This document shows, one piece after another, positions 1 to 64,000 of a stretch of DNA of 64,000 bases. The stretch spans positions 64,001 to 128,000 of IMG/VR virus record IMGVR_UViG_3300029288_000075; one strand, written 5' to 3'. How positions within the stretch are numbered: position 1 is the first letter of the stretch; every line of letters starts with the position of its first letter. The notes under the pieces are model-generated. The model had not been told where the DNA came from. It saw only the letters and a program-made list of their open reading frames with translations, and did no database searches. The position numbers were made by a program, and so were the translations under genes. Origin of the DNA: a virus (lineage: Duplodnaviria; Caudoviricetes).

Positions 1-1
1 C

Positions 2-421
2 TTGTCGGCAGCGTTGGGGGGAGCAATGCAAGTGGCTGCCGTGAGGACGTTGGAGTCTGCTCTTGCTGGGGGCCCGGTGGCGTCGACCATGCTTTCTCAG
101 TACTCGTCTGCGATGGAGTCATTGAAGCGTGGCTTGGATGCTGTGGTGAATCCTGAGGAGAAGCTACGTAAGGATCTGAAACGAGCAGCGCTGGCTACTA
201 CTACGCAAAAGGTTCCGCTACTACCGCAGCTTACGGGGGGAAACCACACTACGAACGTGTATCCAGAGCCTAAGGTGGTTACCAAGGTCATGGATGCAGA
301 GTTTGACGCCGCTGAAGATGATGAAGATGACGAGGCTGACGGCGCAGCAGGGTCAACCGATGAGGGGCAAGAAGAAGACAGCGAGGTTGAAGATGGCGAT
401 GACACCCAAGACGATAGGTAG
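2..421 (+). CDS. Hypothetical protein, 5'-truncated, acidic C-terminus
   Basis: ORF open from the window edge; D/E-rich tail; overlaps the next gene. Confidence 0.6.
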   Translation: MSAALGGAMQVAAVRTLESALAGGPVASTMLSQYSSAMESLKRGLDAVVNPEEKLRKDLKRAALATTTQKVPLLPQLTGGNHTTNVYPEPKVVTKVMDAEFDAAEDDEDDEADGAAGSTDEGQEEDSEVEDGDDTQDDR

Positions 422-872
422 AGAAGAGACAGAGGAATTTCGTGGACAGTGGGCTGCCGCTGCCCAGGATGTGGCAGGCGTGTCTGACGCCGTAGTGAAG
501 TTCAAGCAGGTGGAGTGCTACACCACGTTTCTGGCGGAGTATGCGGCGGTGGATGGTAACGTCATCATCCACTTCTTTCCACCTAGAGAGTCCTTCACGA
601 TGGTAGGGGGCAAGCCTGTATTGTCTCGGGATTTCATGCATTGGTGGCAGACTAGGTTTCCAGAGCTACTGAGCCCTGCGGCAGAGGAGTATTTCAAGGC
701 TACGCAGCCTACGCTGCAAGCACAGTACATTCCGGAGATGCAGAGCTGGTGGATGAGAGCTGGCGGTTTTGCTAGACGTTTAGGCGTGTCGGCCTTTGTT
801 GAGGGCTTCTTTTCTCTGCTTGACCAGCGGATTGATGAGGCTTCCTCTTCTTCGTCGGCGGGGAATAGTTGA
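393..872 (+). CDS. Hypothetical protein
   Basis: ATG 393 after GAGG; globular-looking sequence. Confidence 0.6.
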   Translation: MAMTPKTIGREETEEFRGQWAAAAQDVAGVSDAVVKFKQVECYTTFLAEYAAVDGNVIIHFFPPRESFTMVGGKPVLSRDFMHWWQTRFPELLSPAAEEYFKATQPTLQAQYIPEMQSWWMRAGGFARRLGVSAFVEGFFSLLDQRIDEASSSSSAGNS

Positions 873-1142
873 TCTGCATACGAACGTGCGTTCGCTGCAT
901 GGATAGGTGCTTTACTGGCCACCTCTCTTTGCGCAGGTACATACGCATGTACTTGCTAGCTACCTTCCATATGGGAGGGGGTATTCGTTGATTCAGTCGA
1001 ATGGTTACGGCAAAGCCGCCGTCCTTCAGAGGGTCTACGGTTGCCTGTTCTCCCCAGTGGGTGTCGGCGGCACGCCGCAAAGATTCCCACAGGCAACGCA
1101 CTGCGGTGTATGGGTCGTTGGTTGGTTTGGGAGGGTACATTG

Positions 1143-2987
1143 ATGGCTGCGGCCTCCTCGTACGTGTCTGACTTTTCTGAGCATCCGGATGATGACGGTC
1201 CTGATGGTATGCCACTTACGGACAAGGAGCTAGCACAACTACGCAAGCTCCGCGAGTGGTCACCGGAGGTTCACCAGTACAGTCTGGAGGACTACGGAGT
1301 AAATGATACCGATTTTGAAGATCCGGCGGACGTCGAAGACGACCTGCACATTTTGCCGTCGGCATTCACTGAGTTTGCTTTTCAGATGCCTACGTACTCG
1401 GGATACGAGAACTTCTCGTTCGAGGGCAGGCGTCATTTGCAACACATCTACGACACGCCGAGGCGTCGTCTGCTGCTGCTGTGCGGTCGCCAGGTGGAGA
1501 AATCCACGCTGCTTGGCAACAAGGCCATTGGCCTGAGCTGTCTGATCCCTGCGTACAACACGCTGTACGTTAGCCCATCGGCCACGCAGACCAAGACCTT
1601 CTCGAACGACCGTATCAAGGACCCGATCGAGACCAGCCCGGTGTTGCGTAACTACACCACGCACATGCTCTCGCAGAACATCTTCGAGAAGCAGTTCATC
1701 AATCGGTCCAAGATCACGCTTCGCTACGCGTTTTTGAACGCAGACCGTGTCCGTGGTATTCCGGCAAACCAGCTGCTGATAGATGAGATTCAGCACGTTC
1801 TAGCGGACAATATCCCTGTCATTGAGCAGTGCCTCTTCCATTCTCCGAAGAGGATGAAGAGGTACATCTACTCGGGCACTCCCTTGTCTTTGGACAATGT
1901 GCTTGAGGACTATTGGGCGAACAGGTCCACGCAGAATCAGTGGGTGATTCCTTGCGATTGTACGGGTGGTGACGAAGGCAGGTACTGGAACATCCTTGGT
2001 GAGAAGAACATCGGCAAGAAGCATCTGATTTGTGAGCACTGCGGTAAGCAGTTGTTCCCGATGTGCGACGGGGCCCAATGGGCTAGTACGGTGGCATACG
2101 ATCCCGTCCATACGCCGTTTGAGGGGTACCGTATCCCTCAGTTGATGGTGCCCTGGCTGGACTGGAATGAGCTCCTCTACAACTTCCACCACCACTCCAG
2201 GAACCGGTTTTACAACGAGGCGTTGGGCATCTCGTTTGATAGCGGGCTACGCCCGTTGTCTCGAGCGCAGGTTCGTGCGAATTGCAACCCGCGCGTGTAC
2301 ATGTCCGATGTGGCCAAGTACCAAAAGCTGTCACTGGCGCATCCTGTATTCGCCGGAATCGATTGGGGCACAGGGGAGAACACGTACACGGTCCTCAGCC
2401 TAGGCATGTACGTTGGCAACAAGTTTCGCATCTTCTACATCCACCGGTTTACTGGCGAAGATATCGACGTTGAAGTTCAGCAGGAGAAGATCTTCGAGAC
2501 GCTGCGCGCGTTCAATGTGCGTCTAATAGGGGCGGACTACGGGGGTGGCTATTACCCCAACGACTTCTTGACCAGAAGGTTTGGGCGTGAGCGCGTGTTG
2601 AAGTACCAGTACGTGGCGCGGTTGGCTGCGAAGCTGCGCTGGGAGGCCAAGCTGCAGCGCTACGTGTGTCACCGCACCGAGGTGATGAGCGCGGTATTCA
2701 ATGCCATAAAGCGTGCCAACGTGTTTGAGTTTCCTCGCTGGGAGGAGTTCAAGGATCCGTATGCGTCTGACATGCTCAACATCTTCAGCGAGTACAACGA
2801 ACGTTTGCGCATGACGCAGTACGGGCACACGGCAGGAAAGACAGACGATTCTCTGCATTCCATTCTGCTGTGCTTTCTTGCTTCAATGATAGTGCGTCCA
2901 CGCCCCGATATCATTTCTCCAAATAAGGAGATGGAGCACGCGGGAGCAATCTGGTCCAGTTACTCGGGTCCTGTCGACCAGGGATAA
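1143..2987 (+). CDS. terL: Terminase large subunit (lambda GpA-like)
   Basis: Walker A variant LLCGRQVEKST, Walker B LLIDEIQ, coupling motif YSGTP, CxC...CEHC zinc ribbon, RNase H-like AGIDWG and DDSLHS; GGAGG before ATG 1143. Confidence 0.9.
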   Translation: MAAASSYVSDFSEHPDDDGPDGMPLTDKELAQLRKLREWSPEVHQYSLEDYGVNDTDFEDPADVEDDLHILPSAFTEFAFQMPTYSGYENFSFEGRRHLQHIYDTPRRRLLLLCGRQVEKSTLLGNKAIGLSCLIPAYNTLYVSPSATQTKTFSNDRIKDPIETSPVLRNYTTHMLSQNIFEKQFINRSKITLRYAFLNADRVRGIPANQLLIDEIQHVLADNIPVIEQCLFHSPKRMKRYIYSGTPLSLDNVLEDYWANRSTQNQWVIPCDCTGGDEGRYWNILGEKNIGKKHLICEHCGKQLFPMCDGAQWASTVAYDPVHTPFEGYRIPQLMVPWLDWNELLYNFHHHSRNRFYNEALGISFDSGLRPLSRAQVRANCNPRVYMSDVAKYQKLSLAHPVFAGIDWGTGENTYTVLSLGMYVGNKFRIFYIHRFTGEDIDVEVQQEKIFETLRAFNVRLIGADYGGGYYPNDFLTRRFGRERVLKYQYVARLAAKLRWEAKLQRYVCHRTEVMSAVFNAIKRANVFEFPRWEEFKDPYASDMLNIFSEYNERLRMTQYGHTAGKTDDSLHSILLCFLASMIVRPRPDIISPNKEMEHAGAIWSSYSGPVDQG

Positions 2988-2995
2988 CCCTGGAC

Positions 2996-3024
2996 TTGCC
3001 TCCTAAGTAGTTTTGAGCTACGGT
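2996..3024 (+). promoter_or_regulatory. Sigma70-type promoter for a leaderless HNH transcript
   Basis: TTGCCT-17 nt-TACGGT, ATG 5 nt downstream, no Shine-Dalgarno (SD). Confidence 0.5.
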
Positions 3025-3029
3025 GGGGC

Positions 3030-3671
3030 ATGACACTCACTAAGCGCCCGTGCGTTGTATGCCGCACCTCTTTTTCTCCGACTAGCGCATCTAACGTCTG
3101 CTGCTCTCGTACTTGTGCTCGTGCACTGCGTGGTGACTTCGTCGCTAGGTTCTGGGCTCGCGTTGATAAGAAGGGCGCGGTAGCGCCAGGAATGAAGACT
3201 GCTTGCTGGCTCTGGACAGGGCGCCTGGAGAAAAATGGGTATGCGCGGATCAAGCGAGAGGATTCCAAGCAGCAGGTTTCCGTGCACCGTGCAGCCTGGG
3301 AACTACGCCACGGGGAGGTGCCTGACGGACTGTGCGTTCTGCACAAATGTGATGTTCGACACTGCGTTAGGCATTTGTTTCTTGGCACGCATCAAGCCAA
3401 TACGGCGGACATGCTCAAGAAGGGTAGGGCTAACAAGGCGCAGGGAGAAGCGCACGGGCAGTCCAAGCTAAGTAAAGAGCAGGTGCGCGCAATCCTCATG
3501 GGGTACTACGCCCTTGGTTTTACTCAGGTGGAATTAGCAGAGAAGTACGGGGTTAGTTCGATGCAGGTTAGTAGGATATGTTCCGGCAAACGCTGGAAGA
3601 AGGCTCTGCAAAGTCTGGGTACCTACGAGTTTACGCGACGTGGAAAGCGAGTGACGGTGTCGGCCACGTAG
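3030..3671 (+). CDS. HNH homing endonuclease (HNH_3-type) with C-terminal HTH
   Basis: RFWARVDK..CWLWTG..GY..HRAAWEL..VLHKCD..CVRHLFLGTHQANTADM; HTH TQVELAEKYGVS. Confidence 0.9.
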   Translation: MTLTKRPCVVCRTSFSPTSASNVCCSRTCARALRGDFVARFWARVDKKGAVAPGMKTACWLWTGRLEKNGYARIKREDSKQQVSVHRAAWELRHGEVPDGLCVLHKCDVRHCVRHLFLGTHQANTADMLKKGRANKAQGEAHGQSKLSKEQVRAILMGYYALGFTQVELAEKYGVSSMQVSRICSGKRWKKALQSLGTYEFTRRGKRVTVSAT

Positions 3672-3675
3672 CTAA

Positions 3676-3699
3676 GAAAAAGGAGGGGCTGCCCTCCTT
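3676..3699 (-). terminator. Intrinsic terminator between convergent genes
   Basis: AAGGAGGG-GCTG-CCCTCCTT hairpin followed on the minus strand by TTT(C)TTAGC. Confidence 0.7.
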
Positions 3700-3719
3700 A
3701 TCCGCAATCCGGATTGCGG

Positions 3720-3965
3720 CTATTTGACAGCCTTCTCTACCTCGTTGTAGAGGACGACCACCGGCCACGCCACTGCAGAAAAGACTACGATACCCAGCAG
3801 CGCAGCCTTAGCGCAGTCTTGGAGACCTTCTGTGGACAACGGGTTGCCTTCCTCTGCGTTGGTGGTGAGCATAGAAACGGCAATAGCTCCGTGCTGCATC
3901 TCACGGTATGCGTTGTAGCCAACAGCAGCACCGATCACCGCGTACGAGACTCCTAGAATTGACAT
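3720..3965 (-). CDS. Small membrane protein (two hydrophobic segments)
   Basis: GGAGG SD; hydrophobic N- and C-terminal helices; downstream of a GATAAG promoter. Confidence 0.7.
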   Translation of the reverse strand: MSILGVSYAVIGAAVGYNAYREMQHGAIAVSMLTTNAEEGNPLSTEGLQDCAKAALLGIVVFSAVAWPVVVLYNEVEKAVK

Positions 3966-3968
3966 AGC

Positions 3969-3996
3969 AGTTCCTCCACTACCTTTCTTATCCCCG
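3969..3996 (-). repeat. 28-bp exact repeat (promoter -10 plus leader/SD), copy 1
   Basis: AGTTCCTCCACTACCTTTCTTATCCCCG, identical at 46200-46227. Confidence 0.9.
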
Positions 3997-4015
3997 ATAT
4001 TTGCAGGGACTTTCA
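3987..4015 (-). promoter_or_regulatory. Phage sigma-28-like promoter
   Basis: TGAAA-N14-CGGGGATAAG on the minus strand; recurs at 45234 and 46218. Confidence 0.7.
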
Positions 4016-4717
4016 GATAGTGAAGGTTCGTGGGAACAGGTGGGAGATTACGTCGTCTACGATCTCGCCGTCCATGAAGGTGCGGTTCGCCACATTGGCG
4101 CCTAGTTGGCTGTGCACGTAGAAGTAGGCTACGTTGCGCAGGTTCTTCCTGGCTGCTTCCATGCAGGCATGCGCAAATGCCATGTTGGCTGTTTCTTCTA
4201 CAGCGCTTATGGCATGCAGCTTAGTGGCCAGAAGCAAGTAGTATTGCCAGGGCTCTGCTGTGCTGGCTAGCTGGGCAACGCGACGTAGGTACGTTTCATC
4301 CATCGCCTGGAATATGGAGGCCCACTCGAGTATGGCTCTGGCTTTGAAGGTGATGCGCTTCACATGCAGCGCTTTCTGCACTTTGACATGTAGCCGGTAC
4401 ATGTCTTCCTCGTCGAACGAGAGCACTCGCCCGTCTAGGCCGAGTGTTTTGCACAGGGCCTCGAGGCGGTCCTTCACGGTCCTACTGATTGAGAGCGCCA
4501 GCTCTGCGGTGGACGTGGCATCGCGGGTGGACCTTCTTGCGTGTCCTTCACGGTAAGCCAGTATCTCGTCCTTCTTGTACTTGGAGGATGCGGCAGTGCC
4601 GTTGTCTACGGCAGGGACTATCGCGTTTACGAACACCAGGTGCGACATCCATTTGCGGGAAATGCCCAGTAGGCGCGCGGCGCGGTTGTGCGAGACTAGG
4701 TGCTCTGACCTTCCCAT
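4013..4717 (-). CDS. Excisionase/MerR-like HTH DNA-binding protein
   Basis: N-terminal VSHNRAARLLGISRKWMSHLV...YKKDEILAY followed by a helical domain. Confidence 0.6.
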   Translation of the reverse strand: MGRSEHLVSHNRAARLLGISRKWMSHLVFVNAIVPAVDNGTAASSKYKKDEILAYREGHARRSTRDATSTAELALSISRTVKDRLEALCKTLGLDGRVLSFDEEDMYRLHVKVQKALHVKRITFKARAILEWASIFQAMDETYLRRVAQLASTAEPWQYYLLLATKLHAISAVEETANMAFAHACMEAARKNLRNVAYFYVHSQLGANVANRTFMDGEIVDDVISHLFPRTFTI

Positions 4718-4764
4718 GGGCTGAATCACGTGCTACTTCTTACGAGTGCTTGAAAGGGTTCGTG

Positions 4765-6039
4765 ATGCAAACTTCCCCACTGCAGCTCTTCCTCCAACAG
4801 CGCGAAGCGAGACCGGTGGCAGGGCAGCATCTGGAACATCTAGGTAAGGAAGCTGCCACAAACTGGGTGCTTGGGAAATGCGCTTCTCTACATGAGGCGG
4901 CGGTGAACGTACTTCGTGCGGAGCAGCTGTCTCCCGAGCAGGTACGTAGGGTAGTTGAATTTACCAACCAGAACGCGTATCTGCAGGAGTTCCGTAAGGA
5001 AGGCGACCACAAAGTGGTGCATTTCGATTGTGGACCCGCCGACCCTGCTCAAGTACTGCAAGATTTGAATGATGGTGGTGGGGGTTCGTTGTACGATCAG
5101 GGCAACTTGCACCACCGAGCAATCCCGACACGTACGTCTGCACGAGGAGCATCCATGGACAAGACCGCATCCGCCCAAGACCAAGGGATCCCTGGCCTGC
5201 CCAAATTGACCAGGCTGCCGGGCCTACCCAAGGCAGCGTCTGTACCGGAAGAGGAGCTGTGGGGGTTGTTTCAGACCGATGCGTCTGGCGCGCTTCCCTA
5301 CGCCGAACCGCGGCGTCCGTTGATGGACGTGCGCAGTAAACTTGCCGGAGTGCAGGGAGAGTTAGAGGACGCAGTCAATCAGCTCGAGCTGGACTATCAG
5401 GAGGCTTCGAGCCAGTTGTACCATCAGGTGAAGCAGGCGGCGTTGACGGGGGAGAGTTTGGGTTCGATTGTAGCTGCTTGGGCAACTGTCTCGGAAGCTC
5501 CGGTGTTCACGAAGGCGGCGTTTGCCATGCTCACTCCGCTGTTGCGTCATGACGGCGTATTCCCTTCGTTGGACAGCATTGGGGCGTCTTTGGAGAAGCA
5601 GGCTTCAGGCGTGGTGAATGGTGAGCATCCGCTGGTGCGTGCTTACGCAGATTTCGTGAATACGTTGGGCAAGTTGGCTGCAGCACGGGGGTTGCACCAG
5701 GAGTACCTCGAAGGAGTTGCCCTCACAGAGGAGCTGTTGAAAAACGCGGCAGGGGGTGTGGTAGGTGCCGTGAAAGCAACGGGGAAGGGGATTGACGCGA
5801 TCTCCGGTCCTTTGGCACACGCGCTGGTGGGCCCTGCTGACGCAAAGAAAGTGGCGCCGTCGATAGCCCGCGGGTTGAAGCTCACGGCGGGTGGTGCTGC
5901 GGTACTTGGCACCAACGCGGCCGTGCAGAATGTCACTGACCGCCCAGGCGTGCAGCGCGTGCTGCAGGCAGCTAAGTCCACCGTGCCAGGTACCATGGAG
6001 TACCAAAATCGTCGCTATCGCAACATGACGGGGATGTAA
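4765..6039 (+). CDS. Head morphogenesis/internal protein with multiple K-x-A motifs
   Basis: LSPEQVRRVVEFTNQNAYL domain; DKTAS, VKQAA, EKQAS, GKLAA, LKNAA; lies upstream of the protease. Confidence 0.7.
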   Translation: MQTSPLQLFLQQREARPVAGQHLEHLGKEAATNWVLGKCASLHEAAVNVLRAEQLSPEQVRRVVEFTNQNAYLQEFRKEGDHKVVHFDCGPADPAQVLQDLNDGGGGSLYDQGNLHHRAIPTRTSARGASMDKTASAQDQGIPGLPKLTRLPGLPKAASVPEEELWGLFQTDASGALPYAEPRRPLMDVRSKLAGVQGELEDAVNQLELDYQEASSQLYHQVKQAALTGESLGSIVAAWATVSEAPVFTKAAFAMLTPLLRHDGVFPSLDSIGASLEKQASGVVNGEHPLVRAYADFVNTLGKLAAARGLHQEYLEGVALTEELLKNAAGGVVGAVKATGKGIDAISGPLAHALVGPADAKKVAPSIARGLKLTAGGAAVLGTNAAVQNVTDRPGVQRVLQAAKSTVPGTMEYQNRRYRNMTGM

Positions 6040-6044
6040 TTACC

Positions 6045-6635
6045 ATGAACCCAGCAGAAGAGTTCTTGACGGAGAAGAAGGCGTTCGGTCTTGGGGCACT
6101 CACGGGAGCAGCCCGCTCTACGGGTAAAGCAATGTCCCCAGCGGCCAAAGCGTTTGGTTCTGCTGCTGCAGTGGGGGCTGGGGCTGCGGCATTTGCTGGG
6201 CTGGCGGGTGGTGCAAGCAAGCTGTACGCAGCGGCCACCAAGACTCGAGACTTCCGCGCCATGCTGGATGCGAATCCAGACTTGCTACAGCATCAGAAAG
6301 CAGACCCGGCAGGGTTCAATCGCATGTACTCTTCGTTGCGCACATTGGCACCGGAGTTTGCTGCGGAACCGCTGGTAGCTGGCTATTACCTACGTCAAGG
6401 TATGGAGGGCCTCATGGAGGGTCGTGGCGGCGTGTCTGTGCAGGCCATGAATGCAAAGCGTCCTGTGCAGACCGGGCCTATGACGGATGCGGCCTTGCAG
6501 GGGTACATGAGGGGCATGGGTTCGAAGAAGGAAGAGGGTCCTCGACCGCAGTTGGTATCGCAGACGCGACATCGATTCGACCCGGAAACTCAGGGGTGGC
6601 AGCAAACTGAGACCACCGAGAATCGGTACGGATGA
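6045..6635 (+). CDS. Putative internal head protein (K-x-A leader, Gly/Ala hydrophobic segment)
   Basis: MNPAEEFLTEKKAF leader; AAAVGAGAAAFAGLAGG. Confidence 0.7.
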   Translation: MNPAEEFLTEKKAFGLGALTGAARSTGKAMSPAAKAFGSAAAVGAGAAAFAGLAGGASKLYAAATKTRDFRAMLDANPDLLQHQKADPAGFNRMYSSLRTLAPEFAAEPLVAGYYLRQGMEGLMEGRGGVSVQAMNAKRPVQTGPMTDAALQGYMRGMGSKKEEGPRPQLVSQTRHRFDPETQGWQQTETTENRYG

Positions 6636-8320
6636 TCAAGGTCAGTCTCTTCCAGGGCAGCGAGGAGTACGGACCCGCGGCTGTGCCGCTGTTTGGGCCA
6701 TCGGATAGCTACTTCGAGAAGACGGCTTCCGCTACGCTTTTGCCAGAAGTAGCTGACTACATCGCGCACTTGAAGCCGAGGAATGACTCGCAGTACGTAC
6801 TCGTCAACGCCATGGGCGCCGGTGAGTATTACGGCTCCAACGTGAACGGGGATCGCTTTGCAGAGGCTGCTTTGGTACACGCCCCTGCCCGGTGGACAGG
6901 CAAGCCTGTTCACGACATGACGGTAGGAAAGTCTTGGGCCTACGGTTACCCTACGTTCTACGGGGCACATGTTTTTCCGCATCACAAGAACAAGGATCCC
7001 AACCGGGCGCTAGGGACTGTCGAACTGGCGGCGTGGAATCCGCATATGAAGCGTGTCGAGCTCGTCACTAGGCTCGAACACAAGCTGTGCAAGGGATTTG
7101 GCGGTGAAGGGATTTGGGACAAGCTGGTAGCAGGTGAATTTCCTGATGTGAGCATGGGTACCAAGGTGCCCTTCGATACGTGCTCCATTACCTTGGATCG
7201 CGAGCTCTATCAGAAGGCGTGGGATACGTACAATCCCAGCCTGCATCGTAGTCCTGGGGATGCCATTCTTCAGTTCCATAAGAAACTGAAGGCCAAGAAC
7301 GGCGTAGGCATCCGCGGGTTGAGTATCACGCGCGTCGACTACTCAGAGTATGCGCGCCACATGATGAACCAGATCTTGCCAGATGGACGCAAGGTTTGGG
7401 TGGACAATGATTTCCCGAAGTTCTTCGACATTTCGTTTGTGTTCATGGGCGCAGACAAGATTGCCAAGGCCATGCTGAAGATTGCGGCCGGTGGCAAGCG
7501 TGTGTACTCCATCGGCTCGGCAGAGTTGGCAGACAAGCTTGCTGAGTACGACATGATTTGGATTCCAGAGCCTGCGGTCACGGAAAAGACTGCCGGCGTT
7601 TCGAGTATTGAGGACCGCCTGTTGCGGATGGCCGAGCGACGAGGAGAGACGCTCGAGCAGTCGGGAAAGAGCACGGCGAAATCCGCGATGACCAAGGAGG
7701 TCGTTCCCAACCAGCTGGCAGGGAAGGCTGTCCCCCTGCTCACGAGCCAAGAGCGAGATTTGCCGGACAAAGTGCTGGACGAGCTGGCTACTGCTGGGTT
7801 TGGGCCTGCACTTTCTACGGCAACAGGGCTAGGAATTGTGCTCAAGCCTCGCGAGTTTCAGCGTATTACCCTGATTTGCCTGGGTAATCGTGCGGCGGCA
7901 GACGGATTGGACGCGTTAGATCAGGTGTTTCCTCTGTCGTCGGAGAGGGAAGAGCTGCCTCTTGGCCTGGGTGACTTCAGTCCAGCGTTGTCCAGTATCC
8001 TGGCTCCGTTCATGGATTCTAGGTCTTCTCTTGGCCCGCACATCGAGCGGCGCGTAGTCCTTGTGGCAGGTACAACACCTTCGGGTGGTAAAAAGACAGC
8101 TTCCCATTCCTCTGAACTGCTCCGTAAGATTGGGGCTGCCTATAATGGCTATCGAGAAGGCCTCATGCAGTTTGTACCCCATGCGCAAGACTTGATGGAA
8201 GCGACGTCTACTCAAGACGGTCTGCGAAAGCTTGCCGCACTAGCTGCAGAGGAACTATTCACCCCACTGAGCTACCATTACTTGAGCACCGCGTATTTGG
8301 ACGAGGTGACACGTGGGTAG
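6632..8320 (+). CDS. Prohead (capsid maturation) protease
   Basis: GSNVNGDRF, HVFPHHKNKD (His), DVSMG (Ser), FFDISFVFMGAD motifs of HK97/herpes-fold phage proteases; upstream of scaffold and capsid genes. Confidence 0.8.
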   Translation: MIKVSLFQGSEEYGPAAVPLFGPSDSYFEKTASATLLPEVADYIAHLKPRNDSQYVLVNAMGAGEYYGSNVNGDRFAEAALVHAPARWTGKPVHDMTVGKSWAYGYPTFYGAHVFPHHKNKDPNRALGTVELAAWNPHMKRVELVTRLEHKLCKGFGGEGIWDKLVAGEFPDVSMGTKVPFDTCSITLDRELYQKAWDTYNPSLHRSPGDAILQFHKKLKAKNGVGIRGLSITRVDYSEYARHMMNQILPDGRKVWVDNDFPKFFDISFVFMGADKIAKAMLKIAAGGKRVYSIGSAELADKLAEYDMIWIPEPAVTEKTAGVSSIEDRLLRMAERRGETLEQSGKSTAKSAMTKEVVPNQLAGKAVPLLTSQERDLPDKVLDELATAGFGPALSTATGLGIVLKPREFQRITLICLGNRAAADGLDALDQVFPLSSEREELPLGLGDFSPALSSILAPFMDSRSSLGPHIERRVVLVAGTTPSGGKKTASHSSELLRKIGAAYNGYREGLMQFVPHAQDLMEATSTQDGLRKLAALAAEELFTPLSYHYLSTAYLDEVTRG

Positions 8321-8324
8321 CTTG

Positions 8325-8334
8325 ATGGTACAAC
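8325..8334 (+). promoter_or_regulatory. ATGGTACAAC extended -10-like promoter
   Basis: Same 10-mer in intergenic positions at 44025 and 55532. Confidence 0.55.
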
Positions 8335-8413
8335 AAGAAGGCGAAAGCGTGCAGAGGGCGTTACCCCTTGGCGACCACGCAACTCAACACCCCTGTGTGA
8401 TTAGGAGTAAACC

Positions 8414-9163
8414 ATGTCCGGAATCAACGCTCTACTGAACGATGCATACGCAAAGACCGCTGCCACCGCTGAAGATCTCGAGAAGACTGCCCAGCTCGAG
8501 TACTTTGGTGCTCTCTGTGAACGGGAGAGCATCGACGTAGCCCGTCTGGATGACGAGCAAGCCATGAACCTCTTCAAGACTGCGATGGAGATGAAGGCTG
8601 CAGAAGAAGAGGCCGCCAAGGAAGAGAAGAAGGAAGAGGGCAAGGAGGGTAAGAAGGCCCCTCCATTCGGTGGTCCTGCGCATGAAGCCAAGGAAACTCC
8701 CAAAGAGGAGAAGAAGGAAGAGAAGGCCAAGGAAGCCGCCGTGCAAGAGTGGCAGTCCAAGGTTGCCGAGGCGCGATCCGCGTATGAGGCGACTGTGGCC
8801 GGCCGTCTTATGGCAGATGCGTTCATCGACCAGATGCAGAAGCGCGCTGCGGCGGGTGAGGCGGGCGCTGCTGGAGATGCGGCGCGTGCGGTCATCGAGC
8901 AGGCAAAGATTGCATCGGCTGCCCCTGCTCGGTCGGATACTCCTTCGATCGATTTCGTTGCGGGCAACCGCGCCATCGACCTTCTCAAGGAGGCCGGCTA
9001 CGACGCGGACGAGGTAGTGAGCAAGGTCAACGCCATCTACACGCTGGGGCTGCCCGCCAGTACCAAGCTTGCTTCTGTGCCAGACTTCAACAGCGCTGTA
9101 GAGATGCGTGCCCTCGAGATTTGTGAACTTGCTGGCGCGTCGGTGGATTGGAGCAAGGTCTAG
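8414..9163 (+). CDS. Scaffold-like protein
   Basis: AGGAG SD; E/K-rich helical; AKTAA, EKTAQ, QKRAA, AKIAS, TKLAS. Confidence 0.65.
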   Translation: MSGINALLNDAYAKTAATAEDLEKTAQLEYFGALCERESIDVARLDDEQAMNLFKTAMEMKAAEEEAAKEEKKEEGKEGKKAPPFGGPAHEAKETPKEEKKEEKAKEAAVQEWQSKVAEARSAYEATVAGRLMADAFIDQMQKRAAAGEAGAAGDAARAVIEQAKIASAAPARSDTPSIDFVAGNRAIDLLKEAGYDADEVVSKVNAIYTLGLPASTKLASVPDFNSAVEMRALEICELAGASVDWSKV

Positions 9164-9211
9164 TACTGCCCCGGTGGTCTTGGTGTTCTGAGAGTTGGAG
9201 CTGTTCGTAGC

Positions 9212-10639
9212 ATGAGGAAAGTCGCAGACGCAACATCCGTACCCTTCGCTGATTCAGCGATGGACACTGCTGCGTCAGCTCCACTCCCAGGGTTGGCGGT
9301 AGGGAACAAGCCGGCGCCCGGTCAGGTCGGTCCCAAGGGCATCTCTCCGCGCACCAACTACTCTCGCGTGAACACCGGATCTCCACAACCAGTGGATGCC
9401 GGGGTGACTTCCCAAAAGGGGGCTGCCCCGGATTCACAGAACTTTCTCCCTCCGAAGATTGCTAGTGAGGTTTACATGTCGTCTACTGCGCGTAAGACCA
9501 TTCAAGAGATGATCAAGGCCGCCGCTGAAGGTACCTTGAATCAGACTTCGGTAGCGGTGGAGGCGGAGCGTCAGCAAGGAGCACCGGTGGCGAAAGTTGC
9601 CTCGGCGGAACTCCCCATGGACGTGCCGTCTGTTCCCACTGACTACGTCCACAAGCTTGCGAACGCCTGCGATTTCATGCTGGGTGACTGGCGTGAAAAG
9701 GCAGCGGCGGAGCTCGGCCCTGGTACGGGCCCCAACGCGCTTGCGGTATCGCAGGCAACTTCCTCGAACAATGAGTTCACCTCTGGGAATCAGGGGCAGG
9801 CAACTCCGGCACACGTGCCGCCAAAGAACCCAGGCACGCAGAAGCCCTCTGAGACTCCTGCCGGCGCCTCAAACGCCCTGGAGGACAACGCGGCAATGAA
9901 GCACAAGGAGCAGCCCGTGAAGTTGGGCGGCGCTCTGCGTCCTGCCTCGTTGGCACTGACAGGAACCAAGTCGGCAGGAGTGCGCGATGCTGCTATCACT
10001 GCGCTTGGTACCGCCAAGGGGCTAGGTAAGGACTTGGCCGCGGCTCATCCGCAGGCCACAAAGGCGCTCAAAGGCGTCGGTACCGCTGCCGGTGGTGCTG
10101 CTGGCGGTGCAGCAGCAATCCATCTCCTTGGCAAAGGCAAGAAGAAGGAAGCTTCTGCTGTCCATGCGTGGCTGCTAGACTGGGATGCACGCATGTCCAA
10201 GAAGGCAGAGGACGCCATCAACCCCGCGCAGATTTCGGCAGGAGCCGCGGTTCCTCCGGAAACCAGCGCTGCGGGTGAAGCTGGTGGAGCTCCTGCCGGT
10301 GGACAGCCTCAGGGCCCCACGAGTTTGGTGGGTTCGAACGAATCGGCCATCAACTACACCAAGGGTACGGCGAAGGCACCGGTGAAGGGGCAGCTTGCCA
10401 GCTACCTTACTGAGCCAGCGCTCTCTGCCGCGCATGACAGCACGTTGGACAAGGCGTTCGATCATACCGGTCAGGCCGGTGTGAAGATCTCTTCTCTGCG
10501 GGCAGCGGCGGCACGGGCAGTTCTGAGTAAACTGTCTGCCGCGGCGTGTCCCACGGGCGAGACCAAGAAGAAGACGTCCGCGGGCATGAGCAACTTCACC
10601 GCCCCCCCAGTCTCCGGCGCCGCCGCCGGTCCTATGTAA
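9212..10639 (+). CDS. Low-complexity scaffold/internal head protein, about 10 K-x-A/S motifs; probable internal start at 9476
   Basis: A/G/P-rich; RKVAD, PKIAS, AKVAS, HKLAN, EKAAA, TKSAG, KKEAS, SKKAE, KKTSA; GAGG-N5-ATG at 9476 in frame. Confidence 0.65.
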   Translation: MRKVADATSVPFADSAMDTAASAPLPGLAVGNKPAPGQVGPKGISPRTNYSRVNTGSPQPVDAGVTSQKGAAPDSQNFLPPKIASEVYMSSTARKTIQEMIKAAAEGTLNQTSVAVEAERQQGAPVAKVASAELPMDVPSVPTDYVHKLANACDFMLGDWREKAAAELGPGTGPNALAVSQATSSNNEFTSGNQGQATPAHVPPKNPGTQKPSETPAGASNALEDNAAMKHKEQPVKLGGALRPASLALTGTKSAGVRDAAITALGTAKGLGKDLAAAHPQATKALKGVGTAAGGAAGGAAAIHLLGKGKKKEASAVHAWLLDWDARMSKKAEDAINPAQISAGAAVPPETSAAGEAGGAPAGGQPQGPTSLVGSNESAINYTKGTAKAPVKGQLASYLTEPALSAAHDSTLDKAFDHTGQAGVKISSLRAAAARAVLSKLSAAACPTGETKKKTSAGMSNFTAPPVSGAAAGPM

Positions 10640-10656
10640 TCGGAGGAACCTGTTCG

Positions 10657-11013
10657 ATGCAAAAGCTAAGTGCAGCGCAGCAATGCGAGATTCTAGAAGA
10701 GGTTCCCAGCGTTTTGCGTGCAGTGGCCGCAGAGCGTGACCTGTACAAGACCGCGTATCTGCAGATTGCAGAGCGGTCGCAGGTCGAAAAACTAGCCGGT
10801 GCCATGATCGAAAAAGGTCTACGCGCCGGCAGTGTCGAGGCTGTTGCCAACGAGTTGCAGAAGCAGGCGAAAGCCGGCGCTATCGACTTGGAGGTCACCT
10901 CGCAAGCTGTGGAGCTCGTAGGTCCGGACATGGGCAAGCTTGCTCATTTGTCCGACGAGCTCTCGAGTTCCGCAGGGTCCAGCGACCTGGAGCGGTATGT
11001 TGTCGGAGGATAG
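10657..11013 (+). CDS. Small scaffold-like helical protein
   Basis: GGAGG SD; VEKLAG, MGKLAH; two genes upstream of the capsid gene. Confidence 0.65.
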   Translation: MQKLSAAQQCEILEEVPSVLRAVAAERDLYKTAYLQIAERSQVEKLAGAMIEKGLRAGSVEAVANELQKQAKAGAIDLEVTSQAVELVGPDMGKLAHLSDELSSSAGSSDLERYVVGG

Positions 11014-11035
11014 CTGACAGGAGGACTGAAGAGAC

Positions 11036-11560
11036 ATGTCGACAGTACAGAAAATCAACTTCGAGCCCGTCAGCGACATTCTGCCCATTCTGAGGAAAGA
11101 TCTACCTCTGGCAGACCCGTCGCTGGCCAACGCCCTAAACGCCCTCGCTCTGGTGGACGGCGAATGGGTAACAATCGACACTGCCTACAAGTGGGTGCGG
11201 GCAGCTTCGGCGGCAGGCGCAGGAAATGCGGCCACCGTACGGAGTTTTCCTGTCTTCATGGAGGCGGGCCGCACGGACCGCCAGGCCATGTCGGAAAAGA
11301 AGACGACTGCCCTCTTCCGTGGGGAGTACGAATTCGACACTCGCATCTACGATGCTTCGCTAATCGTCGGGGGTGGCGCGATAATCTCCACGGTGATGCA
11401 GCCCCTCAAGGTTGCTTCCATCACAATCGGAACCCGCGTTTACGTGGGTCTGGTCGGTCACGGCGGGGCGGCAGACACCAACCCGGTCGTAGGCTACGTC
11501 ACTCGGCTTCCCGCCAGCAATGGTGGTAAGCTCAGGTTCATGTCGGGGTACCGCAGCTAA
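11036..11560 (+). CDS. Putative head decoration/cement protein
   Basis: AGGAGG SD; beta-rich 174 aa directly upstream of the major capsid gene. Confidence 0.55.
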   Translation: MSTVQKINFEPVSDILPILRKDLPLADPSLANALNALALVDGEWVTIDTAYKWVRAASAAGAGNAATVRSFPVFMEAGRTDRQAMSEKKTTALFRGEYEFDTRIYDASLIVGGGAIISTVMQPLKVASITIGTRVYVGLVGHGGAADTNPVVGYVTRLPASNGGKLRFMSGYRS

Positions 11561-11603
11561 CCGCTGGAACGTCCCCATCTACAGGTAAGAAGGAGATCCC
11601 ATC

Positions 11604-12722
11604 ATGTCCGTTCCGGCGAGTGTACTGAACGAGCTCTTTGCTTCGAAACTCAGCACGAGTGAAGGCAAGGAAAAGATCGCCGAGTATGGTGGTAGTTACA
11701 TTCGAGACCGCCTCCGCGAGGTGAGCTTTGCCCGCAAAGTCATCCCGCCGGAGCAGGTCACGCGTGCCGACTGCCAACGCTCGGTGAACCACGACACCTT
11801 GGTCAAGATTGTCGACGTGGAGCCCAAGAGCCGCGCCATGGCAATTTCGTTCCGAGGGCAACCGACAGCCCGCTTCATTCGAGGCGAAAAGGCCGAGGTC
11901 GCATTCTTCACCATCAGTTCCGAGATGTTCCAGAAGACGGAGCAGGAGCTGTTGGCCTACGAGATGCCCATCACCAAGATCATCGAAGAGAACTCGGTGA
12001 AGGACATCCAGGAAATCGAGGACCGCGAGTTCACGATCCACGTTGAAGCCGCCGTGCAAGCGTTGCAGACGGAAGCCAATGGTGGGACTCCCACTGCGCT
12101 GCACGTCGGCACCATCGGTACTACCGTGGAGTTCTCGGTGCGCAAGGGTGAGCTTGCTCGCAACGCCGCAGCGAACACGGCGGAGGTTCTCCCGGTCAGC
12201 CGCGTGGACATCGTCGCCCTGTTCAAGATGTTGGACGGGAATCGTCTGCGGTCCGAGCGGTTGCTCATGACCGAGATGGACTGGGACGACATCTTGTCTT
12301 GGACGGTGGAAGACTTCGGTGACCGTATTCAGTCCGAAACGACTGTCGACGGCTACAAGTACAACACCATTCTTGGTCGTGCGTACATTCGCACCATCAA
12401 GACGGACATCCTGCGCCCCGGCAACATCTACACCTTCGCCAAGCCGGAGTTCTTCGGGAAGTTCTACGTCCTGAACAACACCAAGTTCTACATCGACAAG
12501 ATCGCCAACACGATCACCTTCCAGGCGTGGGAAGACATCGGTATGTCGGTCATCAACATCGCGGCGGTCCGCAAGCTCGAGCTCTACTCGGGCGATGCAA
12601 ACCCCACGACGAACGCAGACGGCCTCCTCGACAACTTCATCCCGAGGTCCGAGGACGCGCTGGGTGCGGTCAACAACCGTGTGGATGCGGGCCTCAAGTT
12701 CCCGCAGGTTTCGCAGTACTAG
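11604..12722 (+). CDS. Major capsid protein (HK97-like fold)
   Basis: 372 aa; AAGGAG SD; strongly biased codons; IRDRLREVSFARKVIPP...IQEIEDREF pattern; followed by a terminator. Confidence 0.8.
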   Translation: MSVPASVLNELFASKLSTSEGKEKIAEYGGSYIRDRLREVSFARKVIPPEQVTRADCQRSVNHDTLVKIVDVEPKSRAMAISFRGQPTARFIRGEKAEVAFFTISSEMFQKTEQELLAYEMPITKIIEENSVKDIQEIEDREFTIHVEAAVQALQTEANGGTPTALHVGTIGTTVEFSVRKGELARNAAANTAEVLPVSRVDIVALFKMLDGNRLRSERLLMTEMDWDDILSWTVEDFGDRIQSETTVDGYKYNTILGRAYIRTIKTDILRPGNIYTFAKPEFFGKFYVLNNTKFYIDKIANTITFQAWEDIGMSVINIAAVRKLELYSGDANPTTNADGLLDNFIPRSEDALGAVNNRVDAGLKFPQVSQY

Positions 12723-12746
12723 CCCGAGGCTGGGAGTCGTACAAGG

Positions 12747-12783
12747 AGGGCGTCGGTGCCGATGGGCCCGGCGCCCTTTCTTG
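12747..12783 (+). terminator. Intrinsic terminator after the capsid gene
   Basis: AGGGCGTCGG...CCGGCGCCCT followed by TTCTT. Confidence 0.7.
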
Positions 12784-12821
12784 GTATCGGGTTCCCGGCT
12801 ATGATGCGCTTGGAGGTTTCA

Positions 12822-13586
12822 ATGTCCGAGAAAATACAGCCACCGTGCTTGGAAGAGTTCGTAGCTGCCGGCTACCCTGCGGAGAACTACGAGAAGCACT
12901 TCGCAGCATTGCGAGAGCTCGGTGAAGAGTGGGGAGATACCTGGAGCAATCCGAACTGGAAGCCTGCGCCTCCAGGGTTAGCCGAGGTGCCTGAGCGATT
13001 GATGGTGCACAGCGCTGTGCGCAATCCGCAGACACGCATCGCTCGCAAGTTGAGGCCTGGGCGCAAGGCGTTCAAGCAGCACATCTTCATGGATTCCACG
13101 AAGCGCTTGGTGCGTGGGCGTCCTGTGGCTATTACGTCCGCAGAGCTGGCTGCACGCTTCGATGTCTTCTGTGAAGCCGAGCGGGTAGGGACCATCGAGG
13201 TCCGAACTCTGGATGGACGGCGTCTCGACTTGCAGTCTTTGCGCTCTGGGTCGGTGTGCCTTGCTGCCCCCGCGGCCTCAATCACCATACCCAACACGCG
13301 GTTGGATTCGGCTGCCAATGACGAGCCAGCAGGTATCCCGCTGTCGCAGTACAGCGAGGGAACCTTCGTCGGGGATCCGGCGGCAGAGCGTGTGGTCGAA
13401 CGCATGACGAATGAGAAGGTGGATGAAGGCATTCGGCAAGGCGCCTTGGACGGTCCAGAGGATCAGGATGGACCTGCGGTAGATGAGGATTTCGACGATT
13501 CAGGCACGTCTGCGACTGAAGTCGCGCTACCTGATCCCGCCGCGGCCCGGTCTTCTCAGTCTGGCAAGACCAAGAAGCGGAGGTAA
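12822..13586 (+). CDS. Hypothetical virion-region protein
   Basis: TATGAT -10 and GGAGG SD; LEEFVAAGYPAENY N-terminal motif. Confidence 0.65.
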   Translation: MSEKIQPPCLEEFVAAGYPAENYEKHFAALRELGEEWGDTWSNPNWKPAPPGLAEVPERLMVHSAVRNPQTRIARKLRPGRKAFKQHIFMDSTKRLVRGRPVAITSAELAARFDVFCEAERVGTIEVRTLDGRRLDLQSLRSGSVCLAAPAASITIPNTRLDSAANDEPAGIPLSQYSEGTFVGDPAAERVVERMTNEKVDEGIRQGALDGPEDQDGPAVDEDFDDSGTSATEVALPDPAAARSSQSGKTKKRR

Positions 13587-13588
13587 TC

Positions 13589-14044
13589 GTGCGCGTTTTC
13601 AACCTGACTGACATAGCTACCCCGGTGCTCGAGCAGCACAAGCTGGTGGACCAGCATATTGCGGTTGCTCGACGTATGGTCAATCCGGGGGAGTATGCGG
13701 ACATTGGGGACGCGCCAAATGCACTGCATGACCTGCAGTTCTTGTTGCAAGTGGGAGCGGTCTCGATTGACCGCGTCCCACCCGCCTACGCGGTGGCAAG
13801 GCAGACACGGCAAGAGGCCATCCAGACCCGACTCTCTGGCATCCCCGTGCGCCACGTGGACATGAAAGAGACGGCCATTCAGGGCGTGACCGCGCAAGGG
13901 CAGCAGGTTGTACCGGTCACTGAGCCGTTACCGCGGTTCGACCCCACGAAGGCAGTGGACGAGCCGTGTCTTCTTGTCCCGTCTTCTACGGAGCCTTCTG
14001 TCCCGGAGAAGTCCAAGTCTGGGAAAAAGAAGGGCCGTAGATGA
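13589..14044 (+). CDS. Hypothetical protein
   Basis: GGAGG SD, GTG start, coupled to neighbours. Confidence 0.65.
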   Translation: MRVFNLTDIATPVLEQHKLVDQHIAVARRMVNPGEYADIGDAPNALHDLQFLLQVGAVSIDRVPPAYAVARQTRQEAIQTRLSGIPVRHVDMKETAIQGVTAQGQQVVPVTEPLPRFDPTKAVDEPCLLVPSSTEPSVPEKSKSGKKKGRR

Positions 14045-14559
14045 CCAACGTGAACCGCGACACGCTACAAGGGTTTCCAGGGATGACCGATGGGTTTCGG
14101 GCATTCGTGGAAAGCGTGCGCGGTTACACGAGGGATTTCGCCGAGCTCAATCGGTTGGTGGCCGGCGAGGAGTCCACCAACCGGCAGATTGCCTGGGCGA
14201 CGTTGGATGCGCTCAGCCAATTCAATGGCACTCCGCATCTCACCAACTACACCTTGGATGAACTACTGCAGCGTAACCAGGCCATGTTGATGACGCGGCT
14301 TACGGTCATCTGTTTGATTGAGCAGGTGGGTTTGCTGCAGACGCGCAATCACATCAACTACTCCGTGGGCGGTATCAACGTGGGGGTCAACGACAAGACG
14401 CCGTTACTCCAGCAGTGGCTTCAGTACTTTCGGGCATTCACTGACCAGCAGCTGACGCGAGTCAAGGTAGCGCTCAACATCGAGGGCATTCTGGGTCCTT
14501 CAAACAGCGGAGTTTTCTCGGAGTATTGGGCGGTGAACTGTACCTACGCCCAGTTCTAG
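14041..14559 (+). CDS. Putative head-tail adaptor (neck 1)
   Basis: Helical 172 aa with a beta hairpin (INYSVGGINVGVNDK); position after the capsid gene. Confidence 0.55.
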   Translation: MTNVNRDTLQGFPGMTDGFRAFVESVRGYTRDFAELNRLVAGEESTNRQIAWATLDALSQFNGTPHLTNYTLDELLQRNQAMLMTRLTVICLIEQVGLLQTRNHINYSVGGINVGVNDKTPLLQQWLQYFRAFTDQQLTRVKVALNIEGILGPSNSGVFSEYWAVNCTYAQF

Positions 14560-14588
14560 TAGAAGATACCAGCATTGGAGTTAGTATC

Positions 14589-15059
14589 ATGATGAAGATC
14601 GAAAAGTACGGCACCCTGGAAGAAGCCAACTTGAAGATTCAGGGCGGCATCACGGGGGGCGTTTCTACCAGCCAGGCCTTCGTGGGACTTGTTGGTGAAA
14701 CTATCACGTTTGCTACCCCCGCCGGGTCTTGTACTTTTACGCAGCCTAGCGGTGTGGCGGGGGTACTTACGTTCAAGGACGTCAAGTCGCAGTTGGAGAC
14801 TGCTATTACGAACTTGCTGGTGAGCTCAGTGGACAACAAGCTCTGCTTCGAGCATGCGCTGGATGGTTCCTACGTGTCCCTAGCTGCAGCGACGCCGGTT
14901 GAACCGGCGCGTGCTGTACTTGGTCTTGGGCAAGGTGAGGCAATTACGGGTCGTTGCTTGAATGGCCCTAGCTCGACCGACCTTCCACGCTTTGTGGAGT
15001 TCGTGACAGAGGCGTTGTTCATTTACGTGGCTGTTGAACTACCGAATGCAGGTGCCTAA
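14589..15059 (+). CDS. Hypothetical structural protein
   Basis: GGAG SD; beta-rich. Confidence 0.6.
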   Translation: MMKIEKYGTLEEANLKIQGGITGGVSTSQAFVGLVGETITFATPAGSCTFTQPSGVAGVLTFKDVKSQLETAITNLLVSSVDNKLCFEHALDGSYVSLAAATPVEPARAVLGLGQGEAITGRCLNGPSSTDLPRFVEFVTEALFIYVAVELPNAGA

Positions 15060-16744
15060 TGGATGCCTTTCAAGTAGGGTTGAGTCGTGGGATCCCCGCA
15101 AAGACGGCAGCAGCCTACTTCGTGGGGTTGAAGAGCTGGCAGTCGCTTTCTCCGGAAAACGACGAGCTCATGGCAGCTTGCGTCAAAAAGGCGGCAGTAC
15201 TGACTGGTGCTTCAACGCAGCCCGGCACTTCGAAGACAGCCGCGCTACTCGAGAAATTCCGCAAGATCGCGGCAGAGGAGTCCACCCACCACGCTGGGGA
15301 GATGGCTACTCCAGCGCCTGCTGACGATGACCCCGCACAGCAGTATGCAGCAAACGAGCAGCAGGCTATGCAGGCGGAAGAGCAGAATGCGGCCGCCTAC
15401 TACCAGCAGGCTCTTCAAGGGCTGCGTGCGCAGCTGGCTGACATGCAGGAGCATTCGCAGTCCCTCGAGCAGCAGAATGCACAATTGACGGAGCAGCAAG
15501 CCGCGCACGACACTGAAGTGCAGAATGCCCAGCAGGAGGTGCAGCTGGCGCAGCAAGCGGCGCTCGAGCAAACCCAAAGTGCCGCGGCACAAGCGACTCA
15601 GTCCATGCAGCAAGCTGTGGATGCTGAGAACCGCGCCCTGCAGGCCAAGTCTCAGGAAGCGGCAGCCAAGATTCAGCAGCAGCAGGTGCGCAGTCAGCTC
15701 TTCGACCTGGCGTCCCAGGGGTTGCCCGGGTCAGAGCCCCAGATTGGAGAGGGTGCCGCGGCAGAGGGGCTACAGCCCACTCAACCAGCGGCGCAGCCGG
15801 GGGCAGAGCCGGGAGCAATGCCCGGTGAACAAGGTGCCCCTCCGGGGGCAGAGCCGGGGGCACCAGCTGCGGCCGGCGGAGAGACCCCCAGCGCTGGCAT
15901 GAATGAAGCTGGTCAACCCGCGAATGCCGAAGGAATGCCGGGTCAGGAGGCTTCAGCCGAGACGGCTGGCGCCGCGGCGCCGCCCGGATCTGTGCAACCT
16001 TCGGGTGATTCATCTGGTGGCGCCGGCGCGGGGTCGGGGACTGGTCCACAGGCGGCATCCGAGGGTGACCCTCAGAATCCCACGGCCAAACGAACAGGCC
16101 AGGTGTCCATCAAGGTAGGTGGTGCCAGTCCGGTGTCGTACGGCGACGTAGTCGCGTTCTTGGGGGGACGCCACGGCCGCCCTTTACCCGTGCAGGGTAA
16201 GGTTGCCGGTGTAGGCTCTGCCGCCAAGGAGTGGGCACTCAAGAAGGTATTGGAGTCGCCTGTAGTGAAGGAGCACGAGCAACGGCTGGTGCGTAATGCG
16301 TCACTCGCAGCAGGTGGTTCAGCGCTTGCTGGAGGGTACGCCGGGCATCGTATGGCTGCCCACAAGGATCAGAACAAGACGGCAGGTGTCCTTCAGAATC
16401 CATCGGTTGTTGGTGGACTCGCCGGTGGTGCCCTTGGATTAGGCTTGGGTGCGATGGAAGCAACGGGGCATGGCCCGGATTTGGAGAAGTTGCGCACCAA
16501 GGTCGAGGGGCAGGAAGCACAGCTGAAGCAACCTGGTCTGCGCAACTTTGGGCAGGCCTTCAACGTCGTGTACAACCGGATGCTCCTGACGCACGGAGAA
16601 GCAGTGAAGAGCCATCCCGTGTTGGGTACGTTGGCCAGCGGTGCTGCTGGTGCGGCAATGGGGGCTGAGGCAGGGCACGAATTTCCTACACTACTTCGCG
16701 AAGCGAAGGGGTGGCATGCAATGGGACGACCGCCGGTAGGCTAG
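15059..16744 (+). CDS. K-x-A polyprotein: Gln-rich coiled coil, P/G linker, two Gly-zipper modules
   Basis: AKTAA, VKKAA, SKTAA, RKIAA, GKVAG, NKTAG; GGLAGGALGLGLG. Confidence 0.7.
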   Translation: MDAFQVGLSRGIPAKTAAAYFVGLKSWQSLSPENDELMAACVKKAAVLTGASTQPGTSKTAALLEKFRKIAAEESTHHAGEMATPAPADDDPAQQYAANEQQAMQAEEQNAAAYYQQALQGLRAQLADMQEHSQSLEQQNAQLTEQQAAHDTEVQNAQQEVQLAQQAALEQTQSAAAQATQSMQQAVDAENRALQAKSQEAAAKIQQQQVRSQLFDLASQGLPGSEPQIGEGAAAEGLQPTQPAAQPGAEPGAMPGEQGAPPGAEPGAPAAAGGETPSAGMNEAGQPANAEGMPGQEASAETAGAAAPPGSVQPSGDSSGGAGAGSGTGPQAASEGDPQNPTAKRTGQVSIKVGGASPVSYGDVVAFLGGRHGRPLPVQGKVAGVGSAAKEWALKKVLESPVVKEHEQRLVRNASLAAGGSALAGGYAGHRMAAHKDQNKTAGVLQNPSVVGGLAGGALGLGLGAMEATGHGPDLEKLRTKVEGQEAQLKQPGLRNFGQAFNVVYNRMLLTHGEAVKSHPVLGTLASGAAGAAMGAEAGHEFPTLLREAKGWHAMGRPPVG

Positions 16745-16753
16745 GAGAGTGTC

Positions 16754-18580
16754 ATGTTGAACGAATACTTGCTGCGTGCATACAGGCAGACTCAAACCAA
16801 GGAGGCGAGTCGTCAGCTACAGGAGAAGCTCGCTAGGTTTCCCTTGCAAGACTTGATTGCCTTGGCGAGTGGAGATCCGACTGCGAAGTTGGCGTATTGC
16901 GATGGTCCTTGCGAGGCGAATGAGCCCAAAACTTGGTTGGACAAGTTCAAGGGATCCCCGCTGTTCGAGAAGGCAGTGTCCTTGGAGAAGACGTTGCTTG
17001 AAGCGGATGCGGCGTCTGATGCCAAGAGGTCAGAGGAGCGTGAAACCGACCGCGAGCTCGATGCGCGCCGTGACGAGCTCCGTATGCAGAAGCGGCTGCT
17101 TGACTTGGACCTTGCCCTCGAGCAGGAAGGGGCGGCGGCTCCTGCGGAAGCTGCAACGGCAGCGCCCACGGCACAGGCTGAACCGGCCCCAATAGGCGGT
17201 GGTACAGCCGTTGAGGTGAAGCAGGCTTCTTCCTCGCACAACTCCGCGCACGTGATGGAGTTCTATCGCAAGCGGGCGGAATTCTTGAAGATTGCCGGAG
17301 CCGTAGGCGCGTTCATTCCCGAGACGCGAAGTACGGGTAGGGTACCAGCGACGGATAGAGCGCAGGGCGCCGGCGCGGGCGAGTACACCGTCGACCCGTC
17401 GGAGGTAGTTACTGGCGGGTTGCAGGTGGACAAAGTGGCAGCTCTTCAGTCAGCAGACAAACCTAAGGTGGATCCGCAGGAGCTGCGGAAGAAGATCCTT
17501 CAGGAGTACCCGCACCTCGATAAGCGGGCTGATTTTGGTGGTTTTGACACGCCAGAAGAGCACCAGCAGGCGGTGGATGCGCTAAAGGCGCAGGCGGCGC
17601 AACAAGAGGCGCATCCAGTGTCTTCTCGTATTCGTTCGGGTCTTGGTACAGCGGCTGTAGGGGCACTAGGTGGATCTATGCTTGGTGGCGCAGCTTATCC
17701 TGGTGTACGGGGAACCTTGGTTGGTGCAGGTCTTGGTGCACTCGGTGCAGGTGCATACGGTGCAACTCGAGTACCAGGGGCAGAAGCTAGGCGTGAGGCG
17801 ACTGCACTGGAAGATGAAGTGCGTCCGGAGGCACTCAGGAACGAGGCTGCCGAAAACGAGAGGATTGCAGACGACGTTGATGCCAACCCCGGCAAGTACC
17901 GTTTGCGGCGAGGTATCGCAGGGGGCATTGCAGGGGGTCTAGCGGGCGCGGGTCTTGGCAGCTTGGTGCCTAGGAGCGTGGGAGCTCCGTTACTAGGTGC
18001 TGGTGTTGGTGCTCTCACCGGTGGGGGCCTTGCAGCCTTGCGTAAGCCTGACGGTGCAGCATTTCGTGAGGATGCTGCTACGATGCGAGCCCATTTGGCA
18101 AAGAAGCAGGCCAATGTGCTGGATGCCGAGGCGCGGGCGCACATCAAAAAGAAGAACTTCGCCATACCCGAAGAGAAGAAGTACCCAATCGAAAACAAGC
18201 CCCATGCTGAGAATGCGCTATCGCGGGTCGACACCTTTGGTACCTCTTCGGAAAAGTCTCGCGTGCATTCGGCAGTTGCCCGGCACTACCCCGGGTTGGC
18301 TGCGCGCTCGAGCGTTCCGGACGTGGCCTCCAAGGGCAAGGCACAGCTGCGAAAGAAGGCAATGAATCTGGGAGGGATCCTCCAGGGTGCCAAGAGCATT
18401 GGGTCCAGTGCACGGAATCTGGCTGTTACGTCCCATGCGGCGGGCGGGTTACCCCAGGTGGCCAAGTCATTTGGCAACGTAGCAAAGGGCTTCGTCATGA
18501 AAAATCCACTGGCAGCCGCCGGCGCAGCGGGTCTTGGCGGTGCAGCGTTGGGCAGGGCCACTGCCCCAAGTAGACCCTAA
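16754..18580 (+). CDS. K-x-A polyprotein with duplicated Gly-zipper module and a DUF6582-like domain
   Basis: TKEAS, AKLAY, VKQAS, LKIAG, DKVAA, DKRAD, KKQAN, RKKAM; NFAIPEEKKYPIENKPHAENALSR. Confidence 0.7.
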   Translation: MLNEYLLRAYRQTQTKEASRQLQEKLARFPLQDLIALASGDPTAKLAYCDGPCEANEPKTWLDKFKGSPLFEKAVSLEKTLLEADAASDAKRSEERETDRELDARRDELRMQKRLLDLDLALEQEGAAAPAEAATAAPTAQAEPAPIGGGTAVEVKQASSSHNSAHVMEFYRKRAEFLKIAGAVGAFIPETRSTGRVPATDRAQGAGAGEYTVDPSEVVTGGLQVDKVAALQSADKPKVDPQELRKKILQEYPHLDKRADFGGFDTPEEHQQAVDALKAQAAQQEAHPVSSRIRSGLGTAAVGALGGSMLGGAAYPGVRGTLVGAGLGALGAGAYGATRVPGAEARREATALEDEVRPEALRNEAAENERIADDVDANPGKYRLRRGIAGGIAGGLAGAGLGSLVPRSVGAPLLGAGVGALTGGGLAALRKPDGAAFREDAATMRAHLAKKQANVLDAEARAHIKKKNFAIPEEKKYPIENKPHAENALSRVDTFGTSSEKSRVHSAVARHYPGLAARSSVPDVASKGKAQLRKKAMNLGGILQGAKSIGSSARNLAVTSHAAGGLPQVAKSFGNVAKGFVMKNPLAAAGAAGLGGAALGRATAPSRP

Positions 18581-19482
18581 TGCCTGTCTCCATCGAGCTC
18601 TACAGGCTGCGTGTCACCTCACTGGATGTGGATTTCCATGAGGTGACATGGGCTGTTGAGGCCACCTCGGTGGACGTGCTGGACTACACCTTTCAGGTGC
18701 TCCGGTCTGAGGCTGAAGAGGGTCCGTACGAAGAGCTCACCCCCCAGATCGAGGACACGTACCACTTCGTCGACAACGTTGCCCAGGTGATGCACCGTTG
18801 GCGCACCTACCATTACAAGATTCGGGTGATGGAGAAGGTGTCTGGCGACTACAAGGACTTTGGTCCTGTGGCGCAAGAGCCTGAAGCTGACTTGGTAGCG
18901 CTCGAGCTACGTCGTCATCTGCGCGTGCTGTTTCGTGAATTCGCCGGTCGACGTTGTATTGTCCTTCCTGTGCGAACATTCGGGCAACGCTGCCCTGATT
19001 GCTGGAGCGAGCGGTTGAAGAAGACCACCAAGAGCGGTTGTCTCACCTGCTTTTGTACTGGGTTCGTCCGTGGGTACCTGCATCCCATTGAGACATGGAT
19101 GCAGGTGGATCCAAGTTCGAAATCGCAGCAACATCTCAATACGGGGGAGACCCAGCAGGACAACACCACAATGCGTATGGGGAACTACCCCAGCATCAAG
19201 CCGTTGGATCTTGTGGTGGAGCCAGAGAACATTCGCTGGCGAGTAGTAGGGCAGACCCAGACAGAGCATGCGCGTGCAGCCGTACATCAGGAAGTTCAAC
19301 TTCATCGAATCCCCGAGAAGGATATCGAGTACTCGATTCCGGTGCGCTATGCGGATGCGCTACCGAACTTGTGGGTTACTCCGTTGAGGAACTACACCAA
19401 TCCGCAAAACTTGCAGAGTGCAGAAATGCTCGAGACGCCGAGCGTTTACGCCTTGTATCCTTTCCTGAGGAGGCCGCCGTGA
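18580..19482 (+). CDS. Putative head-closure/neck protein (FN3-like N-terminus, Cys cluster)
   Basis: RCPDCW...CLTCFCTGFVRGY; DLVVEPENIRWRV; position in the neck module. Confidence 0.55.
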   Translation: MPVSIELYRLRVTSLDVDFHEVTWAVEATSVDVLDYTFQVLRSEAEEGPYEELTPQIEDTYHFVDNVAQVMHRWRTYHYKIRVMEKVSGDYKDFGPVAQEPEADLVALELRRHLRVLFREFAGRRCIVLPVRTFGQRCPDCWSERLKKTTKSGCLTCFCTGFVRGYLHPIETWMQVDPSSKSQQHLNTGETQQDNTTMRMGNYPSIKPLDLVVEPENIRWRVVGQTQTEHARAAVHQEVQLHRIPEKDIEYSIPVRYADALPNLWVTPLRNYTNPQNLQSAEMLETPSVYALYPFLRRPP

Positions 19483-19898
19483 GGGTGCTACATCCAGACA
19501 CATTGCGTGCGCTGTCCCTACTGAAGACAGCCGAGCTGCCCGAACCTCCTCCGGATTCTGGTGAAGTGCCGCAGTCCGACCTGGGTTCACTGCATCGCGA
19601 GCCTGTGTATACGGGGCCACCTCCTATCAAGCATCCGGCGCTACATGCTGCGAAAGCAGTAGGCGGTTCCCTTCTTTCCTTTGGCGGCGGCATGGGCTTG
19701 GGCTACCTGGCAAACATGGGTATCGAGAAGGCGCTAGGTCGTCCGATCCCAGCGCGTACGATACGAGCAGCGGCCCCGGTGCTGAGTGGTCTCAGTGCGC
19801 TGGCGTACCATACTTACAAGGAAAAAGAGAGGGAGCAACTGCACCGTGCCATCGAAGCCCACCAGAGTAACGCCAAGAGGCGTAGCCTCCGAGGATAG
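19479..19898 (+). CDS. K-x-A leader protein with hydrophobic Gly segments
   Basis: GTGA overlap, GGAGG SD; LSLLKTAEL; FGGGMGLGYLA. Confidence 0.6.
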   Translation: MRVLHPDTLRALSLLKTAELPEPPPDSGEVPQSDLGSLHREPVYTGPPPIKHPALHAAKAVGGSLLSFGGGMGLGYLANMGIEKALGRPIPARTIRAAAPVLSGLSALAYHTYKEKEREQLHRAIEAHQSNAKRRSLRG

Positions 19899-20811
19899 TT
19901 TCAAGGATGAGCCGCTGCAGCAAGTTCGGCTCATGTACTTGGGATTTGTCGCGGGGCTCTTCTCCGCTTGCCCAAAGGGACAGTACCACTGGGAAGAGGG
20001 TGATGACACGGAGATTGTGGTCACCGACGAGCATCCGATACGCACGGAAAATGTAGGAGCGCGCCCGGCCGTATCGTTTACGCGCAGCCCTGTGCAGTTC
20101 TACTCGCTGGGCAACGATGACATGCTGCGGTTTGACTTCACCACTGGGCGCAAGACAAAGGTAGCCATAATTCCGGGCACGATGAGCATCAACTGCTGCT
20201 CGCGCAATGACCTTGAAAGCGAGAGTATCGCCTGGAAGATTGCCGAGCATCTGTGGCTTCTTCGTGAGACGTTGATGGGGTACGACAAGTTCTTCGAAAT
20301 AGGGAGACAGCCACAACTATCGGCCACGTCGCCTGCAGAGGGGATAGTACAAGGCGACCATGGAGAGGAGTGGTACTGCACTACCGTTTCATCTCCCTTC
20401 CAATTCCCGCGCATGTCTCAGTTCACCCCACTCAACAAGCAGGTGGTGCAGAGTATCGAGCTGCAGATTCGCACGCGGCTGCTGACGATAGGCAGTCAAA
20501 GTACCGGCGGCCCTGTGGCAAGCGCGAATGGTGCAGATCCAGGGTTGAACTTTCAGGTGAGACCGCCCCCTGGGTACATGCAGGAGGCGTCGGATGCGCA
20601 TGGACGGCGTCCAGACCCAGCGGGATTGCTGCCTGATCCTCCGTTTTTTGCGGCACATCCATTGGACCCCGCGAGGACGGTGGTGGTACGGAGGTCCAAG
20701 CCGTATAGGCCGGGCCTGCGACCGCTATCCATGAATGGTCATCGACTTCCCATAGCCGACAGCAGCGTGGAAGAATCGGTACCGTCACCGCCATACAAGA
20801 CGCGAGTATGA
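19846..20811 (+). CDS. Putative tail terminator/completion protein
   Basis: RPAVSFTR...MSINCCSRNDLESESIA pattern; upstream of the sheath; GTG after GGGAG. Confidence 0.55.
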   Translation: MPSKPTRVTPRGVASEDSFKDEPLQQVRLMYLGFVAGLFSACPKGQYHWEEGDDTEIVVTDEHPIRTENVGARPAVSFTRSPVQFYSLGNDDMLRFDFTTGRKTKVAIIPGTMSINCCSRNDLESESIAWKIAEHLWLLRETLMGYDKFFEIGRQPQLSATSPAEGIVQGDHGEEWYCTTVSSPFQFPRMSQFTPLNKQVVQSIELQIRTRLLTIGSQSTGGPVASANGADPGLNFQVRPPPGYMQEASDAHGRRPDPAGLLPDPPFFAAHPLDPARTVVVRRSKPYRPGLRPLSMNGHRLPIADSSVEESVPSPPYKTRV

Positions 20812-21332
20812 CCAGCCCACGTAACCACCTAGCAGGCACCTGCCACGATTGCGGTAAGTCGACCAAGGCTTACCGCTGTGCCGTGTGCCGTAGGCATAAG
20901 GCAGAGCAGGGGCGTGCCTATTATCGGAGCAGAGCGCAGGCTGGTATCTGTGTTGACTGCAAGGGTCCGGCTACTGTTGGCGCTTTTTGTCTGCAACATT
21001 GGTTTAGAAATATCGGGCAGGCGTATGGGTTGGGTAAGAAGAATGGCGGGATAGCCATGCTTCGAAGTCTATGGGAAGAACAGCAGGGCAAGTGCGCTGT
21101 CACGGGGGAAAAGCTAGTACCCGGCGTCAATGCCAGCCTTGATCACATCCAGCCCCTATCTCGCGGTGGTACTTCGGAACGAAGTAACCTGCGCTGGGTA
21201 ACTTCAACGGTGAACCACATGAAGTGGAATCTCACTGATACAGAATTCGTGGACAAATGTAGACAGATAGCGCAGCGAGCCGACTACGCCGGTAAAGTAA
21301 GCGCAAGGATGCACATAGCCAGGAGCAACTAA
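20808..21332 (+). CDS. HNH endonuclease with N-terminal Cys zinc fingers
   Basis: QQGKCAVTG...SLDHIQPLSRGG...NLRWVTSTVNHMK. Confidence 0.85.
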   Translation: MTSPRNHLAGTCHDCGKSTKAYRCAVCRRHKAEQGRAYYRSRAQAGICVDCKGPATVGAFCLQHWFRNIGQAYGLGKKNGGIAMLRSLWEEQQGKCAVTGEKLVPGVNASLDHIQPLSRGGTSERSNLRWVTSTVNHMKWNLTDTEFVDKCRQIAQRADYAGKVSARMHIARSN

Positions 21333-21333
21333 A

Positions 21334-24300
21334 ATGGCAGCAGCAGAACTTCCAAAGCCCGGTGTTGAGGTAGTACAAGTTATCAGGACTGTCTCTCCGA
21401 CAGTCGTCACGCCCACGCTAGTTCCTTGCGTAGTCGGCGTGGCGAAGCAGGTGGTGGAGCTCCTACTTTCCGACGGAAGTGGCGGTAAGACCTTGAACGG
21501 CGATGCGCTCATTGCCCTTCCTGCCTTCTTCATTGCCAAGGACGGTACTGGCAGTCCTGCCAAGTACAACGGTCTGGACGGTTTGAACCTGAAGTTCTCC
21601 GTCACCAATGGCCCTACGGCTACCATCCTATTTGCTGATCCGTTGATGGCCGGCTTGACACCAGCGACGGTTGTATCGACCATCGTGAAGGCACTTGCAG
21701 CCGCGGGTATTACTTCTGCTACCGCCGAGACGATAGGGGATGCTTTCCGTGTTCGTACGCTGGCAACTGGCGAGTTCCAGTCCATCTACGTGGACCCCAC
21801 GACTTCCCCCGCGGTGCTCGCGGCCTTTGGCATTGGCGCCGGCCGTACGTACACCGGGGTGGACAACTACTCGCAGTTCGAAGACGTGATTCCGGTCAGT
21901 AACTACCCGGATCCTCGTGGAAATTTGGCAGAGCTGGCCATTGAAGCGGATACGATTCGAGTCTTCTTGGCCATGTCGTCTTCGAATTTCATGGAGGTTC
22001 TGCGTACGGAAGCCCTGCTGCGTTATGGAGCGGTAGGCACGACGGCTGTGTTGACGGGTACTGGGGACTTGGACCCCTTCCCAGCAGTGGCCGGTACTGC
22101 GGCGGTGCTCACTGGCACTGGAGATTTGGACCCGTTCCCCTCCTTGACGGGTCTCACGCTGATTGTGACTTTGAACGCTACCGTGCAGACGGTAACCTTC
22201 ACTGCCTCGCAGACGGATACCGCGACGTTGCTGACCTTGTTGAACGGCGTTGGTGGGTTTACCGACATCGTTGCTTCCATCGACAACAGCACCCCATCCA
22301 CCCCGGTTCTAGTGCTGACTAGTGCACATTCTGGGGCCACCCTGACGGTAGGGGCGGGTACGGCGAACACTGCGCTGGGCTTTACGCTGAACCAAACGAA
22401 CACCGGAACGGCAGCTCTGACCCTTATCGTGACCGTGGGCACTGGCTCTCCTCAGACGGTGAGTTTGGAGGGGGTCACCAGCACGGGTACGTTGACGACG
22501 GTAGTCGACGCCAACACGTCTGGGATCGTGCCTACCATCGACACCAGTACCCCGGCCACCCCACATCTTGTACTTACCAGCGAGGCTACTGGAAGTGCAG
22601 CTCGGCTCACCGTCGGGGCTGGGACGGCCAATACGCTGCTGGGATTCACGCTGGCGCAAACCAATTCCGGTGTCTCGGTTCAAGTCGTTGACGACGGCAA
22701 TGGGGACAACTTCTCTCCGCTCCTCAAGTTCACGGGCGTGGATTTCACCGCGGTAGGTACCGCAGCGTCCATTGCTGGCACGGTAAGTATTGCTACTCCC
22801 GTGGGTCTTTCAGGAACAACCCTCGAGTTGAGTGACGGGCAGCAGGTGCAGACGGTCACGTTCACGTCGTCTGCTACTACTGCGGCTCAGGTACTTACTG
22901 AGATCAACGCCGTCATGGGAACGGCTGCGGGCGGCAGGCTTTTGGCCACGGCCAACGGGAGTCAGTACCTGGTGCTGACTTCGACAGGTACCGGGGCGGA
23001 CTCGATGCTGTGGGTCAAGGGCGGCACGGCGCTGACCATCTTGGGGCTCACGGCGAACACCATCCAGTACGGTGCCCTCGGGCATGTCGCCGCGGGCGAC
23101 GAGCTGTACATCGACGGGGTGGTCAAGGGAACGGTCATCGCGGTTGCCCCCGGCGGCGCGACGGACACGCTCAAGATCAACAACCAGCAGGTCATTACCC
23201 TAGGCGCAGGCACCAATTGGCACATCATCGCCAAGGGGTTGACGGGGACCGGCGTTGACCGGCCGATGCCTGAGCTTGTGGTGGACGCCAACAAGAACGC
23301 CATCCTGAAGCACACCCTGCTGCGTGATACTGTGGGGCGCCCAATCCATCCGACGCAGGGGCGCGCACCGGTGTACCTCACCTACACGGCGGTACGTAAG
23401 GACGTGACCTCGGCGGCGGTGAATCCGGGCCTACTGACGTTCGACGGGCAAACCCAGCTGGAAAGTGCGTTGGCACCAATCGACATCCGCAATCCTCTGG
23501 CCCTCGGCCTGTTCTTCGCCATGGTCAATGCCCCTGGGGTTCAAACCACGGGATTGGGCGTGGACGAGGTGAGTGCCGACTCGCCGTACGGCACGGTGGA
23601 AGCGTTCACCCGCGCGGCGGAGTTCTTGGAGGCCTTCGAGGTCTACGCCCTGGCACCACTCACACATGACCGCGCTGTCGGCCAGGTGTTCGATACCCAT
23701 GCCAACTTCATGTCGGAGCCGACGCAAAAGGGCGAGCGCATCGCGCTGTTCAACCCCGAGCAACCCGCGTACGCCCTGGATACGTTGGTGACCTCTGGCG
23801 CCAACGGGAACTCCATCGGAACCTCGGGCCTCACCTTCGATACGGGGGTGCCCAACCTGTCCGCCCTTCTCATGAACAAGGGCATCAACCCGATTGGCAC
23901 CATCCCTACGGAAACCGGTGTCTTCCTGGATATCGCCAGCGATGCCAAGAACTACTCGATCGAGAGCATCAGTGGCTCGGTGGTCACCATCCGTACCACC
24001 ATCCCGCCAGGTACGAACGACGACGACTTTTACTCGATTACCGCCCTCAATGTCCCGCCTCTGCCGGCGCAGTTGATTGCTGAGACGTTTGCCATCAAGA
24101 TCCGCGGCGCGGCATTGCTGACTTTGGATGGGGCGGTGGACAAACAGAAGGTGGCCGAGACCTACGCGACCATCGGGCAGTCCTTCCTCAATCGGCGGTT
24201 GTGGTGCACCGCACCTGATAAGTGCGCGGCCACGGTTGGCGGGATCGAGCAGGTTCTCGAGGGCTTCTACATGAACGCGGGCATCGCGGGCATGATTGGC

Positions 24301-24780
24301 CAGCAGCCCCCGCAACAGTCGTTCACCAACTTCCCGATGTCGGGGTACACCCGTGTAATTGGTTCCAGCCGGTACTTCTCGGAGCGCCAAATGGATGTCA
24401 TGGCGGGTGGTGGCACGTACATCATCATCCAGGACAGCGCTTCGTCCCCCCTCATCTCCCGCATGGCGTTGACGACCGACACCACGTCGGTGGAAACCCG
24501 CACGGATTCCATTACCAAGGTGGTGGATTTCACAGCGAAGTTCCTACGGCGCGGTCTGAAGAACTTCATCGGTCGGTTCAACATCACGCAGGCGTTCCTC
24601 GACCAGTTGGGGACGGTCACCGGCGGCCTTGGTGGCTTCCTCGTAGAGGTCGGTGTTTTGGTTGGGTTCAACCTCAACAACATCATCCAGGATGAGCAAG
24701 CACCCGACACGGTGCTTATCGACGTGCTCATCGACCCACCGTACCCCTGCAACTACATCAGGATCACCTTGGTCATCTGA
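21334..24780 (+). CDS. Tail sheath protein with inserted beta-rich repeat domains
   Basis: N-terminal PKPGVEVVQ; C-terminal DFTAKFLRRGLKNFIGR...IDPPYPCNYIRITLVI typical of sheaths. Confidence 0.85.
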   Translation: MAAAELPKPGVEVVQVIRTVSPTVVTPTLVPCVVGVAKQVVELLLSDGSGGKTLNGDALIALPAFFIAKDGTGSPAKYNGLDGLNLKFSVTNGPTATILFADPLMAGLTPATVVSTIVKALAAAGITSATAETIGDAFRVRTLATGEFQSIYVDPTTSPAVLAAFGIGAGRTYTGVDNYSQFEDVIPVSNYPDPRGNLAELAIEADTIRVFLAMSSSNFMEVLRTEALLRYGAVGTTAVLTGTGDLDPFPAVAGTAAVLTGTGDLDPFPSLTGLTLIVTLNATVQTVTFTASQTDTATLLTLLNGVGGFTDIVASIDNSTPSTPVLVLTSAHSGATLTVGAGTANTALGFTLNQTNTGTAALTLIVTVGTGSPQTVSLEGVTSTGTLTTVVDANTSGIVPTIDTSTPATPHLVLTSEATGSAARLTVGAGTANTLLGFTLAQTNSGVSVQVVDDGNGDNFSPLLKFTGVDFTAVGTAASIAGTVSIATPVGLSGTTLELSDGQQVQTVTFTSSATTAAQVLTEINAVMGTAAGGRLLATANGSQYLVLTSTGTGADSMLWVKGGTALTILGLTANTIQYGALGHVAAGDELYIDGVVKGTVIAVAPGGATDTLKINNQQVITLGAGTNWHIIAKGLTGTGVDRPMPELVVDANKNAILKHTLLRDTVGRPIHPTQGRAPVYLTYTAVRKDVTSAAVNPGLLTFDGQTQLESALAPIDIRNPLALGLFFAMVNAPGVQTTGLGVDEVSADSPYGTVEAFTRAAEFLEAFEVYALAPLTHDRAVGQVFDTHANFMSEPTQKGERIALFNPEQPAYALDTLVTSGANGNSIGTSGLTFDTGVPNLSALLMNKGINPIGTIPTETGVFLDIASDAKNYSIESISGSVVTIRTTIPPGTNDDDFYSITALNVPPLPAQLIAETFAIKIRGAALLTLDGAVDKQKVAETYATIGQSFLNRRLWCTAPDKCAATVGGIEQVLEGFYMNAGIAGMIGQQPPQQSFTNFPMSGYTRVIGSSRYFSERQMDVMAGGGTYIIIQDSASSPLISRMALTTDTTSVETRTDSITKVVDFTAKFLRRGLKNFIGRFNITQAFLDQLGTVTGGLGGFLVEVGVLVGFNLNNIIQDEQAPDTVLIDVLIDPPYPCNYIRITLVI
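22038..22680 (+). repeat. Internal coding repeats in the sheath insertion
   Basis: T[T/A]AVLTGTGDLDPFP x2; LTLIVT...LTVGAGTANTxLGFTLxQTNxG x2. Confidence 0.75.
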
Positions 24781-25127
24781 TGGACTTGGACGCCTTCCAG
24801 AAAGCGGTGGCGCGTGTTCGAGCCGAGCAGTTTCTTCGAGAGAAGGCTGCCTCGGCTCAACCTGCTGCCCTGGGGGTTGTTCGAGATGCGTTGCTTGAAC
24901 AGGTAGAGGACCGCAGCTTGCTCAAGATGGCGTCCACGTACTGCCCGCTGGATCCCTTCGGTATGTACGTGAAGTTGGGTGGACAGTTCAAGACTGCTGA
25001 ACCCCCGCCACCTGCAGGGGTGTCGTCCAAGGAGTGGGACAAGGTGCTCAGCAAGGGCCCTACCAAGAGCATGGAGACAGGCTCGTCGTCCCTGATTCGC
25101 AGGTCCCAAGTGAAGTACCGACCGTGA
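24780..25127 (+). CDS. Small K-x-A-rich protein between sheath and tube
   Basis: EKAAS, LKMAS, VKLGG, FKTAE in 115 aa. Confidence 0.6.
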   Translation: MDLDAFQKAVARVRAEQFLREKAASAQPAALGVVRDALLEQVEDRSLLKMASTYCPLDPFGMYVKLGGQFKTAEPPPPAGVSSKEWDKVLSKGPTKSMETGSSSLIRRSQVKYRP

Positions 25128-25150
25128 TAGACTCGTAGAAGGAGCAGACA

Positions 25151-25915
25151 ATGGCTGGAAATTTCTCTGACTGGAGCCCGTATTCGAACTACGTGCAGGC
25201 CGGCATGGTCGATGGAGCCTACGCGAATGCCGGCTTCACGATGCTTGCAGCAGGCCCGCCACGTATCGCCAACATTGGTGGTGCTGCAGCCTTCGCTCAG
25301 GCCGTCAGCGGTACCGGGCAGGCGGCGAACCAGATTGTGCTGCCCATTGGTATTGTGCAGAACTTCAATCTCTCGCACACCCGGCAGTTCAACCGCATCT
25401 TCGAAATCGGGTCGGAACGTAGCTACTTCATCACGGGGCGTGCCGTGGGGCAGCTAGGTCTCGGTCGTATCTACTACCACGGGGCGTCGCTCCTACGCCT
25501 GCTCTACTCGTACTACCAGGACCTGCTGCCACCTACCGTTGTGCCGGCCATGTTCCTCAACGCTGGTGCTGCCAGCATGTCGAACCCGCACAACGTCGTC
25601 ATCCCGCCGGGGTACGAGAATATCTACCTCAACCTGGCGTCGGACCTCTTCACGCAGCCCATTGGCATCCTGATGTACGTTCGCGACATCAATCAGGACG
25701 CTCTTGGTGCCACGTATTTCGAGGCCTGCTACCTCCCGAACCACACCTGGGCAACCGACGCACAGGGTGTGCTCATTCAAGAGTCGGTAGCCATCCAGTT
25801 CGAGCGTGCGGTGCCCGTGGCGATCTCGGCACTCACCCTCATCTCGAGCGCTACCAATGTGAACGCGGGCGGTTCTAACGCGTCGGCCACCTTCCTTGGG
25901 ATCCCCGGGTCGTAA
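25151..25915 (+). CDS. Tail tube protein
   Basis: IGIVQNFNLSHTRQFNRIFEIGS...IQESVAIQFE; after the sheath; AAGGAG SD. Confidence 0.75.
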   Translation: MAGNFSDWSPYSNYVQAGMVDGAYANAGFTMLAAGPPRIANIGGAAAFAQAVSGTGQAANQIVLPIGIVQNFNLSHTRQFNRIFEIGSERSYFITGRAVGQLGLGRIYYHGASLLRLLYSYYQDLLPPTVVPAMFLNAGAASMSNPHNVVIPPGYENIYLNLASDLFTQPIGILMYVRDINQDALGATYFEACYLPNHTWATDAQGVLIQESVAIQFERAVPVAISALTLISSATNVNAGGSNASATFLGIPGS

Positions 25916-26295
25916 TGGCTGCCAGCACCAACCCGTTTTCGGTGCTGGGCACCCTGACGTTCCCCCCTGATGAGGGGCAGCAGCAGGTTTCTCTGGCCTT
26001 TGGTCTCAGCAATCAGTTCACATCCGTACTCGACATGCGGCTGGCTCTGACTGGTGCTGGGACCACCGTGGTGCCCTTTGGCTCCGTGGCAACCGCCAAG
26101 CTCTTGCTGGTGGAGTTCGAGGCGGCCTCTGGCGCTGCTCCGATCAACCTCCTCATCAATGGCGGCACCGACGAGATTGAGCTTTCCCCGGGAGGTTTGT
26201 TGCTCCTGGCTAGTCCCACTCCGCAATCCGGTGTGGCTGGGCTCTCAATCGTACGGACAACCGATGCAGTTGTACGCGTTCGTCTCCTAGGCTGA
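25915..26295 (+). CDS. Hypothetical beta-rich virion protein
   Basis: TAATG coupling to the tube gene. Confidence 0.6.
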   Translation: MAASTNPFSVLGTLTFPPDEGQQQVSLAFGLSNQFTSVLDMRLALTGAGTTVVPFGSVATAKLLLVEFEAASGAAPINLLINGGTDEIELSPGGLLLLASPTPQSGVAGLSIVRTTDAVVRVRLLG

Positions 26296-26308
26296 TATCC
26301 TAGGGAGC

Positions 26309-26965
26309 GTGACGGGACAGCACACTCCGCCGCGGCGGACGCAGAGCAGCGACAACCTTCAGGCAGTGTCCTTGCAGGACGCTGCCGAAGCTCGTGCTCG
26401 TGCGGCTTTGCAGCTAGTGGAGGCGGAGACTGCGCGTGCCGAAGAAGCCGAGCGCCGCGCTGCGGAACTTTCGGCAGAGCTCGAACGATCGAAGGCCGCG
26501 CACACCGTAGAAACGCAGGACCACACGAAGGCGTCCCAGGATCACGCCATCACGTTGACCGCGGAAGCTCTGACAGTGCAACGCAAGGGTCGTAAGTACG
26601 TGATCCCATTCGCGTTGGTGTCGATATTGGGCCCGCTGTTGTGGGCAAGCATCGCAGACTACGTGGAGATGAAACGGCAGGCGCGAGACATGAAGGACAC
26701 CTTCGCGTCTACGACGCAGCGTATCGACAAGCTCGAGCAGAAGCTTTCTGAGCAGGCCAAGGAAAATGCAGGGTTACGAGAGACTGTGGCACAGCTGTCT
26801 GGCTATTTGGCGGGTGTACTGCCAAAGGCTGGGTTGATGGTGCCTGGGGCCATGCCCGGCGCGGCATCCATCAACGTGGTCTCAGATCCACTACCCATCG
26901 GGGCCAAGAGGATTACCCCCGTGAATGTACGAACGGCGGTGCCTGCCCCCGCGCCACGTCCTTGA
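26309..26965 (+). CDS. Single-pass membrane coiled-coil protein (possibly lysis-related)
   Basis: IPFALVSILGPLLWASIA flanked by coiled coils. Confidence 0.5.
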   Translation: MTGQHTPPRRTQSSDNLQAVSLQDAAEARARAALQLVEAETARAEEAERRAAELSAELERSKAAHTVETQDHTKASQDHAITLTAEALTVQRKGRKYVIPFALVSILGPLLWASIADYVEMKRQARDMKDTFASTTQRIDKLEQKLSEQAKENAGLRETVAQLSGYLAGVLPKAGLMVPGAMPGAASINVVSDPLPIGAKRITPVNVRTAVPAPAPRP

Positions 26966-27003
26966 CTTGTCCTTTTGGGAGGGGTGCGGGTACACTCTTC
27001 GTG

Positions 27004-27651
27004 ATGTCTGTTCATCCTGCCCTGAAGACGGCCGAAGACTGGTCTCCTACTCGGTTGGGCCTGCCGCTGGCAGTTCTTGCTGGTGGAACGCTGCTGTACC
27101 ACGGGTTGCGCAAGGGTAGACAAAGCGATGCCAACGCTGACCTTGCGAGAGACCAAGCTGTACGCGACGTAGCAGCTCAGCGCAACGCCGGTGTAGTTGG
27201 TACCTTGCGTGGCGGTTCCCCCTTGAACCCCGCGGGTGCTGCCATCTACAACAACGAGAGGGCGCAAAGCGCGGACATTGGGGACACTCTCATGTTTGAC
27301 AAGGGCGCCATGGCGCAGCTTCAGCGGTCGTGCACGTTGGTGGCAAAGCATGCGGGCATTGGTGGGGCTGTATTGGGGGCGGTCAACAAGCTGCCTAATT
27401 TGCTTGGAAAACCGCTAGGCGCAGTAGGCCGCACCGCGGTGAAGGGGTTGAAGGCTGTGACACCAAGCACCGGGATGGGCACCAAGCTCATGCTGGGGGC
27501 GGGCGCTGCCGGATTGGGCTATGGGGCGTACAAAGCGGGCAAAGGTGTCTACAACTACGGTATGCAGCAGAACTCTCCCCGAGAGCTCGGCGGACATGCC
27601 GCGGCGTTGCCCACCTACACGAACCAGTTTGGCGTTCCTACGATGGGTTGA
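27004..27651 (+). CDS. K-x-A leader protein with hydrophobic Gly segments
   Basis: TTGTCC-18-TACACT promoter, apparently leaderless; ALKTAED, AKHAGI; LGAGAAGLGYGAY. Confidence 0.65.
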   Translation: MSVHPALKTAEDWSPTRLGLPLAVLAGGTLLYHGLRKGRQSDANADLARDQAVRDVAAQRNAGVVGTLRGGSPLNPAGAAIYNNERAQSADIGDTLMFDKGAMAQLQRSCTLVAKHAGIGGAVLGAVNKLPNLLGKPLGAVGRTAVKGLKAVTPSTGMGTKLMLGAGAAGLGYGAYKAGKGVYNYGMQQNSPRELGGHAAALPTYTNQFGVPTMG

Positions 27652-27716
27652 CGTAGAATAGGGCAACCAGGGCCGCTTAGGCCCGCCAATTCATCGGGCA
27701 AGTTACGGAGGAAGTC

Positions 27717-28736
27717 ATGAGTTCAGGTTCTGGCCTACTTTCAAGTTCCAAGGGAATACATGCACATCTGGTGGATAAGCCCGGAGGTGTCGCGGGCGAG
27801 GTGTACGACCTGCGCAATGACCTCAAGGCGGCGTTGGCACCTATCGCTGCTGTCACTGTCGAGGAGTTCACCAATCCGGTAAGCAACGACTCGTCAGCTG
27901 CTGGGCTGCTCATTGCGACCGCCACGGTGGCTGCCCAGGTAGTGTTGGCTCGTACGGATTTGATCGCGGCAGGTCTAGCACAGCTAGCCTTGTGGCCACG
28001 GCAGCTGGTATTTACTACCGCGGGAACTACTCCTGCCGACGCGCCAGCCACGGCTACGGTGGTCGGTAAGGACTACGCGGGTGTGGCTGCTACTGAGGTG
28101 GTGACGTTGGCACAGACGGGCACCACTGCCAACTCAACTACGCGGTGGAGTGACATCACGTCAATCACGTACCCTGCAGCGGATGGTACCGATGCAACGG
28201 TGGCCATTGGGTACGATTCAGCCCTGATCAGCCATGCGCGGGCTACGCAGACTACGCCGCTTGTTCTTACTGCGGCAAACGCGTTGGTGCAGACGGACCT
28301 GATCAAGCACCCTCGGCAGATCGTGTTTACTACGGCGGGAACCACGCCGTCTGATGCGCCTGCGACGGTGCTCATTACTGGTCACGATGCGCAGGGGAAA
28401 CCGCAGACGGAGACAGTTACGCTGGCGCAAACCGGCACCACTGCCACGTCAACGAAGTTCTTCGCGAGCATTACGTCATTGGCTTTCGCAGCTGGCGACG
28501 GTACCGGTGCCACGATTTCGGTTGGCTTCGTGGACACTACGATTGGCTTGTCGCGCCCTGTGAAGACTCGAGCAGGCAATACCAGCCTGATCAAAGAGAT
28601 CTACGATGCCAACGTGGTGACGAACGGCGCCCTTACGGCAGCTGCTTCTGCTCTTCCGTACGGCAGCTACACGCCCAACGGGGCTCCCAACGGCGTGCAC
28701 GACTACGCCATCTACTACGAGTACGACGCCGCGTAG
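27717..28736 (+). CDS. Thr/Ala-rich virion protein with internal duplication
   Basis: PRQ[L/I]VFTTAGTTPxDAPAT...VTLAQTGTTAxST twice; GGAGG SD. Confidence 0.7.
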   Translation: MSSGSGLLSSSKGIHAHLVDKPGGVAGEVYDLRNDLKAALAPIAAVTVEEFTNPVSNDSSAAGLLIATATVAAQVVLARTDLIAAGLAQLALWPRQLVFTTAGTTPADAPATATVVGKDYAGVAATEVVTLAQTGTTANSTTRWSDITSITYPAADGTDATVAIGYDSALISHARATQTTPLVLTAANALVQTDLIKHPRQIVFTTAGTTPSDAPATVLITGHDAQGKPQTETVTLAQTGTTATSTKFFASITSLAFAAGDGTGATISVGFVDTTIGLSRPVKTRAGNTSLIKEIYDANVVTNGALTAAASALPYGSYTPNGAPNGVHDYAIYYEYDAA

Positions 28737-29231
28737 TTACGCCAGCCACCAAAAGTCCGGAAGCTCCGCCCTTGCAGTACGTTGGGGGCGGGGCTTTCGT
28801 ATTCGTGATGGACGTTGTTGCGCGCCGGCTGACTTGGTGAACTGCCGCTTCTTCTCGGCTGGCTTAGCTGGGGCGGCTTGGTAGTAGTCGACAGTGGCCA
28901 GATTTAGGAGTCTGCGGTCACTCGGATTCAAGTGCTCTACGGATTTGCTCCCTTGCATCAACTGCCCCATGAGTTCGTGCGTCTCTACGCCGTACTTTTC
29001 CGGATGCAGTTGGAAGTCTTCTAGCAGCACCGCCGGATCCCCCAGGTATCCGGAGAACAGGTCCGTCTCTTTCCTCGTCTGCGTCGTCTGCTTCTTCAAA
29101 TCCTCTGCTACCAAGTCTTCGAAGCGAGGAAATGTCAGTGGGGATAGCGGGGCCAAAGGCTCGAGCGGCTCTAGAAAGGGCAGGTTGATGTCTGGCGATG
29201 ACGCCTTCGAAGACGGCTTCTTTGTAGTCAT
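28737..29231 (-). CDS. Hypothetical protein
   Basis: TAGGAT-N5-ATG; stop abuts the convergent gene. Confidence 0.55.
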   Translation of the reverse strand: MTTKKPSSKASSPDINLPFLEPLEPLAPLSPLTFPRFEDLVAEDLKKQTTQTRKETDLFSGYLGDPAVLLEDFQLHPEKYGVETHELMGQLMQGSKSVEHLNPSDRRLLNLATVDYYQAAPAKPAEKKRQFTKSAGAQQRPSRIRKPRPQRTARAELPDFWWLA

Positions 29232-29449
29232 GGATGATCCTAGATCGCATAGCTAAAAGGTAGTGGGAGCAGATGGCCCCCATTACCTCCAGGCTGCCCT
29301 TTGGAGGCAACCTGCGTTTCTTCAACTCGTGGTTCACCACGTACGTGTACATACGCAAAAGTTCCCACACCTCTTCGAGCATGCGTGGTCCGCTTCTGCC
29401 GTACTTGCGTATGAAGTGCATGCATGTACTGTACTTGAACTTGCCGCCG

Positions 29450-30163
29450 TCAGCCAGTCTGGCGTTCTTCCACCGACGTTGACGCCAGATTCTTGTACAG
29501 ACCGTACTCTCGTACGCGGTCAGGGCCCCAGTAGTACCAGCTGTACTCGATGGAATCCCCAGGCATAAGGGTACCCGAGATGTCTTTGCCATGCCCATCT
29601 AAGGTACCCTCCGGATACCTAGGGTACACCCCCTCGAGCATGAAGCGGATACGGTCTGGCACTGGGAAGATGCTTGGGGGCATCGAACGGAAGAAGTCAT
29701 TCTTGCCGTTGTTGGAACCACCGCCAGTCCAGTTGCTACGTTGCAATATGACAACGTGGTCAGAGATGGCCAGGCACTTCAAGGCAACGTCGAGGGCCAG
29801 CGAAAACGGCGGATTGGTGATGGATACGTCAAGGTAGCGCTGCCCATTGCTGATATCCACCCCGTACTTCTTGGCAAGCTTTCGTGCGTTCCATTCCTTC
29901 AAGAAGTCTTTGGGGCAGTACAGCGTAAGTGGGATCCCTAAGTCTCGTAGTTTCGGTGCGCACTCTTCTCTCTTCTCTACGGCGTGCCATTTGCATCGGC
30001 GTGGACGCATCTCTTCCACCGCCTGAATGATACGTCCGTTTCCAGCGCAGGGCTCGAGCCATAGCCCGCCTGGCAGGGATACTTCTTCGAGCAATCGGCG
30101 GACACACCACATGGGTGTCTCCCAGTTTTCGGTGGTGTGCTTACCTCGGTTCGTGCTGGACAT
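29450..30163 (-). CDS. DNA amino-methyltransferase (m6A/m4C), orphan
   Basis: WETP, LEPCAGNG (SAM-binding), ITNPPF (catalytic). Confidence 0.85.
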   Translation of the reverse strand: MSSTNRGKHTTENWETPMWCVRRLLEEVSLPGGLWLEPCAGNGRIIQAVEEMRPRRCKWHAVEKREECAPKLRDLGIPLTLYCPKDFLKEWNARKLAKKYGVDISNGQRYLDVSITNPPFSLALDVALKCLAISDHVVILQRSNWTGGGSNNGKNDFFRSMPPSIFPVPDRIRFMLEGVYPRYPEGTLDGHGKDISGTLMPGDSIEYSWYYWGPDRVREYGLYKNLASTSVEERQTG

Positions 30164-30165
30164 AG

Positions 30166-31101
30166 CTACCTTTCACGACGGTTCCATTCGACCTTGTCAA
30201 ATCCAAGCTTGTCGATAATCCACTCAGTTACGTGTGGGCGTAGGGCTGTTCGCAGCCAGTTCTTTGTGATGTGCGGCGGTGGTACCTTGTGCTCGAGCAG
30301 TGTTTCGAAGCGTAGCGCGGCAGCCTTGTCGGTGCGCGCCCTTTTGAAGATATTGAAGCCTTCGGCCGTAAGTATCTTGACGATGTCGTACAGGCATACT
30401 CCGTCTGCTATGTCGCTGCCTGTAGCACGGTCAGGCACGCACAGGCTGGCCATAGGGGCACAGTAGTGCCGTTCTCTCAGGTACTTTGACATGTTGGCGC
30501 TGATGGTTCCCCAGGACCCTGTTGTCAGGTCAGCCAGGGGATCACTCACGTACTTTTGGTGGCTTTCCAAGTCGGCCTGCCACGGTGCGGGGCCTTGCAG
30601 TAGGAAGTCCAGGTAGGCAGTCACGTAGCTTCCCAGATCCCGGGCAGCACGAGAGGCATCCTGCGCAGGGGTCTCGGCCATTACTATGTAGCCGGCATAG
30701 TTGAATGACATGGGCATGTTGTAGGGGAATATTCCCTGTGGGCTCTTGATGTAGCCCAGCGTGCGGCAACCGCGAGGTGTCCCACCAAAGACCTGAAAGC
30801 CACGTGGCATGAACTCGTTCAGCCGCTGGTGCGTGCTTTTTGCAAACCAGCCGGCGTCGGACAGTGTGAAGAAGCTACGTCTAAAATGCAGGATAGGGTT
30901 GCGGAAGTAGCTGACCACGTAGGTGTCCCCTATCGAGTCATCCCAAAGGTCGATTCCGGCTTCGTCCTTCTCTGCGCGGTGCAGCGTGGTCTTGTTACAT
31001 AGGACACGCTTGTCGGGGTCGACCCGTCCCTGCATCATTGGGTACTTGGCCACTGTGGCTTGGTGGTCTTCGAGGATGCCTTTGGCTATTTCGTAGTCCA
31101 T
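30166..31101 (-). CDS. Hypothetical protein (probably leaderless)
   Basis: ATG 31101 lies 6 nt after GGCGATAAG; the longer ORF-track start overlaps a plus-strand gene. Confidence 0.6.
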   Translation of the reverse strand: MDYEIAKGILEDHQATVAKYPMMQGRVDPDKRVLCNKTTLHRAEKDEAGIDLWDDSIGDTYVVSYFRNPILHFRRSFFTLSDAGWFAKSTHQRLNEFMPRGFQVFGGTPRGCRTLGYIKSPQGIFPYNMPMSFNYAGYIVMAETPAQDASRAARDLGSYVTAYLDFLLQGPAPWQADLESHQKYVSDPLADLTTGSWGTISANMSKYLRERHYCAPMASLCVPDRATGSDIADGVCLYDIVKILTAEGFNIFKRARTDKAAALRFETLLEHKVPPPHITKNWLRTALRPHVTEWIIDKLGFDKVEWNRRER

Positions 31102-31107
31102 GAGGTA

Positions 31108-31136
31108 CTTATCGCCGCTAGTACAACTGAATTGCC
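31108..31136 (-). promoter_or_regulatory. Phage sigma-28-like promoter variant
   Basis: GGCAAT-N14-GGCGATAAG-TACCT; GATAAGTACCT is shared with the 45234 site. Confidence 0.6.
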
Positions 31137-31224
31137 GTTGTATTTTCCAACTACCTTGCATGTTCTCAGGATTTTGGGCATGCTGTACTCTCAAGTCGGG
31201 CTTCGAGCCAGAAAGTGAGATTGT

Positions 31225-31677
31225 ATGAGTCATTTCGTTTACGCCATGCAGAGCACAGACAGAGCGCCTGCCGGAGGAGGCACGACGCACGACTGGTTCA
31301 TGTACTACAAGTGGGACGTAGCGGATGAGACCTACGTACCCTACCTCCTTCCGGAGGGAGCCATGCGACCTGCAGAGCACGACACCATCTGGTTCGTGGA
31401 GGACCAGTATCCAATAGGCTGTGCGCAGGTTACCAAGGTTGTGGAAGACCACCTGAATGACAGGCACGAAATCTACTACGATACTCGGGAACTTCAGGAC
31501 TTCCATGGGCAACGGACGGTAAAAACGGCCCAGCCCAGTGGCTTGGTGACGTCTGCGAGCTCGGTGGCCTTCTTCGATGAGCTGAAAAAGCGCATGGATG
31601 TCGTGTATCAGCCGCGGTCAGTGCTTGCCTCCCAGGCAGTCACCAAGGAGGTAATTGCGGAGTCAGCTGCGAAGTAG
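31225..31677 (+). CDS. Hypothetical protein
   Basis: Intact ORF divergent from 31101. Confidence 0.6.
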   Translation: MSHFVYAMQSTDRAPAGGGTTHDWFMYYKWDVADETYVPYLLPEGAMRPAEHDTIWFVEDQYPIGCAQVTKVVEDHLNDRHEIYYDTRELQDFHGQRTVKTAQPSGLVTSASSVAFFDELKKRMDVVYQPRSVLASQAVTKEVIAESAAK

Positions 31678-31764
31678 TTGCTACAAGTACTTGCCAGCCG
31701 CCTGATTTTGTAGCAATACAGGCAAGTACAATCGGGGATAACCCCGCAGCACAGGAGCAGCACC

Positions 31765-32565
31765 ATGAGCAGCTACCAGAAATTCACCCTCGCATTCTTT
31801 CGTAAGCGTCTACAAGAGGGGGCCTACGAGAACGCCACCGGGGCTAACCGGGCCATCGGCAAGACTAGGGAGTTGACGGATACGGAAAAGGACAGTGCAC
31901 GAGCGTTGGTGCGCAAGCACTTTGGAGAGAGTGCGCCAGCGCCGAAGAAGGCAGCCAAGAAGACGGTGAAGAAGGCAGCTGCCAAGAAGACCGTCAGTAA
32001 GCCCGCGGCCAAGGCAGCCAAGAAGGCGGTGAAGAAGGCATCCAAGAAGGAGGCAAAGGCGAGCAAACCTGCGAAGAAGCTTGTCAAGCGTGTCAAGCAG
32101 GCAGCTTCAGGCAAGGCACCCGCCGCAGCCGCGCGTGGCAAGGGCAAGAGGAAGGGTAGCAAGCGCACTGTTCAGTCCAGCAAGGTAGAGGAACCTGCCC
32201 CGGCGCGGAAGGCCGTAGAGACCGGCGCCTCCCGGGAACAGAAGGACGTGCATCTGATCGAGTTGATGGGAACGGTGGTCAATACACTGAGCACCGTGGT
32301 GAAGTCCATGGAGTCTTCTAAGGACCTCTTCCCAAAAGCTGACCTGGAGGCTGGGGTAAAGTCCGCCCATGCTTCCATGACGCGGGCGGTGCGCATCATT
32401 GACGGTGCGCTCACCCCCCTGGACAAAAGTGCAGAAGGCAAGTCCGGGACGGTCACGGGAAAAAGGGGCAAAGGGGTAGCGGATAAGCAGGCCCCTGCGG
32501 ACGAAGAGGAAGTCGACACCGGTGTTTCCGAGGAGGATGGGGCAGGCGTAGCGGATGACGCGTAG
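31765..32565 (+). CDS. Histone H1-like basic DNA-binding protein
   Basis: PKKAAKKTVKKAAAKK... K/A repeats; AGGAG SD; acidic tail. Confidence 0.7.
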   Translation: MSSYQKFTLAFFRKRLQEGAYENATGANRAIGKTRELTDTEKDSARALVRKHFGESAPAPKKAAKKTVKKAAAKKTVSKPAAKAAKKAVKKASKKEAKASKPAKKLVKRVKQAASGKAPAAAARGKGKRKGSKRTVQSSKVEEPAPARKAVETGASREQKDVHLIELMGTVVNTLSTVVKSMESSKDLFPKADLEAGVKSAHASMTRAVRIIDGALTPLDKSAEGKSGTVTGKRGKGVADKQAPADEEEVDTGVSEEDGAGVADDA

Positions 32566-32567
32566 TC

Positions 32568-32846
32568 GTGCCTACTCTCGAGGAACATAAGCTGCAGCTG
32601 GTGCGTCAGCGGTTCGAAGGGACCCTACCTTGGTTTGAGCGTAGTACTCGAGCCAAGGTAGCCCTTCGTTCGTCCACCGTTGGCGGCAGCTTTACGCTGT
32701 GTGCCACATGGGTTGGCGGCACACATGAAAAGACGTACACCGTAGCGACCATACGTGACGTTGGTCGACGCGGATGTACCAAGTGGCTGGCAGAACAGTT
32801 CGTTCGCGAAGTGCTACTCAAGCAGGGAGAGGAACCAGACGAATGA
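32568..32846 (+). CDS. Hypothetical protein
   Basis: Coupled to the kinase (ATGA). Confidence 0.5.
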   Translation: MPTLEEHKLQLVRQRFEGTLPWFERSTRAKVALRSSTVGGSFTLCATWVGGTHEKTYTVATIRDVGRRGCTKWLAEQFVREVLLKQGEEPDE

Positions 32847-33622
32847 TCGTAGGTATTTCTGGTCTTTGTACGGATATCCACGGCGCACAGCGCGTAGCAG
32901 GTGCTGGTAAGGATGTCGTAGCGCAGCGGCTACTGCGGCATCACTCTTTTGTGCAGCTGGCGTGGGCAGATCCCATGAAGAGGTTCTGCCAGGAGGTATT
33001 CGCGTTTACGGATGAGCAGCTTTGGGGAGACAGCAAGGCACGTGTTCAGCCAGATCCTCGATACGTGCGGGTGCCAGCAGGCGAGTTGGACTCCATCACT
33101 GGGGAGCCCAACCCGCCGGTACCTGTTTTCCTTACGCCACGTTATGCGCTGCAAACGTTGGGCAACGACTGGGGTAGGGCATGCTGCCGTGATACATGGA
33201 TTCGCTACGGCATTCGTGTCATCCGGCAGCTGCAGCGAGGCGGTTGTACGTACTCCCCGCAGCAGGGTCTGCGCCCGTGCTGCGTTATCGACAGTGAAGC
33301 AGTGCGCCCAAAGACCCGGGTGGTGGTGTCCGATCTACGCTACTACAACGAGGCTGAGGGGATTCGTGAGGCGGGAGGTAGATTGGTGCGTGTGAAGCGC
33401 ACGGTGGACTACGCCTTTGCAGATCAGCAAATGGACGGACAGCATCAGAGTGAAGTGGAGTTGCCCACCTGGGGTGACGACAAGTTCGACTACATCATCG
33501 AGAATAACGGGGACAACCTGGACCACTTGAACCTACTAGTGGACCAGATGGTTGCCGTGTTCTCTGGAAGAGTGCAGCCATTCGACGAGTCCCGGCAAGA
33601 TGTGCCACCGTGCCTCAGGTAG
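32843..33622 (+). CDS. Deoxynucleoside monophosphate kinase (T4 gp1-like)
   Basis: IVGISG...AGKD, ADPMK, PRYALQTLGNDWGR, VVSDLRYYNE, HQSE. Confidence 0.85.
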   Translation: MIVGISGLCTDIHGAQRVAGAGKDVVAQRLLRHHSFVQLAWADPMKRFCQEVFAFTDEQLWGDSKARVQPDPRYVRVPAGELDSITGEPNPPVPVFLTPRYALQTLGNDWGRACCRDTWIRYGIRVIRQLQRGGCTYSPQQGLRPCCVIDSEAVRPKTRVVVSDLRYYNEAEGIREAGGRLVRVKRTVDYAFADQQMDGQHQSEVELPTWGDDKFDYIIENNGDNLDHLNLLVDQMVAVFSGRVQPFDESRQDVPPCLR

Positions 33623-33648
33623 TAGCCAGTACATGATAAGGTAGCCCT

Positions 33649-34044
33649 ATGGCATTCCCAATTTCTCTGGAACAGAGCGAGTACGAGACGCTGGTTGAGT
33701 ATGCCCGACAAGGCACGCTGGATGCCAACGGCCATGTGATCCAGGAGAAGGCTTTGGGCTTGGATGCATGGCTGAGGCTCATCGAGGGGAAGAACGATAT
33801 CCATCGCTACTTCCTGTGGGTGCAGTGGCAGGAGCAGGATGCTCCGCTGCCGGCAGGTACTTCTTTCCCTGACAAGTGGCCTCCAGAACTTCGGGAGTTT
33901 ATCGCTCTGACGTCACGCAGGATCGCCCGAGCAGATGTCGATGCCGTACTTGCTAGGCGAGCACGGCAGCCAACGAATGTACTGGTGACTTTGGACCCGG
34001 CAGCTCGGGTAGGCTGGACTGAGCTGGATCAGTTCTTCCACTGA
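33649..34044 (+). CDS. Hypothetical protein
   Basis: TGATAAGGT-N6-ATG, apparently leaderless. Confidence 0.65.
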   Translation: MAFPISLEQSEYETLVEYARQGTLDANGHVIQEKALGLDAWLRLIEGKNDIHRYFLWVQWQEQDAPLPAGTSFPDKWPPELREFIALTSRRIARADVDAVLARRARQPTNVLVTLDPAARVGWTELDQFFH

Positions 34045-34051
34045 GGTCGAC

Positions 34052-34342
34052 ATGCCAGACGAAGGACTGCACTGTCTGAATTGCGGTAAAGGTGTGAGGC
34101 CTGGCGAGGCTAAGCTTTTTGCCGAAGTCTTCTTGTGCCCCGCCTGCTACACGCAGGCGGAGCACTTCTGGCTCAGGCTGGACCGCGAATTACGTAGCCT
34201 CCTTGTTTTGGCCAAAGACGCTATTCGTGTAGCTCTACTGCAGGGCAAGTTCTCTTTTCCTGAAAGTGGCAACAAGGAAGTATCCAAGCGGGAAGTTCTT
34301 GAAGCCATCTTGACGATGGAGGAGCACAGAGGAAATGGCTGA
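34052..34342 (+). CDS. Small zinc-finger protein
   Basis: CLNC...CPAC; GAGG SD. Confidence 0.6.
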   Translation: MPDEGLHCLNCGKGVRPGEAKLFAEVFLCPACYTQAEHFWLRLDRELRSLLVLAKDAIRVALLQGKFSFPESGNKEVSKREVLEAILTMEEHRGNG

Positions 34343-34580
34343 TTCCTTGTTGGGTGAATACACGGCGGAGTGCACCTTCCCCTCATGCGTAGGCAAGTTG
34401 CGCTTTCAGTATCCAGCAGCCTCCAGGCTACGGCCAGGAGACATCGTTCCATTCGATTCAAGCAGACCTGACTTTGGAAAGTGCCCGTTATGCAAACGCA
34501 ACGCGATGCGAGTACAGACAGCCCCTTCCCAACCCTTGCCTTCTCCCCCGGTGGGGTTTTCGGAAATACCGACCACTTAG
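34335..34580 (+). CDS. Small zinc-ribbon protein
   Basis: CTFPSC...CPLC. Confidence 0.5.
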   Translation: MADSLLGEYTAECTFPSCVGKLRFQYPAASRLRPGDIVPFDSSRPDFGKCPLCKRNAMRVQTAPSQPLPSPPVGFSEIPTT

Positions 34581-34957
34581 CATGGTGCCGTCGCGACTGG
34601 CGTAGTCCTGTAGGTACCTTCGAGGGCTTCCACGAAGAGAAGAGCATAGAGGTGCTAGGTGACCAGCAGTATCTTTGGACACTGCGTAGGATCTCTCGTC
34701 TGTCTTTGAGTCACACGGCGACGCTGCTCATGTTGCAAGGGATGCAGTTGAAGCACCTGCTGTTGTCGAACTACTACGTCAGGCATCGGCTGCTGGAGGA
34801 GGAGCTCTTGTTAGGAGAGGTGCTGCTGCGGGTGGACCCGTGGAACTACCGAAAGACCTCCCCTGAGTTGACGAACCTGGCGCTGGTGTCCTTTCACGGC
34901 GCGGTGGACGAGGTCGTGCAGCAGCTGCTGCCCAGAGTGATAGCTGCCACCGCTTGA
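34481..34957 (+). CDS. Hypothetical protein (start uncertain, probably later)
   Basis: C-terminal part fills the gap; no clear SD/start. Confidence 0.35.
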   Translation: MPVMQTQRDASTDSPFPTLAFSPGGVFGNTDHLAWCRRDWRSPVGTFEGFHEEKSIEVLGDQQYLWTLRRISRLSLSHTATLLMLQGMQLKHLLLSNYYVRHRLLEEELLLGEVLLRVDPWNYRKTSPELTNLALVSFHGAVDEVVQQLLPRVIAATA

Positions 34958-35018
34958 CCCCCGGCCGATTTTTAGCTACGGTTTAGGCGTACGGTGTACG
35001 CCCAGAAAGGCGTCTTCC

Positions 35019-36332
35019 ATGAAGAGAGAAAGTGGCAGTGGAATTGTAAATCCAGGAGGTCCAGGCATACCGCCGACGACGGTGGTGCGTGACCCTTCAA
35101 ATCCAGTGCAGATGGGCGTGGGGGAGCCTTTTGTGGATGATAGGGTGAGAGATCCCGCTGCATTGGCGTACGCCGCGGGGGCACAGAATCGTCGCCGGTC
35201 GCCCTTGCCTTTGTATAGGACGCCTGTGGCAGGTGGGCCAGATGTGGCCATTCCACGACTGGACAGCGAAGCAGGGCAAGGGACCATGGCCGAGCAGGCG
35301 CAACAACAGCGCATGCCAACCGTCAACCAGCTGGTCAGCGAGATAGCTCAGCAGCCTGCACTTCGTTCTGGGATTGTATCCGGTACGGCGCACCAAGCGT
35401 CTCCTCCAGTTCCTCAGCAAATGAGGTCTCGAGCGACGCCCCTCGTGGTTCCAGGCCTGCAAAATGGGGACATGCTGCCTGATGAGGCGGAGCAAGATCC
35501 CACGTACCAGCAGGGGCATGGCAGTAGGTTTGCCATCAACCAACCTGCGCTGGCACTCAAGTATGGGGTGATACGCGGGGGTGAGCGCGTTCCCCCGCAG
35601 GTGCTGGCCGCCGGCGTTCGCTCCAAGCAAGGCGCATCAGCGGGCAAGCTAAGGCCTGAAACCGTTGAGGGGTTGCAGGCCATGAAGGCTCTGGAAGACG
35701 CTTCCAAGAGGGTCACGGCCAAGGCGGAAGATAGGCAGGTTTCCGCGGAGACTGCTGCAGGACCTGCAGGGGGTGCCGGCGAAACCAAGGCACCGATGAC
35801 GGACGATGAAGTTCAGAAGCTGTTGGACAGCCTGGATGACTACGACATCAGCCGCGTGAAGAAGGCGTTGTTCAAGGACATGTTGAACAACGACAAGCAG
35901 CGGGAGATTATTGAGGCTCGGTTGAAGCCCCTCGATCTGACCTCCCTCATCACGCAAGGTCGTGTAACCCAGATCGTGCCGGTAGTTCCGGGTGTGTTCG
36001 AGCCAGAGTTTCAATCCTACGATGGTGAGGAGGATCTCACTATCAAGCGGCTCATCGGGATTGAGGCTCGCTTGTCTGGGGCGGGTGACCGCTACGTGCT
36101 GGACAAGTACCAGCTGATGGGTCTTACGGTGGCGCTTCGGGCCATCAACAAGGAGCTGCTACCCGACTACTTGAACGCTGAAGGTGTTTTTGACGAAGCC
36201 CTTTTTTGGCAGAAGTACGACATCGTGTCTCGGTTCAATTACCACATGCTTGCCAGTATGATGGTGAATTGGTTCTGGTTCGACGCACGAGTTCGCAAGC
36301 TTCTCAAGGCGGACGAGTTGGGAAATGGATAA
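35019..36332 (+). CDS. Tail assembly chaperone (gpG-like, short form)
   Basis: Ends ...DELGNG* across a G_GGA_AAT slippery site; helical C-terminal domain. Confidence 0.65.
   Translation: MKRESGSGIVNPGGPGIPPTTVVRDPSNPVQMGVGEPFVDDRVRDPAALAYAAGAQNRRRSPLPLYRTPVAGGPDVAIPRLDSEAGQGTMAEQAQQQRMPTVNQLVSEIAQQPALRSGIVSGTAHQASPPVPQQMRSRATPLVVPGLQNGDMLPDEAEQDPTYQQGHGSRFAINQPALALKYGVIRGGERVPPQVLAAGVRSKQGASAGKLRPETVEGLQAMKALEDASKRVTAKAEDRQVSAETAAGPAGGAGETKAPMTDDEVQKLLDSLDDYDISRVKKALFKDMLNNDKQREIIEARLKPLDLTSLITQGRVTQIVPVVPGVFEPEFQSYDGEEDLTIKRLIGIEARLSGAGDRYVLDKYQLMGLTVALRAINKELLPDYLNAEGVFDEALFWQKYDIVSRFNYHMLASMMVNWFWFDARVRKLLKADELGNG
36320..36326 (+). promoter_or_regulatory. -1 programmed ribosomal frameshift site G_GGA_AAT
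   Basis: X_XXY_YYZ heptamer in frame, one codon before TAA; -1 frame open to 36748. Confidence 0.75.
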
Positions 36333-36748
36333 AGACTCCCGAGGGCTGGGCGCAGGCAAATCTATTGCTTGCGACTCTGAGGAGGCCGCCACCTCGGGGG
36401 TCTGCGCAATCGTATGTATTACAGGCACTCCTCATACACAAGGACCAGATCGAGTACATGCGCACGCTCGCGCTGGTGCAGGCAATCGTCAACAAGGAAG
36501 AGGCAAGTAAGACACTTGAAGCTTATCGTGACACGCAGATGCCGTATCTACCTCGAGTACAGAAGGTGGACCGGCAGAAGCACATTGAACGACTGATGGC
36601 TGAGGTGTCGAAAGGCCCACTGAAGATCACGCACGTCATGCACAAGCAGACAAAAAGCAAGTTGAGATCTCGGGTGATTCAGCGGTCGCAGGCAGAGCAG
36701 CTGGCGGCTGACAGGCGCTTGTCCGGAAAGATGGGCGGTATCGTATGA
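36326..36748 (+). CDS. Frameshift extension (gpGT-like) of the tail chaperone
   Basis: -1 frame WIKTPEGWAQANLL... with no SD/ATG of its own near the junction. Confidence 0.7.
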   Translation, partial: WIKTPEGWAQANLLLATLRRPPPRGSAQSYVLQALLIHKDQIEYMRTLALVQAIVNKEEASKTLEAYRDTQMPYLPRVQKVDRQKHIERLMAEVSKGPLKITHVMHKQTKSKLRSRVIQRSQAEQLAADRRLSGKMGGIV

Positions 36749-37173
36749 GCAACAGCGAAGTCAGGATTTGTCCGCAGTGTGGGAGTGCTGGGGTGAACTT
36801 CTCTGCCATGGTCCATGGGCGCGGGGAATGCCGTGGCTGCGGATGGAAGGGGACGCGCGAGGAGCTAGTCGTCATCCCCTTCAACCACTCGTTCATGACA
36901 GACGAGTCGGTGATGCTGCAATTCACGCAGGACTTACGTCAGCTGCTGGCTCGAGACGTTGGCGTGGTCTTGCTGACCTACTTGACCAAGTGGGGATTTG
37001 TCAAAACCACTGTTGTAGCAGGCAAGGTGGTCATCGATAGTAAGCAGTTCACCCGCTACCTGGTAGCAATCGCCCGCGCCATCATTGTCTCTATTCTGGA
37101 AGAGCGCAGTCGTCAGGAGGCGGCTGTACAAGAAGCCTCAAGGGAAGGAGAGAGCAGTGGCCGAGCCAGCTGA
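36745..37173 (+). CDS. Zinc-ribbon protein
   Basis: CPQC...CRGC. Confidence 0.6.
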   Translation: MSNSEVRICPQCGSAGVNFSAMVHGRGECRGCGWKGTREELVVIPFNHSFMTDESVMLQFTQDLRQLLARDVGVVLLTYLTKWGFVKTTVVAGKVVIDSKQFTRYLVAIARAIIVSILEERSRQEAAVQEASREGESSGRAS

Positions 37174-37411
37174 AAACGGAGGTACAGGGCTGTTTTGCTA
37201 CAAGGACCAGCACCGCCCGTGTGGTCCCGAGTGCATGGCTTACCTGCCTCAAGTACCCGACGGACCTTCCTACGTGGGGGTTCAGTGGGCGCACTGCCAC
37301 CTGCTCGTGAATGCTGAGCGGGTGGGCAAGCACATCATCATCGTGGTGGATCTACTAAAGCAAGTCAGGGCAGCCGGCTTGCGAAGTCAACAAGCGCCAG
37401 GAGTTATCTAA
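37157..37411 (+). CDS. Small Cys-containing protein
   Basis: AAGGAG SD, GTG; CYKD..PCGPECMAY. Confidence 0.55.
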   Translation: MAEPAENGGTGLFCYKDQHRPCGPECMAYLPQVPDGPSYVGVQWAHCHLLVNAERVGKHIIIVVDLLKQVRAAGLRSQQAPGVI

Positions 37412-38097
37412 TGCACGCGGAAATTATCGGTCTTGGTCAGCAACTCTCCCTGGTGGATGGCAGTTCGTCCCACCAGATCACGCTTGTTCTACCCAGCGGC
37501 GCTGCTTTCACCGCGGTGGTAGACGAAGAAGTAGCTCAGCTCGTCACTGAGGAGTTCGTAGCTGCAGGGGGCGAGGCAGTAGCTAGGGCGGTACAGGCTG
37601 CAAAGTCTGAGGGTCCCTCCAGACCTCAAGTACATCCAGCGCTGGCGCAAGCTCGGTCGGCAGAGCCAAGTGTGCAAACCCGGGATTATGCACCGATGGA
37701 ACTAGCTGACGGTCAAGCTGGTGCGGACGGCGATTTGGAGTTTGGTGGAGACCTCGAGCCAGGCACCCTGGCTGTCGTTGGTGACCAGCTGCGACAGGCA
37801 GAACGTAGTATTGCGGCTGCTATCGGCGATACTGATCCAGACAACCCCCAAGAGATGCATGCTGCGGCGAATCGACTGCGTGGCATAGGAGAGCTGCCAA
37901 CGCCAAACTGGGCGGTGCAAGCGCAAAGTACTAAGGGTCCTGAAGCGCCGGCGATGCCAAAGGCGGTGACGCGTAGAACCCTGCGTATAGGGCAAGATGC
38001 AGCAGGCAACCCCGTTCTCAAGGGTCCGGGGGTGGTCGACCACCGTGCGCTGCTTGGTGGAACATCCGTGGAAGAGGGAGACGCGGGGCAGTTTTGA
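37411..38097 (+). CDS. Hypothetical protein
   Basis: AGGAG SD, TAATG coupling. Confidence 0.6.
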   Translation: MHAEIIGLGQQLSLVDGSSSHQITLVLPSGAAFTAVVDEEVAQLVTEEFVAAGGEAVARAVQAAKSEGPSRPQVHPALAQARSAEPSVQTRDYAPMELADGQAGADGDLEFGGDLEPGTLAVVGDQLRQAERSIAAAIGDTDPDNPQEMHAAANRLRGIGELPTPNWAVQAQSTKGPEAPAMPKAVTRRTLRIGQDAAGNPVLKGPGVVDHRALLGGTSVEEGDAGQF

Positions 38098-38561
38098 TCT
38101 TTCTTGCCTGCCCCGCATGCCGTAAGGCTATCCGTGTGCACGGTGACATGGAGGAGATCACCACTTTGGTCGGTGAGCGCAGTGAGTTCTGGCCGGATAA
38201 GCACAAGTGCTTCAACTGCGACTGTTCTGTCATCTACTGCTTGACCATGGAGGTCAGCCCCGTGGCGCTGGCAGCTATGGACGTACACGACTTGACCCCG
38301 CAGGAAACCTATGCGGCATTGAACGGCTTCGGTTTGCCCGAGGAGCGAACATGCTGTCCCGAAGTTATCCTTCCGCTGTTTCAGGCCGTTGGTGTGTCAG
38401 TGAAAGGCAGCAGGATCAACACGGGCACCTACAGGGTGGAAGAGCTGACGTTCCCTGACGGCACTACCCTTTTCTTGGCACCAGCCGCTGTGGGGGCAGT
38501 AATCTACCGCGTACGGAAGAAGTCATCGTATGCAGAAAACGTGGAGAACACCCCAGCATGA
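38094..38561 (+). CDS. Zinc-binding hypothetical protein
   Basis: CPAC...CFNC. Confidence 0.55.
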   Translation: MIFLACPACRKAIRVHGDMEEITTLVGERSEFWPDKHKCFNCDCSVIYCLTMEVSPVALAAMDVHDLTPQETYAALNGFGLPEERTCCPEVILPLFQAVGVSVKGSRINTGTYRVEELTFPDGTTLFLAPAAVGAVIYRVRKKSSYAENVENTPA

Positions 38562-39220
38562 CCGCCCTATTGCTTTCGTACCAGCGCGTTGGTGAATACT
38601 TTGAAGGTACCGTCGGTGACACCCCGTTCGAGCGTCATTCCTTCTCAGACATGATGCTGATGGTGAGCGCTCGTATCATTCGGGAGGGGGTTTCTCAGCT
38701 CAACCTACAGCGTACAGACCGCGCCGGGTTAGCCATGGTGACCATGGAGCCCGCAATGTTCGAGTTGCTGACATCAGATCCGGCAGAGTACGTACGGTTG
38801 CATAGCCCACCTGCGCGCCGTGTGGTGGTACGTGGAGCCCCTTCAAGAGCCTCCAAAGGAACTGTACCGCTGTTGCGAGTAGGACATGACACGTTGGCGG
38901 CGGCCTTTGGAGACGTGATCTATCTGCGTATTCGCAGTGGGCGTGTGGAAAGTCCAGATACCGGTAGATGGGACCGTCTGGCGGTGGTCGAAGCGCGCAT
39001 GAACTTGCGGGAGCCACTTACGGTGGTGTACACCGATGAGGAATCAATGTCTGGCTGGGCGCTAGTTTCCACTGCTGCATTGCTCGAGCATACCCAGCCA
39101 ATCTTCTACCTACCGCGGGCGTGGAATCCGCATGGTGGGTGGATTCAAAGTAGTCAGTTACGTGAGATGTACGACAAGTACCAGAAAGAGAAGATACAAT
39201 GTCTATTGGCGACAGCGTGA
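38558..39220 (+). CDS. Hypothetical protein
   Basis: ATGA coupling. Confidence 0.6.
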   Translation: MTALLLSYQRVGEYFEGTVGDTPFERHSFSDMMLMVSARIIREGVSQLNLQRTDRAGLAMVTMEPAMFELLTSDPAEYVRLHSPPARRVVVRGAPSRASKGTVPLLRVGHDTLAAAFGDVIYLRIRSGRVESPDTGRWDRLAVVEARMNLREPLTVVYTDEESMSGWALVSTAALLEHTQPIFYLPRAWNPHGGWIQSSQLREMYDKYQKEKIQCLLATA

Positions 39221-39576
39221 ATCCACTATTTCAAGCACGGCAAGATGGCGTGCGTCGGGCAACTGATGCATCCACTGAGGTGAAAGTTCCCCCGCAGACT
39301 GTCGTGGGTGTAGCGGAAGCCAAGGTGGTGTTTGTGCACTACTGCAATGCGCGGGGGGAGATGGAGACCTCCATGTTCTTCCAGGTCGGGGATCAACTAG
39401 TGGCCCCGAAGGATACGGCGGAGTGGTGCAAACGCATCTACCCGATGTCTGATTGGATGTACAAGCAGGTGCAGGCCAAGCAGCGAGCGGCTACGGCACC
39501 AAGTGCGCCCTTGCCTCAGGGGGATTCGGTAGACGTGCTTGACGGAGGTCTCGATGAAAATCCGCCTACTGCATGA
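39199..39576 (+). CDS. Hypothetical protein
   Basis: Operon context. Confidence 0.55.
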   Translation: MSIGDSVNPLFQARQDGVRRATDASTEVKVPPQTVVGVAEAKVVFVHYCNARGEMETSMFFQVGDQLVAPKDTAEWCKRIYPMSDWMYKQVQAKQRAATAPSAPLPQGDSVDVLDGGLDENPPTA

Positions 39577-39874
39577 TTGGGTGTTGGCGAGGGTGGAACC
39601 CGCGCCGACGGAAACCCCCGGAGGTATTGTGCTAGTTGGTCCTCGACCAATTCGCACTGCCACTGTACTTGCCGTAGGCCCTGGCAAGCGGGACTCCAAG
39701 GGCCATCTAACGCCCACGCAGCTGAAGGTGGGCGACACATTCCCGTTCTTCAAAGCAGCAGCCGAGACCAAGCAGGGGTATGCCTTGACGCTGCTTCTGG
39801 AGGACAACGAGGTTTTGATCCGGGAAAGCGATGTGCTTTTCGTGACCGAGCAAGGTGTGTCGGTGACGCTGTGA
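39554..39874 (+). CDS. groES: Co-chaperonin GroES-like
   Basis: MKIRLLHDWVL...ETPGGIVL...VLAVGPG...LKVGD...LIRESDVL; GGAGG SD. Confidence 0.9.
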   Translation: MKIRLLHDWVLARVEPAPTETPGGIVLVGPRPIRTATVLAVGPGKRDSKGHLTPTQLKVGDTFPFFKAAAETKQGYALTLLLEDNEVLIRESDVLFVTEQGVSVTL

Positions 39875-40080
39875 TTAGCGCGGAAAAACAGAGAGAACTC
39901 TCGAGTATCCTAGGGGACAGGTTACGCAGCAAGAAAGACACCAGTAAGCTAGCTAGCTACGCCGCCTCCTACATACGGGATATATTTCGCGAATATCCGG
40001 AGTTGACCAGCTTACCGAACGTGGTGGAAATACTGAAGGCGTGCAGTAAGCACCTAGGCGAGGACTCATGCGGTTCATAG
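39871..40080 (+). CDS. Hypothetical protein
   Basis: GTGA coupling. Confidence 0.45.
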   Translation: MISAEKQRELSSILGDRLRSKKDTSKLASYAASYIRDIFREYPELTSLPNVVEILKACSKHLGEDSCGS

Positions 40081-40367
40081 AACGGACAGGGCCTGGTCAG
40101 CTTGGGCTGAATTACATGTGGCTTCCCACGTGGATCGGCATGAATACGCAGCTGCTCAAGGAGCTTGAGACGGCTATCTCATCGCACATCGTGGGTAAAC
40201 CCCTTGATGAAGACACGCTAGACGCTGCCCACTACCTCATCTTGGATGAGCTCGAGCGAAGGTTCCCAAACAACGCTGGACTACGCGAGTACTTGGACGG
40301 TATCAAGTTCGTGATGGAAGATGGCACTGGGCGCTGGTCGGTAGCAAGCACAGCAAGCGTGGAATGA
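40068..40367 (+). CDS. Hypothetical protein
   Basis: GAGG SD; LNYMWLPTWIG. Confidence 0.6.
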   Translation: MRFIERTGPGQLGLNYMWLPTWIGMNTQLLKELETAISSHIVGKPLDEDTLDAAHYLILDELERRFPNNAGLREYLDGIKFVMEDGTGRWSVASTASVE

Positions 40368-40546
40368 CGATGGGACAGAAGCGCGAAGACGATGGTAGGC
40401 TGCATCTGCGGATTGATCCGCGGCTGAAGCGTCGTATTCGCGAGTATGCCAGGCGGCAAGGCACGGACCTATCCAAGATTGTGACCCAAAGGTTCCTGGA
40501 GCTGCTGCGACAAGACGAGCAGCAGCGCGATGCGGAGCAGCTATGA
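40364..40546 (+). CDS. Ribbon-helix-helix DNA-binding protein
   Basis: RLHLRIDPRLKRRIREYARRQGTDLSKIV. Confidence 0.75.
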   Translation: MTMGQKREDDGRLHLRIDPRLKRRIREYARRQGTDLSKIVTQRFLELLRQDEQQRDAEQL

Positions 40547-41085
40547 ATCAGGACTACGTCATCGATACCGACTCCATTGACGTTCCGGCATCCGGAGGGA
40601 TCCCCGCGTATCTGAAGGTGTTGGAGTACATCTTTGAATTGCCCAGGGTGCAGCGGGTAGTGGTCACGCTGGACAAGATAGAGTGGACTAGATATCGACG
40701 GGCAGATGAGCCTACGACACCGGTTGAGATAGACCTGGAGTCGGTACTACCCTACAGCGTCATACGTTCGCATGACGTACAGGAAGTACTGATTGACAAC
40801 CTGCCTAATCCGATAGCTGCGCTGGGTATGCTGTTCGCAAAGGTGCACATGGACGGCTACTCTCCCATCCTTTTTGTGACGGGGATGCAGAGCATACTTC
40901 CGCGTTGGTATTCACAGCAGACAGGGGTGGTGCTGCCCCCAGGCACACTGCATGGGCATCAAGTCTTGGGTGACAGCCACATTGACGACGAGACACTCAT
41001 ACTTTGCGCGGGCGTAAGTCGACGAGCGTCGCTGGTCGACACGCAGATGTCTTACAAGATTACGTTGCCAAGGAGAGCACGATGA
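40543..41085 (+). CDS. Hypothetical protein
   Basis: ATGA coupling. Confidence 0.6.
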   Translation: MNQDYVIDTDSIDVPASGGIPAYLKVLEYIFELPRVQRVVVTLDKIEWTRYRRADEPTTPVEIDLESVLPYSVIRSHDVQEVLIDNLPNPIAALGMLFAKVHMDGYSPILFVTGMQSILPRWYSQQTGVVLPPGTLHGHQVLGDSHIDDETLILCAGVSRRASLVDTQMSYKITLPRRAR

Positions 41086-41552
41086 CAATATCTACAGTCA
41101 TGGCGCAGGCAGGGGCGCTGGATGAGGGAATGTTGGCGGAGATAGCCAAGTGGAGGCTACCGTTGCAACTAGATTCCCAAGCGGAACCCTTCGAAGAACC
41201 CGGAGAGGCAGCGGAGGCCATAGAGGAGGCACTTACCGGCAAAGAGGCGGTGGAAGTGCGAACCACTGATTTGAGTGCGCTCAAGCAGTACCTGAAGACG
41301 CAGACCAAGGGGCGTCTCCGAATCAAGACGGATGACGAAGACGAAACCTTCGCTGTCACGTTTGGTACAACCACTTCGGGGGGTATCCTCATCCCATGGC
41401 AGGCAGACTCCCTGGAAGAGCACCTTACCAACGGCGATTCCTACTTGCTGTGCGAAGGGAGACGTGTCTTCTTTTCTCGTGTCGAGGATCTATTCTTCGG
41501 AGAGAAGAAGGCTTTCATCCTCTGCACCGTTGACGAGAGACCCAGCACATGA
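41082..41552 (+). CDS. Hypothetical protein
   Basis: AGGAG SD, ATGA coupling. Confidence 0.6.
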   Translation: MTISTVMAQAGALDEGMLAEIAKWRLPLQLDSQAEPFEEPGEAAEAIEEALTGKEAVEVRTTDLSALKQYLKTQTKGRLRIKTDDEDETFAVTFGTTTSGGILIPWQADSLEEHLTNGDSYLLCEGRRVFFSRVEDLFFGEKKAFILCTVDERPST

Positions 41553-41998
41553 CGAAGGACGACGTAATCATCGCGCTGGCCCGAAAGAGTGGCTTCGAAG
41601 TGGTGCAGCAGCGCGAGACCGCGAACCAACTATGGCTCATGGGGCGTAGTCACCCAGACCGCTGGGGGTTCTTTTCGCTGCTCATCAACGAGCTGCTAGT
41701 GGCTTCGGACGAGCATGCCGAGATCCCTTGGACGTGCGATGTCTCCAAGAAGTACCTGCGCAGGGGTGAGCAGCTGGTGTTTGGGTGGCGTTTGATTTTT
41801 CAGGCCACGCAAGTGCAGGCGCAGTACCCCAGCATCATTGCTGTCATTCAAAGGGCACCACGACCTGAGGCAGTGGAGTTGCAGAGTCAATTGCTGCCTG
41901 GTTACAAGCCCGGCGATGTGCGAGGCGGGGTCAACGACAAGGGCAAGGGATCCAGTAGTGCTGGCTCGTTGCCGCAGATCCTGCAAAGGAGAACGTAA
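41549..41998 (+). CDS. Hypothetical protein
   Basis: ATGA coupling. Confidence 0.6.
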   Translation: MTKDDVIIALARKSGFEVVQQRETANQLWLMGRSHPDRWGFFSLLINELLVASDEHAEIPWTCDVSKKYLRRGEQLVFGWRLIFQATQVQAQYPSIIAVIQRAPRPEAVELQSQLLPGYKPGDVRGGVNDKGKGSSSAGSLPQILQRRT

Positions 41999-42663
41999 TG
42001 CCTGTCTCTGACGGACCAATCAGGTACGACGACGTACGCGAGGGGCCTCTGGTACTGACGACGGAGGAGGCTGCCATCTACGCCAGAGAGAAGGCACGGC
42101 TACAACACATCCTGAGCGATCCGAAGGTCGTGGCCAAGTACAAGCTCGAGATCATCTTTGGCAGGGTGCGTACCGCTCGAGGGTTGACGCCGGGGGCAAT
42201 TACCTTTTGGGCCAATGGAACCAAGTTCCATGGGGGTGGGGACGACAAGTTGTACCTGTGCCCTGGGCGGAGAAAGAAGAAGAGCGATTGCGAGGCAGTT
42301 CTGCAGGCGGCCTACAACAGCGCCATAGGAATTACCTGTCCTGCCTGCGGTGTCACTTGGCTGAATGATGATGTAATAGGGGAGATTTTCCTCAATTTGG
42401 ATATGCGGCATTGGGCGCAGGCGGTATACAACTTCTTCTGTAGGTTTGAATGCGACTGCGACTTGTACTTGAAGCATTCGCCGTCTGATGTACGATCCAT
42501 AGCTCTTGCCCAATCTCAACGACAAACCTGGGTTGGTTCGAAGAACCTGGAGAAGGCAAGAAGTTCTAGAGCTCGAGTGATCTACCCACTACGCAACATC
42601 ATCAAAGACACATCGGCCGGCGCGGATCCTTTGCGTCGCTTTTACGACTTCATAACAGCATGA
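41998..42663 (+). CDS. Zinc-binding hypothetical protein
   Basis: LYLCP...DC...CPAC. Confidence 0.6.
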   Translation: MPVSDGPIRYDDVREGPLVLTTEEAAIYAREKARLQHILSDPKVVAKYKLEIIFGRVRTARGLTPGAITFWANGTKFHGGGDDKLYLCPGRRKKKSDCEAVLQAAYNSAIGITCPACGVTWLNDDVIGEIFLNLDMRHWAQAVYNFFCRFECDCDLYLKHSPSDVRSIALAQSQRQTWVGSKNLEKARSSRARVIYPLRNIIKDTSAGADPLRRFYDFITA

Positions 42664-43115
42664 ACACGCAAAGCACCTTCAAGCGATTGGCCCATGAGCG
42701 CGCCGTCTTCTTGGCTCTGTCCCGGGTGGTGCAAGAGCGTTACCTGACGGTTGAGGGGGCAGAGTCTCCGGAACAGCGCATTGAATGCGACGACTTGCCG
42801 CGTGGTGATTGCCAAGTACCTGAGGACGCCATCATGGACGTGGTCCTTCGGTTGGACCGCATGGCCGCGAAGAGGGCAAGAGAACTCAGCAGATTCAGGC
42901 TAGTACCAACATCGGAGGAAAGCGATGAGCAGGAGTGGGAAGAAGCAGGCGAAACGGCAGATACGAGCAAAGGTGGTCGCAAAGAAGATGCAGCGGCGCA
43001 CAAGCAAGGAAAGAGTAAAGGTAGCAGCGGAAATACTCAAGCTGCAGCAGCTGGGGGCGGTAAGCACAAATCCGGATCTGGCGCAGCTAAGTCGGGAAGC
43101 AGGAGCAACCCGTGA
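42660..43115 (+). CDS. Hypothetical protein
   Basis: ATGA coupling; low-complexity tail overlaps the next gene. Confidence 0.55.
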   Translation: MNTQSTFKRLAHERAVFLALSRVVQERYLTVEGAESPEQRIECDDLPRGDCQVPEDAIMDVVLRLDRMAAKRARELSRFRLVPTSEESDEQEWEEAGETADTSKGGRKEDAAAHKQGKSKGSSGNTQAAAAGGGKHKSGSGAAKSGSRSNP

Positions 43116-43449
43116 CGGTCTCAACAACCTGATTCGTGGGTTCAACAAGAACGCGCAAGCCTTTGCCGACGCCGCAGCCAACCTTGACGCCAGAATCGGG
43201 GCGCTCATGCTCGTGGGTGACGACCTTGTCTCTCTGCTTCCTGCAGACCAAACGGAGGTTACTACCTACGAGGATGCGGAAGGAAAACGCAAGGTCCACT
43301 GGGAGGCTTACATCAAGCACTACGTGGACAACGTCCGCGCCTTGGCGCTGAAGACCAAGGAAGCAATGACGTCTGCAGCAGACCAAGAAGAGGACTCGGA
43401 AGAGCCCATTGTGTTTGGAGGCAACCATGAAGCTGGTGGCAACGGATAG
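42925..43449 (+). CDS. Hypothetical protein (basic N-terminus, acidic C-terminus)
   Basis: GGAGG SD before ATG 42925. Confidence 0.55.
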   Translation: MSRSGKKQAKRQIRAKVVAKKMQRRTSKERVKVAAEILKLQQLGAVSTNPDLAQLSREAGATRDGLNNLIRGFNKNAQAFADAAANLDARIGALMLVGDDLVSLLPADQTEVTTYEDAEGKRKVHWEAYIKHYVDNVRALALKTKEAMTSAADQEEDSEEPIVFGGNHEAGGNG

Positions 43450-43630
43450 ACGAGCACGAAAAGTTACCGACGGCGTTGCCGTCGTGCATGAGTCAGCTCC
43501 TGGCGGCATGCGAAAGATACGCTGCCCGGCGACACATCAGCTGGCAGTGACCTCGAGATCTACCGATGGATCCACCGTGCTGCGAACCCCTGGCGGGGTG
43601 ACGTATGTCACGAAGAGGCTTGGACGGTAG
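43427..43630 (+). CDS. Small hypothetical protein
   Basis: GGAGG SD. Confidence 0.5.
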   Translation: MKLVATDRRARKVTDGVAVVHESAPGGMRKIRCPATHQLAVTSRSTDGSTVLRTPGGVTYVTKRLGR

Positions 43631-44018
43631 CTTCTCGCAGCATGACCCAGCTGTTGTTGCTTGGTAGGTGTCCCACGATCTGAAAGCCGTGCTTGCGGTA
43701 CAGTCGAATGGCCCGAGGGTTGTCTTTCTTTACCGTCAGCATGGCCTTTTCGTTTTCTTGCAGTAGTCTCTGGAGGAGCTGCGTACCGAATCCAACCCTT
43801 TGGTAGTCGGGATGCACTCCTAGGCGTAGTAGGTCCATGACGTTGTGACTGTTGCGCACTAGGGCGTATGCAACTACATCACCAGCCACTTCAATTACCC
43901 AGCCAAGGCCATGCTGTGCCTCGTTGGCCAGGGTGGTTTCGTTCAGGGCATTCTCTGGGAACAAGATGCTGTCCAAGTGAGCCAGTACATCTGCGTCAAA
44001 TCTTGTAACGTCACGCAT
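43608..44018 (-). CDS. GNAT (RimI-like) acetyltransferase
   Basis: LGVHPDYQRVGFGTQLL, NPRAIRLYRKHGF. Confidence 0.85.
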   Translation of the reverse strand: MRDVTRFDADVLAHLDSILFPENALNETTLANEAQHGLGWVIEVAGDVVAYALVRNSHNVMDLLRLGVHPDYQRVGFGTQLLQRLLQENEKAMLTVKKDNPRAIRLYRKHGFQIVGHLPSNNSWVMLREATVQASS

Positions 44019-44040
44019 GCCGTCATGGTACAACAAAAGC
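44019..44040. promoter_or_regulatory. Bidirectional overlapping -10 promoter
   Basis: Plus strand TGGTACAAC-N6-ATG(44041); minus strand TACCAT-N6-ATG(44018). Confidence 0.6.
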
Positions 44041-44259
44041 ATGCCAGCACAACCACCAGTTTTATCTGTCTCGTTCGGGCCGATGTACGACGACGGCGAC
44101 GATGGTGGTTTGTCCCGCGGCGATATCGAGAAGTTGGTCGATGAGGACATCGGCAAGTTCGACGAGTTCTTTCAAACCGCGCTTCAGAACGGTTCGCTGT
44201 CAAAGCCCGAGAGGGCAATCATCAAGACCTACCTAGCGTACAAGCTATCGTTGATGTGA
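44041..44259 (+). CDS. Small hypothetical protein
   Basis: Leaderless ATG; LSKPERAIIKTYL. Confidence 0.6.
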   Translation: MPAQPPVLSVSFGPMYDDGDDGGLSRGDIEKLVDEDIGKFDEFFQTALQNGSLSKPERAIIKTYLAYKLSLM

Positions 44260-44315
44260 CTATTGCAGCGCTGGCGCGCCCTGTGTATGACGGACGTACG
44301 ATTCGGAGACTAGCT

Positions 44316-44720
44316 ATGGCAAGCAAGCAAGTTACTCAGCATGCGTGTGATCGGTGCAAACGCATATGGTATGTGGACGTGGGAGCAAAGGCGGTTGCCA
44401 CTACGGTGTGCATAGAGGCCGACTTGGATGGCGTGCAGCTGTCCGTGAAGCATGACTGTCTTTGCGCTGGTTGCCGCTCCACCGTGAAGGGACTTCTCGA
44501 GCAGATTGCCAAGACCATCGAGAAGGCCTCCCCGATTCGGACGGCTAAGAAAAAGGACAAGAGGACAGCAGCCGCAGAGGTTACCCCTCCGCCAGCTGCA
44601 GTCCCCTCACCACCTATGAAGCCGCCGCCACCAAGTGTGGTGGTCGCGCCAGCGGCATTGACGGCCGTGTCGGCATCTGCCGCACGATCTGGTGGAGTTC
44701 CTGCCCATCCCACCAGATGA
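44316..44720 (+). CDS. Zinc-finger protein with Pro-rich tail
   Basis: CDRC...CAGC; GGAG SD. Confidence 0.55.
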   Translation: MASKQVTQHACDRCKRIWYVDVGAKAVATTVCIEADLDGVQLSVKHDCLCAGCRSTVKGLLEQIAKTIEKASPIRTAKKKDKRTAAAEVTPPPAAVPSPPMKPPPPSVVVAPAALTAVSASAARSGGVPAHPTR

Positions 44721-45192
44721 CTTGACGCTTCGGAGTGCCTTCGAAGGTTCCACCGGGCGGGATGCTCATGAAGATCCCATCGTTACGCTTGAACACGAAC
44801 AGCATCCGCATCATGCAGTCCGTGGTAGTGCATGTAATGAGGCTCGGGTAGTTGTGCCCTATCTCTCTCGATGCACCTAACCTGGTGTAACCTACCTCTT
44901 GGTCATGGCAAATGTCGACCCACACCATGGCCTTGCCATCAGCGTTGGACTTTTCAATGTCTTGGGCCACCAGGTAGATGCCATGCGCTTTGACGTCGAT
45001 GGTCCCATGCATCAGTCGAAACTTGCACGGGTCGTCGTCGGGGTGCGCCAGTAGTCTTCCCAATGAACTGCCTATTGGGATGACTACTGGGTTTCCACTC
45101 TCTACCGATTTGCCCATTGGTACGCCCAGCGTTGGTCGCACGGTAATGCGGCAGCCTGCGTTGACTCTGTCAGATACCTCGTAGACACGCAT
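44614..45192 (-). CDS. Hypothetical accessory protein
   Basis: GAGGAGGAG SD; downstream of a GATAAG promoter. Confidence 0.6.
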   Translation of the reverse strand: MRVYEVSDRVNAGCRITVRPTLGVPMGKSVESGNPVVIPIGSSLGRLLAHPDDDPCKFRLMHGTIDVKAHGIYLVAQDIEKSNADGKAMVWVDICHDQEVGYTRLGASREIGHNYPSLITCTTTDCMMRMLFVFKRNDGIFMSIPPGGTFEGTPKRQVIWWDGQELHQIVRQMPTRPSMPLARPPHLVAAAS

Positions 45193-45233
45193 CGCTCCTC
45201 CTCGTAAGCAGACCCCACGTCCGCTTCAAGGTA

Positions 45234-45262
45234 CTTATCCCCGAGCTATGCATGCCTTTTCA
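45234..45262 (-). promoter_or_regulatory. Phage sigma-28-like promoter
   Basis: TGAAA-N14-CGGGGATAAG. Confidence 0.7.
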
Positions 45263-45267
45263 GGCAG

Positions 45268-45546
45268 TCAACTGGCTAGGAGCACTGGCTGGAAGTACGC
45301 GAAGGCAGAGCGCACCGCCTGTAGAGCGCACTCCCGAAGACTTGCCAGATCTTCTGAGGGGGTCGGTAGTCTGTACACGACCGACAGTGCGAGTTGGGCC
45401 GACGCCTCGGAGGTCACATCTAATCCCCGTAGAGCTTGCACCGCGACGGCATGCCCCGCCCGCTCGTAGTCGGTACGGCACATGTCGAGCATTACCTGTG
45501 CATTTTCGAGGGCATTGGAGCGCTCGATGTAGGTTTGCTTTGTCAT
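45268..45546 (-). CDS. Hypothetical helical protein
   Basis: AAGGTG SD-like; amphipathic helices. Confidence 0.55.
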   Translation of the reverse strand: MTKQTYIERSNALENAQVMLDMCRTDYERAGHAVAVQALRGLDVTSEASAQLALSVVYRLPTPSEDLASLRECALQAVRSAFAYFQPVLLAS

Positions 45547-45681
45547 GGGTCACCTTGCGGTTGGGGTTTGATTGAATTGCCTACGTGTAGTGTGGTCACT
45601 TCTTTCCGAAGTTCAAGAAAATTCAGCGTGCGTGCTTGTAGTGGGTTCAACTCTTGTTGGCAACCTCGTGACGAACTGGGG

Positions 45682-45722
45682 GCTAAGAAAAGACGATGAA
45701 GGCTTACCGCCCTCACGTCCTT
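45682..45722 (-). terminator. Intrinsic terminator
   Basis: GACG-TGAGGGC-GGTAA-GCCTTCA-TCGTC then TTTTCTTAGC, the same tail as at 3671. Confidence 0.6.
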
Positions 45723-45742
45723 TCCCATGCAGTTTCCTGCAG

Positions 45743-46003
45743 TTACACCACGCGTCGCATCGACCACAGCGTGCCTGCCAACGCCAACATCGCGATGGGT
45801 ACAGCCACCGAGCACACCTGCAGTGTGCGTTTAGCCAACCCCCAATAGGTGTATTCCCTGGGCACATATACGCTGGCTTGCGCCATTTGCTGCGCTGCCT
45901 GCTCCATGCCTCCCAAGGCAGTGCCTATGGTTTCCAGCACCTGCAGTGCCGGGTCGCTCTTGGTCTTCCTGGTTTGCGCGGTCTCCTGCTGTACTTCGCT
46001 CAT
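45743..46003 (-). CDS. Small membrane protein
   Basis: GTGGAGGAAC SD; C-terminal hydrophobic helix. Confidence 0.6.
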   Translation of the reverse strand: MSEVQQETAQTRKTKSDPALQVLETIGTALGGMEQAAQQMAQASVYVPREYTYWGLAKRTLQVCSVAVPIAMLALAGTLWSMRRVV

Positions 46004-46079
46004 GTTCGGTTCCTCCACGGCGCTTAGGCCGTAACGTTGTTGTAGTTTTCGTCGAGCACTTTGCTCTAGGCTGCGCACG

Positions 46080-46196
46080 TCAATCATCGAAGCGCCCCCG
46101 GGCTTGCGCCTCCCGAATCGCGTGCATGGTTTCGTTGTGTTGCCGAATGGCAACTTTGAGCAGGGAAATCCCTGTCCACGCTAAAGTGATCAGCAT
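46080..46196 (-). CDS. 38-aa peptide MLITLAWTGISLLKVAIRQHNETMHAIREAQARGRFDD (below the ORF-track cutoff)
   Basis: GGAGG SD directly after the repeated promoter cassette. Confidence 0.6.
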   Translation of the reverse strand: MLITLAWTGISLLKVAIRQHNETMHAIREAQARGRFDD

Positions 46197-46199
46197 TGT

Positions 46200-46245
46200 A
46201 GTTCCTCCACTACCTTTCTTATCCCCGTTTATGACCACTTTTTCA
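46200..46245 (-). promoter_or_regulatory. Phage sigma-28-like promoter plus 28-bp repeat, copy 2
   Basis: TGAAA-N13-CGGGGATAAGAAAGGTAGTGGAGGAACT. Confidence 0.75.
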
Positions 46246-46274
46246 CGGAGCTAAGTTTCAGTGTGTCAAGGTCC

Positions 46275-46431
46275 TGTAAACGGCACCCCACCAGCGAAGT
46301 GAGGGGGAGGGACTTCGCTGGTGGGGCAGTGGGGTAGAACTACGGTGGAGGCTTGCCGAAGGCAGCCACCGCGTAGGCGTTGGTCTCAGAGGAGGTAACC
46401 TGCCAACAGAGGAGATGCGCAACACCTACAA
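46275..46431 (-). ncRNA. Candidate three-hairpin small RNA with CCUCC/CUCCU motifs
   Basis: No ATG on the minus strand; upstream TGCAAA-N14-GGGCATAAG; stems GTAGGTGTTG/CAACGCCTAC, CGGTGG/CCACCG and a perfect 15-bp stem at 46286-46326. Confidence 0.45.
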
Positions 46432-46480
46432 CTATCTTATGCCCTGCGTTCGCTGAAGTTTGCAGTGCTACGCTAGGGGC

Positions 46481-49400
46481 ATGCCGCTGAGTTCCAGCCA
46501 GATTGCGCAGATGAACGGGGCGTATGCCCAGCAGTACATGCAGAACCTGCAAATGTCGCAGATGATTCAGCCGCCTGGTTACAATCTCGGCGGGTACAAC
46601 ACGGGTGCACAAAACGAGGGAGCGGCAGCTAACGTCCTAAATAGGGGGTCTGCAGTTGGGGCACCCATCGCTGCGTTGGGAATGGGGTTGATGGGACTTG
46701 ACCCATTGTCCATGGGGATCCGTAGAGGAATGGCGGCGCACGGCATGGGGTTGGGTCTGGGTGGTTCTATGGTTGCGGGAGCTGCGGTAGCTGCGCCGAT
46801 GATGGCTGGCATGGCTGGCATCAGTTACATGGGCAACCAGATGATGACTGGTGCGCAGCAAACGCAGCAGTTTCACCAAGATATGCGCCAGGGGTACACC
46901 TTCTTCAATGCGGGGGGTACACATGGTAGAGGCTTCTCGGACCGCGGGATCACGCAAGTTGGGCATGACCTTCGCGGCATGGTCGGGCAGAGCGCTGGGC
47001 AGTTTGGGGGTACCTCAAGTCAGTTCGAGCTGGGTCCAAGCTTTGCAGAACTTGGCCGTTTGGCTTCGAGCATGGGGCGCATGGGGTTGGCTGACGGGGT
47101 ACGCAACGCCAAGGAGTTCACCGAGAAGTTTCGCGAGATGATGAAGTCGGTGAAGACCATTGCGGAGGACATGGGAACCACGCTGGAGGAAGCGCAGAAG
47201 ACCATGGCCGCCATGAAGGGCTCAGGGGTCTTCCGGAACCAGGCTGGTGTTGCCGGGGCGATTCGTGGCGCCAGCGTGGCAGGAAACATGGCGGTCACCG
47301 AAGTGACCGGGATGATGAACATCGGCTCTCAGATCAGTCGTATGTTCGGAGGCACTGGGCGGCAGGGCGCCATGGGCGGCATCAAGACGCTCGAGCAGGT
47401 TGGGCTTGCCCACCAAACCGGTGTGCTCTCGGAGGAGGACATCTACAACACCACTGGATTGACGGGGGCGGAAGGGCGTCGCGCCTTCGCGCAGGACCAG
47501 ATGATGCGTACAGGCTCTTTCCTCAAGAGCTCGAAGGGACGTTGGCTGATGGCGTCTTTGGCCGGCAAGGATGGGAAGTTGGACCAGGGGTCGGTCAACG
47601 ACTTCTTGGCCGGGGGTATGGGTGTAAACGACACCAGAGGTGCGGCTCACCGTAATCTGCGCGGCGTTGGGCGCGCCAACTTCATTCGAAATGAGGGTCG
47701 GCTGCGTGGCGCTGTGATGGAGGAATTTGGTGGCCTGGCGCCGGCGATGGCCATGATGGGTTGGGCTCAAGGCAAGGGGCTTGACATCAACTCCATGGGG
47801 GATCGGGAGATGCTGTTCATGCAGCGTCAGCTGGGTCTTGGGCGCGATGAAGCGGACTCTTTGATCAAGATGACGCGGGCATTGCCGGAGTTGATGCAGC
47901 ATCGTCGGGATGCCAAGGTTGACGACAGGTTTGCGCGCGAGCACGGGGTACGTGCACAAAACTCAGGGATAGAGGGGATCAAGCGGCGTCTCGACGCGGC
48001 CAAAGACAGCGTCAACAACGAGATGCAGAAGGTAGGACAGTCGGTGCTCGAGAGCATGACTGACACGGTGGCCGAATGGGGTAACAAGCTGGCCGGCACC
48101 TACGAAGAACGTGCCTACGAGGGTATTCGGGAGACCCACAGAGCGGCGCTTAGCGGGGGTCGCGCCGGTAAGGCGGCGACGGCCGCGCTTACTGGTGGAG
48201 GCAAGCTGTCGAAACTGTACGGGGCATCCGGCGGTGGCGGCTTCCTGCACGAGGACATTGGGCAATCGCGGTACGCGGAAAAGCTCACCGACATGCAGTT
48301 CTCTGCGCGCATGGCATCCGTCTCCGGCGTTTCTTCGGAAGTCAGCGCCTTGCTGGGTAGCAGCAGCTCTGCTTTGCGTGAAGCCTACGGGGGTACCGCG
48401 GGGCTCGCGGGGCTCGCGGGGGAAGACCGCATGTCTGCCTTCAAGCGGCAGTTCGGCAAGGACACTGCGTTGGGAAAGCACTTTCGCAGTCTAGATGCTG
48501 GAGGGCAGGCCGCCTTTATGCAGCAGGCAGAAGCCTCGATCGGCATGGACAAAGGGCGCCTGAGCGAGACCTTCCAGATGCCGGGGTTGGCCAAGCTGGT
48601 GGGGGGTGGTCCTGACCATACATTGGCCAAGCAGGACGAGCGACTCGGACGATCCATGCTTGGGCTCGAGCGCGGGGGTTTGGCAAGGGCGGCCGACCTG
48701 ATGGGTAAAGTGGGTGGGGGCGTTTTGGGAGCCCAAGTGACAGCGGCTGGAGCCGGCAGTGGCGCGGTGTTGGGTCTTGGCTTTGGCGCCATCCCAGGCG
48801 CGGTGTACGGCGCCAAGTTGGGCGGGTGGATTTCTTCAGGCATGGGTGCACTTGGTGGTGCGGCTGGGGATTTGATCGAGAAGTTCTCTGGTAGGTCCGG
48901 TATGGCCAAAGCTGCCGGTGCAATCTTCGAAGGTAAGCAGATGCGCGAGCTCGCCTTCGGCACGCTCACCGGCGAAGCGGGGTCCCGCGAGAAACTGCAG
49001 AAGGCCCGTATGGACATCCTGGGCGGCGCGGCGGAGCGCGGCGGGATGGACAAGCTGACCGACCAGGAAAAGGCCATGCTTGGTGGACTCGACGCCATTT
49101 CGTTGACGGCAAAGGTGAACACCGCCATCAACGCAAAGGGCGGTGACCCCAACAAGATGACGGACGCAGACTGGGAACCATTGCTCAAGGAGCGGCGTGC
49201 GGCGGTAGAGAGGATGGGAGGGGATCCCAGCACCGTTACAAAGGACTCTGTTCGGGTGATGGCACAAGGCGTTGGAGCTGCTGCGTACAAGGCGCAGGCA
49301 GAGATCATGGATAGACTTTCCAAGCAGGTTGGGCGTACTACGCAAGAAGAAGTGCAGGTGATGCGTGCAGGGAAGATTGCCACAGGAGAAGGCAAGCAGC

Positions 49401-50143
49401 CTCTTACGCTCACTGCAGAGGCGGCAGGGAGTCTTCGTAAAGCAGGCGGCGCGTTGGCTGTAGACACAGCGACTACCATCCTTGCCTCGCAGGATTTGGG
49501 ATTGCAGTTAGGACGTGCAACGTCTGAGGAGGAACGGAGTCGTATCTACGAGGAGTACGCGGGTAAGAAGGGGGCTGCGCGCGACATGATGAGCAACATG
49601 GACATCAAGAGTCTGCGTGCTCTTGGTTCGACCATGGCCGGCACTGAGGAAGGTGACGTTGCTACTGGCATGATCATGCGAGGCCAGGCGATGAAAGCTG
49701 GAGTGCGACGCAAGGGTGCCTTCGGCGCTATGGCAGACCAGCTGGGTGTGCGCATGGACAAGTCGCAGCTCGATGCAATGAAGGGTAAGAGCCCAGAGGC
49801 GCAGGCAGCTATGCTTGCTCGAGAGCTTGGTGTGGGCGGCGACCAGGGGTTTGTCAGTGCACTCACGGAAGCAGCGGGAACCATCGGTAAAAAGGGTGGA
49901 GAAGTGCGTGGGGCTGACTTGCTATCTAGGGCGAGGGAGCACGCTTCGGCGGATACCAGGACCAAGCTGGAGGCCTATGCAAAGGGTCAAGCGAGCCCGG
50001 AAGAGAAGATTCTTGATGCCCTCAAACTGAGCAACGACCACTTGAAGATCATGGCGGATGCAGTACCAAAGACTGAGTCCAAACTCTCAGCGATCTCAGC
50101 CAATTCCAGCAAGTGGTTTCCAGCCGACGGTGAAAAGTCATGA
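46481..50143 (+). CDS. Tape measure protein
   Basis: About 1220 aa, G/A/M-rich helical; upstream of baseplate genes; TGCTACGCT-N6-ATG start. Confidence 0.75.
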   Translation: MPLSSSQIAQMNGAYAQQYMQNLQMSQMIQPPGYNLGGYNTGAQNEGAAANVLNRGSAVGAPIAALGMGLMGLDPLSMGIRRGMAAHGMGLGLGGSMVAGAAVAAPMMAGMAGISYMGNQMMTGAQQTQQFHQDMRQGYTFFNAGGTHGRGFSDRGITQVGHDLRGMVGQSAGQFGGTSSQFELGPSFAELGRLASSMGRMGLADGVRNAKEFTEKFREMMKSVKTIAEDMGTTLEEAQKTMAAMKGSGVFRNQAGVAGAIRGASVAGNMAVTEVTGMMNIGSQISRMFGGTGRQGAMGGIKTLEQVGLAHQTGVLSEEDIYNTTGLTGAEGRRAFAQDQMMRTGSFLKSSKGRWLMASLAGKDGKLDQGSVNDFLAGGMGVNDTRGAAHRNLRGVGRANFIRNEGRLRGAVMEEFGGLAPAMAMMGWAQGKGLDINSMGDREMLFMQRQLGLGRDEADSLIKMTRALPELMQHRRDAKVDDRFAREHGVRAQNSGIEGIKRRLDAAKDSVNNEMQKVGQSVLESMTDTVAEWGNKLAGTYEERAYEGIRETHRAALSGGRAGKAATAALTGGGKLSKLYGASGGGGFLHEDIGQSRYAEKLTDMQFSARMASVSGVSSEVSALLGSSSSALREAYGGTAGLAGLAGEDRMSAFKRQFGKDTALGKHFRSLDAGGQAAFMQQAEASIGMDKGRLSETFQMPGLAKLVGGGPDHTLAKQDERLGRSMLGLERGGLARAADLMGKVGGGVLGAQVTAAGAGSGAVLGLGFGAIPGAVYGAKLGGWISSGMGALGGAAGDLIEKFSGRSGMAKAAGAIFEGKQMRELAFGTLTGEAGSREKLQKARMDILGGAAERGGMDKLTDQEKAMLGGLDAISLTAKVNTAINAKGGDPNKMTDADWEPLLKERRAAVERMGGDPSTVTKDSVRVMAQGVGAAAYKAQAEIMDRLSKQVGRTTQEEVQVMRAGKIATGEGKQPLTLTAEAAGSLRKAGGALAVDTATTILASQDLGLQLGRATSEEERSRIYEEYAGKKGAARDMMSNMDIKSLRALGSTMAGTEEGDVATGMIMRGQAMKAGVRRKGAFGAMADQLGVRMDKSQLDAMKGKSPEAQAAMLARELGVGGDQGFVSALTEAAGTIGKKGGEVRGADLLSRAREHASADTRTKLEAYAKGQASPEEKILDALKLSNDHLKIMADAVPKTESKLSAISANSSKWFPADGEKS

Positions 50144-50409
50144 CAAAGTCGCTCTTGTACCAAGGTCAGGTAGGGATGGTGGTTCCTCCTGGCTGTCTCC
50201 AGGGTGATCGCGTAGAGGTTCCTGTGTCCCTACGAAAGGATGGCAGGATCTATCGGTTCGTACTGCGCGACAAGTTGGTTGTTGAGGACGTGCAGTTGAT
50301 GCTCATGAAGGCGGCTGCCTTTGCCATCGCGCAGGGAGAGCCGTATGCAGGTACTCCGCCTGCTCGGGCACTTCGCGACGTTTTGATCAAGCAAGATACG
50401 GTGATGTAA
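50140..50409 (+). CDS. Small tail/baseplate-associated protein
   Basis: ATGA coupling to the tape measure gene. Confidence 0.55.
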   Translation: MTKSLLYQGQVGMVVPPGCLQGDRVEVPVSLRKDGRIYRFVLRDKLVVEDVQLMLMKAAAFAIAQGEPYAGTPPARALRDVLIKQDTVM

Positions 50410-52316
50410 TGGCAGTGTATATTGAACTCACCACGGACCCGTTTATTGCCAACTACCAGCGCATGGTAGACAGGAATGACCCAGCGTTGTCCCGCAGTGG
50501 CAGGGCGGGGCTTGCCAATGTACGTCGGCCGTTGCGCGGTGTAGAGATCAAAGAGGACACCTACGCGTGCCTGAAGGTATTGCGTGCCGACGGTAGTGAG
50601 ATGCCGTTCATGGATTCCAGCTCGGCGAATGGCCAGTCTACCTCCTATTCCAACTTCATCCTGCAGTCGGTGCAGGAGCAGCGTATGGAGAAGCACCAGA
50701 TTGTGGAAACCTTTGGGGACACCTACCTATTTCTGTTTGGGGAGGCTCCGAGGTTCCTTGACGTCAGTGCGGTGCTGCTCAACAGCAACGACTTCAACTG
50801 GGAAGCTGAGTGGTGGGCAAATTGGGAGACTACGCTGCGTGGTTCGAAGTCTGTGGAGAATGGCGCACGTACCTACTTGTTCTACGACGACAACATCGTC
50901 GAAGGATACATGCTGATGGCGCAGGCGCAGAAGATCAGCACGGAGCCGATTCAAATACCTCTTACTTTTAGGCTCTTCGTCTCCAGCATCCGCAACGTAT
51001 CTTCAATAGGAGATCCAAACTTTCCCGTTGCAGAGTCGGTATTCTTGCCGCCAGATGTCTCACTTACTAGCGGCGATGCATTCCAGCAGCTGCGGGACTA
51101 CTACGAGGCCAACAACGGGTACCTGAGTCCGGGACAAGCCAACTCCTGGATGGACAACGTGTTGAGGAATACAGACCCCCGTCAACTAGGTACGGGCGCA
51201 AAGCTGGTGGACTTGTTGAAGCGTGGAACCCGCGCCATTGCATTCCCCTCGAGCGTTCAGGCGTACTTGGATGAAGCATCCCCTACTCTGGGCGTGCAGA
51301 ATGTGTTGGGCATGTACGACAGCAAGCCGATGCGCAGTCTGATTGCTGACAACGCAGACGAGTACACTGGGTATGACCCAAAGAACGCAGAGCTGAATTC
51401 TCAGTTGCCCGAGGTGTACGACCCAAGAGTTCGTGGTCAGCTCGAGGTAGAGGACTTGTTCCAAGAGGCAATCCAGTGGATGAGTTGCTTTGGGGCGAAC
51501 ATCAACAGCTACAATGCGCTCAATGGATTAGGCATGGGCGTGAACTTCTTGCCCAGTACAGGCGTTGGTATTGGCATTGGTGGTAGCGCGGGGTCAGGCT
51601 TAGGAGCTACCTTTGGCGCCGTCCCCGCGGGTGGCGGTGTTGGCTTTGGCGTCAATAACCGCAGCGGCGTGACCGGTGGCATGTTCGCAGGTCCCGGTAC
51701 CTACGGCTCAGCGCAGCAAGGCATGGCGTCAAATGGTTTTGGGATGGCGCAGGCTGGACAACCTGTCTACTCGCCAGGGCAGTTGTCCTCGGCACGTAGT
51801 GATGTGTTGTTCAGCGCCGGCGCCAATAACCGGTACCCGAACGACACGTTGTCCACAGGCTATGGAGATCCCGGGTACGGCTATTCTGGTCCGTACGGCG
51901 GAGCTGGCTACGGTCAGTCCGGTTTTGGAGACTACGGGGGGTTGGGGTACGGCTCGAGCTTTGGGTCCACCGGGGATCCCGGGTTTATGCCGCCGTCGGC
52001 GTTCAGCCGAGCCGGGATTGCGGATACCCGTAGTGACTTTCAGCGGTTGACTGCACCCAAGCCCGGTTTTGGCTCTGGCTTTGGTGGGGTACCCGCGGGG
52101 GCAAGCTTTGCCGGTGCCGGTGCCGGTGCTTCCGTATCGGTGGGCGGTTCTTTGACTGCGTTCTCGATTTTTGCAGCGCCAGGGACCTTGAATCCGTATG
52201 GCAATGCGCTGGCGGCAAATGGGAGACGTCTTGGTTTGACCGAGAGGAACCCGTTTGGGGTACCGTGCCTTGGTGCCACAGGACTTACCAGAATCAACCT
52301 ACTGGACATGATTTGA
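50409..52316 (+). CDS. Baseplate/tube-initiator-like protein with Gly/Tyr-rich C-terminus
   Basis: NFILQSVQEQRMEKHQIVETFG tube-like domain; GYG/GFG low-complexity tail. Confidence 0.55.
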   Translation: MAVYIELTTDPFIANYQRMVDRNDPALSRSGRAGLANVRRPLRGVEIKEDTYACLKVLRADGSEMPFMDSSSANGQSTSYSNFILQSVQEQRMEKHQIVETFGDTYLFLFGEAPRFLDVSAVLLNSNDFNWEAEWWANWETTLRGSKSVENGARTYLFYDDNIVEGYMLMAQAQKISTEPIQIPLTFRLFVSSIRNVSSIGDPNFPVAESVFLPPDVSLTSGDAFQQLRDYYEANNGYLSPGQANSWMDNVLRNTDPRQLGTGAKLVDLLKRGTRAIAFPSSVQAYLDEASPTLGVQNVLGMYDSKPMRSLIADNADEYTGYDPKNAELNSQLPEVYDPRVRGQLEVEDLFQEAIQWMSCFGANINSYNALNGLGMGVNFLPSTGVGIGIGGSAGSGLGATFGAVPAGGGVGFGVNNRSGVTGGMFAGPGTYGSAQQGMASNGFGMAQAGQPVYSPGQLSSARSDVLFSAGANNRYPNDTLSTGYGDPGYGYSGPYGGAGYGQSGFGDYGGLGYGSSFGSTGDPGFMPPSAFSRAGIADTRSDFQRLTAPKPGFGSGFGGVPAGASFAGAGAGASVSVGGSLTAFSIFAAPGTLNPYGNALAANGRRLGLTERNPFGVPCLGATGLTRINLLDMI

Positions 52317-52317
52317 C

Positions 52318-55300
52318 ATGACGGTGCATGCACAGCGGATACATCTTCGGATGTTCTTGGAGGGGATTGAGATACCGATAGTTGGGATCCAGCTGCAGGG
52401 TTTGCCAAACTCTCCGCTTCTGGCTTCTATTCAGATACCTCCTGTAGCTGAAGGCACCCGGCTACTTCCCAGAACCTTGGTGCATGTGTTTTTCCGAGAT
52501 CCGTACGAGTCGGTGAGTCCGCACTTAGCCCGTACAAGCACAGGGGGTACTACGCCGACTGATTACCAAACGGCGTTGGAGAAGCGACAGGCAAGCAATC
52601 CGGAGGGCGTATCAAGTCTGCTAGATACCGAACTGACTCGGTACAAGCACTTCTTCTCTGGGGAGATACTTGGGTTTGCTTGGACGAAAGATCAAGCCCA
52701 GCGGTCTCTTGTGCTTCAGTGCGCCGACCTATCGAACTACTGGGACTACGCGTACCAGTGGACGAACACAGACCTCTTTGGGCCTGGTATCAAGGCTATG
52801 TTTTCTGGTGGGTCTACGAACTTGTTCACTGACTTCTTGTCGAGCTCGGGTGAGGTCATCACGAACATCCTGCGTACTCCTTCCATCACCTTCCCCAAGT
52901 TGAAGGGACTTGCTGGTGGGATAGTACATCTGCTCGAGGCCATCGGAGGGACGTACTACTACGACCGTAAGATCGCAGGACAGAACATCTTCTTTACGCT
53001 GGCCGAACTGCGGTTGCACATCAACCAGATGATCATGGCCATAGAAGATGATCCTACTACGGCTCGCCTGTTGGCTACGCAGGGGTACAGCGGCATGATG
53101 AGTCGTCTGCTAGGCGGTATGGGTGGTCAGACGTCAATTCGTCAAAGCATCACAGCGTTACAGGGGATCATCTTCCATGAGACCTACGCGCAGCCCTGCC
53201 CCCGCTACGTACCAGGAACTTTGAATCCTACGTCGGCCGCAAACCGTGTACGCCTAGCGGATGACCCCAGCACTGCCTTTGTAGTCAGTGCGGCACAGCA
53301 GGCACTTACAGACATCGGTATGATCAAGCGGCAGCTGCATTCAACGGAAGGCGATGTGGAGGCTAGTAAGCTTGCTGCACAGGCAGGTGTACGTAGTTCA
53401 CTGCAGCAGCAGGTCATACTGCAGACTCGCAAGTTGCAGTCGTACCTCAAGTCGCTCATCATGCAGCTCAGGCGGGTGACTCCGGCGGCCCCCAAAGCAG
53501 TGTCTTTGCTCACCACCGCGTCGCAGCAGCTTGGAAGCGCAGGGACTGCACTAGCTCGTTGGAGTCCCAATAGCACAGCCTCCACAGGCAAAATAGAGGG
53601 TTTCCTCAATACCGCTGAGAATGCCTTGAAGTCTCTGTCGAACATGACTCGAGAGACGGCAGTCAAATCGCGCCCAGCCCCACCCAGGCTGGCTCAGCAG
53701 ATTTTACGGCCAGACGTGTGGTTCAGCGCTCCTCCCAGATGCAACGTACTGTTCCCTGAACACTACAGTAGGCTCAACTACTCTCGGAACTTTATGGAGG
53801 AGCCAACCCGGCTACTGCTCAAGACCAACGACGAATTCTTTGGAGAAGACGAGCTGTTCGACCGCCTGTACTTTGCGCCAAAGACGACCAGCGTGAAGAA
53901 GGCCAAGGCAGACTTGCAGGCCATGCTACAGAATGACCTATTGGAGCATGAGCTCTATACTGGAATCTTGCCCGTGTTCGAAAAGATGGGCGAGCTCAAC
54001 ATCTTTGCGGCGCGCGGTGGTGTGACTACAGGCCGTGTAGCTCAGGTAGGTCTGGCACAGCGTTCTGCCAACTTTCTCTACTTCAAGTATCGTTTTGCGT
54101 CGCGCCAGATGACCGTGTCAGGACGGTTCAACCCGTACATTGCGTTGGGGTTTCCCGGGTTAGTCATTGACAAGTACGCTGACGAGGAGATGCTGCGGTT
54201 GCACAACGAACTTCGTGTAGCGACAGGATCTTCGGCACGCGATATAAACAAGCTCTTGGGGACTGCCTTCTTGGGCAACTTCACGCAAGTGTCGTTCGTG
54301 GTCAACAACCAGGGAACAGGCACTACTGACATCGTGATGAGCTACCCTCGGCAGACCGATGAGGGTGTGGAGTTCTTGGGTACCACGGATCCGCAGGACT
54401 TGTCCGTTAGCAAACGTCTCGAGCAGGATGCCGTGCGCGTAACTGATGTGGCCTCCGTAGGGCAGCCACTCATTGACTCATTGGGTCCCAACCTGGGTAG
54501 AATCACGCAGGTGGAGGAGGTAAGCCTGTTGTACCGTGGCAGTACGCAGTCTGGAGATCCACAAGACACGATGAGCAGCAAGCCGCTGCTGCTGTTCAGC
54601 AAGCAGGACAGTAGGCAGCCGCGGTCTCCCGAATCGCGCAAGTCCGCGCGGGTACCTGTTGGTGTGGAGGTGGACGCAAGGGATCTCGATAAGGCGGTGC
54701 TGAAGGAACTGGGTCTTTTTGGGGCTGGTGCAAATCCTGATGGGTGGTTCGGAGATAGCCAAGCCAAGAACAAGGCAGCCGGGTCCTCTTCAGCAGACCA
54801 GTTCTACAAGAGAACGCGACCGATAACCATTCGGGCATACCGCATTCGTGAAGAGATCCCGCGGTATCGTCAACTGCCAGTTGACTTGCCGGCAGAGGAG
54901 TACATTCGACCTGGTTGGTACGGCGATATATGGAGCTCTGCGCGCATTGGTGAAGCGTACGACACTTTCTTTGCTACCGGGGCAATCACTGACCCGCATG
55001 TAATCGGGGATCCCGAGGGGCAGCAACGGGCAGCTACAAACAACGGTGCCGCGGACGCACAGAATACAGCTGCCGAGACCACAGACCCGAATAGCCCACA
55101 GAAGGATGCTCCCGTGGTGTACCAACTCGAGGCAGGGGCAACCATCGAGCAGGCTGCGGGATACCTTCAGGCCATGTACAGTCACATCAAGCTGAAGGGG
55201 CTTGACGTCGAGGAATTCATTCGGGCGTACACCTATCGTCCTATTGCCACGCTGGTGGACATCTTCGGTACTCGAGATCTCTCTTTGAGCGCGGATGGAG

Positions 55301-55512
55301 CCTACGTACTCTCAGGTGTGGAGGGCTTTCATTCCCGCGCCTTTGGGCAGTTCAACGACCTGTTCGGGCTAGTTACCCCAGAGATAGTGGAGGTGGTTGG
55401 ATTGAAGAGAGGTACAACGGCGGCACAACGAGGCGACACGCGCAAAGTGAAGCAGGACGCAGTCAAAGACTATCTTGCGGGGCTGGGTCTAGGTAGGGCA
55501 ATACTTGGGTAG
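52318..55512 (+). CDS. Baseplate hub-like large tail protein
   Basis: RMFLEGIEIP...FFSGEILG...LQCADLSNYW; GRFNPYIALGFPGLVID; position after the tape measure. Confidence 0.55.
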   Translation: MTVHAQRIHLRMFLEGIEIPIVGIQLQGLPNSPLLASIQIPPVAEGTRLLPRTLVHVFFRDPYESVSPHLARTSTGGTTPTDYQTALEKRQASNPEGVSSLLDTELTRYKHFFSGEILGFAWTKDQAQRSLVLQCADLSNYWDYAYQWTNTDLFGPGIKAMFSGGSTNLFTDFLSSSGEVITNILRTPSITFPKLKGLAGGIVHLLEAIGGTYYYDRKIAGQNIFFTLAELRLHINQMIMAIEDDPTTARLLATQGYSGMMSRLLGGMGGQTSIRQSITALQGIIFHETYAQPCPRYVPGTLNPTSAANRVRLADDPSTAFVVSAAQQALTDIGMIKRQLHSTEGDVEASKLAAQAGVRSSLQQQVILQTRKLQSYLKSLIMQLRRVTPAAPKAVSLLTTASQQLGSAGTALARWSPNSTASTGKIEGFLNTAENALKSLSNMTRETAVKSRPAPPRLAQQILRPDVWFSAPPRCNVLFPEHYSRLNYSRNFMEEPTRLLLKTNDEFFGEDELFDRLYFAPKTTSVKKAKADLQAMLQNDLLEHELYTGILPVFEKMGELNIFAARGGVTTGRVAQVGLAQRSANFLYFKYRFASRQMTVSGRFNPYIALGFPGLVIDKYADEEMLRLHNELRVATGSSARDINKLLGTAFLGNFTQVSFVVNNQGTGTTDIVMSYPRQTDEGVEFLGTTDPQDLSVSKRLEQDAVRVTDVASVGQPLIDSLGPNLGRITQVEEVSLLYRGSTQSGDPQDTMSSKPLLLFSKQDSRQPRSPESRKSARVPVGVEVDARDLDKAVLKELGLFGAGANPDGWFGDSQAKNKAAGSSSADQFYKRTRPITIRAYRIREEIPRYRQLPVDLPAEEYIRPGWYGDIWSSARIGEAYDTFFATGAITDPHVIGDPEGQQRAATNNGAADAQNTAAETTDPNSPQKDAPVVYQLEAGATIEQAAGYLQAMYSHIKLKGLDVEEFIRAYTYRPIATLVDIFGTRDLSLSADGAYVLSGVEGFHSRAFGQFNDLFGLVTPEIVEVVGLKRGTTAAQRGDTRKVKQDAVKDYLAGLGLGRAILG

Positions 55513-55531
55513 TTCCACTTTGGCCAGTGGA

Positions 55532-55541
55532 ATGGTACAAC
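55532..55541 (+). promoter_or_regulatory. ATGGTACAAC promoter, leaderless start at 55548
   Basis: TACAAC-N6-ATG; preceded by inverted repeat TTCCACT/AGTGGAA (55513-55532). Confidence 0.55.
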
Positions 55542-55547
55542 TGATCC

Positions 55548-55784
55548 ATGCTGAACGCTCAAGTTCTATCCAGTTTTGGTGCAGAGGTATCGAAGGTAGC
55601 TGCCAAGAAAGACGTGGGGCAGCTCCTGGCTAGCTTGGCTTCAAGGCAGGGGCATAGGCCTTCGCTTTTCCCTAGCATTCAACAAGTGAAGAATGTGGCG
55701 ACCCGAGATCGTGGTCGAGCTGCCGAAATTGCCTCCAACATCCGCTCTACGTTGAAGAACACTGCCGCGGTGCAGGCGGCTTAG
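55548..55784 (+). CDS. Small K-x-A leader protein
   Basis: VLSSFGAEVSKVAA. Confidence 0.6.
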   Translation: MLNAQVLSSFGAEVSKVAAKKDVGQLLASLASRQGHRPSLFPSIQQVKNVATRDRGRAAEIASNIRSTLKNTAAVQAA

Positions 55785-55786
55785 CC

Positions 55787-57205
55787 ATGGCTGTCCCGAC
55801 TCTTGTGACGCCGTTGCTTACCCTACTGGTCAAGGTGTCCGCTGCACGTTCTCGCATGACCGTGTCGCAGACGCGGTCAGGCAGACGCCCGATGCGTGTG
55901 GAGACCATGCTCAAGAAGGACAACGAGGGTACCCTGTATCGCAATTGGAAGGATCACATACCCGGCGGATTGGCAGACAAGAAGAAGCCCACTGATTTCG
56001 ATCCTGCTGCGTTGGCCAAAGGTACCAAGGTGGAGTTCGAGCACACCGACAGGCTGCTTACTGCGTCTGAGATTGCCATGGACCACCTTGTCGAGGACCC
56101 TCGGTACTACGACAAACTCGAGAAGATGGAAGAGGGTGGGGCTAAGCATGCTGGTTTGTTGGATGTGTTGAAGGCTCCTATTCCTGGGACCAAGGACTGG
56201 TTCGTGAACACCGGTAAAGCTGGACTGCAGGGAGCTCATAGACTCACGGGCACCATGCCTGCGCGTCCCGGGGCATTGCGAACTGCAGCGAATTCGGTGG
56301 CTCCTGCAGCACGGGCGTCAGGGGCTCTGCCTGTTGCACGTGGCGGGGTGTACGGGATCTCGGAAGCGGAGCTGCAACGTCTAGGCTTTGGGGATTTGAT
56401 GAAGTCGGGGTCTGCTAAAAAGGTCGAAGACCTGAAGAAGGCGGCCTATCGTCTGCAAGGTCACACGGAAGTACAGGGACTTCCAATCGCCATCGAAAAT
56501 AGAAAGGGCTCTGTGCGGTCTGGCGAGGACCCAGACGGCACCCCGTGGCGCACGAAGTACAAGTACCCTTACGGTTACCTCGTGGGTACCAAGGGAAATG
56601 ACGACGAAGAGATTGATGTCTACGTAGGTCCCAACAAGGCAGCCCCCAACGCGTACGTAGTACATCAGCACAAGGTCACTGGCAAAGGCTACGATGAAGA
56701 CAAGGTGATGTTGGGTTTCGAGTCGGAAGCAGCTGCTAGGGCGGCGTACCTCGAGCACTACAACAAAGTTGGACCAAAGCTTCTTGGTCCCATCACGGTC
56801 ATTGCCATGAAGCGGCTGATAGAGATGCTGGCGCAGAAGAAGGAGTACAAGAAGCTGGCCACAGCCGACATATCCAACAATACGCTGATGACGGACCGAG
56901 CGGGGCCAACTACACGTAGCAAGCCTGGTGATGTACCAGACGCTATGGATGTGGCATTCTCCAAACTCAAGCAAGCATGGGATGGCGTTGGCTCTAGTGG
57001 AGGTCCTACCGGAAACAGAATGGCCATGCTTGACATGGATGAGAAGCCCGATCGAACAAAGCCGGGTGATGTACCATCACGGGATGGAACCAGTCCCGGC
57101 GCCGCACGCATCGAGCGGCATGAGGCAGGGCCGGATTTCATGACCACGTTACCTACGAACGGCGCCATGGCTAGTTCTCAGACCGGAGCAACTACGAGGC
57201 TTTGA
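55787..57205 (+). CDS. K-x-A polyprotein with DUF5661-like and inorganic-pyrophosphatase-like (InPase) domains
   Basis: GTKVEFEHT..EIAMDHLVEDPRYYDKL; IENRKGSVRSG..YGYLVGTKGNDDEEIDVYVG..YDEDKVMLGF. Confidence 0.75.
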   Translation: MAVPTLVTPLLTLLVKVSAARSRMTVSQTRSGRRPMRVETMLKKDNEGTLYRNWKDHIPGGLADKKKPTDFDPAALAKGTKVEFEHTDRLLTASEIAMDHLVEDPRYYDKLEKMEEGGAKHAGLLDVLKAPIPGTKDWFVNTGKAGLQGAHRLTGTMPARPGALRTAANSVAPAARASGALPVARGGVYGISEAELQRLGFGDLMKSGSAKKVEDLKKAAYRLQGHTEVQGLPIAIENRKGSVRSGEDPDGTPWRTKYKYPYGYLVGTKGNDDEEIDVYVGPNKAAPNAYVVHQHKVTGKGYDEDKVMLGFESEAAARAAYLEHYNKVGPKLLGPITVIAMKRLIEMLAQKKEYKKLATADISNNTLMTDRAGPTTRSKPGDVPDAMDVAFSKLKQAWDGVGSSGGPTGNRMAMLDMDEKPDRTKPGDVPSRDGTSPGAARIERHEAGPDFMTTLPTNGAMASSQTGATTRL

Positions 57206-58068
57206 TGCAATACTCAGAAGTCCAGTGGGCATCGTTCAGCGAGCAGCTAAGCAAGGAGGCTTTTTCGTTAGCTGGGATGGGGTCTACCTTGCGCGGTGCG
57301 CTGGGTTCCTCTATGGGAAAGGCCAAGGCCCCGACGGGGTGGATTCTGCCGAGTAGGAAGGGGTTGGCTCTGGGTTCTGCTGCGAAGCCCGGTGCAAGCA
57401 TGTTTCCTGCCCCTGGTGGTGTGGCCGCAACCCCAGGTGTATTTCAGTCTTTTGGCAAATCACTGCAGGAAGGCGGCAAGCTGATGCAGCGAGATTCGAC
57501 CAAGAGCCTACTGGCAGGTAAGTCTGTGTCGGCTGGTCCCGCCGCACGCATGGGGGGTGAGGTGGCGCAGTCGGTAGGGCACCACTACGCACACAAGGGT
57601 ACCTTAGGAAACCTCGTCAACCCACTAGGCGGTGCCCTGGGTGGGATGGCCGAGGGGATCACTCGCGGGGCTGGTAAAGAGTTGACCCGTGGAGCTGGTG
57701 CCCTAGGCGCGCATGGGCCGGCGGCTTTGCAGGGTACAGCGCGCACCATGGGTAGATTTGGCACGGGCATGCAACGAGCAGCCAAGGGCGTTGGTATGGC
57801 CGGTGAGGTAGCGGGGCTAGCCGGACTTGGTACGGCCGTACACGCTCCGCTGTCTTTGGCTGGTGCCGTCGGCGGGAAGATTGTGGGCGGGGCATCGCAA
57901 GCTCTCCCCATACTGACCGACGCACTGCACAGCGCCGGCGACGTAGTGGCGCATGGCGCGCACGACGTAGTGGGCAACGCGGCGCATTCAGCAGCAGGAA
58001 AAGTGCAGAGTGCTGCCAAGCGGTCATTGCCCTCGATGAGTCCACAACTTGTTCATGGAGTACCCTGA
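57205..58068 (+). CDS. K-x-A leader, Gly/Ala-rich protein
   Basis: WASFSEQLSKEAF; Gly zippers. Confidence 0.65.
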   Translation: MQYSEVQWASFSEQLSKEAFSLAGMGSTLRGALGSSMGKAKAPTGWILPSRKGLALGSAAKPGASMFPAPGGVAATPGVFQSFGKSLQEGGKLMQRDSTKSLLAGKSVSAGPAARMGGEVAQSVGHHYAHKGTLGNLVNPLGGALGGMAEGITRGAGKELTRGAGALGAHGPAALQGTARTMGRFGTGMQRAAKGVGMAGEVAGLAGLGTAVHAPLSLAGAVGGKIVGGASQALPILTDALHSAGDVVAHGAHDVVGNAAHSAAGKVQSAAKRSLPSMSPQLVHGVP

Positions 58069-58544
58069 TGTCCATCACCTACGACGAAGCTCTGCACGAT
58101 TGTCTTGTCGATGCACTAGGGAAGCTGGCAGGTCAATGTGGCTTGAAGGTCGCCGAGGTTTCTTCAGAAAGAGCCCGTCGAGCCATGGATCGTCTGAGTT
58201 CCATGGAAGACACCAAGCCCACGGTGGGTCAGGTGGCGCGTTACGCAGGTATTGGCGGTGGCGGTGGCGCGGCTGTCAAGGCCATCGGCAATGTGATTGA
58301 GGGGTACAAGAAACCCACGGTTCCTGGGGTCAAAGGACACCTGTTGGCCTTGGGTAGGGCAGCCGTGAAGGGGGACGTGAACAAGACGGTAGGCTCCAAG
58401 ATCCGCTCCGTAGCATCTACCGGGATCACTGGGGCTCTGGGGGCAGGGGTAATCCCACTTGCTCGCAGCGGTAGTGACCGTGCAGCAGAGCGGAAGGTTC
58501 TCAAGAAGTACATTCAACAGACTCCAGCGGTGCCCAATGCCTGA
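58068..58544 (+). CDS. K-x-A leader, Gly-rich protein
   Basis: CLVDALGKLAG, LKVAE. Confidence 0.6.
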   Translation: MSITYDEALHDCLVDALGKLAGQCGLKVAEVSSERARRAMDRLSSMEDTKPTVGQVARYAGIGGGGGAAVKAIGNVIEGYKKPTVPGVKGHLLALGRAAVKGDVNKTVGSKIRSVASTGITGALGAGVIPLARSGSDRAAERKVLKKYIQQTPAVPNA

Positions 58545-59718
58545 GTGGATGCACAATCGAGCCGAGCACATACTTGCCAAGAATCCTTCGATGCCCAAGT
58601 CGGAGGCCTTTGCCATTGCAACGCAGCAGAGCCACGCTACAGGGCATTCTCCAAAGGGGTTTGGTACAGCCGAGGGAAGAGCGAAAGCCAAGGCCAAGTT
58701 CGATACTCCCAAGGGTGACGAGCATCGGGCGAATCCAGGTAACTTGACGAGCTCCAAGATGGCCGCGGCGGCGTTTACGCATGTAGTGTCTGTGCGTACC
58801 ACGCGTGATGGTGCCGGCGCTTTACGTGACATCCTGCACAACATCCAGCAGAATGGTGCCCCCGGGCACTCCTTTGGGATAGTAACGACGGATAAGCCCG
58901 CGCGCCACATTGGAAGTTGGGATGGGGATGGCGCCGATACAATGGCTCTTCCTACCATGCACAAGATGGCGTCCGTAGTAGGCTGGTTGTTGGAGTCTAC
59001 TGGGTTGCTAGGGAAACTTGGCTTTGCCAGCTCCTCCTACGGGGGTCAGCCGGCACAAAATGGTCCTGGAATGCGTGGACGTAGCCAGATTCCACCCTTC
59101 GTGGCTCCTCCCATTGAGGTGAAGGCAGCCGGGCTGCGGCGCGTGGGAGAACTGGTTACAGGTAGTCGAGCGAACAAGCTCTACGACGCTGCGCTTCGTC
59201 ATGCCGATTCTGCTCGAGGAGGTAGTGCAGCAAGCGCAAAGGCCGTTCGAAAACTGCGTGGGCTTGCCCACATGGAAGAGGGAAACGTGGGGCGTATGCA
59301 GGGTGCCTTGGCTACAGGTGCTGGCATTGGGGCTGTAGCGGATCTCACTGGTTTTGCGGAGAGACGTGCCAAAGCTAAGGAGGCAGGCGTGGGTGTGGGC
59401 GCCGGGATGTCTGCTTCGCAGTACTCTGGGCCGCTCTCATATGGTCCATTCAAGCAAGAGAGTGCGATTCCTGCATTCATTTCTCCGGGCATGACCAAGA
59501 CGGACCCGCGGTTGGAAGCGCCCGCCTACGCCACCGGTGGCAACAAGACTGCTGGTGCGGCAACGGGGGCCATGACGGCGGCCGGTCGTCTTCGGGCAAG
59601 TCAACGACTCACCGCACCAAAGCTTACTGGGTTTTCTGGCCCTAGCATCGCGGACATTGCTAAGCCAAAGGGCTTTGGAAAGCCGCTGTCGGGGGCACTG
59701 AAAGGTACTCTCGGATGA
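58537..59718 (+). CDS. K-x-A polyprotein
   Basis: SKMAA, HKMAS, GKLGF, VKAAG, AKEAG, NKTAG; N-terminal KSEAFAIATQQ module. Confidence 0.65.
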   Translation: MPEWMHNRAEHILAKNPSMPKSEAFAIATQQSHATGHSPKGFGTAEGRAKAKAKFDTPKGDEHRANPGNLTSSKMAAAAFTHVVSVRTTRDGAGALRDILHNIQQNGAPGHSFGIVTTDKPARHIGSWDGDGADTMALPTMHKMASVVGWLLESTGLLGKLGFASSSYGGQPAQNGPGMRGRSQIPPFVAPPIEVKAAGLRRVGELVTGSRANKLYDAALRHADSARGGSAASAKAVRKLRGLAHMEEGNVGRMQGALATGAGIGAVADLTGFAERRAKAKEAGVGVGAGMSASQYSGPLSYGPFKQESAIPAFISPGMTKTDPRLEAPAYATGGNKTAGAATGAMTAAGRLRASQRLTAPKLTGFSGPSIADIAKPKGFGKPLSGALKGTLG

Positions 59719-60116
59719 CTCCTGCGGCTATCTCTGCATGCTGCAGGGAGCTTACCAAGGTTGCTCTGCTCGAGCGCCTGGTACGTTTGGGCGCTACCGA
59801 TATCCCTCGAACGCCTCGACTTCTCATGAAGCACAGAGACCCTAAGGCGCTGGCGGCGTTGCAGCAGGCAACTGAGACGGCGTGGGACTCAAGGGTTACC
59901 GCGCCCCTGATGCGGGCTGCTGATCGAGGGCTACGGCATCTTCCTGAAGGCAAGGCTCGCAACTTGGCCACCTCCGGTGCGCGGTTGTTGGCCGAAGATC
60001 CTGTTGGATTTACGGTCACGAATGCCATACCAATACCGGGAGCTTCTCCTGCTTGGATCGCGGCCAAAAGGGGACTTGAACGCGTGATTGACAAGACTGC
60101 GCCTCTGCAAGTCTGA
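59715..60116 (+). CDS. K-x-A leader protein
   Basis: ISACCRELTKVAL. Confidence 0.6.
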   Translation: MTPAAISACCRELTKVALLERLVRLGATDIPRTPRLLMKHRDPKALAALQQATETAWDSRVTAPLMRAADRGLRHLPEGKARNLATSGARLLAEDPVGFTVTNAIPIPGASPAWIAAKRGLERVIDKTAPLQV

Positions 60117-60168
60117 CATGTAGCAGGCATAAGGACTCTGTATCAGAGATCCTACCTGTTGGAGGAAC

Positions 60169-60756
60169 ATGCGCGTATGCCCTGTTTTACTAGGCTATTT
60201 GAGTGGCCTGAGAAAGCACATTGACTTTGATTCTCCTCTGAACGAATTCGGTTTGCCCACCCAGGAGGAACTGGAAGAACGGTGCAAAGCCCAACTGGTG
60301 TCAGAGGCTACTTCACACTTGCGCGGATTCTACTGCGTACAGGAGACGCTTGCTAGGCTGGCACTGCGCTGGCCAGCTGCGGTTCTCATGCCAGAGATGC
60401 CCAAGGCGAGCATGTCGGCGTACTACTTGATGCAGGTCGTATCTTGGGTACGAGAGGTAGAGGATCTTCTTGCCGGCAATGCGTTGGAGACTGCGGTCAT
60501 GCAACGTACGCTACCTCTGCAGGAGACCGGAGGAGGGCAAGTACATCAGCAAGATGCTGAGAGGGCGTCTAGGCTTTGTTCGTACCTTGTGTTGGAGGCC
60601 ATGCCCCTACGCAGGTCCCTCAAGGACAGACGCACAAGTTTGCGGCGGGTTGGTCACTACTATGCCCGCGTGCTATTGGATGTTGGGACTAGCGTTGCCG
60701 CTGCTCATAGAGAGGCGTTGGCATTGAGCCAGAACGTGGAGGAGAAGTATGCCTGA
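60169..60756 (+). CDS. Hypothetical protein
   Basis: GGAGGAAC SD; upstream AGGCATAAG promoter variant. Confidence 0.55.
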   Translation: MRVCPVLLGYLSGLRKHIDFDSPLNEFGLPTQEELEERCKAQLVSEATSHLRGFYCVQETLARLALRWPAAVLMPEMPKASMSAYYLMQVVSWVREVEDLLAGNALETAVMQRTLPLQETGGGQVHQQDAERASRLCSYLVLEAMPLRRSLKDRRTSLRRVGHYYARVLLDVGTSVAAAHREALALSQNVEEKYA

Positions 60757-61108
60757 AGCTAGCGCGGAAGAGCTTCCCAGCTTGTTGCTTGAGGTGCGTG
60801 AGTCGAGCACAGCCAAGAACAAGCAAGGTATGTTCGTAGGGGCTATTCAGCTGGTCTGCGTCACCCGTGACGAAGGGATCTTTGATGCCGCGGTGCAGTA
60901 CTTGGACGGCTACAAGATGTATGGCTCTACATCGGAGGAGGTGATACAGGCGTTGACGGCCGAGTTGCATGACGTGGAGGAGACTCAGGCTTCTCTGCTA
61001 GTTCGTAATGGCCTGCTCGAGCGCCGTATACGGGAAAAAGACGCCAGAATAGCTCAGCTCGAGCGTCTTCTGGGCGCCTTGGGCACGGACCTGGGCTTTG
61101 ACGACTGA
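60749..61108 (+). CDS. Coiled-coil hypothetical protein
   Basis: GGAG SD. Confidence 0.55.
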   Translation: MPEASAEELPSLLLEVRESSTAKNKQGMFVGAIQLVCVTRDEGIFDAAVQYLDGYKMYGSTSEEVIQALTAELHDVEETQASLLVRNGLLERRIREKDARIAQLERLLGALGTDLGFDD

Positions 61109-61132
61109 GCGTTGTACACTTGTCGGAGGCAA

Positions 61133-61588
61133 ATGGCACATTCAAGTACAGACGATTACCCCGTTCGCATCACTTCTCCCGACTACAAGACGGCTGACCG
61201 CAGTGAGTTGGAGGCGTGGCTTAGAAAGGAAGCTGCAGCTGTAGCTGGAGGGGTCAAGCCTGAGGACAACGAGGATTCTACAACCGCTCAATACAGCGAG
61301 TTGTACGAGCCTCCAGCTGGCGCAAAGAAGCTCGTAGAGACTGCCCTCCATACGACGTACCCTAATGGGGCAGCCTCGCAGGCCACGCAGCGTGAGGTAC
61401 TGGACGGCGCATTTGCCAGTACACCAGCTACAGCCAAGGCAGAGCAAGCGCTACTTAGCGCAAATTTCGAACATGCGCGCACTGGAGACTTCGAAACGCA
61501 AGCGCCATTGCTACGTGGCGAGCGCGCGAAGGGTAAGGTAGCGCACTTTCTGTCAGACCGTACGCACTTGCTGGGGCTTGGGAAGTGA
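61133..61588 (+). CDS. Hypothetical protein
   Basis: TACACT -10, GGAGG SD; coupled to the sigma gene. Confidence 0.6.
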   Translation: MAHSSTDDYPVRITSPDYKTADRSELEAWLRKEAAAVAGGVKPEDNEDSTTAQYSELYEPPAGAKKLVETALHTTYPNGAASQATQREVLDGAFASTPATAKAEQALLSANFEHARTGDFETQAPLLRGERAKGKVAHFLSDRTHLLGLGK

Positions 61589-62340
61589 ATGCAGCTGACG
61601 AATTCCTAGAGACCAAGCAGAAGACCGCCGCGGCTCGAGCCGCGCAGGATCTTCATCTTTGGCATGCGTGGGATCAAGGAGGAAGGACACCTCAGCTGCT
61701 GGAGCCACTGCTGTCCAGGTACGACTCGCTCATGAACCGTAGGGCGAATGACTGGCGTGCCCCTACGGTGGCCCCGGCGGCATTCAAAGCTGAGCTGCAT
61801 AAGCAGTTCATTCAAGCAGCACACTCGTACGATCCTGAGCGTGGTGTGGCCTTCAACACACACGTGCAGTCTCGTTTGAAGAAAGCTCAGCGGTTCAACG
61901 CCAAGCACCAAAACGTGGGGTACATACCTGAGGACTTGTCCAGACACGTAGGTCCCATGGAGCGTGCCAAGAACGAGCTTACGGACCAGTTCGGACGTCC
62001 CCCCACTACGGTGGAACTTGCGAATCACATGGGCTTGCCGCAGCGTAAGCTCACTGCGCTAATTACTCAGCTACGAAGGGATGTGCCATCGTCGCATTTC
62101 GAGTCAGATCCCACGACGCTATCCACGGGTAGGGAAGCAGACGTGGTTCGTTTGATGAAGCGCAGACCGGAGGAGTACCTGACACCCGAGGAAGTACGGG
62201 TATTTTCTCACATCTACGGCATCAACGGTGCTCGGAAGATTACGGATACGACGTCGTTGGCCACCCAACTTGGGTTGAGTCAACCAAAGGTCTCACGCTT
62301 GAAGACCTCAATCGCGAAGAAGGTTCAGCAGTACCTCTGA
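61585..62340 (+). CDS. RNA polymerase sigma factor, sigma70 family (FliA/WhiG/SigF-like)
   Basis: Region 2 YDPERGVAFNTHV, region 3 FGRPPTTVELANHMGL, region 4 LTPEE...LATQLGLSQPKVSRLK. Confidence 0.85.
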   Translation: MNAADEFLETKQKTAAARAAQDLHLWHAWDQGGRTPQLLEPLLSRYDSLMNRRANDWRAPTVAPAAFKAELHKQFIQAAHSYDPERGVAFNTHVQSRLKKAQRFNAKHQNVGYIPEDLSRHVGPMERAKNELTDQFGRPPTTVELANHMGLPQRKLTALITQLRRDVPSSHFESDPTTLSTGREADVVRLMKRRPEEYLTPEEVRVFSHIYGINGARKITDTTSLATQLGLSQPKVSRLKTSIAKKVQQYL

Positions 62341-62368
62341 CGTAGAACCCACTGGGCTACGTATTGAT

Positions 62369-62397
62369 AGGCGACGTGCGTCAGCACGCCGCCTTTT
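62369..62397 (+). terminator. Intrinsic terminator after the sigma gene
   Basis: AGGCGACGTGC-GTCA-GCACGCCGCCT-TTT. Confidence 0.6.
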
Positions 62398-62406
62398 GGA
62401 GTTTTC

Positions 62407-63609
62407 ATGTACACACAAAGCGACTACAACGTTGGAAATGATTCAGCCACAACGGCAGCCATAGCTCGAGTGCTTGCCTACTTGCGCATCGGAGAGGCGG
62501 AACAACAGCGCCTGGTAGACCACTGCGCTCGAAACATCCCCCGGGATCGCTACGTGCATCCCAAGCTCATGAGCTTCTCCACGGAGTACAAGGACGAGCG
62601 AGACGAGCAGTTCAGCAAAGGCGCCAAGGAACGGGCAAGGTTGTGCGTCATCTACGACCGTAAGGGGCAAAAGGAGGCCATGCTGATTCATCGGCATGCA
62701 TTGAGCCACCTTTGCGAAATTGCCGGATTGGACGGCAGGTACAGGGCCAAGTTGGACGTAGACAGCGCGGATGCGTGGCGGCGCGACTTGCTGGCTACCA
62801 ACTTGAAAGAGCTGTTTGCCAAGCAGCGCTTCCTGAACAAGCTGAAGAGGGAGGCAGAGTTCTTGCACCGCATTGTGGGCAACGAGTTGCGAGCGGTCCT
62901 GACGCAGAGCTACAACAGGCACTTGGTAAGTACTGCGGTGCTGCAGCCCTTCTTGGCAGCCTGTCAGGAGGTAGGGTTGCAGCCAGCCAAGGCCACAGTG
63001 TCTGACATGAAGGTGCACTTGCAGACGTACCTGCCTTTTGCCTTTCAGCCGGTGCCTGGTGAGTTCGTAGCCATCGGCACCTGCTGGACAAACAGCGACT
63101 TCGGTGAGGGCAAGTTGCGTATCAGCCATAGCGTGCTTCGGCTGAATGGTGGCGGCAACCTCGTTACTGAGGATGCCTTCAGTCGCATGCACATTGGTTC
63201 GGTAGTTCAGGATACGGACATGAAGCTCAGCGACGAGGTCGCCATAAAGGAGCTCGAGGCCGTGGCTGCAGCTACTCGTTCGGCTGTGCTCGAGGCCATG
63301 ACACCAGACCGCGTGAACCTTCTGCTGCGTGCAATTCAGAAGGCGGCGGAAGAGAAAGTGCCGTGGTACCAGATGAAGGACCAGCTTGCCAAGATCTTGA
63401 GCAAGGGTGACCTGGACACCATTGAAGGGCTTTTGGAGGCTGAGATAGAAGACCTACCACCCCCAGGGGTAGGAAGCGATGGACAGCCTTTGCCCTCGAG
63501 GTGGTGGGCTGCGGCTGCCTTGTCCCACCTGGCGGAGAAGACGGCGGACCCAACTAAAGCTATGGAGATCAAGGCGGCGGCTGGTTCATTCTTGAACTCC
63601 GCCAAGTAG
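62407..63609 (+). CDS. DUF932-like protein
   Basis: HALSHLC..RAVLTQSY..NSDFGEGKL..LRL..RMHIG pattern. Confidence 0.55.
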   Translation: MYTQSDYNVGNDSATTAAIARVLAYLRIGEAEQQRLVDHCARNIPRDRYVHPKLMSFSTEYKDERDEQFSKGAKERARLCVIYDRKGQKEAMLIHRHALSHLCEIAGLDGRYRAKLDVDSADAWRRDLLATNLKELFAKQRFLNKLKREAEFLHRIVGNELRAVLTQSYNRHLVSTAVLQPFLAACQEVGLQPAKATVSDMKVHLQTYLPFAFQPVPGEFVAIGTCWTNSDFGEGKLRISHSVLRLNGGGNLVTEDAFSRMHIGSVVQDTDMKLSDEVAIKELEAVAAATRSAVLEAMTPDRVNLLLRAIQKAAEEKVPWYQMKDQLAKILSKGDLDTIEGLLEAEIEDLPPPGVGSDGQPLPSRWWAAAALSHLAEKTADPTKAMEIKAAAGSFLNSAK

Positions 63610-63627
63610 TAGGCTAGGAGGAAATAC

Positions 63628-64000
63628 ATGGCATACCTATCAGCTGACGAGCAAGAAGTTCTGCGTCTTGCTCGTACAGTCATTCGGGACATGGAGTACG
63701 ACTACCCAAACAAGGATCTGGTGTGCTCACCACAGGAAGTTTGTACCAAGCTGTCGGTTCTTCTTGGCGAGGAGTACGACTACCAGTCGAATGAGGTGAC
63801 GGCGGCTGCCGAGGAAGTGAAGAAGGGACTTGTGCTGGAGGTCTTCGAGGACATAGGGAAACTGCGCAGCCGTGCCGAGTCTTTGTCGGAAGACGGCTAC
63901 CACATCTATCCAGTGCAGTACCTGGGGCATGCTGGATTCATGTTTTTGTTGCAAGCAGTGAACCCAGTATTGATGCAGAGCAAGCAAGCAGCAGCCCTGC
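63628..64000 (+). CDS. Hypothetical protein, 3'-truncated
   Basis: AGGAGG SD, ATG GCA TAC...; appears to run to the window edge. Confidence 0.55.
   Translation, partial: MAYLSADEQEVLRLARTVIRDMEYDYPNKDLVCSPQEVCTKLSVLLGEEYDYQSNEVTAAAEEVKKGLVLEVFEDIGKLRSRAESLSEDGYHIYPVQYLGHAGFMFLLQAVNPVLMQSKQAAAL

Follow-up and report, generated by a model that had tools for sequence, protein, structure and literature searches.

A conserved Lys-x-Ala motif in phage head-assembly proteins most probably marks the cutting sites of a neighboring herpesvirus- and T4-like head protease

The stretch of DNA analyzed here (64,000 nucleotides, called the window below) comprises bases 64001–128000 of a 187,857-bp phage genome, which is related to two cultured phages, Arash (Salmonella) and D69 (Vibrio), and to numerous uncultured phages of ~190 kb. 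The head genes, named by their first nucleotide, run in the order terminase (1041–2987), 4765, 6045, 6632, 8414, 9212, and capsid (11604), and the order is identical in six relatives, Arash, and D69. Nucleotide searches of phage records with the head genes gave no match, and Pfam and PHROG searches with ~35 window proteins found little beyond the terminase, the capsid protein, the InPase/DUF5661 protein, sigma region 3, and a weak kinase match. Relatives of a presumed portal of 709 residues, encoded upstream of the window, were undetected in phage records and PHROGs; the 4765 protein was considered as a portal and rejected, as no test gave it that identity. The features of the head region are listed below, with counts of lysine and alanine separated by one residue (K-x-A, or K.A) given against expectation.

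4765–6039, + strand: 424-aa core/scaffold-like protein (p420); 11 K.A versus 2.9 expected
6045–6635, + strand: 196-aa protein (p193) with the leader MNPAEEFLTE-KKA-F, followed by a Gly/Ala-rich hydrophobic stretch; K11–A13 at nt 6075–6083
6632–8320, + strand: 562-aa protease-scaffold fusion, from homologue searches and alignments A1 and A2; 8 K.A versus 3.7 expected
6719–6727, + strand: K30-T-A32, within F-E-K-x-A-S/A just ahead of the protease domain; candidate self-activation cut
6743–7507, + strand: protease domain, residues 38–292, from AlphaFold, fold comparison, and invariant residues
7586–7594, + strand: K319-T-A321, after the protease domain; candidate release site
8228–8236, + strand: K533-L-A535, within L-x-K-x-A-A/S/G, 27 residues before the C-terminus; candidate tail-release site
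8414–9163, + strand: 249-aa acidic/Lys-rich scaffold-like protein (scafA); 11 K.A versus 4.9 expected
9212–10639, + strand: 475-aa Ala/Pro-rich head protein (scafB); 11 K.A versus 7.0 expected
11604–12722, + strand: major capsid protein (PHROG 2522, major head protein)

The K-x-A motif is real, and the proteins that build the head conserve it both in this phage and in distant relatives. When sequences were shuffled within 15-residue blocks, which preserves local composition, the five adjacent head genes (4765–10639) contained 42 K.A pairs compared to 21.2 after shuffling (z 5.3; 0 of 2000 shuffles as high) and 27 K.A pairs followed by Ala, Ser, or Gly compared to 7.4 (z 7.7). K.A in these genes ranked first among 400 gapped dipeptides in each of seven genomes (this phage and six relatives), and it also ranked first in the head proteins of Arash (37 versus 15.6, z 5.4) and of D69 (42 versus 15.9, z 6.6), two lineages at only ~30% identity. 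Moreover, 55% of K.A pairs in head proteins kept their position in homologues versus 17.5% of other pairs (z 6.4, rank 1 of 74), and conserved motif positions were found in three deeply diverged lineages. The sites have the logo L/F/M-E-K-T/I/V-A-S/A-A. Numbered as for a cut after the Ala, flanking positions that played no role in site selection carry information, with Ser enriched 4.4-fold at P1', Thr 3.5-fold at P2, and Leu 2.7-fold at P5.

Across the whole window, K.A again ranked first among the 400 gapped dipeptides (150 versus 111.7 expected, 1.34-fold, z 3.6), but the excess was concentrated in the five head genes and was zero in the genome outside the window. An earlier note on this DNA had described K-x-A(/S/G) as shared by more than 15 proteins across the window. 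All eleven of the examples it cited were found in the genes named, but the motif is strongly marked in only five proteins, with some ten more as candidates; as a window-wide feature it does not hold. The third position was also drawn too broadly, because K.S (51 versus 59.4) and K.G (58 versus 81.2) were not enriched across the window; Ala, Ser, and Gly are instead enriched at the residue following the Ala. Nor was the motif depleted in the terminase and the large presumed tail proteins, as the note's impression of rarity there would have it, for both have about the chance number.

A two-residue motif such as K.A occurs by chance about once per 240 residues, and the pattern might therefore be a composition or chance effect of Lys/Ala-rich, helix-prone proteins. 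The small window-wide excess is consistent with this explanation, as are the background-like flanks of most sites outside the head genes and the 31765 protein, a Lys/Ala-rich compositional false positive that scores high purely from KKAAKK low complexity. The modest N-terminal bias is open to the same reading: K.A falls within residues 5–32 in 18 of the 71 window proteins (9.8 expected, p 0.012), an excess of ~8 proteins in which start codons were partly the choice of the earlier reader, and no excess occurs at later positions or outside the structural region. Against it stand the composition-keeping shuffles in seven genomes, the first rank in two lineages of ~30% identity, conservation of position at three to four times background, and the informative flanks. 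Composition or chance is refuted for the five head genes and is very improbable as an account of the motif, but in the rest of the window it correctly accounts for most isolated K.A sites.

In individual head proteins, the sites are spaced and conserved in ways that depend on the protein. In p420, for which Pfam and PHROG matches were absent, a conserved N-terminal domain is followed by about nine segments of 23–36 residues, each closing with K-x-A; 9–10 sites are kept in 5–7 of 7 orthologues amid variable sequence, and a homologue lies upstream of the protease in Vibrio phage D69. Several scafA sites are kept in all 7 orthologues, and scafB sites are kept in 5–7 of 7, with segments inserted in relatives carrying their own K-x-A. 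The p193 leader site is kept in 6 of 7 orthologues. In the major capsid protein, K24-I-A26 (nt 11673–11681; flank score 5.4) closes a 26-residue N-terminal leader; 7 of 7 orthologues have K-x-A there, differing in the residue between Lys and Ala, and the capsid proteins of Arash and D69 have K-E-A-G at the equivalent place.

The 6632 protein has more than 1200 homologues by word search and 2725 clusters (50% identity) by profile search. Its full-length fold was poorly predicted from a shallow alignment (pLDDT 50), and the model of the N-domain alone, made with 46 diverse sequences, was usable (pLDDT 84.8). In VIA-align comparisons, this model matched T4 gp21 (5jbl) with Z 9.3 and an rmsd of 2.8 Å over 132 of 165 residues, the VZV protease (1vzv) with Z 8.6, and the HCMV and KSHV proteases with Z 6.2; unrelated MCE-domain rows scored lower (Z below 6). 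Foldseek ranked herpes proteases and gp21 at the top, with E-values of only 0.02–0.1, and its list includes the PRV, HSV-2, KSHV, EBV, and HCMV proteases. His118 (nt 6983–6985), Ser174 (nt 7151–7153, within a PDVSMG motif), and Asp182, eight residues past the Ser, are invariant in the 46 sequences, and inteins lie beside the Ser174 loop in many homologues. Proteases of this kind use a His and a Ser together with a third residue, Asp or His; fold, spacing, and sequence invariance suggest that His118 and Ser174 may be equivalent to the catalytic pair. The gene also lies where such proteases are encoded, between terminase/portal and major capsid protein and beside scaffold genes. As modeled, then, the domain shares the fold of the assemblin-type prohead serine proteases (herpes S21, T4 gp21 S77, HK97 S78, and P2 gpO S80), in agreement with the earlier note, which had singled out the VSMG serine. 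Pfam searches with the 46 members (E up to 0.1) matched no family, including Peptidase_S77, S78, S80, and S21, PHROG and PDB sequence searches with protein and profile gave no match for the domain, and a language-model search listed S78/S77/S80 clusters at only 0.89–0.90. The lack of a Pfam, PHROG, or PDB profile match makes this a new sequence family of the assemblin fold.

Three conserved K-x-A sites punctuate the 6632 protein. Ahead of the protease domain, all 46 sequences have K30 and at least 90% have A32, with Thr, Val, or Ile between them (flank score 7.6). After the domain, K319 and A321 form a conserved island (at least 90% in A1 as well as in A2) within a variable linker rich in indels. 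Near the C-terminus, an alignment of 22 sequences shows no change at L531 or K533 and at least 90% conservation of A535, and a conserved tail, FTPLS..YL..AF.DE, comes next.

Beyond the head genes, K-x-A marks a set of candidate internal or cargo proteins, listed below; for the 55548–62340 block, orthologues came from two related contigs only.

15059–16744, + strand: 561-aa candidate internal protein; K-x-A-G ahead of a conserved Gly-rich C-terminal domain
16754–18580, + strand: 608-aa candidate internal protein with the leader MLNEYLLRAYRQTQT-KEA-S; leader site in 3 of 4 orthologues
55548–55784, + strand: 78-aa protein with the leader ...SFGAEVS-KVA-A; kept in 2 of 3 genomes, K-I-G in the third
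55787–57205, + strand: 472-aa multi-domain protein, arranged DUF5661, KHA, linker, KKAA, InPase, KLA, tail (Pfam PF18905, PF18823)
57205–58068, + strand: 287-aa Gly-rich protein with the leader ...SFSEQLS-KEA-F; leader site in 3 of 3 genomes
58068–58544, + strand: 158-aa protein with the leader ...LVDALG-KLA-G; kept in 2 of 3 genomes
58534–59718, + strand: 394-aa protein in which K-x-A-[A/S/G] recurs internally five to six times; most sites in 2–3 of 3 genomes
59715–60116, + strand: 133-aa protein with the leader ...CCRELT-KVA-L; kept in 2 of 2 genomes, poor flank score (–2.0)
61585–62340, + strand: sigma factor (Pfam Sigma70_r3) with the leader NAADEFLETKQ-KTA-A

By number, K.A shows no significant excess in several of these proteins (7 versus 4.4 in 15059, 10 versus 7.1 in 16754, 6 versus 4.4 in 55787; 6 versus 3.9 in 58534 taken alone); the idea that long members repeat the motif 5–10 times holds for the head proteins with an excess and lacks significance for 15059, 16754, and 55787. 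The K-x-A-G of 15059 is conserved in position, and in one relative (L002) the gene is split exactly there, the second ORF beginning M-K-S-A-G. In the 55787 protein, K-x-A at three domain borders is kept in 2–3 of 3 genomes, and the InPase domain (residues 218–345, nt 56438–56821) is a stand-alone ORF in other phages; the motif lies between modules, as had been proposed, flanking the protease domain and others such as InPase. K-x-A closes conserved leaders of 11–30 residues in 6045, 6632, 8414, 11604, 16754, 57205, 61585, and others, so that by sequence these proteins have the short N-terminal leader ending in a protease motif that characterizes T4-type capsid targeting. The sigma-factor leader and its K-x-A (K13–A15, nt 61621–61629; flank score 4.2) are kept in 3 of 3 genomes. 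Flank scoring makes most K.A sites beyond the five head genes look like background, but N-terminal sites outside the training families scored 0.29 compared to –2.71 for background K.A (Mann-Whitney p 2e-4). Several of the leaders cited by the earlier note have weak flank scores.

Prohead proteases of the assemblin fold cut after Glu (T4 and the phiKZ group) or after Ala (herpesviruses), and herpes assemblins cut between Ala and Ser. A P3-x-P1 motif with Ser at P1' is the register of this family, which supports K-x-A as a cut motif. Another enzyme, from the host or the phage, might nevertheless cut it, or the cut might follow the Lys, as in HK97-type maturation; the ties between motif and 6632 are adjacency, presence of the motif in the enzyme itself, and that usual register. 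We consider this quite unlikely, as motif and protease family occur together in three distant lineages with differing hosts, including Salmonella and Vibrio, and a cut after Lys would leave the invariant Ala two residues on and the small residue next to it needless.

Enrichment and conservation by themselves show constraint rather than proteolysis, and sites every ~25–30 residues in helical Lys/Glu/Ala-rich proteins resemble a repeated contact. K-x-A could accordingly be an uncut binding or assembly motif for the inner capsid surface, scaffold oligomerization, or DNA, with the protease having some other specificity. What makes this rather unlikely is where and how the motif is kept. It brackets the protease domain, closes leaders, and marks the borders of unrelated enzyme domains, positions that fit a processing signal better than a binding repeat. 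At conserved sites, Lys is essentially never changed to Arg and Ala is never replaced, whereas the middle residue varies, and the P3-x-P1 pattern with a small P1' residue matches known proteases of the assemblin fold (PMC10052503).

Our preferred reading, which we hold to be probable, is that 6632 is a prohead maturation protease of the assemblin/T4 gp21 fold with a C-terminal scaffold-like region and that it recognizes K-x-A, likely cutting after the Ala. We infer cleavage at K-x-A, the scissile bond, and the targeting of leaders to the prohead. The enzyme would recognize Lys at P3 and Ala at P1 and cut (L/F/M)-(E)-K-(T/I/V/L)-A↓(S/A/G)-A. Within the assembled prohead, cuts at A32, A321, and A535 would let the enzyme release and activate itself. 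It would chop the 4765, 8414, and 9212 core/scaffold proteins to peptides of 20–35 residues able to exit the shell, and remove the 26-residue leader of the major capsid protein. It would also trim N-terminal leaders or separate domains in 6045, 15059, 16754, 55548–59715, the InPase protein, and the sigma factor. Neither a protease nor processing is mentioned in the virion proteomics paper on Arash, whose supplement holds no peptide-level data, and no K-X-A prohead motif came up in a search of the literature.

This scheme is best read as a new variation on T4, phiKZ, and herpes maturation. First, T4 gp21 breaks gp22, gp67, and gp68 down into small peptides, takes short N-terminal peptides off internal proteins, and cuts away the N-terminal peptide by which its own active site is blocked (PMC9958956); leaders of 10–20 residues are removed from T4 internal proteins and an N-terminal piece from its capsid protein (PMC9958956, PMC5694885). 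The fold and the P3-x-P1 motif are alike, and N-terminal self-cleavage, reduction of core proteins to peptides, and leader removal are proposed here, but the T4 motif is (L/I)-x-E, and our protease is fused to a C-terminal region of ~270 residues and lacks a Peptidase_S77 profile match. Second, phiKZ gp175 and SPN3US gp245 have numerous substrates among the head and ejection proteins, which are processed at a motif of three residues with Ser favored at P1', gp245 cutting A-X-E↓, and in these systems long propeptides are cut at several sites and the protease sheds a C-terminal propeptide (PMC10052503). A further likeness is that Arash virions contain RNA polymerase subunits (PMC10585845). Unlike K-x-A, their motif ends in Glu (A/S/G-x-E), and the present clade is unrelated to them in sequence; its genomes measure ~190 kb, and its capsid protein, of 372 aa, has no long propeptide. 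Third, the herpesvirus assemblin-scaffold precursor (UL26-type) shares the fold and the arrangement of an N-terminal protease and a C-terminal scaffold-like region in one chain, with one conserved site directly behind the protease domain and a second ~27 residues short of the C-terminus. The phage protein conserves K319-x-A321 and L531-x-K533-x-A535 at these places, where it would be cut similarly, and P1 Ala with P1' Ser fits the herpes rule. The phage system differs in that P3 is Lys instead of hydrophobic, substrates are far more numerous, and an extra conserved site precedes the protease domain; it is also a phage and not a herpesvirus.

Finally, the near-identical leader MNPAEEFL..K.A common to the unrelated 6045 protein and sigma factor raises the possibility, which we put forward only tentatively, that an N-terminal helix plus K-x-A serves as a portable loading tag that packs a variable set of enzymes and regulators into the capsid, where the protease releases them as separate products for injection. 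The cargo would then include the sigma factor, the pyrophosphatase-like domain, and Gly-rich membrane-active proteins. Short conserved leaders in the capsid protein, the sigma factor, and several small proteins fit the earlier proposal of helix-plus-K-x-A leaders. The fused RNA polymerase of the present genome, encoded upstream, and the Arash sigma factor gp10, which is present in virions, both lack an N-terminal K-x-A leader, and the tag is therefore no general rule for packaged enzymes. That a helix and K-x-A might suffice to load any ORF into the prohead is conjecture.

In the two cultured relatives, Arash and D69, papers and records label these genes only structural or hypothetical. If true, a Lys-x-Ala rule would represent a new prohead-protease specificity, in a phage family that is very large and for the most part uncultured. 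The mature forms of capsid, scaffold, and cargo proteins would then be predictable from sequence, and the rule would hint at packaged regulators such as the sigma factor. Should the portable tag also prove true, sequence alone would reveal what thousands of uncultured phages carry as cargo.

The K-x-A motif (Lys, any residue, Ala) and the protease encoded at 6632-8320 (+) are both real, and the best explanation for the motif, which we consider probable, is that it is the predicted cleavage signal of this prohead protease. The window spans positions 64001-128000 of one contig of 187,857 bp. Judged by its terminase and major capsid protein matches, the genome is that of a phage; its G+C content is 55-60%, and most genes lie on the + strand.

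1041-2987, terminase large subunit (PHROG 675, Pfam GpA_ATPase)
11604-12722, major capsid protein (PHROG 2522)

A nucleotide search of phage records with the head genes gave no match, and the sole named relatives in protein searches were Salmonella phage Arash and Vibrio phages D69, D181, and D148, with 27-33% identity in the protease and capsid protein. Metagenomic homologues of the 6632 protein number over 1200, many of them from 186-203 kb contigs, and a profile search with this protein yielded 2725 clusters at 50% identity. A literature search for a K-x-A prohead motif found no report; in the Arash paper, gp220-226 appear among the virion proteins, with mention of neither protease nor processing.

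First, K-x-A exceeds chance. With each protein's own composition controlled and all 400 gapped dipeptides compared, K-x-A ranked first in the window (150 versus 111.7 expected; 1.34-fold, z 3.6). Every example quoted in the earlier note is present in the sequence, but its broader form, K-x-A(/S/G), holds only for Ala, as K-x-S and K-x-G fell below expectation. The same composition-controlled count gave no K-x-A excess in the genome outside the window. Per-protein excess was confined to four adjoining genes, apart from the high-scoring 31765 protein.

K-x-A sites, observed versus expected
4765-6039, 11 versus 2.9
6632-8320, 8 versus 3.7
8414-9163, 11 versus 4.9
9212-10639, 11 versus 7.0

The 31765 protein (31765-32565, 266 residues) contains a Lys/Ala low-complexity stretch of the KKAAKKTVKKAAAKK type and resembles histone H1 or AlgP; we rejected it as a carrier of the head motif, its 14 matches being compositional and unrelated. 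Counts in the terminase and the large downstream proteins were about as expected, contrary to the proposal that the motif is rarer in the terminase. The proposed enrichment in head proteins persisted against shuffles, within 15-residue blocks that preserve local composition, of the five head genes lying between terminase and capsid protein (4765, 6045, 6632, 8414, and 9212): 42 K-x-A versus 21.2 (z 5.3; 0 of 2000 shuffles as high), and 27 versus 7.4 (z 7.7) for K-x-A followed by A, S, or G. In syntenic head genes of six related metagenomic genomes, z was 5.1-7.5 and 6.2-9.9, respectively, with K-x-A ranked first of 400 in each. K-x-A also ranked first in two cultured, distantly related lineages, Arash gp220-225 (37 versus 15.6, z 5.4) and Vibrio phage D69 genes 0268-0274 (42 versus 15.9, z 6.6).

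Second, motif positions are conserved in homologues, as the earlier note had anticipated. When the five head proteins were aligned with six orthologues, 55% of window K-x-A pairs were kept (both residues retained in four or more orthologues) versus 17.5% of all gapped pairs (z 6.4, rank 1 of 74). Restricting the comparison to the three proteins that diverge most gave 52% versus 11.8% (z 7.1). In these alignments, the sites form islands amid variable, indel-rich sequence.

Residue preferences at 318 K-x-A sites
P5, L, F, or M (2.5-2.7-fold)
P4, E (2.6-fold)
P3, K
P2, T (3.5-fold) or I (3.1-fold)
P1, A
P1', S (4.4-fold) or A
P2', A (2.2-fold)

Herpes cleavage follows an Ala↓Ser rule, and because of the analogy with this rule and that of SPN3US, the scissile bond likely lies after Ala. 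The SPN3US rule is A-X-E↓S (PMC10052503).

Third, the 6632 protein has the fold of a prohead protease. A model of its N-terminal 315 residues, built from a 46-sequence alignment (pLDDT 84.8), best matched T4 gp21 in an exhaustive structural search (Z 9.3, rmsd 2.8 Å, 132 residues), followed by the Varicella-zoster protease (Z 8.6) and the cytomegalovirus and KSHV proteases (Z 6.2). Pseudorabies, T4 gp21, and HSV-2 proteases headed the Foldseek list, with weak E-values. His118, Ser174 (in PDVSMG), and Asp182 are invariant in the alignment. No sequence profile recognizes the domain, so that it represents a known fold in a new sequence family. Many homologues are 900-1700 residues long and contain one to three inteins, elements that often sit at active sites.

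Profile positions ~176-177, 183-190, and 231, inteins (Pfam Hint_2, Intein_splicing, LAGLIDADG_3) adjoining invariant Ser174
Window 7151-7180, loop bearing Ser174 in the 6632 protein, beside which homologues carry inteins (P0025, P0059-P0061, P0121-P0125)

The protease itself carries three conserved sites: K30-x-A32 (F-E-K-x-A-S/A), invariant and directly ahead of the fold; K319-x-A321, an island in the variable linker directly past it; and L531-x-K533-x-A535, 27 residues from the C-terminus and followed by a conserved tail. Herpes protease-scaffold precursors have release and maturation sites, which this layout parallels. It also parallels the N-terminal peptide that T4 gp21 removes by self-cleavage (PMC9958956).

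Fourth, candidate substrates carry sites at telling positions. All seven genomes have K-x-A at capsid protein residues 24-26, and the Arash and D69 capsid proteins have K-E-A-G at the matching position. Cleavage of the 4765 protein would yield a domain of ~95 residues plus about nine peptides, each 23-36 residues long, a predicted fragmentation resembling the breakdown of T4 gp22 into small peptides by gp21 (PMC9958956). The 55787-57205 protein fuses DUF5661 and InPase (PF18823) domains, the latter a stand-alone ORF of ~160 residues in other phages, and has conserved K-x-A after DUF5661 and on both sides of InPase; one relative has an additional ~150-residue insert between these domains. One relative has its 15059 homologue divided between two ORFs precisely at the K-x-A site, the second ORF beginning M-K-S-A-G. 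Several candidate substrates have Gly/Ala-rich hydrophobic stretches (glycine-zipper-like, e.g. GGLAGGALGLGLG) directly past K-x-A.

Gly/Ala-rich stretch after K-x-A
6045-6635
15059-16744 (C-terminus)
16754-18580
19479-19898
27004-27651
57205-58068

A relative's homologue faintly matches Gly-zipper_Omp. These stretches suggest that the candidates may be membrane-active internal or ejection proteins.

Conserved leaders, short N-terminal stretches ending in K-x-A, occur in the 6045, 8414, 16754, 55548, 57205, 58068, and 59715 proteins and in sigma factor 61585, whose leader closely matches that of 6045. The Arash sigma factor has no such leader. Nor does a single ORF of ~2130-2150 residues joining RNA polymerase beta and beta' domains upstream of the window (genome 52188-58583; L005:1-645, a relative's locus); a relative's fused polymerase has Rpb2_6, Rpb1_2, and Rpb1_5 domains. 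Arash has separate beta and beta' subunits, which are some of the most abundant proteins of its virion (PMC10585845). Two leader-like N-termini also lie upstream, and the motif system therefore reaches beyond the window.

Genome 44475-45641 (L032:376-1542), structural-region protein, ...AAFVDELA-KEA-A then Gly zipper
Genome 61020-63149 (L032:16921-19050), presumed portal of 709 residues, ...MPDFE-KGA-A

Several small + strand genes of this G+C-rich genome are overlapped by long ORFs on the opposite strand.

24753-25151 (-), overlapping 24780-25127 (+)
59660-60130 (-), overlapping 59715-60116 (+)

Where orthologues were available, as for 59715, the conserved member of a pair was the + strand gene with the K-x-A leader.

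A flank-only scoring matrix trained on six relatives gave means of 2.16 for sites in the five head proteins, -1.71 for all other window sites, and -2.71 for sites outside the structural region; K-x-A in the remainder of the window is thus mostly background. Hand-picked N-terminal sites averaged 0.29, above background (p 2e-4), with several scoring weakly one by one. N-terminal K-x-A was in excess (18 versus 9.8 proteins, p 0.012), and the same positional count found no excess at later positions. The proposals that more than 15 proteins across the window are marked and that any tagged ORF is loaded into the prohead are overstated or speculative. As a predicted cleavage signal, K-x-A would constitute a novel version of the head maturation scheme of T4, phiKZ, and herpesviruses, a reading that is testable in Arash and D69.

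Follow-up and report, generated by a model that had tools for sequence, protein, structure and literature searches.

Conserved Lys-x-Ala motifs at the domain edges of a pyrophosphatase-like phage protein probably mark cut sites of a T4-like head protease

The closest described precedents for the locus studied here are the capsid-targeting sequence of phage T4 with its head protease gp21 and the systems of phages phiKZ and SPN3US (PMC9026906, PMC10052503). Internal cargo of T4 is thought to exit with the DNA (PMC9026906), and the proteases of phiKZ and SPN3US cut behind the Glu of Ser/Ala/Gly-x-Glu (PMC10052503). For the enzyme domain of our protein, a virion-linked precedent was proposed by Iyer et al. 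(2017) in their work on InPase domains (PMC5512222). We analyzed a 64,000-nucleotide stretch of viral DNA (here called the window) with a focus on one of its genes, whose product we call P0001. The source genome belongs to an uncultured tailed phage of 188 kb, and near-identical DNA was not found among cultured phages. Coordinates are positions in the window; the P0001 gene, its upstream and downstream neighbors (55548 to 60116), and the genes at 6632 and 11604 lie on the plus strand.

The P0001 gene (55787 to 57205) encodes 472 amino acids, laid out as a leader, a basic segment, a DUF5661 domain, a linker, an InPase domain, and a disordered, conserved tail. We took the ATG at 55787 as the start because the first 40 residues are conserved among orthologues; the same conservation ruled out a later start at M41 (55907, with GGAG upstream). 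Pfam matched InPase (PF18823) to residues 218 to 345 (nucleotides 56438 to 56821; E = 1.3e-38; 132.3 bits with a gathering cutoff of 26.8 bits), spanning profile positions 6 to 131 of 135. DUF5661 (PF18905) was matched to residues 78 to 116 (E = 9e-12; 45.6 bits with a cutoff of 27 bits). Both domain names had been proposed from the sequence letters, and both matches exceed the gathering scores. The Pfam search of P0001 gave no peptidase family, with E values of up to 1 considered.

In the AlphaFold2 (AF2) model, for which an 80-sequence alignment served as input, the leader region forms a helix at residues 4 to 23, DUF5661 forms helices at 73 to 117 (pLDDT of 92 to 97), and InPase forms strands and helices at 225 to 350 (pLDDT of 90 to 98). 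The pLDDT is below 50 at residues 121 to 126, 141 to 189, and 207 to 220 and, from residue 361, over most of 361 to 472. Low pLDDT is no proof of linker accessibility inside a prohead. The folded core of DUF5661 covers residues ~55 to 118 (55949 to 56140; three helices with pLDDT of >92), and that of InPase, with a family I pyrophosphatase-like fold, residues ~221 to 352 (56447 to 56842). The linker peptide between the domains (56153 to 56434; residues 123 to 216) is mostly modeled with low confidence; it is present in long orthologues only and missing from the aligned short ones. Two peptides containing KPGDVP had been noted after the InPase domain, each behind its own K-x-A triplet, and both were found downstream of KLA and KQA. 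The first KPGDVP (56921 to 56938; residues 379 to 384) lies within a 39-residue peptide that is flanked by KLA and KQA and missing from many orthologues. The second (57059 to 57076; residues 425 to 430) lies inside the conserved disordered C-terminal tail (56978 to 57202; residues 398 to 472), which terminates in ...TGATTRL. The rest of the genome contains no further copies of the tail or of KPGDVP.

The DUF5661 neighbors in the Atlas are DUF5661 clusters, some of them fused to CTP_transf_like, HD, or crAss_CARG1. A structure search returned no solved fold for this domain above Z = 3.7; the search used the whole P0001 model and not the lone domain, so it is no proof of a new fold. A PDB sequence search with DUF5661 gave no meaningful match, and a literature search for the domain found nothing.

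The triplets of interest follow this layout closely. The N-terminal leader (55787 to 55840; residues 1 to 18), a predicted helix, ends in K16-V-S18. KHA (56144 to 56152; residues 120 to 122) sits at the C-terminal edge of DUF5661, directly past its last helix. KKA (56435 to 56443; residues 217 to 219) stands at the N-terminal edge of InPase, a few residues ahead of the first strand, where overlapping KKA/KAA triplets occupy residues 217 to 220. KLA (56852 to 56860; residues 356 to 358) comes directly past the last InPase helix at the C-terminal edge, and KQA (56969 to 56977; residues 395 to 397) lies in the disordered tail, ahead of the conserved WDG... segment. The original prediction had K-x-A sites bracketing both domains, with InPase running from LKKA to KKLA (~56444 to 56860) and DUF5661 ending at AKHA (~55950 to 56150), and the Pfam and AF2 boundaries given above agree with it. 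It also expected the motif to stay outside folded domains. This was borne out in the AF2 model for KHA, KKA, KLA, and KQA, each placed at a domain edge or within a linker, and failed for a conserved KAA (56636 to 56644; residues 284 to 286) within the folded InPase, which that prediction had not listed. In P0001 and most close orthologues this KAA is followed by Pro and is probably no protease substrate or junction, so we did not count its position in the fold as a refutation.

The number of K-x-A triplets in P0001 is at chance level (6 observed, with 4.4 expected from composition). Their placement is nonrandom: three of five sites fall wholly inside domain-edge windows (P ~ 1e-4 under random placement, with 6-residue windows at three domain edges that were set after seeing the data). 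The leader of P0001 is atypical, as it ends in K-V-S and is without the acidic residues of its orthologues, which at this position have phi-x-x-E-L-x-K-[LIV]-A.

Conservation of the junctions is far above chance: wherever the alignment can be trusted, ~95% of orthologues keep the sites. K16 begins a K-x-[ASG] triplet in 59 of 62 sequences, and the leader motif is present in 57 of 69 (22.4 expected). At K120, K-x-[ASG] is found in 41 of 43 orthologues, and this motif stays while the surrounding sequence varies. K356 is invariant across 18 orthologues, and K395 begins K-x-[ASG] in 74 of 77 sequences. The linker between DUF5661 and InPase holds K-x-A in 41 of 48 sequences (25.7 expected); the short linkers listed have K-x-[AGS] at the first or second residue and little else.

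Insertions, deletions, and gene fusions in relatives also start and stop at K-x-A sites, and pieces between junction sites are missing from short orthologues. Between sites, P0008 and P0028 carry an inserted NlpC/PF05708 domain and P0013 an uncharacterized HExxH domain; in P0244, a SNF2 helicase is joined to InPase via ...EKTA|FKLQGH. The same type of junction, K-x-A-[FY]-x-LQGH, follows NlpC in P0008, HExxH in P0013, and the helicase in P0244. Overall, relatives have InPase fused to SNF2, GNAT, NlpC, ligase, or portal domains. Moreover, the nearby free-standing genes 59715 and 58068 have counterparts inside the polyproteins P0258 and P0244 (E = 2e-41 and 3e-21), where the homology begins at K-x-A/G.

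Genome-wide, K-x-A is the sole enriched spacing (339 observed compared with 265 ± 14 in shuffles; observed/expected ratio of 1.30, with other spacings at ~1.0). The excess sits in K-x-A-[ASG] (127 observed compared with 70.9 ± 7.6) and clusters in a scaffold-like protein, the candidate protease described below, and neighboring head-module proteins. Orthologues of these K-x-A-rich head proteins are likewise enriched in three other contigs. With the loose pattern K-x-[ASG], the enrichment in the first 20 to 40 residues of all 211 open reading frames was not significant; the signal is confined to a protein subset and to the stricter motif. Similar leaders occur on at least ten proteins besides P0001 (genes bearing such leaders start at 55548, 55787, 57202, 58068, 59715, 61585, 6045, 6632, 8414, and 11604), among them the major capsid protein (MCP), the candidate protease, and a sigma factor, and the leader is kept in orthologues of most of these genes, where examined. 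The P0001 gene sits in a cluster of them: a 78-amino-acid gene directly upstream (55548 to 55784) has the same leader type (...AEVS-K-V-A), and among the downstream genes (57202 to 60116), three (57202, 58068, and 59715) have leaders that end in K-x-A. Pfam and PHROG searches on ten neighbors gave two results only, the sigma factor and a PHROG family without a name. The phage genome also encodes a multisubunit RNA polymerase (beta/beta' fusion).

A putative prohead protease is encoded at 6632 to 8320 (562 amino acids; T4 gp21-like fold), between the terminase (1041 to 2987) and the MCP (11604 to 12722). Its propeptide ends in F-E-K-T-A (6719 to 6727; K30 to A32), and F-E-K-x-A is invariant in homologues. 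The gp21-like domain (residues ~35 to 271) is followed by a disordered, K-x-A-rich region (272 to 363) and a helical C-terminal domain. The best structural match was T4 gp21 (5jbl; Z = 8.4; root mean square deviation of 2.8 Å; 131 of 166 residues); herpesvirus proteases came next (Z = 5 to 7.4). H117/H118 and S174 are invariant, and S174 lies in a ...P-D-V-S... motif that resembles ...P-G-V-S140... in gp21. An hhalign comparison of the protease profile with T4 gp21 gave no significant alignment, and the candidate catalytic residues are therefore given without residue-by-residue mapping. A PDB sequence search with the candidate gave no meaningful match. It has ~1,500 homologues in metagenomes, some of which carry inteins. 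We consider it a putative gp21-type head protease on the strength of a moderate structural score and its genomic context.

The MCP (phrog_2522) begins with 26 residues that end in K-I-A (11673 to 11681), and the motif is kept at the same place in three related contigs (L005 to L007). Judged by TerL and MCP, the nearest cultured relatives are Salmonella phage Arash and Vibrio phages D69, D181, and D148. In Arash, the MCP (gp226) has K-E-A (residues 27 to 29) near its N terminus, and the same motif occurs on the protease homologue and neighboring head-module proteins. Mass spectrometry of Arash virions listed 116 proteins, with RNA polymerase among them (PMC10585845); because the list is so long, the presence of the polymerase in the particles is weak evidence (PMC10585845). 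Arash gp23, a "pyrophosphatase," was considered as a counterpart of P0001 and rejected, as P0001 had no match in the Arash sequences compared.

The InPase domain itself resembles inorganic pyrophosphatases (PPases) in structure. The top Foldseek matches of P0001 were all family I PPases (probability of 1.00), and in VIA-align wide the eight best chains were all PPases (Z = 5.0 to 6.2; model residues 217 to 354); the multidomain query accounts for these moderate Z scores. An hhalign comparison with E. coli Ppa covered 29 columns only (probability of 55%) and placed Y262, D272, E274, and D277 on Ppa Y55, D65, D67, and D70. E237, R244, D303, D305, and Y325 do not vary among 80 homologues; they were matched to Ppa residues by visual inspection alone. 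Literature searches turned up no assay of any PF18823 member. The domain has links to virions in other phages: it matches the C terminus of the Pa193 portal (E = 7e-18), whose residues 529 to 765 are without density (PMC11456595), and relatives are named minor head, internal head, or structural proteins in PHROG and GenBank. The occurrence of InPase-like domains in polyvalent proteins, stated in the original prediction, is correct for phages according to the literature (PMC5512222).

Taken together, we lean, by a modest margin over even chances, toward P0001 being a capsid-loaded cargo polyprotein that is cut by the prohead protease, in a manner like that of T4 and phiKZ with a different specificity. 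The Lys-x-Ala marks are probably cut sites of the phage's own T4-like head protease, acting inside the capsid. We infer from sequences and models the cleavage-site role of the motif, the packaging and ejection of P0001, and the substrate of its enzyme. The short amphipathic N-terminal leader ending in Lys-x-Ala/Ser would load P0001 into the assembling prohead. There, the gp21-like maturation protease (6632 to 8320) would cut after Lys-x-Ala/Ser/Gly, both where the leader ends and at exposed interdomain junctions (after residues 18, 122, 219, 358, and 397). The products would be the DUF5661 module, the InPase enzyme (~220 to 358), and short conserved peptides. Pieces retained in the head would exit with the DNA at infection, and InPase may then hydrolyze pyrophosphate or a nucleotide-like diphosphate. 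One possible use of this hydrolysis is to pull forward the early transcription that the phage-encoded RNA polymerase carries out. That InPase is an injected effector on nucleotide or PPi signals, as the original prediction suggested, is speculation.

The best-surviving alternative, unlikely in our view, is that the leader at most is removed, the two-domain P0001 stays whole in the virion, and the internal K-x-A triplets are uncut relics of module shuffling. In SPN3US, proven cuts nearly all remove N-terminal propeptides and not internal linkers (PMC10052503). The P1' residues after two P0001 junctions (Thr359 and Trp398) are atypical, being outside the genome-wide Ala/Ser/Gly preference, and, given the KAA within InPase, the triplets cannot all be sites. 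Relics would, however, have to be reconciled with internal sites that are kept in ~95% of orthologues, at K120 amid varying surroundings. This alternative is also hard to square with modules that occur both as free genes with leaders and internally after K-x-A/G.

A second alternative, which we regard as quite improbable, is that K-x-A serves in docking or sorting (to scaffold, portal, or chaperone) or as a preferred recombination seam between modules, and not as a protease site. The predicted leader helix contains the motif, and the targeting and processing functions of T4 leaders are separable (PMC9026906). Docking fits poorly with a motif that is densest in the scaffold-like and protease proteins and stands at the MCP N terminus, all classical protease substrates, and with internal copies that lie in disordered linkers without a common helix context. 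A DNA recombination seam, for its part, would not lead selection to preserve a protein motif across all orthologues. The weakest alternative, an ordinary cytoplasmic nucleotide or pyrophosphate enzyme that is never packaged and whose motif positions are incidental, is very improbable: relatives do have nucleotide-metabolism genes downstream (Thy1 and RNase HII), but the leader is common to the MCP, protease, and scaffold-like proteins, orthologues bear a cell wall amidase-type module (PF05708), other phages have InPase fused to portals and head proteins, and incidental positions disagree with the placement statistic.

Returning to Lys-x-Ala as a protease site, a broader reading is more tentative, and we put it slightly below even chances. 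It concerns a widespread group of uncultured phages of ~175 to 205 kb, with Arash as a distant cultured relative, in which a T4-type protease would cut after Lys-x-Ala. A 12- to 20-residue leader would serve both as a loading tag and as a cut linker, so that cargo modules (pyrophosphatase, cell wall amidase, SNF2 helicase, and sigma factor) may be strung together, split, or swapped, either as genes or as parts of a polyprotein. They would be separated by cleavage within the head and then delivered alongside the DNA and the phage RNA polymerase. If the cut sites are real, they represent a third head-protease specificity class, beside Leu/Ile-x-Glu (T4) and Ser/Ala/Gly-x-Glu (phiKZ) and nearer the herpesvirus rule, in which the cut follows Ala, and a pyrophosphatase-like enzyme would be freed inside the head. 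The capsid-loaded proteins of a large, abundant group of uncultured phages would then be readable from sequence alone, and the shifting of cargo enzymes between separate genes and polyprotein modules would be explained. In the literature, we found nothing on a Lys-x-Ala head-protease motif. Since Arash is cultured and shows the same motif, the idea is open to bench testing.

Compared with T4 (IPI to IPIII, Alt, and gp21), the phage likewise has short N-terminal leaders that end in a protease motif on unrelated proteins; the protease, scaffold, and MCP bear the same motif as the cargo, and the protease fold matches gp21. It differs in the motif (Lys-x-Ala/Ser/Gly, known here from sequences, instead of Leu/Ile-x-Glu), in the use of leaders also internally as intermodule linkers in a polyprotein layout, and in the 562-amino-acid protease with its long C-terminal extension. 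Like the phages with the phiKZ gp175 and SPN3US gp245 proteases and their inner-body or ejection proteins, this one is large, has numerous head proteins and substrates with several copies of the motif, and encodes a multisubunit RNA polymerase, whereas no sequence relation to their substrates is detectable and TerL and MCP place it in another lineage. The protease candidate is of the same fold class as herpesvirus assemblin, which cuts after Ala, usually before Ser, and so resembles the K-x-A-[A/S/G] preference here. To our knowledge, Lys at P3 is no general requirement of assemblin, which, unlike the protease here, is an enzyme of eukaryotic viruses without cargo polyproteins. PF18823 and a virion context are shared with the polyvalent proteins (PMC5512222) and with the Pbunavirus portal-InPase (Pa193 gp19; PDB 9b41). 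DUF5661 is not described under that name in the 2017 polyvalent paper (PMC5512222). Polyvalent proteins have 2 to 15 effector domains in a virion or DNA transfer context, and P0001 falls within this range, with two named domains plus conserved peptides, to which relatives add NlpC, HExxH, SNF2, and GNAT modules. In contrast to polyvalent proteins, P0001 is small, with its two named domains and without a metallopeptidase (MPTase) domain of its own, and for its processing the head protease would act in trans on a short motif.

Both Pfam profiles named in the original prediction matched P0001 (the 472-residue product of 55787-57205, +), with DUF5661 (PF18905) at residues 78-116 (E 9e-12) and InPase (PF18823) at residues 218-345 (E 1.3e-38). 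We modeled P0001 with AlphaFold2, using an 80-sequence alignment. The model has an N-terminal helix (residues 4-23), a DUF5661 core made of three helices, the last of which stops at residue 117 (pLDDT 92-97), and an InPase core running from a strand at 225 to a helix at 341-350 (pLDDT 90-98); confidence was mostly low over residues 121-220 and in the tail from 361. The further suggestion that Lys-x-Ala (K-x-A) sites bracket the domains held at the edges, where KHA (residues 120-122) lies three residues beyond the last DUF5661 helix, KKA (217-219) a few residues ahead of the first InPase strand and KLA (356-358) directly beyond the last InPase helix. It did not hold for KAA (284-286), which sits within the InPase fold and has Pro as its next residue. 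KQA (395-397) falls within the tail, and the leader ends in K16-V-S18 (residues 16-18). The number of K-x-A triplets in P0001 was at chance (6 observed versus 4.4 expected), unlike their location at three domain edges (P about 1e-4, with edge windows picked post hoc).

Nearly 200 relatives are of similar length, the closest on contigs of 186-203 kb. Across 18 orthologues K356 was invariant and K16 and K120 nearly so, and in the 80-sequence set K-x-[ASG] occupied the K16, K120 and K395 columns in 95-96% of the sequences with a residue there. The family leader carried K-x-[AS] in 57 of 69 sequences (22.4 expected), and the DUF5661-to-InPase linker carried K-x-A in 41 of 48 (25.7 expected), short linkers consisting of scarcely more than K-x-[AGS] (e.g., KRAYT, KSAFS, and KGAASEPEHK). 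Differences between orthologues begin and end at these sites. In the short form P0016, the DUF5661 helix runs into ...K-R-A-Y-T-LQGH, and ...H-T-K-L-A leads to WDG...; in P0008 and P0028 an NlpC/P60-type domain (PF05708) is flanked by K-S-G and K-[VL]-A-F, and in P0013 E-K-R-A and E-K-K-A-Y flank an HExxH domain. The P0013 insert (193-kb contig; residues about 125-400, motif …S-H-E-I-G-H…) may be a metallopeptidase-like cargo module. In P0244, a SNF2 helicase joins InPase via ...E-K-T-A-F-K-LQGH; beyond InPase comes an internal leader-like ...F-F-S-E-L-A-K-I-G and then a homologue of window gene 58068-58544, which is matched from its own K-V-A onward (E 3e-21). Likewise, gene 59715-60116 matches an internal module of another relative, P0258, from its K-V-A onward (E 2e-41). 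A given module can thus be either a stand-alone gene bearing an N-terminal leader or an in-frame piece preceded by an internal K-x-A/G. The motif is very probably under selection at junctions.

Other parts of P0001 are also conserved. A basic segment between the leader and DUF5661 (residues 27-47; 55866-55927, +) reads …Q-x-R-S-G-R-R-x-M-x-V-x-T-[ML]-L-K-K-D, with R30, G32, R33 and R34 nearly invariant. The ribosome-binding site is better for a later start, at M41, but orthologues conserve residues 1-40, and the annotated start therefore stands. The C-terminal 75 residues (56978-57202, +; …DEKPDRTKPGDVPSRDGTSPG…TGATTRL) rank among the best-conserved stretches of the family despite their predicted disorder, and a KPGDVP peptide upstream looks like a partial duplicate; together these features suggest a binding motif for some partner. 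The search with the whole P0001 model matched no solved fold to DUF5661, whose fusion partners in Atlas clusters are cytidylyltransferase-like, HD and crAss cargo domains.

The window covers bases 64001-128000 of one 187,857-bp contig that looks like a large tailed phage, with a terminase large subunit (TerL; 1041-2987), a major capsid protein (MCP; 11604-12722) and a sigma factor (Sigma70_r3; 61585-62340, +). Upstream, outside the window, lies a 2131-aa RNA polymerase ORF (contig 52188-58583). We regard it as a beta/beta' fusion because it matches both gp206 (RNA polymerase beta; 34% over 1263 aa) and gp216 of Salmonella phage Arash, the latter being subunit beta in GenBank and beta' in the Arash paper (PMC10585845). 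Arash (MCP 29%, TerL 27% identity) and three Vibrio phages (~187 kb) are the nearest cultured relatives and are distant; a search of cultured phages for nearly identical DNA found none. At its N terminus, the 1064-aa protein at 52318-55512 (+) is similar to Arash gp8 (26% over 141 aa), whose annotation reads cell wall hydrolase, structural protein, and the order from large proteins to sigma factor is common to this region and Arash gp4-gp10. The 35-nt gap between the 1064-aa and 78-aa genes (55513-55547) contains a perfect 7-bp inverted repeat (TTCCACT…AGTGGAA, 6-nt loop), which could form a small hairpin where the block of leader genes begins.

K-x-A occurred 339 times in 211 ORFs, versus 265 ± 14 in shuffles. 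Only this spacing was enriched (observed/expected, 1.30; KA and KxxA to KxxxxxA, about 1.0), and the excess was carried by K-x-A-[A/S/G] (127 versus 70.9 ± 7.6), K-x-A before other residues being at expectation. Much of it fell in a handful of proteins: a 709-aa product encoded upstream of the terminase (16 observed, 3.8 expected), the products of 4489-6039 (+; 11 versus 2.9) and 6632-8320 (+; 8 versus 3.7) and a scaffold-like protein (8414-9163; 11 versus 4.9). Orthologues from three other contigs showed the same excess, and the MCPs of those contigs kept K-x-A at residues 23-28. The RNA polymerase fusion had neither the excess (11 observed, 12.4 expected) nor the leader. Hydrophobic-x-x-E-L-x-K-x-A leaders begin P0001, the 78-aa gene upstream, three downstream genes and the sigma factor, and are kept in two related contigs of the same gene order. 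The sigma factor version (…EFLETKQ-K-T-A) is likewise kept in two related contigs; its Arash homologue, gp10, is listed among virion proteins (PMC10585845) and has no such leader. The listed TTG start of 4489-6039 yields an odd Arg/Cys-rich N terminus; the true start is probably downstream, since the orthologues, at 418-468 aa, are shorter and start with M-S-…-L-E-V-[LF]-G-K-x-A.

The 562-aa product of 6632-8320 is a putative prohead protease with about 1500 homologues, the best 120 of them 62-100% identical over residues 1-300. Its model comprises a disordered N terminus (1-34) ending in an invariant F-E-K-x-A, a folded domain (35-271), a second disordered region rich in K-x-A (272-363) and, at the C terminus, a helical domain. 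The top structural match was T4 gp21 (5jbl; Z 8.4, rmsd 2.8 Å, 131/166 residues, 18% identity), followed by herpesvirus proteases (Z 5-7.4); Peptidase_S77 and S80 were the nearest named Atlas clusters, a lead only. H117/H118 and S174 (...P-D-V-S...) are invariant, and their spacing and local sequence resemble those of gp21 H85 and S140 (...P-G-V-S...), a correspondence that we infer because aligning the profile to gp21 gave no significant result. Several ~950-aa homologues contain intein or LAGLIDADG domains (PF14528, PF14890, and PF13403; homologues noted were P0155, P0160, P0161, P0171, P0207, and P0229), which fits an essential enzyme. In Arash, whose virion has been analyzed by mass spectrometry (PMC10585845), the same signs occur at 14214-20608 of the locus from OQ632216.1: the protease homologue gp222 (33% identity) has ...T-K-Q-A near its N terminus, the MCP gp226 has ...L-V-K-E-A-G, and gp220 (10 observed, 3.0 expected), gp223 (8 versus 3.0) and gp225 (7 versus 1.8) are rich in K-x-A. 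The motif is likely to be the site of the head protease.

InPase aligned structurally with family I pyrophosphatases (PPases) over model residues 217-354, all eight top-scoring chains being PPases (Z 5.0-6.2; also in a Foldseek search). With hhalign, the Y-G-Y...D-x-[DE]-x-x-D core of E. coli Ppa was aligned, tentatively placing D272, E274 and D277 on D65, D67 and D70; E237, R244, D303, D305 and Y325 are invariant among 80 homologues. Among solved sequences, the closest was the Pa193 portal gp19, matched in its C-terminal part (E 7e-18); residues 529-765 of this portal lack density (PMC11456595). PHROG names for the InPase part include minor head protein, virion structural protein and DarB-like antirestriction, and in longer relatives InPase is joined to SNF2, GNAT, NlpC, ligase and portal domains. 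For the InPase domains present in polyvalent proteins of phages, Iyer et al. (2017) proposed that they are packaged and either clear PPi, aiding early transcription/replication, or attack nucleotide-like signals (PMC5512222); our literature search found no activity assay for any family member. We consider it probable that P0001 is packaged and lean slightly toward cleavage at its internal sites; action of InPase within the newly infected cell is a tentative proposal.

P0001 is arranged as in T4, which combines a capsid-targeting leader with prohead-protease processing (PMC9026906), and as in phiKZ/SPN3US, where a substrate is cut several times (PMC10052503). This phage differs from both in its motif and in reusing leaders as internal linkers.

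Follow-up and report, generated by a model that had tools for sequence, protein, structure and literature searches.

A phage sigma-70-family factor that shares its N-terminal peptide with a head-module protein and may be carried in the virion

The described systems closest to the one reported here are phage T4, the phages that carry an RNA polymerase (RNAP) in the virion, and the cultured Salmonella phage Arash (OQ632216). In T4, the internal proteins IPI-III are otherwise unrelated and all begin with a common peptide of about 10 residues, the capsid-targeting sequence or CTS (MKTYQEFIAE; bioRxiv 10.1101/2021.01.19.427310), which the prohead protease gp21 removes by cutting after L/I-x-E (PMC9026906). 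The phiKZ-like phages, N4 and others carry a phage polymerase in the head, from which it is ejected and transcribes the early genes, much as we propose below. The virion RNAP (vRNAP) of SPN3US is already assembled into a multimer when it enters the prohead, and an N-terminal propeptide is present on the vRNAP beta of 201phi2-1 (PMC5694885); the phiKZ-like multisubunit RNAPs (phiKZ, SPN3US, 201phi2-1) are reported to lack a sigma-70 homologue (PMC7824862, PMC13282480). According to reviews, large phages fall into those that bring a sigma-less polymerase of their own and those that supply the host enzyme with sigma factors and nothing more (PMC7598289, PMC13282480).

Mass spectrometry of Arash virions detected the polymerase, a sigma factor and a homologue of a head-module protein that is central to this report, ORF 6045 (PMC10585845). 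The sigma, Gp10, was represented by 24 unique peptides and 467 spectra and the RNAP proteins Gp206 and Gp216 by 3516 and 1210 spectra, Gp206 being the most-detected protein of the particles and Gp216 the fifth (PMC10585845). By our own arithmetic, each of the three reaches about 2 spectra per residue, no fewer than the portal. The purification was not a stringent one, relying on a sucrose gradient alone, and 116 of the 272 proteins were identified, ribonucleotide reductase, primase and ligase among them (PMC10585845). The preliminary description of the DNA studied here knew of no virion-delivered sigma factor, whereas Gp10 already stood in this published proteome; its authors noted the detection, did not follow it up and left delivery untested (PMC10585845).

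The window analysed here is a stretch of 64,000 nucleotides (positions 64,001 to 128,000 of the IMG/VR record IMGVR_UViG_3300029288_000075, Caudoviricetes). The sequencing runs that contain DNA of this phage are landfill and groundwater metagenomes, and no RNA sequencing runs with it are listed. The sigma gene, its surroundings and the polymerase gene are as follows:

55787-57205, + strand: protein with InPase (Pfam E 1e-38) and DUF5661 (E 9e-12) domains, in the cluster upstream of the sigma unit
60106-60133, + strand: phage-type promoter TGCAA-N15-GGCATAAG, one of a family with about 20 copies, at the head of the four-gene unit that includes sigma
60169-61588, + strand: three small genes (195, 119 and 158 aa), predicted to be co-transcribed with sigma, the last overlapping the sigma start
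61585-62340, + strand: sigma-70-family factor gene, 251 aa, regions 2, 3 and 4 (Pfam, phrog_351, PDB profile)
61585-61632, + strand: sigma leader peptide MNAADEFLETKQKTAA, contributing the N-terminal end of the helix at residues 3-31 (conservation, matrix, hhalign)
62370-62397, + strand: likely intrinsic terminator downstream of sigma, formed by a GC-rich hairpin and the UUUU that follows it
L085, 8188-14583, just upstream of the window: fused bacterial-type beta-beta' RNAP, 2131 aa (Pfam)

The sigma gene starts with a GTG that overlaps the upstream stop codon as GTGA, and this start is confirmed by the relatives, which begin at the identical M-N. Region 3 was recognised by Pfam (PF04539, Sigma70_r3, 30.8 bits against a cut-off of 25.3), and the Pfam model for region 2 alone stayed below threshold. 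A profile of 61 of the homologues gave near full-length matches in PDB, covering regions 2 and 4 as well; the best was SigA (E 4.9e-15), RpoD, SigF and FliA were also matched, and residues 12-251 aligned with residues 3-252 of 8x6g_H. AF2 predicts three domains, all of them helical (pLDDT 88.5), and 104 homologues were found. Judged from this homology, ORF 61585-62340 is a full sigma-70-family factor. It resembles the Group-3 sigmas (FliA/sigma-28, SigF) in its length of about 250 aa and in having regions 2, 3 and 4 without region 1.1. It differs from them in being encoded by a phage and in carrying about 20 additional N-terminal residues common to a head protein.

The predicted transcription signals place sigma in a conserved promoter-to-terminator unit of its own. 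In relatives L002 and L004-L008 the conserved promoter element precedes sigma by about 1.5 kb, in L010 it stands immediately before the gene, and the arrangement of three small genes before sigma, none of which has a Pfam or PHROG match, is the same in relatives. The terminator hairpin folds at -26.8 kcal/mol (z -2.8; 0 of 200 shuffles as stable). Synthesis late in infection, assumed in the preliminary description, is a conjecture for a gene with such a unit of its own. The promoter family to which the element belongs has the form TGAAA-N15/16-GG[GCT]ATAAG, one variant being TGAAA-N16-GGGATAAG. Sigma-28 promoters have the consensus TAAA-N15-GCCGATAA, and the candidate promoters resemble them in a -35 element xGAAA, an extended -10 element ending in GATAA and a sigma-28-like spacing. 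Host promoters of the sigma-70 type were no more frequent near sigma than in shuffled sequence. As the promoter of sigma itself belongs to this phage-specific class, some sigma must pre-exist. The protein at 55787-57205 has PHROG matches to minor head protein, virion structural protein and DarB-like families, and its InPase/DUF5661 module is of a type typical of packaged polyvalent proteins. In the preliminary description, sigma was said to lie just downstream of a cargo cluster, on the same strand as the structural genes; the strand and the position are correct, but the conserved promoter lies between.

The polymerase gene (Rpb2_6, E 1e-53; Rpb1_2, E 2e-29; Rpb1_5, E 2e-17) is present as a single copy in the genome, and a beta-beta' RNAP was likewise found in all 12 of the 12 genomes with this sigma family that were checked. 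By its domain content, then, the phage encodes a DNA-dependent RNAP of its own and is not "RNAP-less", and sigma probably pairs with it. The earlier suggestion that sigma redirects the host core RNAP as a lightweight alternative to a vRNAP is therefore not supported. A search with the polymerase gene in metagenomes gave 810 matches, and the clade has one cultured relative, Arash. The two phages have homologous sigma factors (about 30% identity), RNAPs, portals, major capsid proteins (MCP) and protease-like proteins, and in Arash, too, the sigma gene stands among virion genes on the same strand. They differ in that the Arash RNAP is split over two genes, that its sigma has no leader and begins directly at the sigma core, and that Arash has a second sigma, gp196, a counterpart of which was not detectable in this phage. 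The leader is therefore not needed for packaging in Arash, since a sigma without it is found in the particles. In contrast to the single-subunit enzyme of N4 and to the phiKZ-like RNAPs, this is a near-bacterial-type polymerase with a bona fide sigma, and there is one polymerase set, not a pair of virion and non-virion enzymes. This clade has both a polymerase of its own and a sigma.

The protein that shares the sigma leader is encoded in the head module, which consists of the following features:

4765-6039, + strand: 424-aa protein of the head module, remotely homologous to Arash virion protein gp220; its N-terminus, MQTSPLQLFLQQREA, is leader-like
6045-6635, + strand: head-module protein, 196 aa (ORF 6045), with a leader helix, a flexible Ala/Gly-rich linker and a conserved helical domain; remote homologue of Arash virion protein gp221
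6045-6086, + strand: ORF 6045 leader peptide MNPAEEFLTEKKAF, whose F7, L8 and E10 fall into the T4 CTS register
6632-8320, + strand: putative prohead-protease-like protein; homologue of Arash virion protein gp222
8414-9163, + strand: scaffold-like charged protein, N-terminus MSGINALLND with L8-x-D10, between the protease-like gene and the MCP gene
11604-12722, + strand: MCP, N-terminus MSVPASVLNE with L8-x-E10 (phrog_2522; tblastn to Arash MCP gp226)

The order ORF 4765, ORF 6045, protease-like gene, scaffold-like gene, MCP is conserved, as is the position of ORF 6045 between ORF 4765 and the protease-like gene. For ORF 6045, 45 homologues were found; its AF2 model consists of a helix (residues 3-15), a disordered stretch (16-45) and a helical part (46-158), and a fold search with it in viral and PDB libraries returned nothing usable. 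The family of ORF 6632 has an invariant His and Ser, with inteins after a DVSMG motif in two relatives, and tblastn matched ORF 6632 to Arash gp222 and to Vibrio phage D69. No protease family was assigned from sequence (no Pfam match at E<=5 and none in PDB with a 10-sequence profile); the nearest named Atlas clusters, Peptidase_S77 and S80 at 0.90-0.91, serve as a lead only. Complex prediction with the scaffold-like ORF 8414, ORF 6045 and sigma as partner gave no answer (score 0.00).

The N-termini of sigma (MNAADEFLETK) and ORF 6045 (MNPAEEFLTEK) match each other, and the motif N-P-[AV]-[ED]-[ED]-F-L..K is kept in 94 of the 104 sigma homologues and in 42 of the 45 homologues of ORF 6045, persisting in both sets down to about 36-40% overall identity. 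When the non-self six-frame positions of this genome (about 290,000) were scanned with a matrix built from the ORF-6045 leaders of other phages, the sigma N-terminus ranked first; the converse scan with a sigma-leader matrix also placed ORF 6045 at rank 1, the two being reciprocal best matches genome-wide. Profile-profile alignment (hhalign) joins sigma and ORF 6045 over just 14 N-terminal columns (E 5.9e-5), a confinement that rules them out as paralogues. An RNA-level element was also ruled out, because synonymous codon positions vary among relatives, and selection therefore acts on the peptide. The preliminary description had reported the match and made its case depend on conservation of the leader among relatives; the leader is indeed kept, and the resemblance is stronger than was claimed.

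In each of five complete relatives, exactly two genes carry the peptide, the homologues of sigma and ORF 6045, with zero control matches, and this restriction to two genes holds across six complete genomes. Additional carriers were found neither in this genome nor in the flanks of 70 related loci nor in the five complete relatives, where two one-mismatch matches were discarded as they are not gene starts. With two carrier genes per genome, the leader is not a general cargo tag. The RNAP has no convincing leader either: its N-terminus ([DN]-P-x-E-A-F, the third-best matrix match) corresponds to the conserved first helix of bacterial beta, and other forms of it occur in clades with and without the sigma leader. 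Distant sigma relatives have the leader at the extreme N-terminus, before an insert of about 50 aa, and sigmas more distant still have no leader and start straight at the sigma core; with this distribution, and as a helix on a disordered tether in ORF 6045, the leader behaves as a separable module. The motif of the insert (V.AH.RR..GK.V.V..H.R) belongs to no Pfam family and occurs nowhere else in the DNA searched. In a distant clade the head protein N-terminus has drifted (e.g. RQYLLEKLGA) and that of sigma is unchanged, so the two leaders are not always alike; within-genome co-variation of the two was not significant (p 0.3; 10 genomes, low power). In the AF2 model of sigma, a single long helix, modelled with high confidence, runs from the leader into the sigma core. 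The sigma leader would thus be rigid and not tethered, and a structural or RNAP-contacting role may apply to it instead.

As with the T4 CTS, the shared peptide stands at the extreme N-terminus of otherwise unrelated proteins, and one of its two carriers per genome is a head-module protein. The register E6-F7-[IL]8-x-E10 is identical in the CTS and ORF 6045, with a similarity of 4-5 in 10 residues; residue 7 of the T4 peptide, which serves targeting, matches F7 of MNPAEEFLTE, and residues 8 and 10, which serve processing, match L8 and E10. Moreover, much as in the core gene order of T4, ORF 6045 belongs to the head-core module and is followed at once by the protease-like gene and further on by those for the scaffold-like and capsid proteins. 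In contrast to T4, where the carriers are several internal proteins, there are two here and one is a transcription factor, and a targeting role of the peptide is putative. The L-x-E site is present in 37 of 42 ORF-6045 homologues, whereas E or D occupies the cleavage column in 20 of 94 sigmas, and the present sigma reads L-E-T. As the sigma copy mostly lacks a T4-type cleavage glutamate, processing of the sigma leader is doubtful.

The explanation that we favour, to which as a whole we give a probability of about 35%, is that sigma and the phage RNAP are carried in the virion with the leader as a docking peptide. Sigma would be the promoter-specificity subunit of the fused beta-beta' RNAP and would most likely recognise the approximately 20 TGAAA-N15/16-GG[GCT]ATAAG promoters, including that of its own four-gene unit. 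Polymerase and sigma would be assembled into the head and delivered to the next host along with the DNA, where phage transcription could start without host factors. The N-terminal helix of 10-15 residues (N-P-x-E-E-F-L..K) common to sigma and the head-core ORF 6045 would anchor sigma inside the prohead, much as the CTS does in T4; the polymerase could enter bound to sigma, or sigma bound to the polymerase. Because an L-x-E site ends the peptide of ORF 6045 and not that of most sigmas, the sigma leader is probably retained. We put the chance that sigma is a virion component in this phage slightly above even and, if it is packaged, find it somewhat more probable still that the leader is the targeting element. 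We see sigma as the probable specificity subunit of a polymerase that the phage carries in its virion, and not as a light stand-in for such an enzyme. A more specific version is possible and slightly less probable, namely that a portable peptide of about 12 residues loads sigma into the prohead and, through sigma, the beta-beta' holoenzyme, which once injected bootstraps all phage transcription from the sigma-28-like promoters, that of sigma itself among them.

The separate promoter and terminator, apart from the structural operons, would also suit an ordinary intracellular sigma, serving the phage or the host polymerase and having no function in the virion. Its helix would then be regulatory, for example a site through which the prohead protease, or one of the host, turns sigma off or on late in infection, with ORF 6045 as a substrate of the same protease; the L-x-[ED] or K-x-A motifs at the N-termini of the head proteins would fit one common protease. 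The contamination of the Arash proteome with non-structural enzymes points the same way, yet those enzymes were detected with 2-11 unique peptides against the 24 of the Arash sigma. Furthermore, most sigmas lack the acidic cleavage residue (the 20 of 94 given above), and a self-dependent promoter leaves the starter of transcription unexplained, so that we consider an intracellular sigma rather unlikely. Alternatively, the shared peptide could be an RNAP-binding helix, an extra anchor of sigma on beta-beta' that ORF 6045 copies in order to grip the core, either tethering it in the prohead or acting late as a competitor of sigma; the polymerase would then be packaged via ORF 6045, and sigma need not be. 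The restriction to exactly two carriers, one sigma and one head protein, is consistent with this, as are the high-confidence extension of the first sigma helix by the leader, the long flexible tether of the ORF 6045 leader, which suits an adaptor, and the ranks of Gp206 and Gp216 in Arash virions for a polymerase without a leader of its own. Against it, neither contact prediction nor co-variation gave support, Arash uses the same RNAP system with a sigma that lacks the helix, sigma itself was detected in the Arash particles, and the T4 CTS register with the L-x-E of ORF 6045 fits a head-core propeptide better; we regard it as unlikely.

A resemblance without shared function would require that both proteins have independently kept an N-capped amphipathic helix, for which N-P-x-E-E is a common start. 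The peptide is short, and the RNAP N-terminus, merely the first helix of beta, is a weaker match of the same kind. Nevertheless, the reciprocal top ranks among about 290,000 positions and the hhalign E-value speak against it; conservation of F-L and K reaches past the capping box across widely diverged members of both families, and each of the five further genomes has its two exact matches and zero in the controls. Coincidence of this kind is therefore very improbable.

Should sigma prove to be particle-borne, delivery together with viral DNA would have been shown for a sigma-70-family factor for the first time. The holoenzyme version, if true, would amount to a self-contained, virion-borne transcription system of bacterial style with its own targeting tag. 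The shared leader offers an experimental handle on the sorting of transcription machinery into the capsid and, should the peptide suffice for targeting, a possible packaging tag outside the T4 system. Regarding K-x-A, it is too loose as a general motif; conserved copies are found in the protease-like protein, ORF 8414, ORF 6045 and sigma.

The sigma gene lies on a single source contig of 187,857 bp with 57% GC, of which the window covers bases 64001-128000. Its assignment is sound on four counts from sequence and modelling: Pfam Sigma70_r3 scores above its cut-off, the ORF matches phrog_351, a 61-sequence profile matches solved chains of SigA, RpoD, SigF and FliA across residues 12-251 (best E 5e-15), and the AF2 model is all-helical and confident (pLDDT 88.5). 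A second sigma was not detectable in the genome of this phage. The sole Sigma70_r4 Pfam match in the genome is the HTH of an HNH homing endonuclease beside the terminase (3030-3671), which is not a sigma; another HNH homing endonuclease lies downstream of the RNAP gene (L085:16486-17007, L085 being the DNA of this phage upstream of the window).

Main features
61585-62340 (+), sigma gene, GTG start overlapping the upstream ORF stop as GTGA
60106-60133 (+), promoter of the sigma unit, TGCAA-N15-GGCATAAG
62370-62397, hairpin plus UUUU at the 3' end of the sigma unit
3994 (-), 45241 (-), 46225 (-), 46443 (-) and 60126 (+), examples of promoter family copies in the window
L085:8188-14583 (genome 52188-58583), fused beta-beta' RNAP ORF, 2131 aa, about 5.4-11.8 kb before the window start

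The resemblance of the sigma N-terminus (MNAADEFLETKQKTAA) to the leader of the head-module protein ORF 6045-6635 (MNPAEEFLTEKKAF), pointed out in the preliminary description, was confirmed. Protein searches identified 104 homologues of sigma and 45 of ORF 6045, mostly on metagenomic contigs of 186-203 kb. The N-terminus carries N-P-[AV]-[EDQ]-[ED]-F-L-x-x-[KR] in 94 of the 104 and N-P-[VA]-E-E-F-L-x-E-K-[RK]-A in 42 of the 45, and the motif holds down to about 36-40% overall identity in both families. Matrices built from one family each, excluding the sequence of this phage, rank the N-terminus of the other family first among approximately 290,000 six-frame genome positions, in both directions. 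The hhalign alignment is confined to the 14 N-terminal columns (E 5.9e-5), so that sigma and ORF 6045 are not paralogues. A degenerate DNA pattern has exactly two perfect matches in each of five more complete genomes, the sigma and the ORF 6045 homologue, and reversed-pattern controls have zero. Leader codons vary at synonymous sites, and therefore the constraint acts on the peptide. Judged by these sequence comparisons, the likeness is not due to chance. The idea of a general cargo leader was not borne out, as the signal has two members only.

The leader is a separable module. A more distant sigma clade keeps N-P-[IV]-S-D-F-L-K-[FY]-A at the extreme N-terminus, with an insert of about 50 residues, a basic hairpin-like motif plus an acidic linker, between it and the D-L-x-L-W core. 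The insert was seen in the sigmas of eight related loci (L021, L025-L027, L029, L030, L032 and L033); its conserved motif, V.AH.RR..GK.V.V..H.R, precedes the acidic linker, matches no Pfam family and, in the DNA searched, was found in these distant sigmas alone. Sigmas at still greater distance lack the leader and begin right at the core, as in Salmonella phage Arash and Vibrio phage D69. In the ORF 6045 model the leader forms a short helix, residues 3-15, joined by a disordered Ala/Gly-rich tether to a well-predicted helical domain; in the sigma model it opens one long helix (residues 3-31). A fold search with the ORF 6045 model matched nothing known.

The capsid-targeting sequence (CTS) of T4 internal proteins, MKTYQEFIAE (bioRxiv 10.1101/2021.01.19.427310), depends chiefly on residues 4 and 7 for targeting and on residues 8 and 10 for processing; gp21 cleaves after L/I-x-E, and Asp at position 10 stops cleavage, not targeting (PMC9026906).

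N-termini compared with the T4 CTS (residues at positions 7, 8 and 10)
T4 CTS, MKTYQEFIAE: F, I, E
ORF 6045 (6045-6074), MNPAEEFLTE: F, L, E, in the T4 register
MCP (11604-11633), MSVPASVLNE: V, L, E
ORF 8414 (8414-8443), MSGINALLND: L, L, D
Sigma, MNAADEFLET: F, L, T

ORF 6045 thus shares F7, L/I8 and E10 with the T4 sequence in the same register, whereas sigma has F7 and L8 but T at position 10, a column where just 20 of 94 sigma homologues carry an acidic residue. If a T4-like protease rule applies, the leader would be cut from ORF 6045 and kept on sigma. MCP, ORF 8414 and ORF 6045 all have hydrophobic-Leu-x-[Glu/Asp] at positions 7-10, conserved among relatives, a pattern that may mark short propeptides removed from their N-termini by a single protease. 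After the helix, ORF 6045, the protease-like protein, ORF 8414 and sigma all keep a K-x-A triplet, which is too short to count as evidence alone.

The order of the head module (ORFs 4765, 6045, 6632, 8414, 9212 and 11036, then MCP at 11604) is strictly conserved. ORF 6632, homologous to Arash gp222, looks like a prohead protease, on leads only: its nearest Atlas neighbours are Peptidase S77/S80, it has invariant His and Ser residues, and in two relatives it carries intein-like inserts. Pfam and PDB sequence searches gave no match. In these two relatives the gene encodes 900-940 aa (L069:10516-13341 and L070:10795-13503), with the inserts directly after the invariant DVSMG motif; that of L069 begins CFKAG, and they look like inteins placed at what is presumed to be the active site. 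ORFs 4765 and 6045 have remote homologues in Arash, gp220 and gp221 respectively, supported by synteny, and gp220, gp221 and gp222 were all detected in the virion proteome (PMC10585845).

Sigma had been proposed as a substitute for a phage polymerase, which is probably not the case. With the Arash RNAP subunits as queries, tblastn placed homologues a short way upstream of the window, in a single-copy 2131-aa ORF that by its domains (Rpb2_3, Rpb2_6, Rpb1_1, Rpb1_2, Rpb1_5) is a fused bacterial-type beta-beta'; in Arash, in contrast, there are two genes. Residues 1-400 as query gave 810 matches at E<=0.001. Many of the homologues among the matches listed have 2400-2980 aa and an extra homing-endonuclease-type domain (PF14528), which may mark inteins. 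The RNAP is present in every genome checked with the sigma family, namely this phage, Arash and ten IMG/VR genomes covering both leader-bearing and leaderless clades. This constant association, with no second sigma detected, suggests that sigma most plausibly works with the phage polymerase, not host core.

Carriage of sigma in the virion is plausible, with indirect support from published work on Arash, and the earlier proposal is partly supported, without its role as a stand-in for a polymerase. Virion mass spectrometry of Arash detected RNAP Gp206 (128 unique peptides, 3516 spectra; the most detected protein), RNAP Gp216 (40; 1210), sigma Gp10 (24; 467), portal (32; 877) and MCP (30; 1333), in a preparation purified by sucrose gradient only, which yielded 116 of the 272 proteins, replication enzymes among them, though these mostly with 2-11 unique peptides (PMC10585845). 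By our own arithmetic on the published counts, sigma and both RNAP parts have about 2 spectra per residue each, above the portal, which fits a stoichiometric complex. The Arash sigma was detected in particles although, unlike that of this phage, it has no leader. The virion polymerase of SPN3US is assembled into a multimer before it enters the prohead, and the beta subunit of that of 201phi2-1 has an N-terminal propeptide (PMC5694885); there is therefore precedent for one tagged subunit bringing a complex into the head. Of two readings of the peptide, head-core docking is favoured over binding to the polymerase; either way, the transcription machinery would be tied to head assembly.

Around 20 sites genome-wide fit xGAAA/xCAAA-N15/16-GG[GCT]ATAAG, a sigma-28-like architecture, mostly with a strong ribosome site next. 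The strongest copies stand before small leftward operons, including a GNAT acetyltransferase operon and a MoxR-like AAA plus VWA/metallopeptidase operon, and have a near-identical 5' leader after them, AAAGGTAGAGGAGGAAC..ATG. The MoxR-like AAA ATPase and DUF2201 VWA/metallopeptidase pair lies between portal and RNAP (L085:4058-6681, -), under a GGGATAAG promoter. The promoter at 60106-60133 serves ORFs 60169, 60749 and 61112 plus sigma; it is at the equivalent place in six relatives and directly ahead of sigma in a seventh. With its own promoter and a likely terminator hairpin, sigma is not just the last gene in a late structural operon. If sigma reads this promoter class, its synthesis needs sigma already present, which favours delivery with the virion; alternatively, cross-recognition by a host sigma could start transcription of the unit, or read-through from upstream could transcribe it. 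The upstream region of the RNAP gene differs from that of the sigma unit. It has no Shine-Dalgarno, and a TATACT hexamer ends 10 nt ahead of the ATG (L085:8135-8190); the mRNA may be nearly leaderless and come from another promoter type.

Upstream of the sigma unit are large virion-type proteins with weak similarity to Arash gp6 and gp8, then a DUF5661+InPase protein whose PHROG relatives are minor head, virion and DarB-like polyvalent proteins. Downstream, function-unassigned and nucleotide-metabolism genes begin, and thus the unit sits where the virion module borders the metabolism module. The upstream cluster is variable, since in one relative it contains an SNF2 helicase: at L002:5223-8507, a LAGLIDADG endonuclease and an SNF2-family helicase replace ORFs 57202-59718 of this phage. 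In another related locus (L001, sigma 41% identical), a Ro60/TROVE+vWA protein (15767-17521) and an ORF matching ribosomal protein S12/S23 (20238-20666) lie less than 10 kb from sigma.
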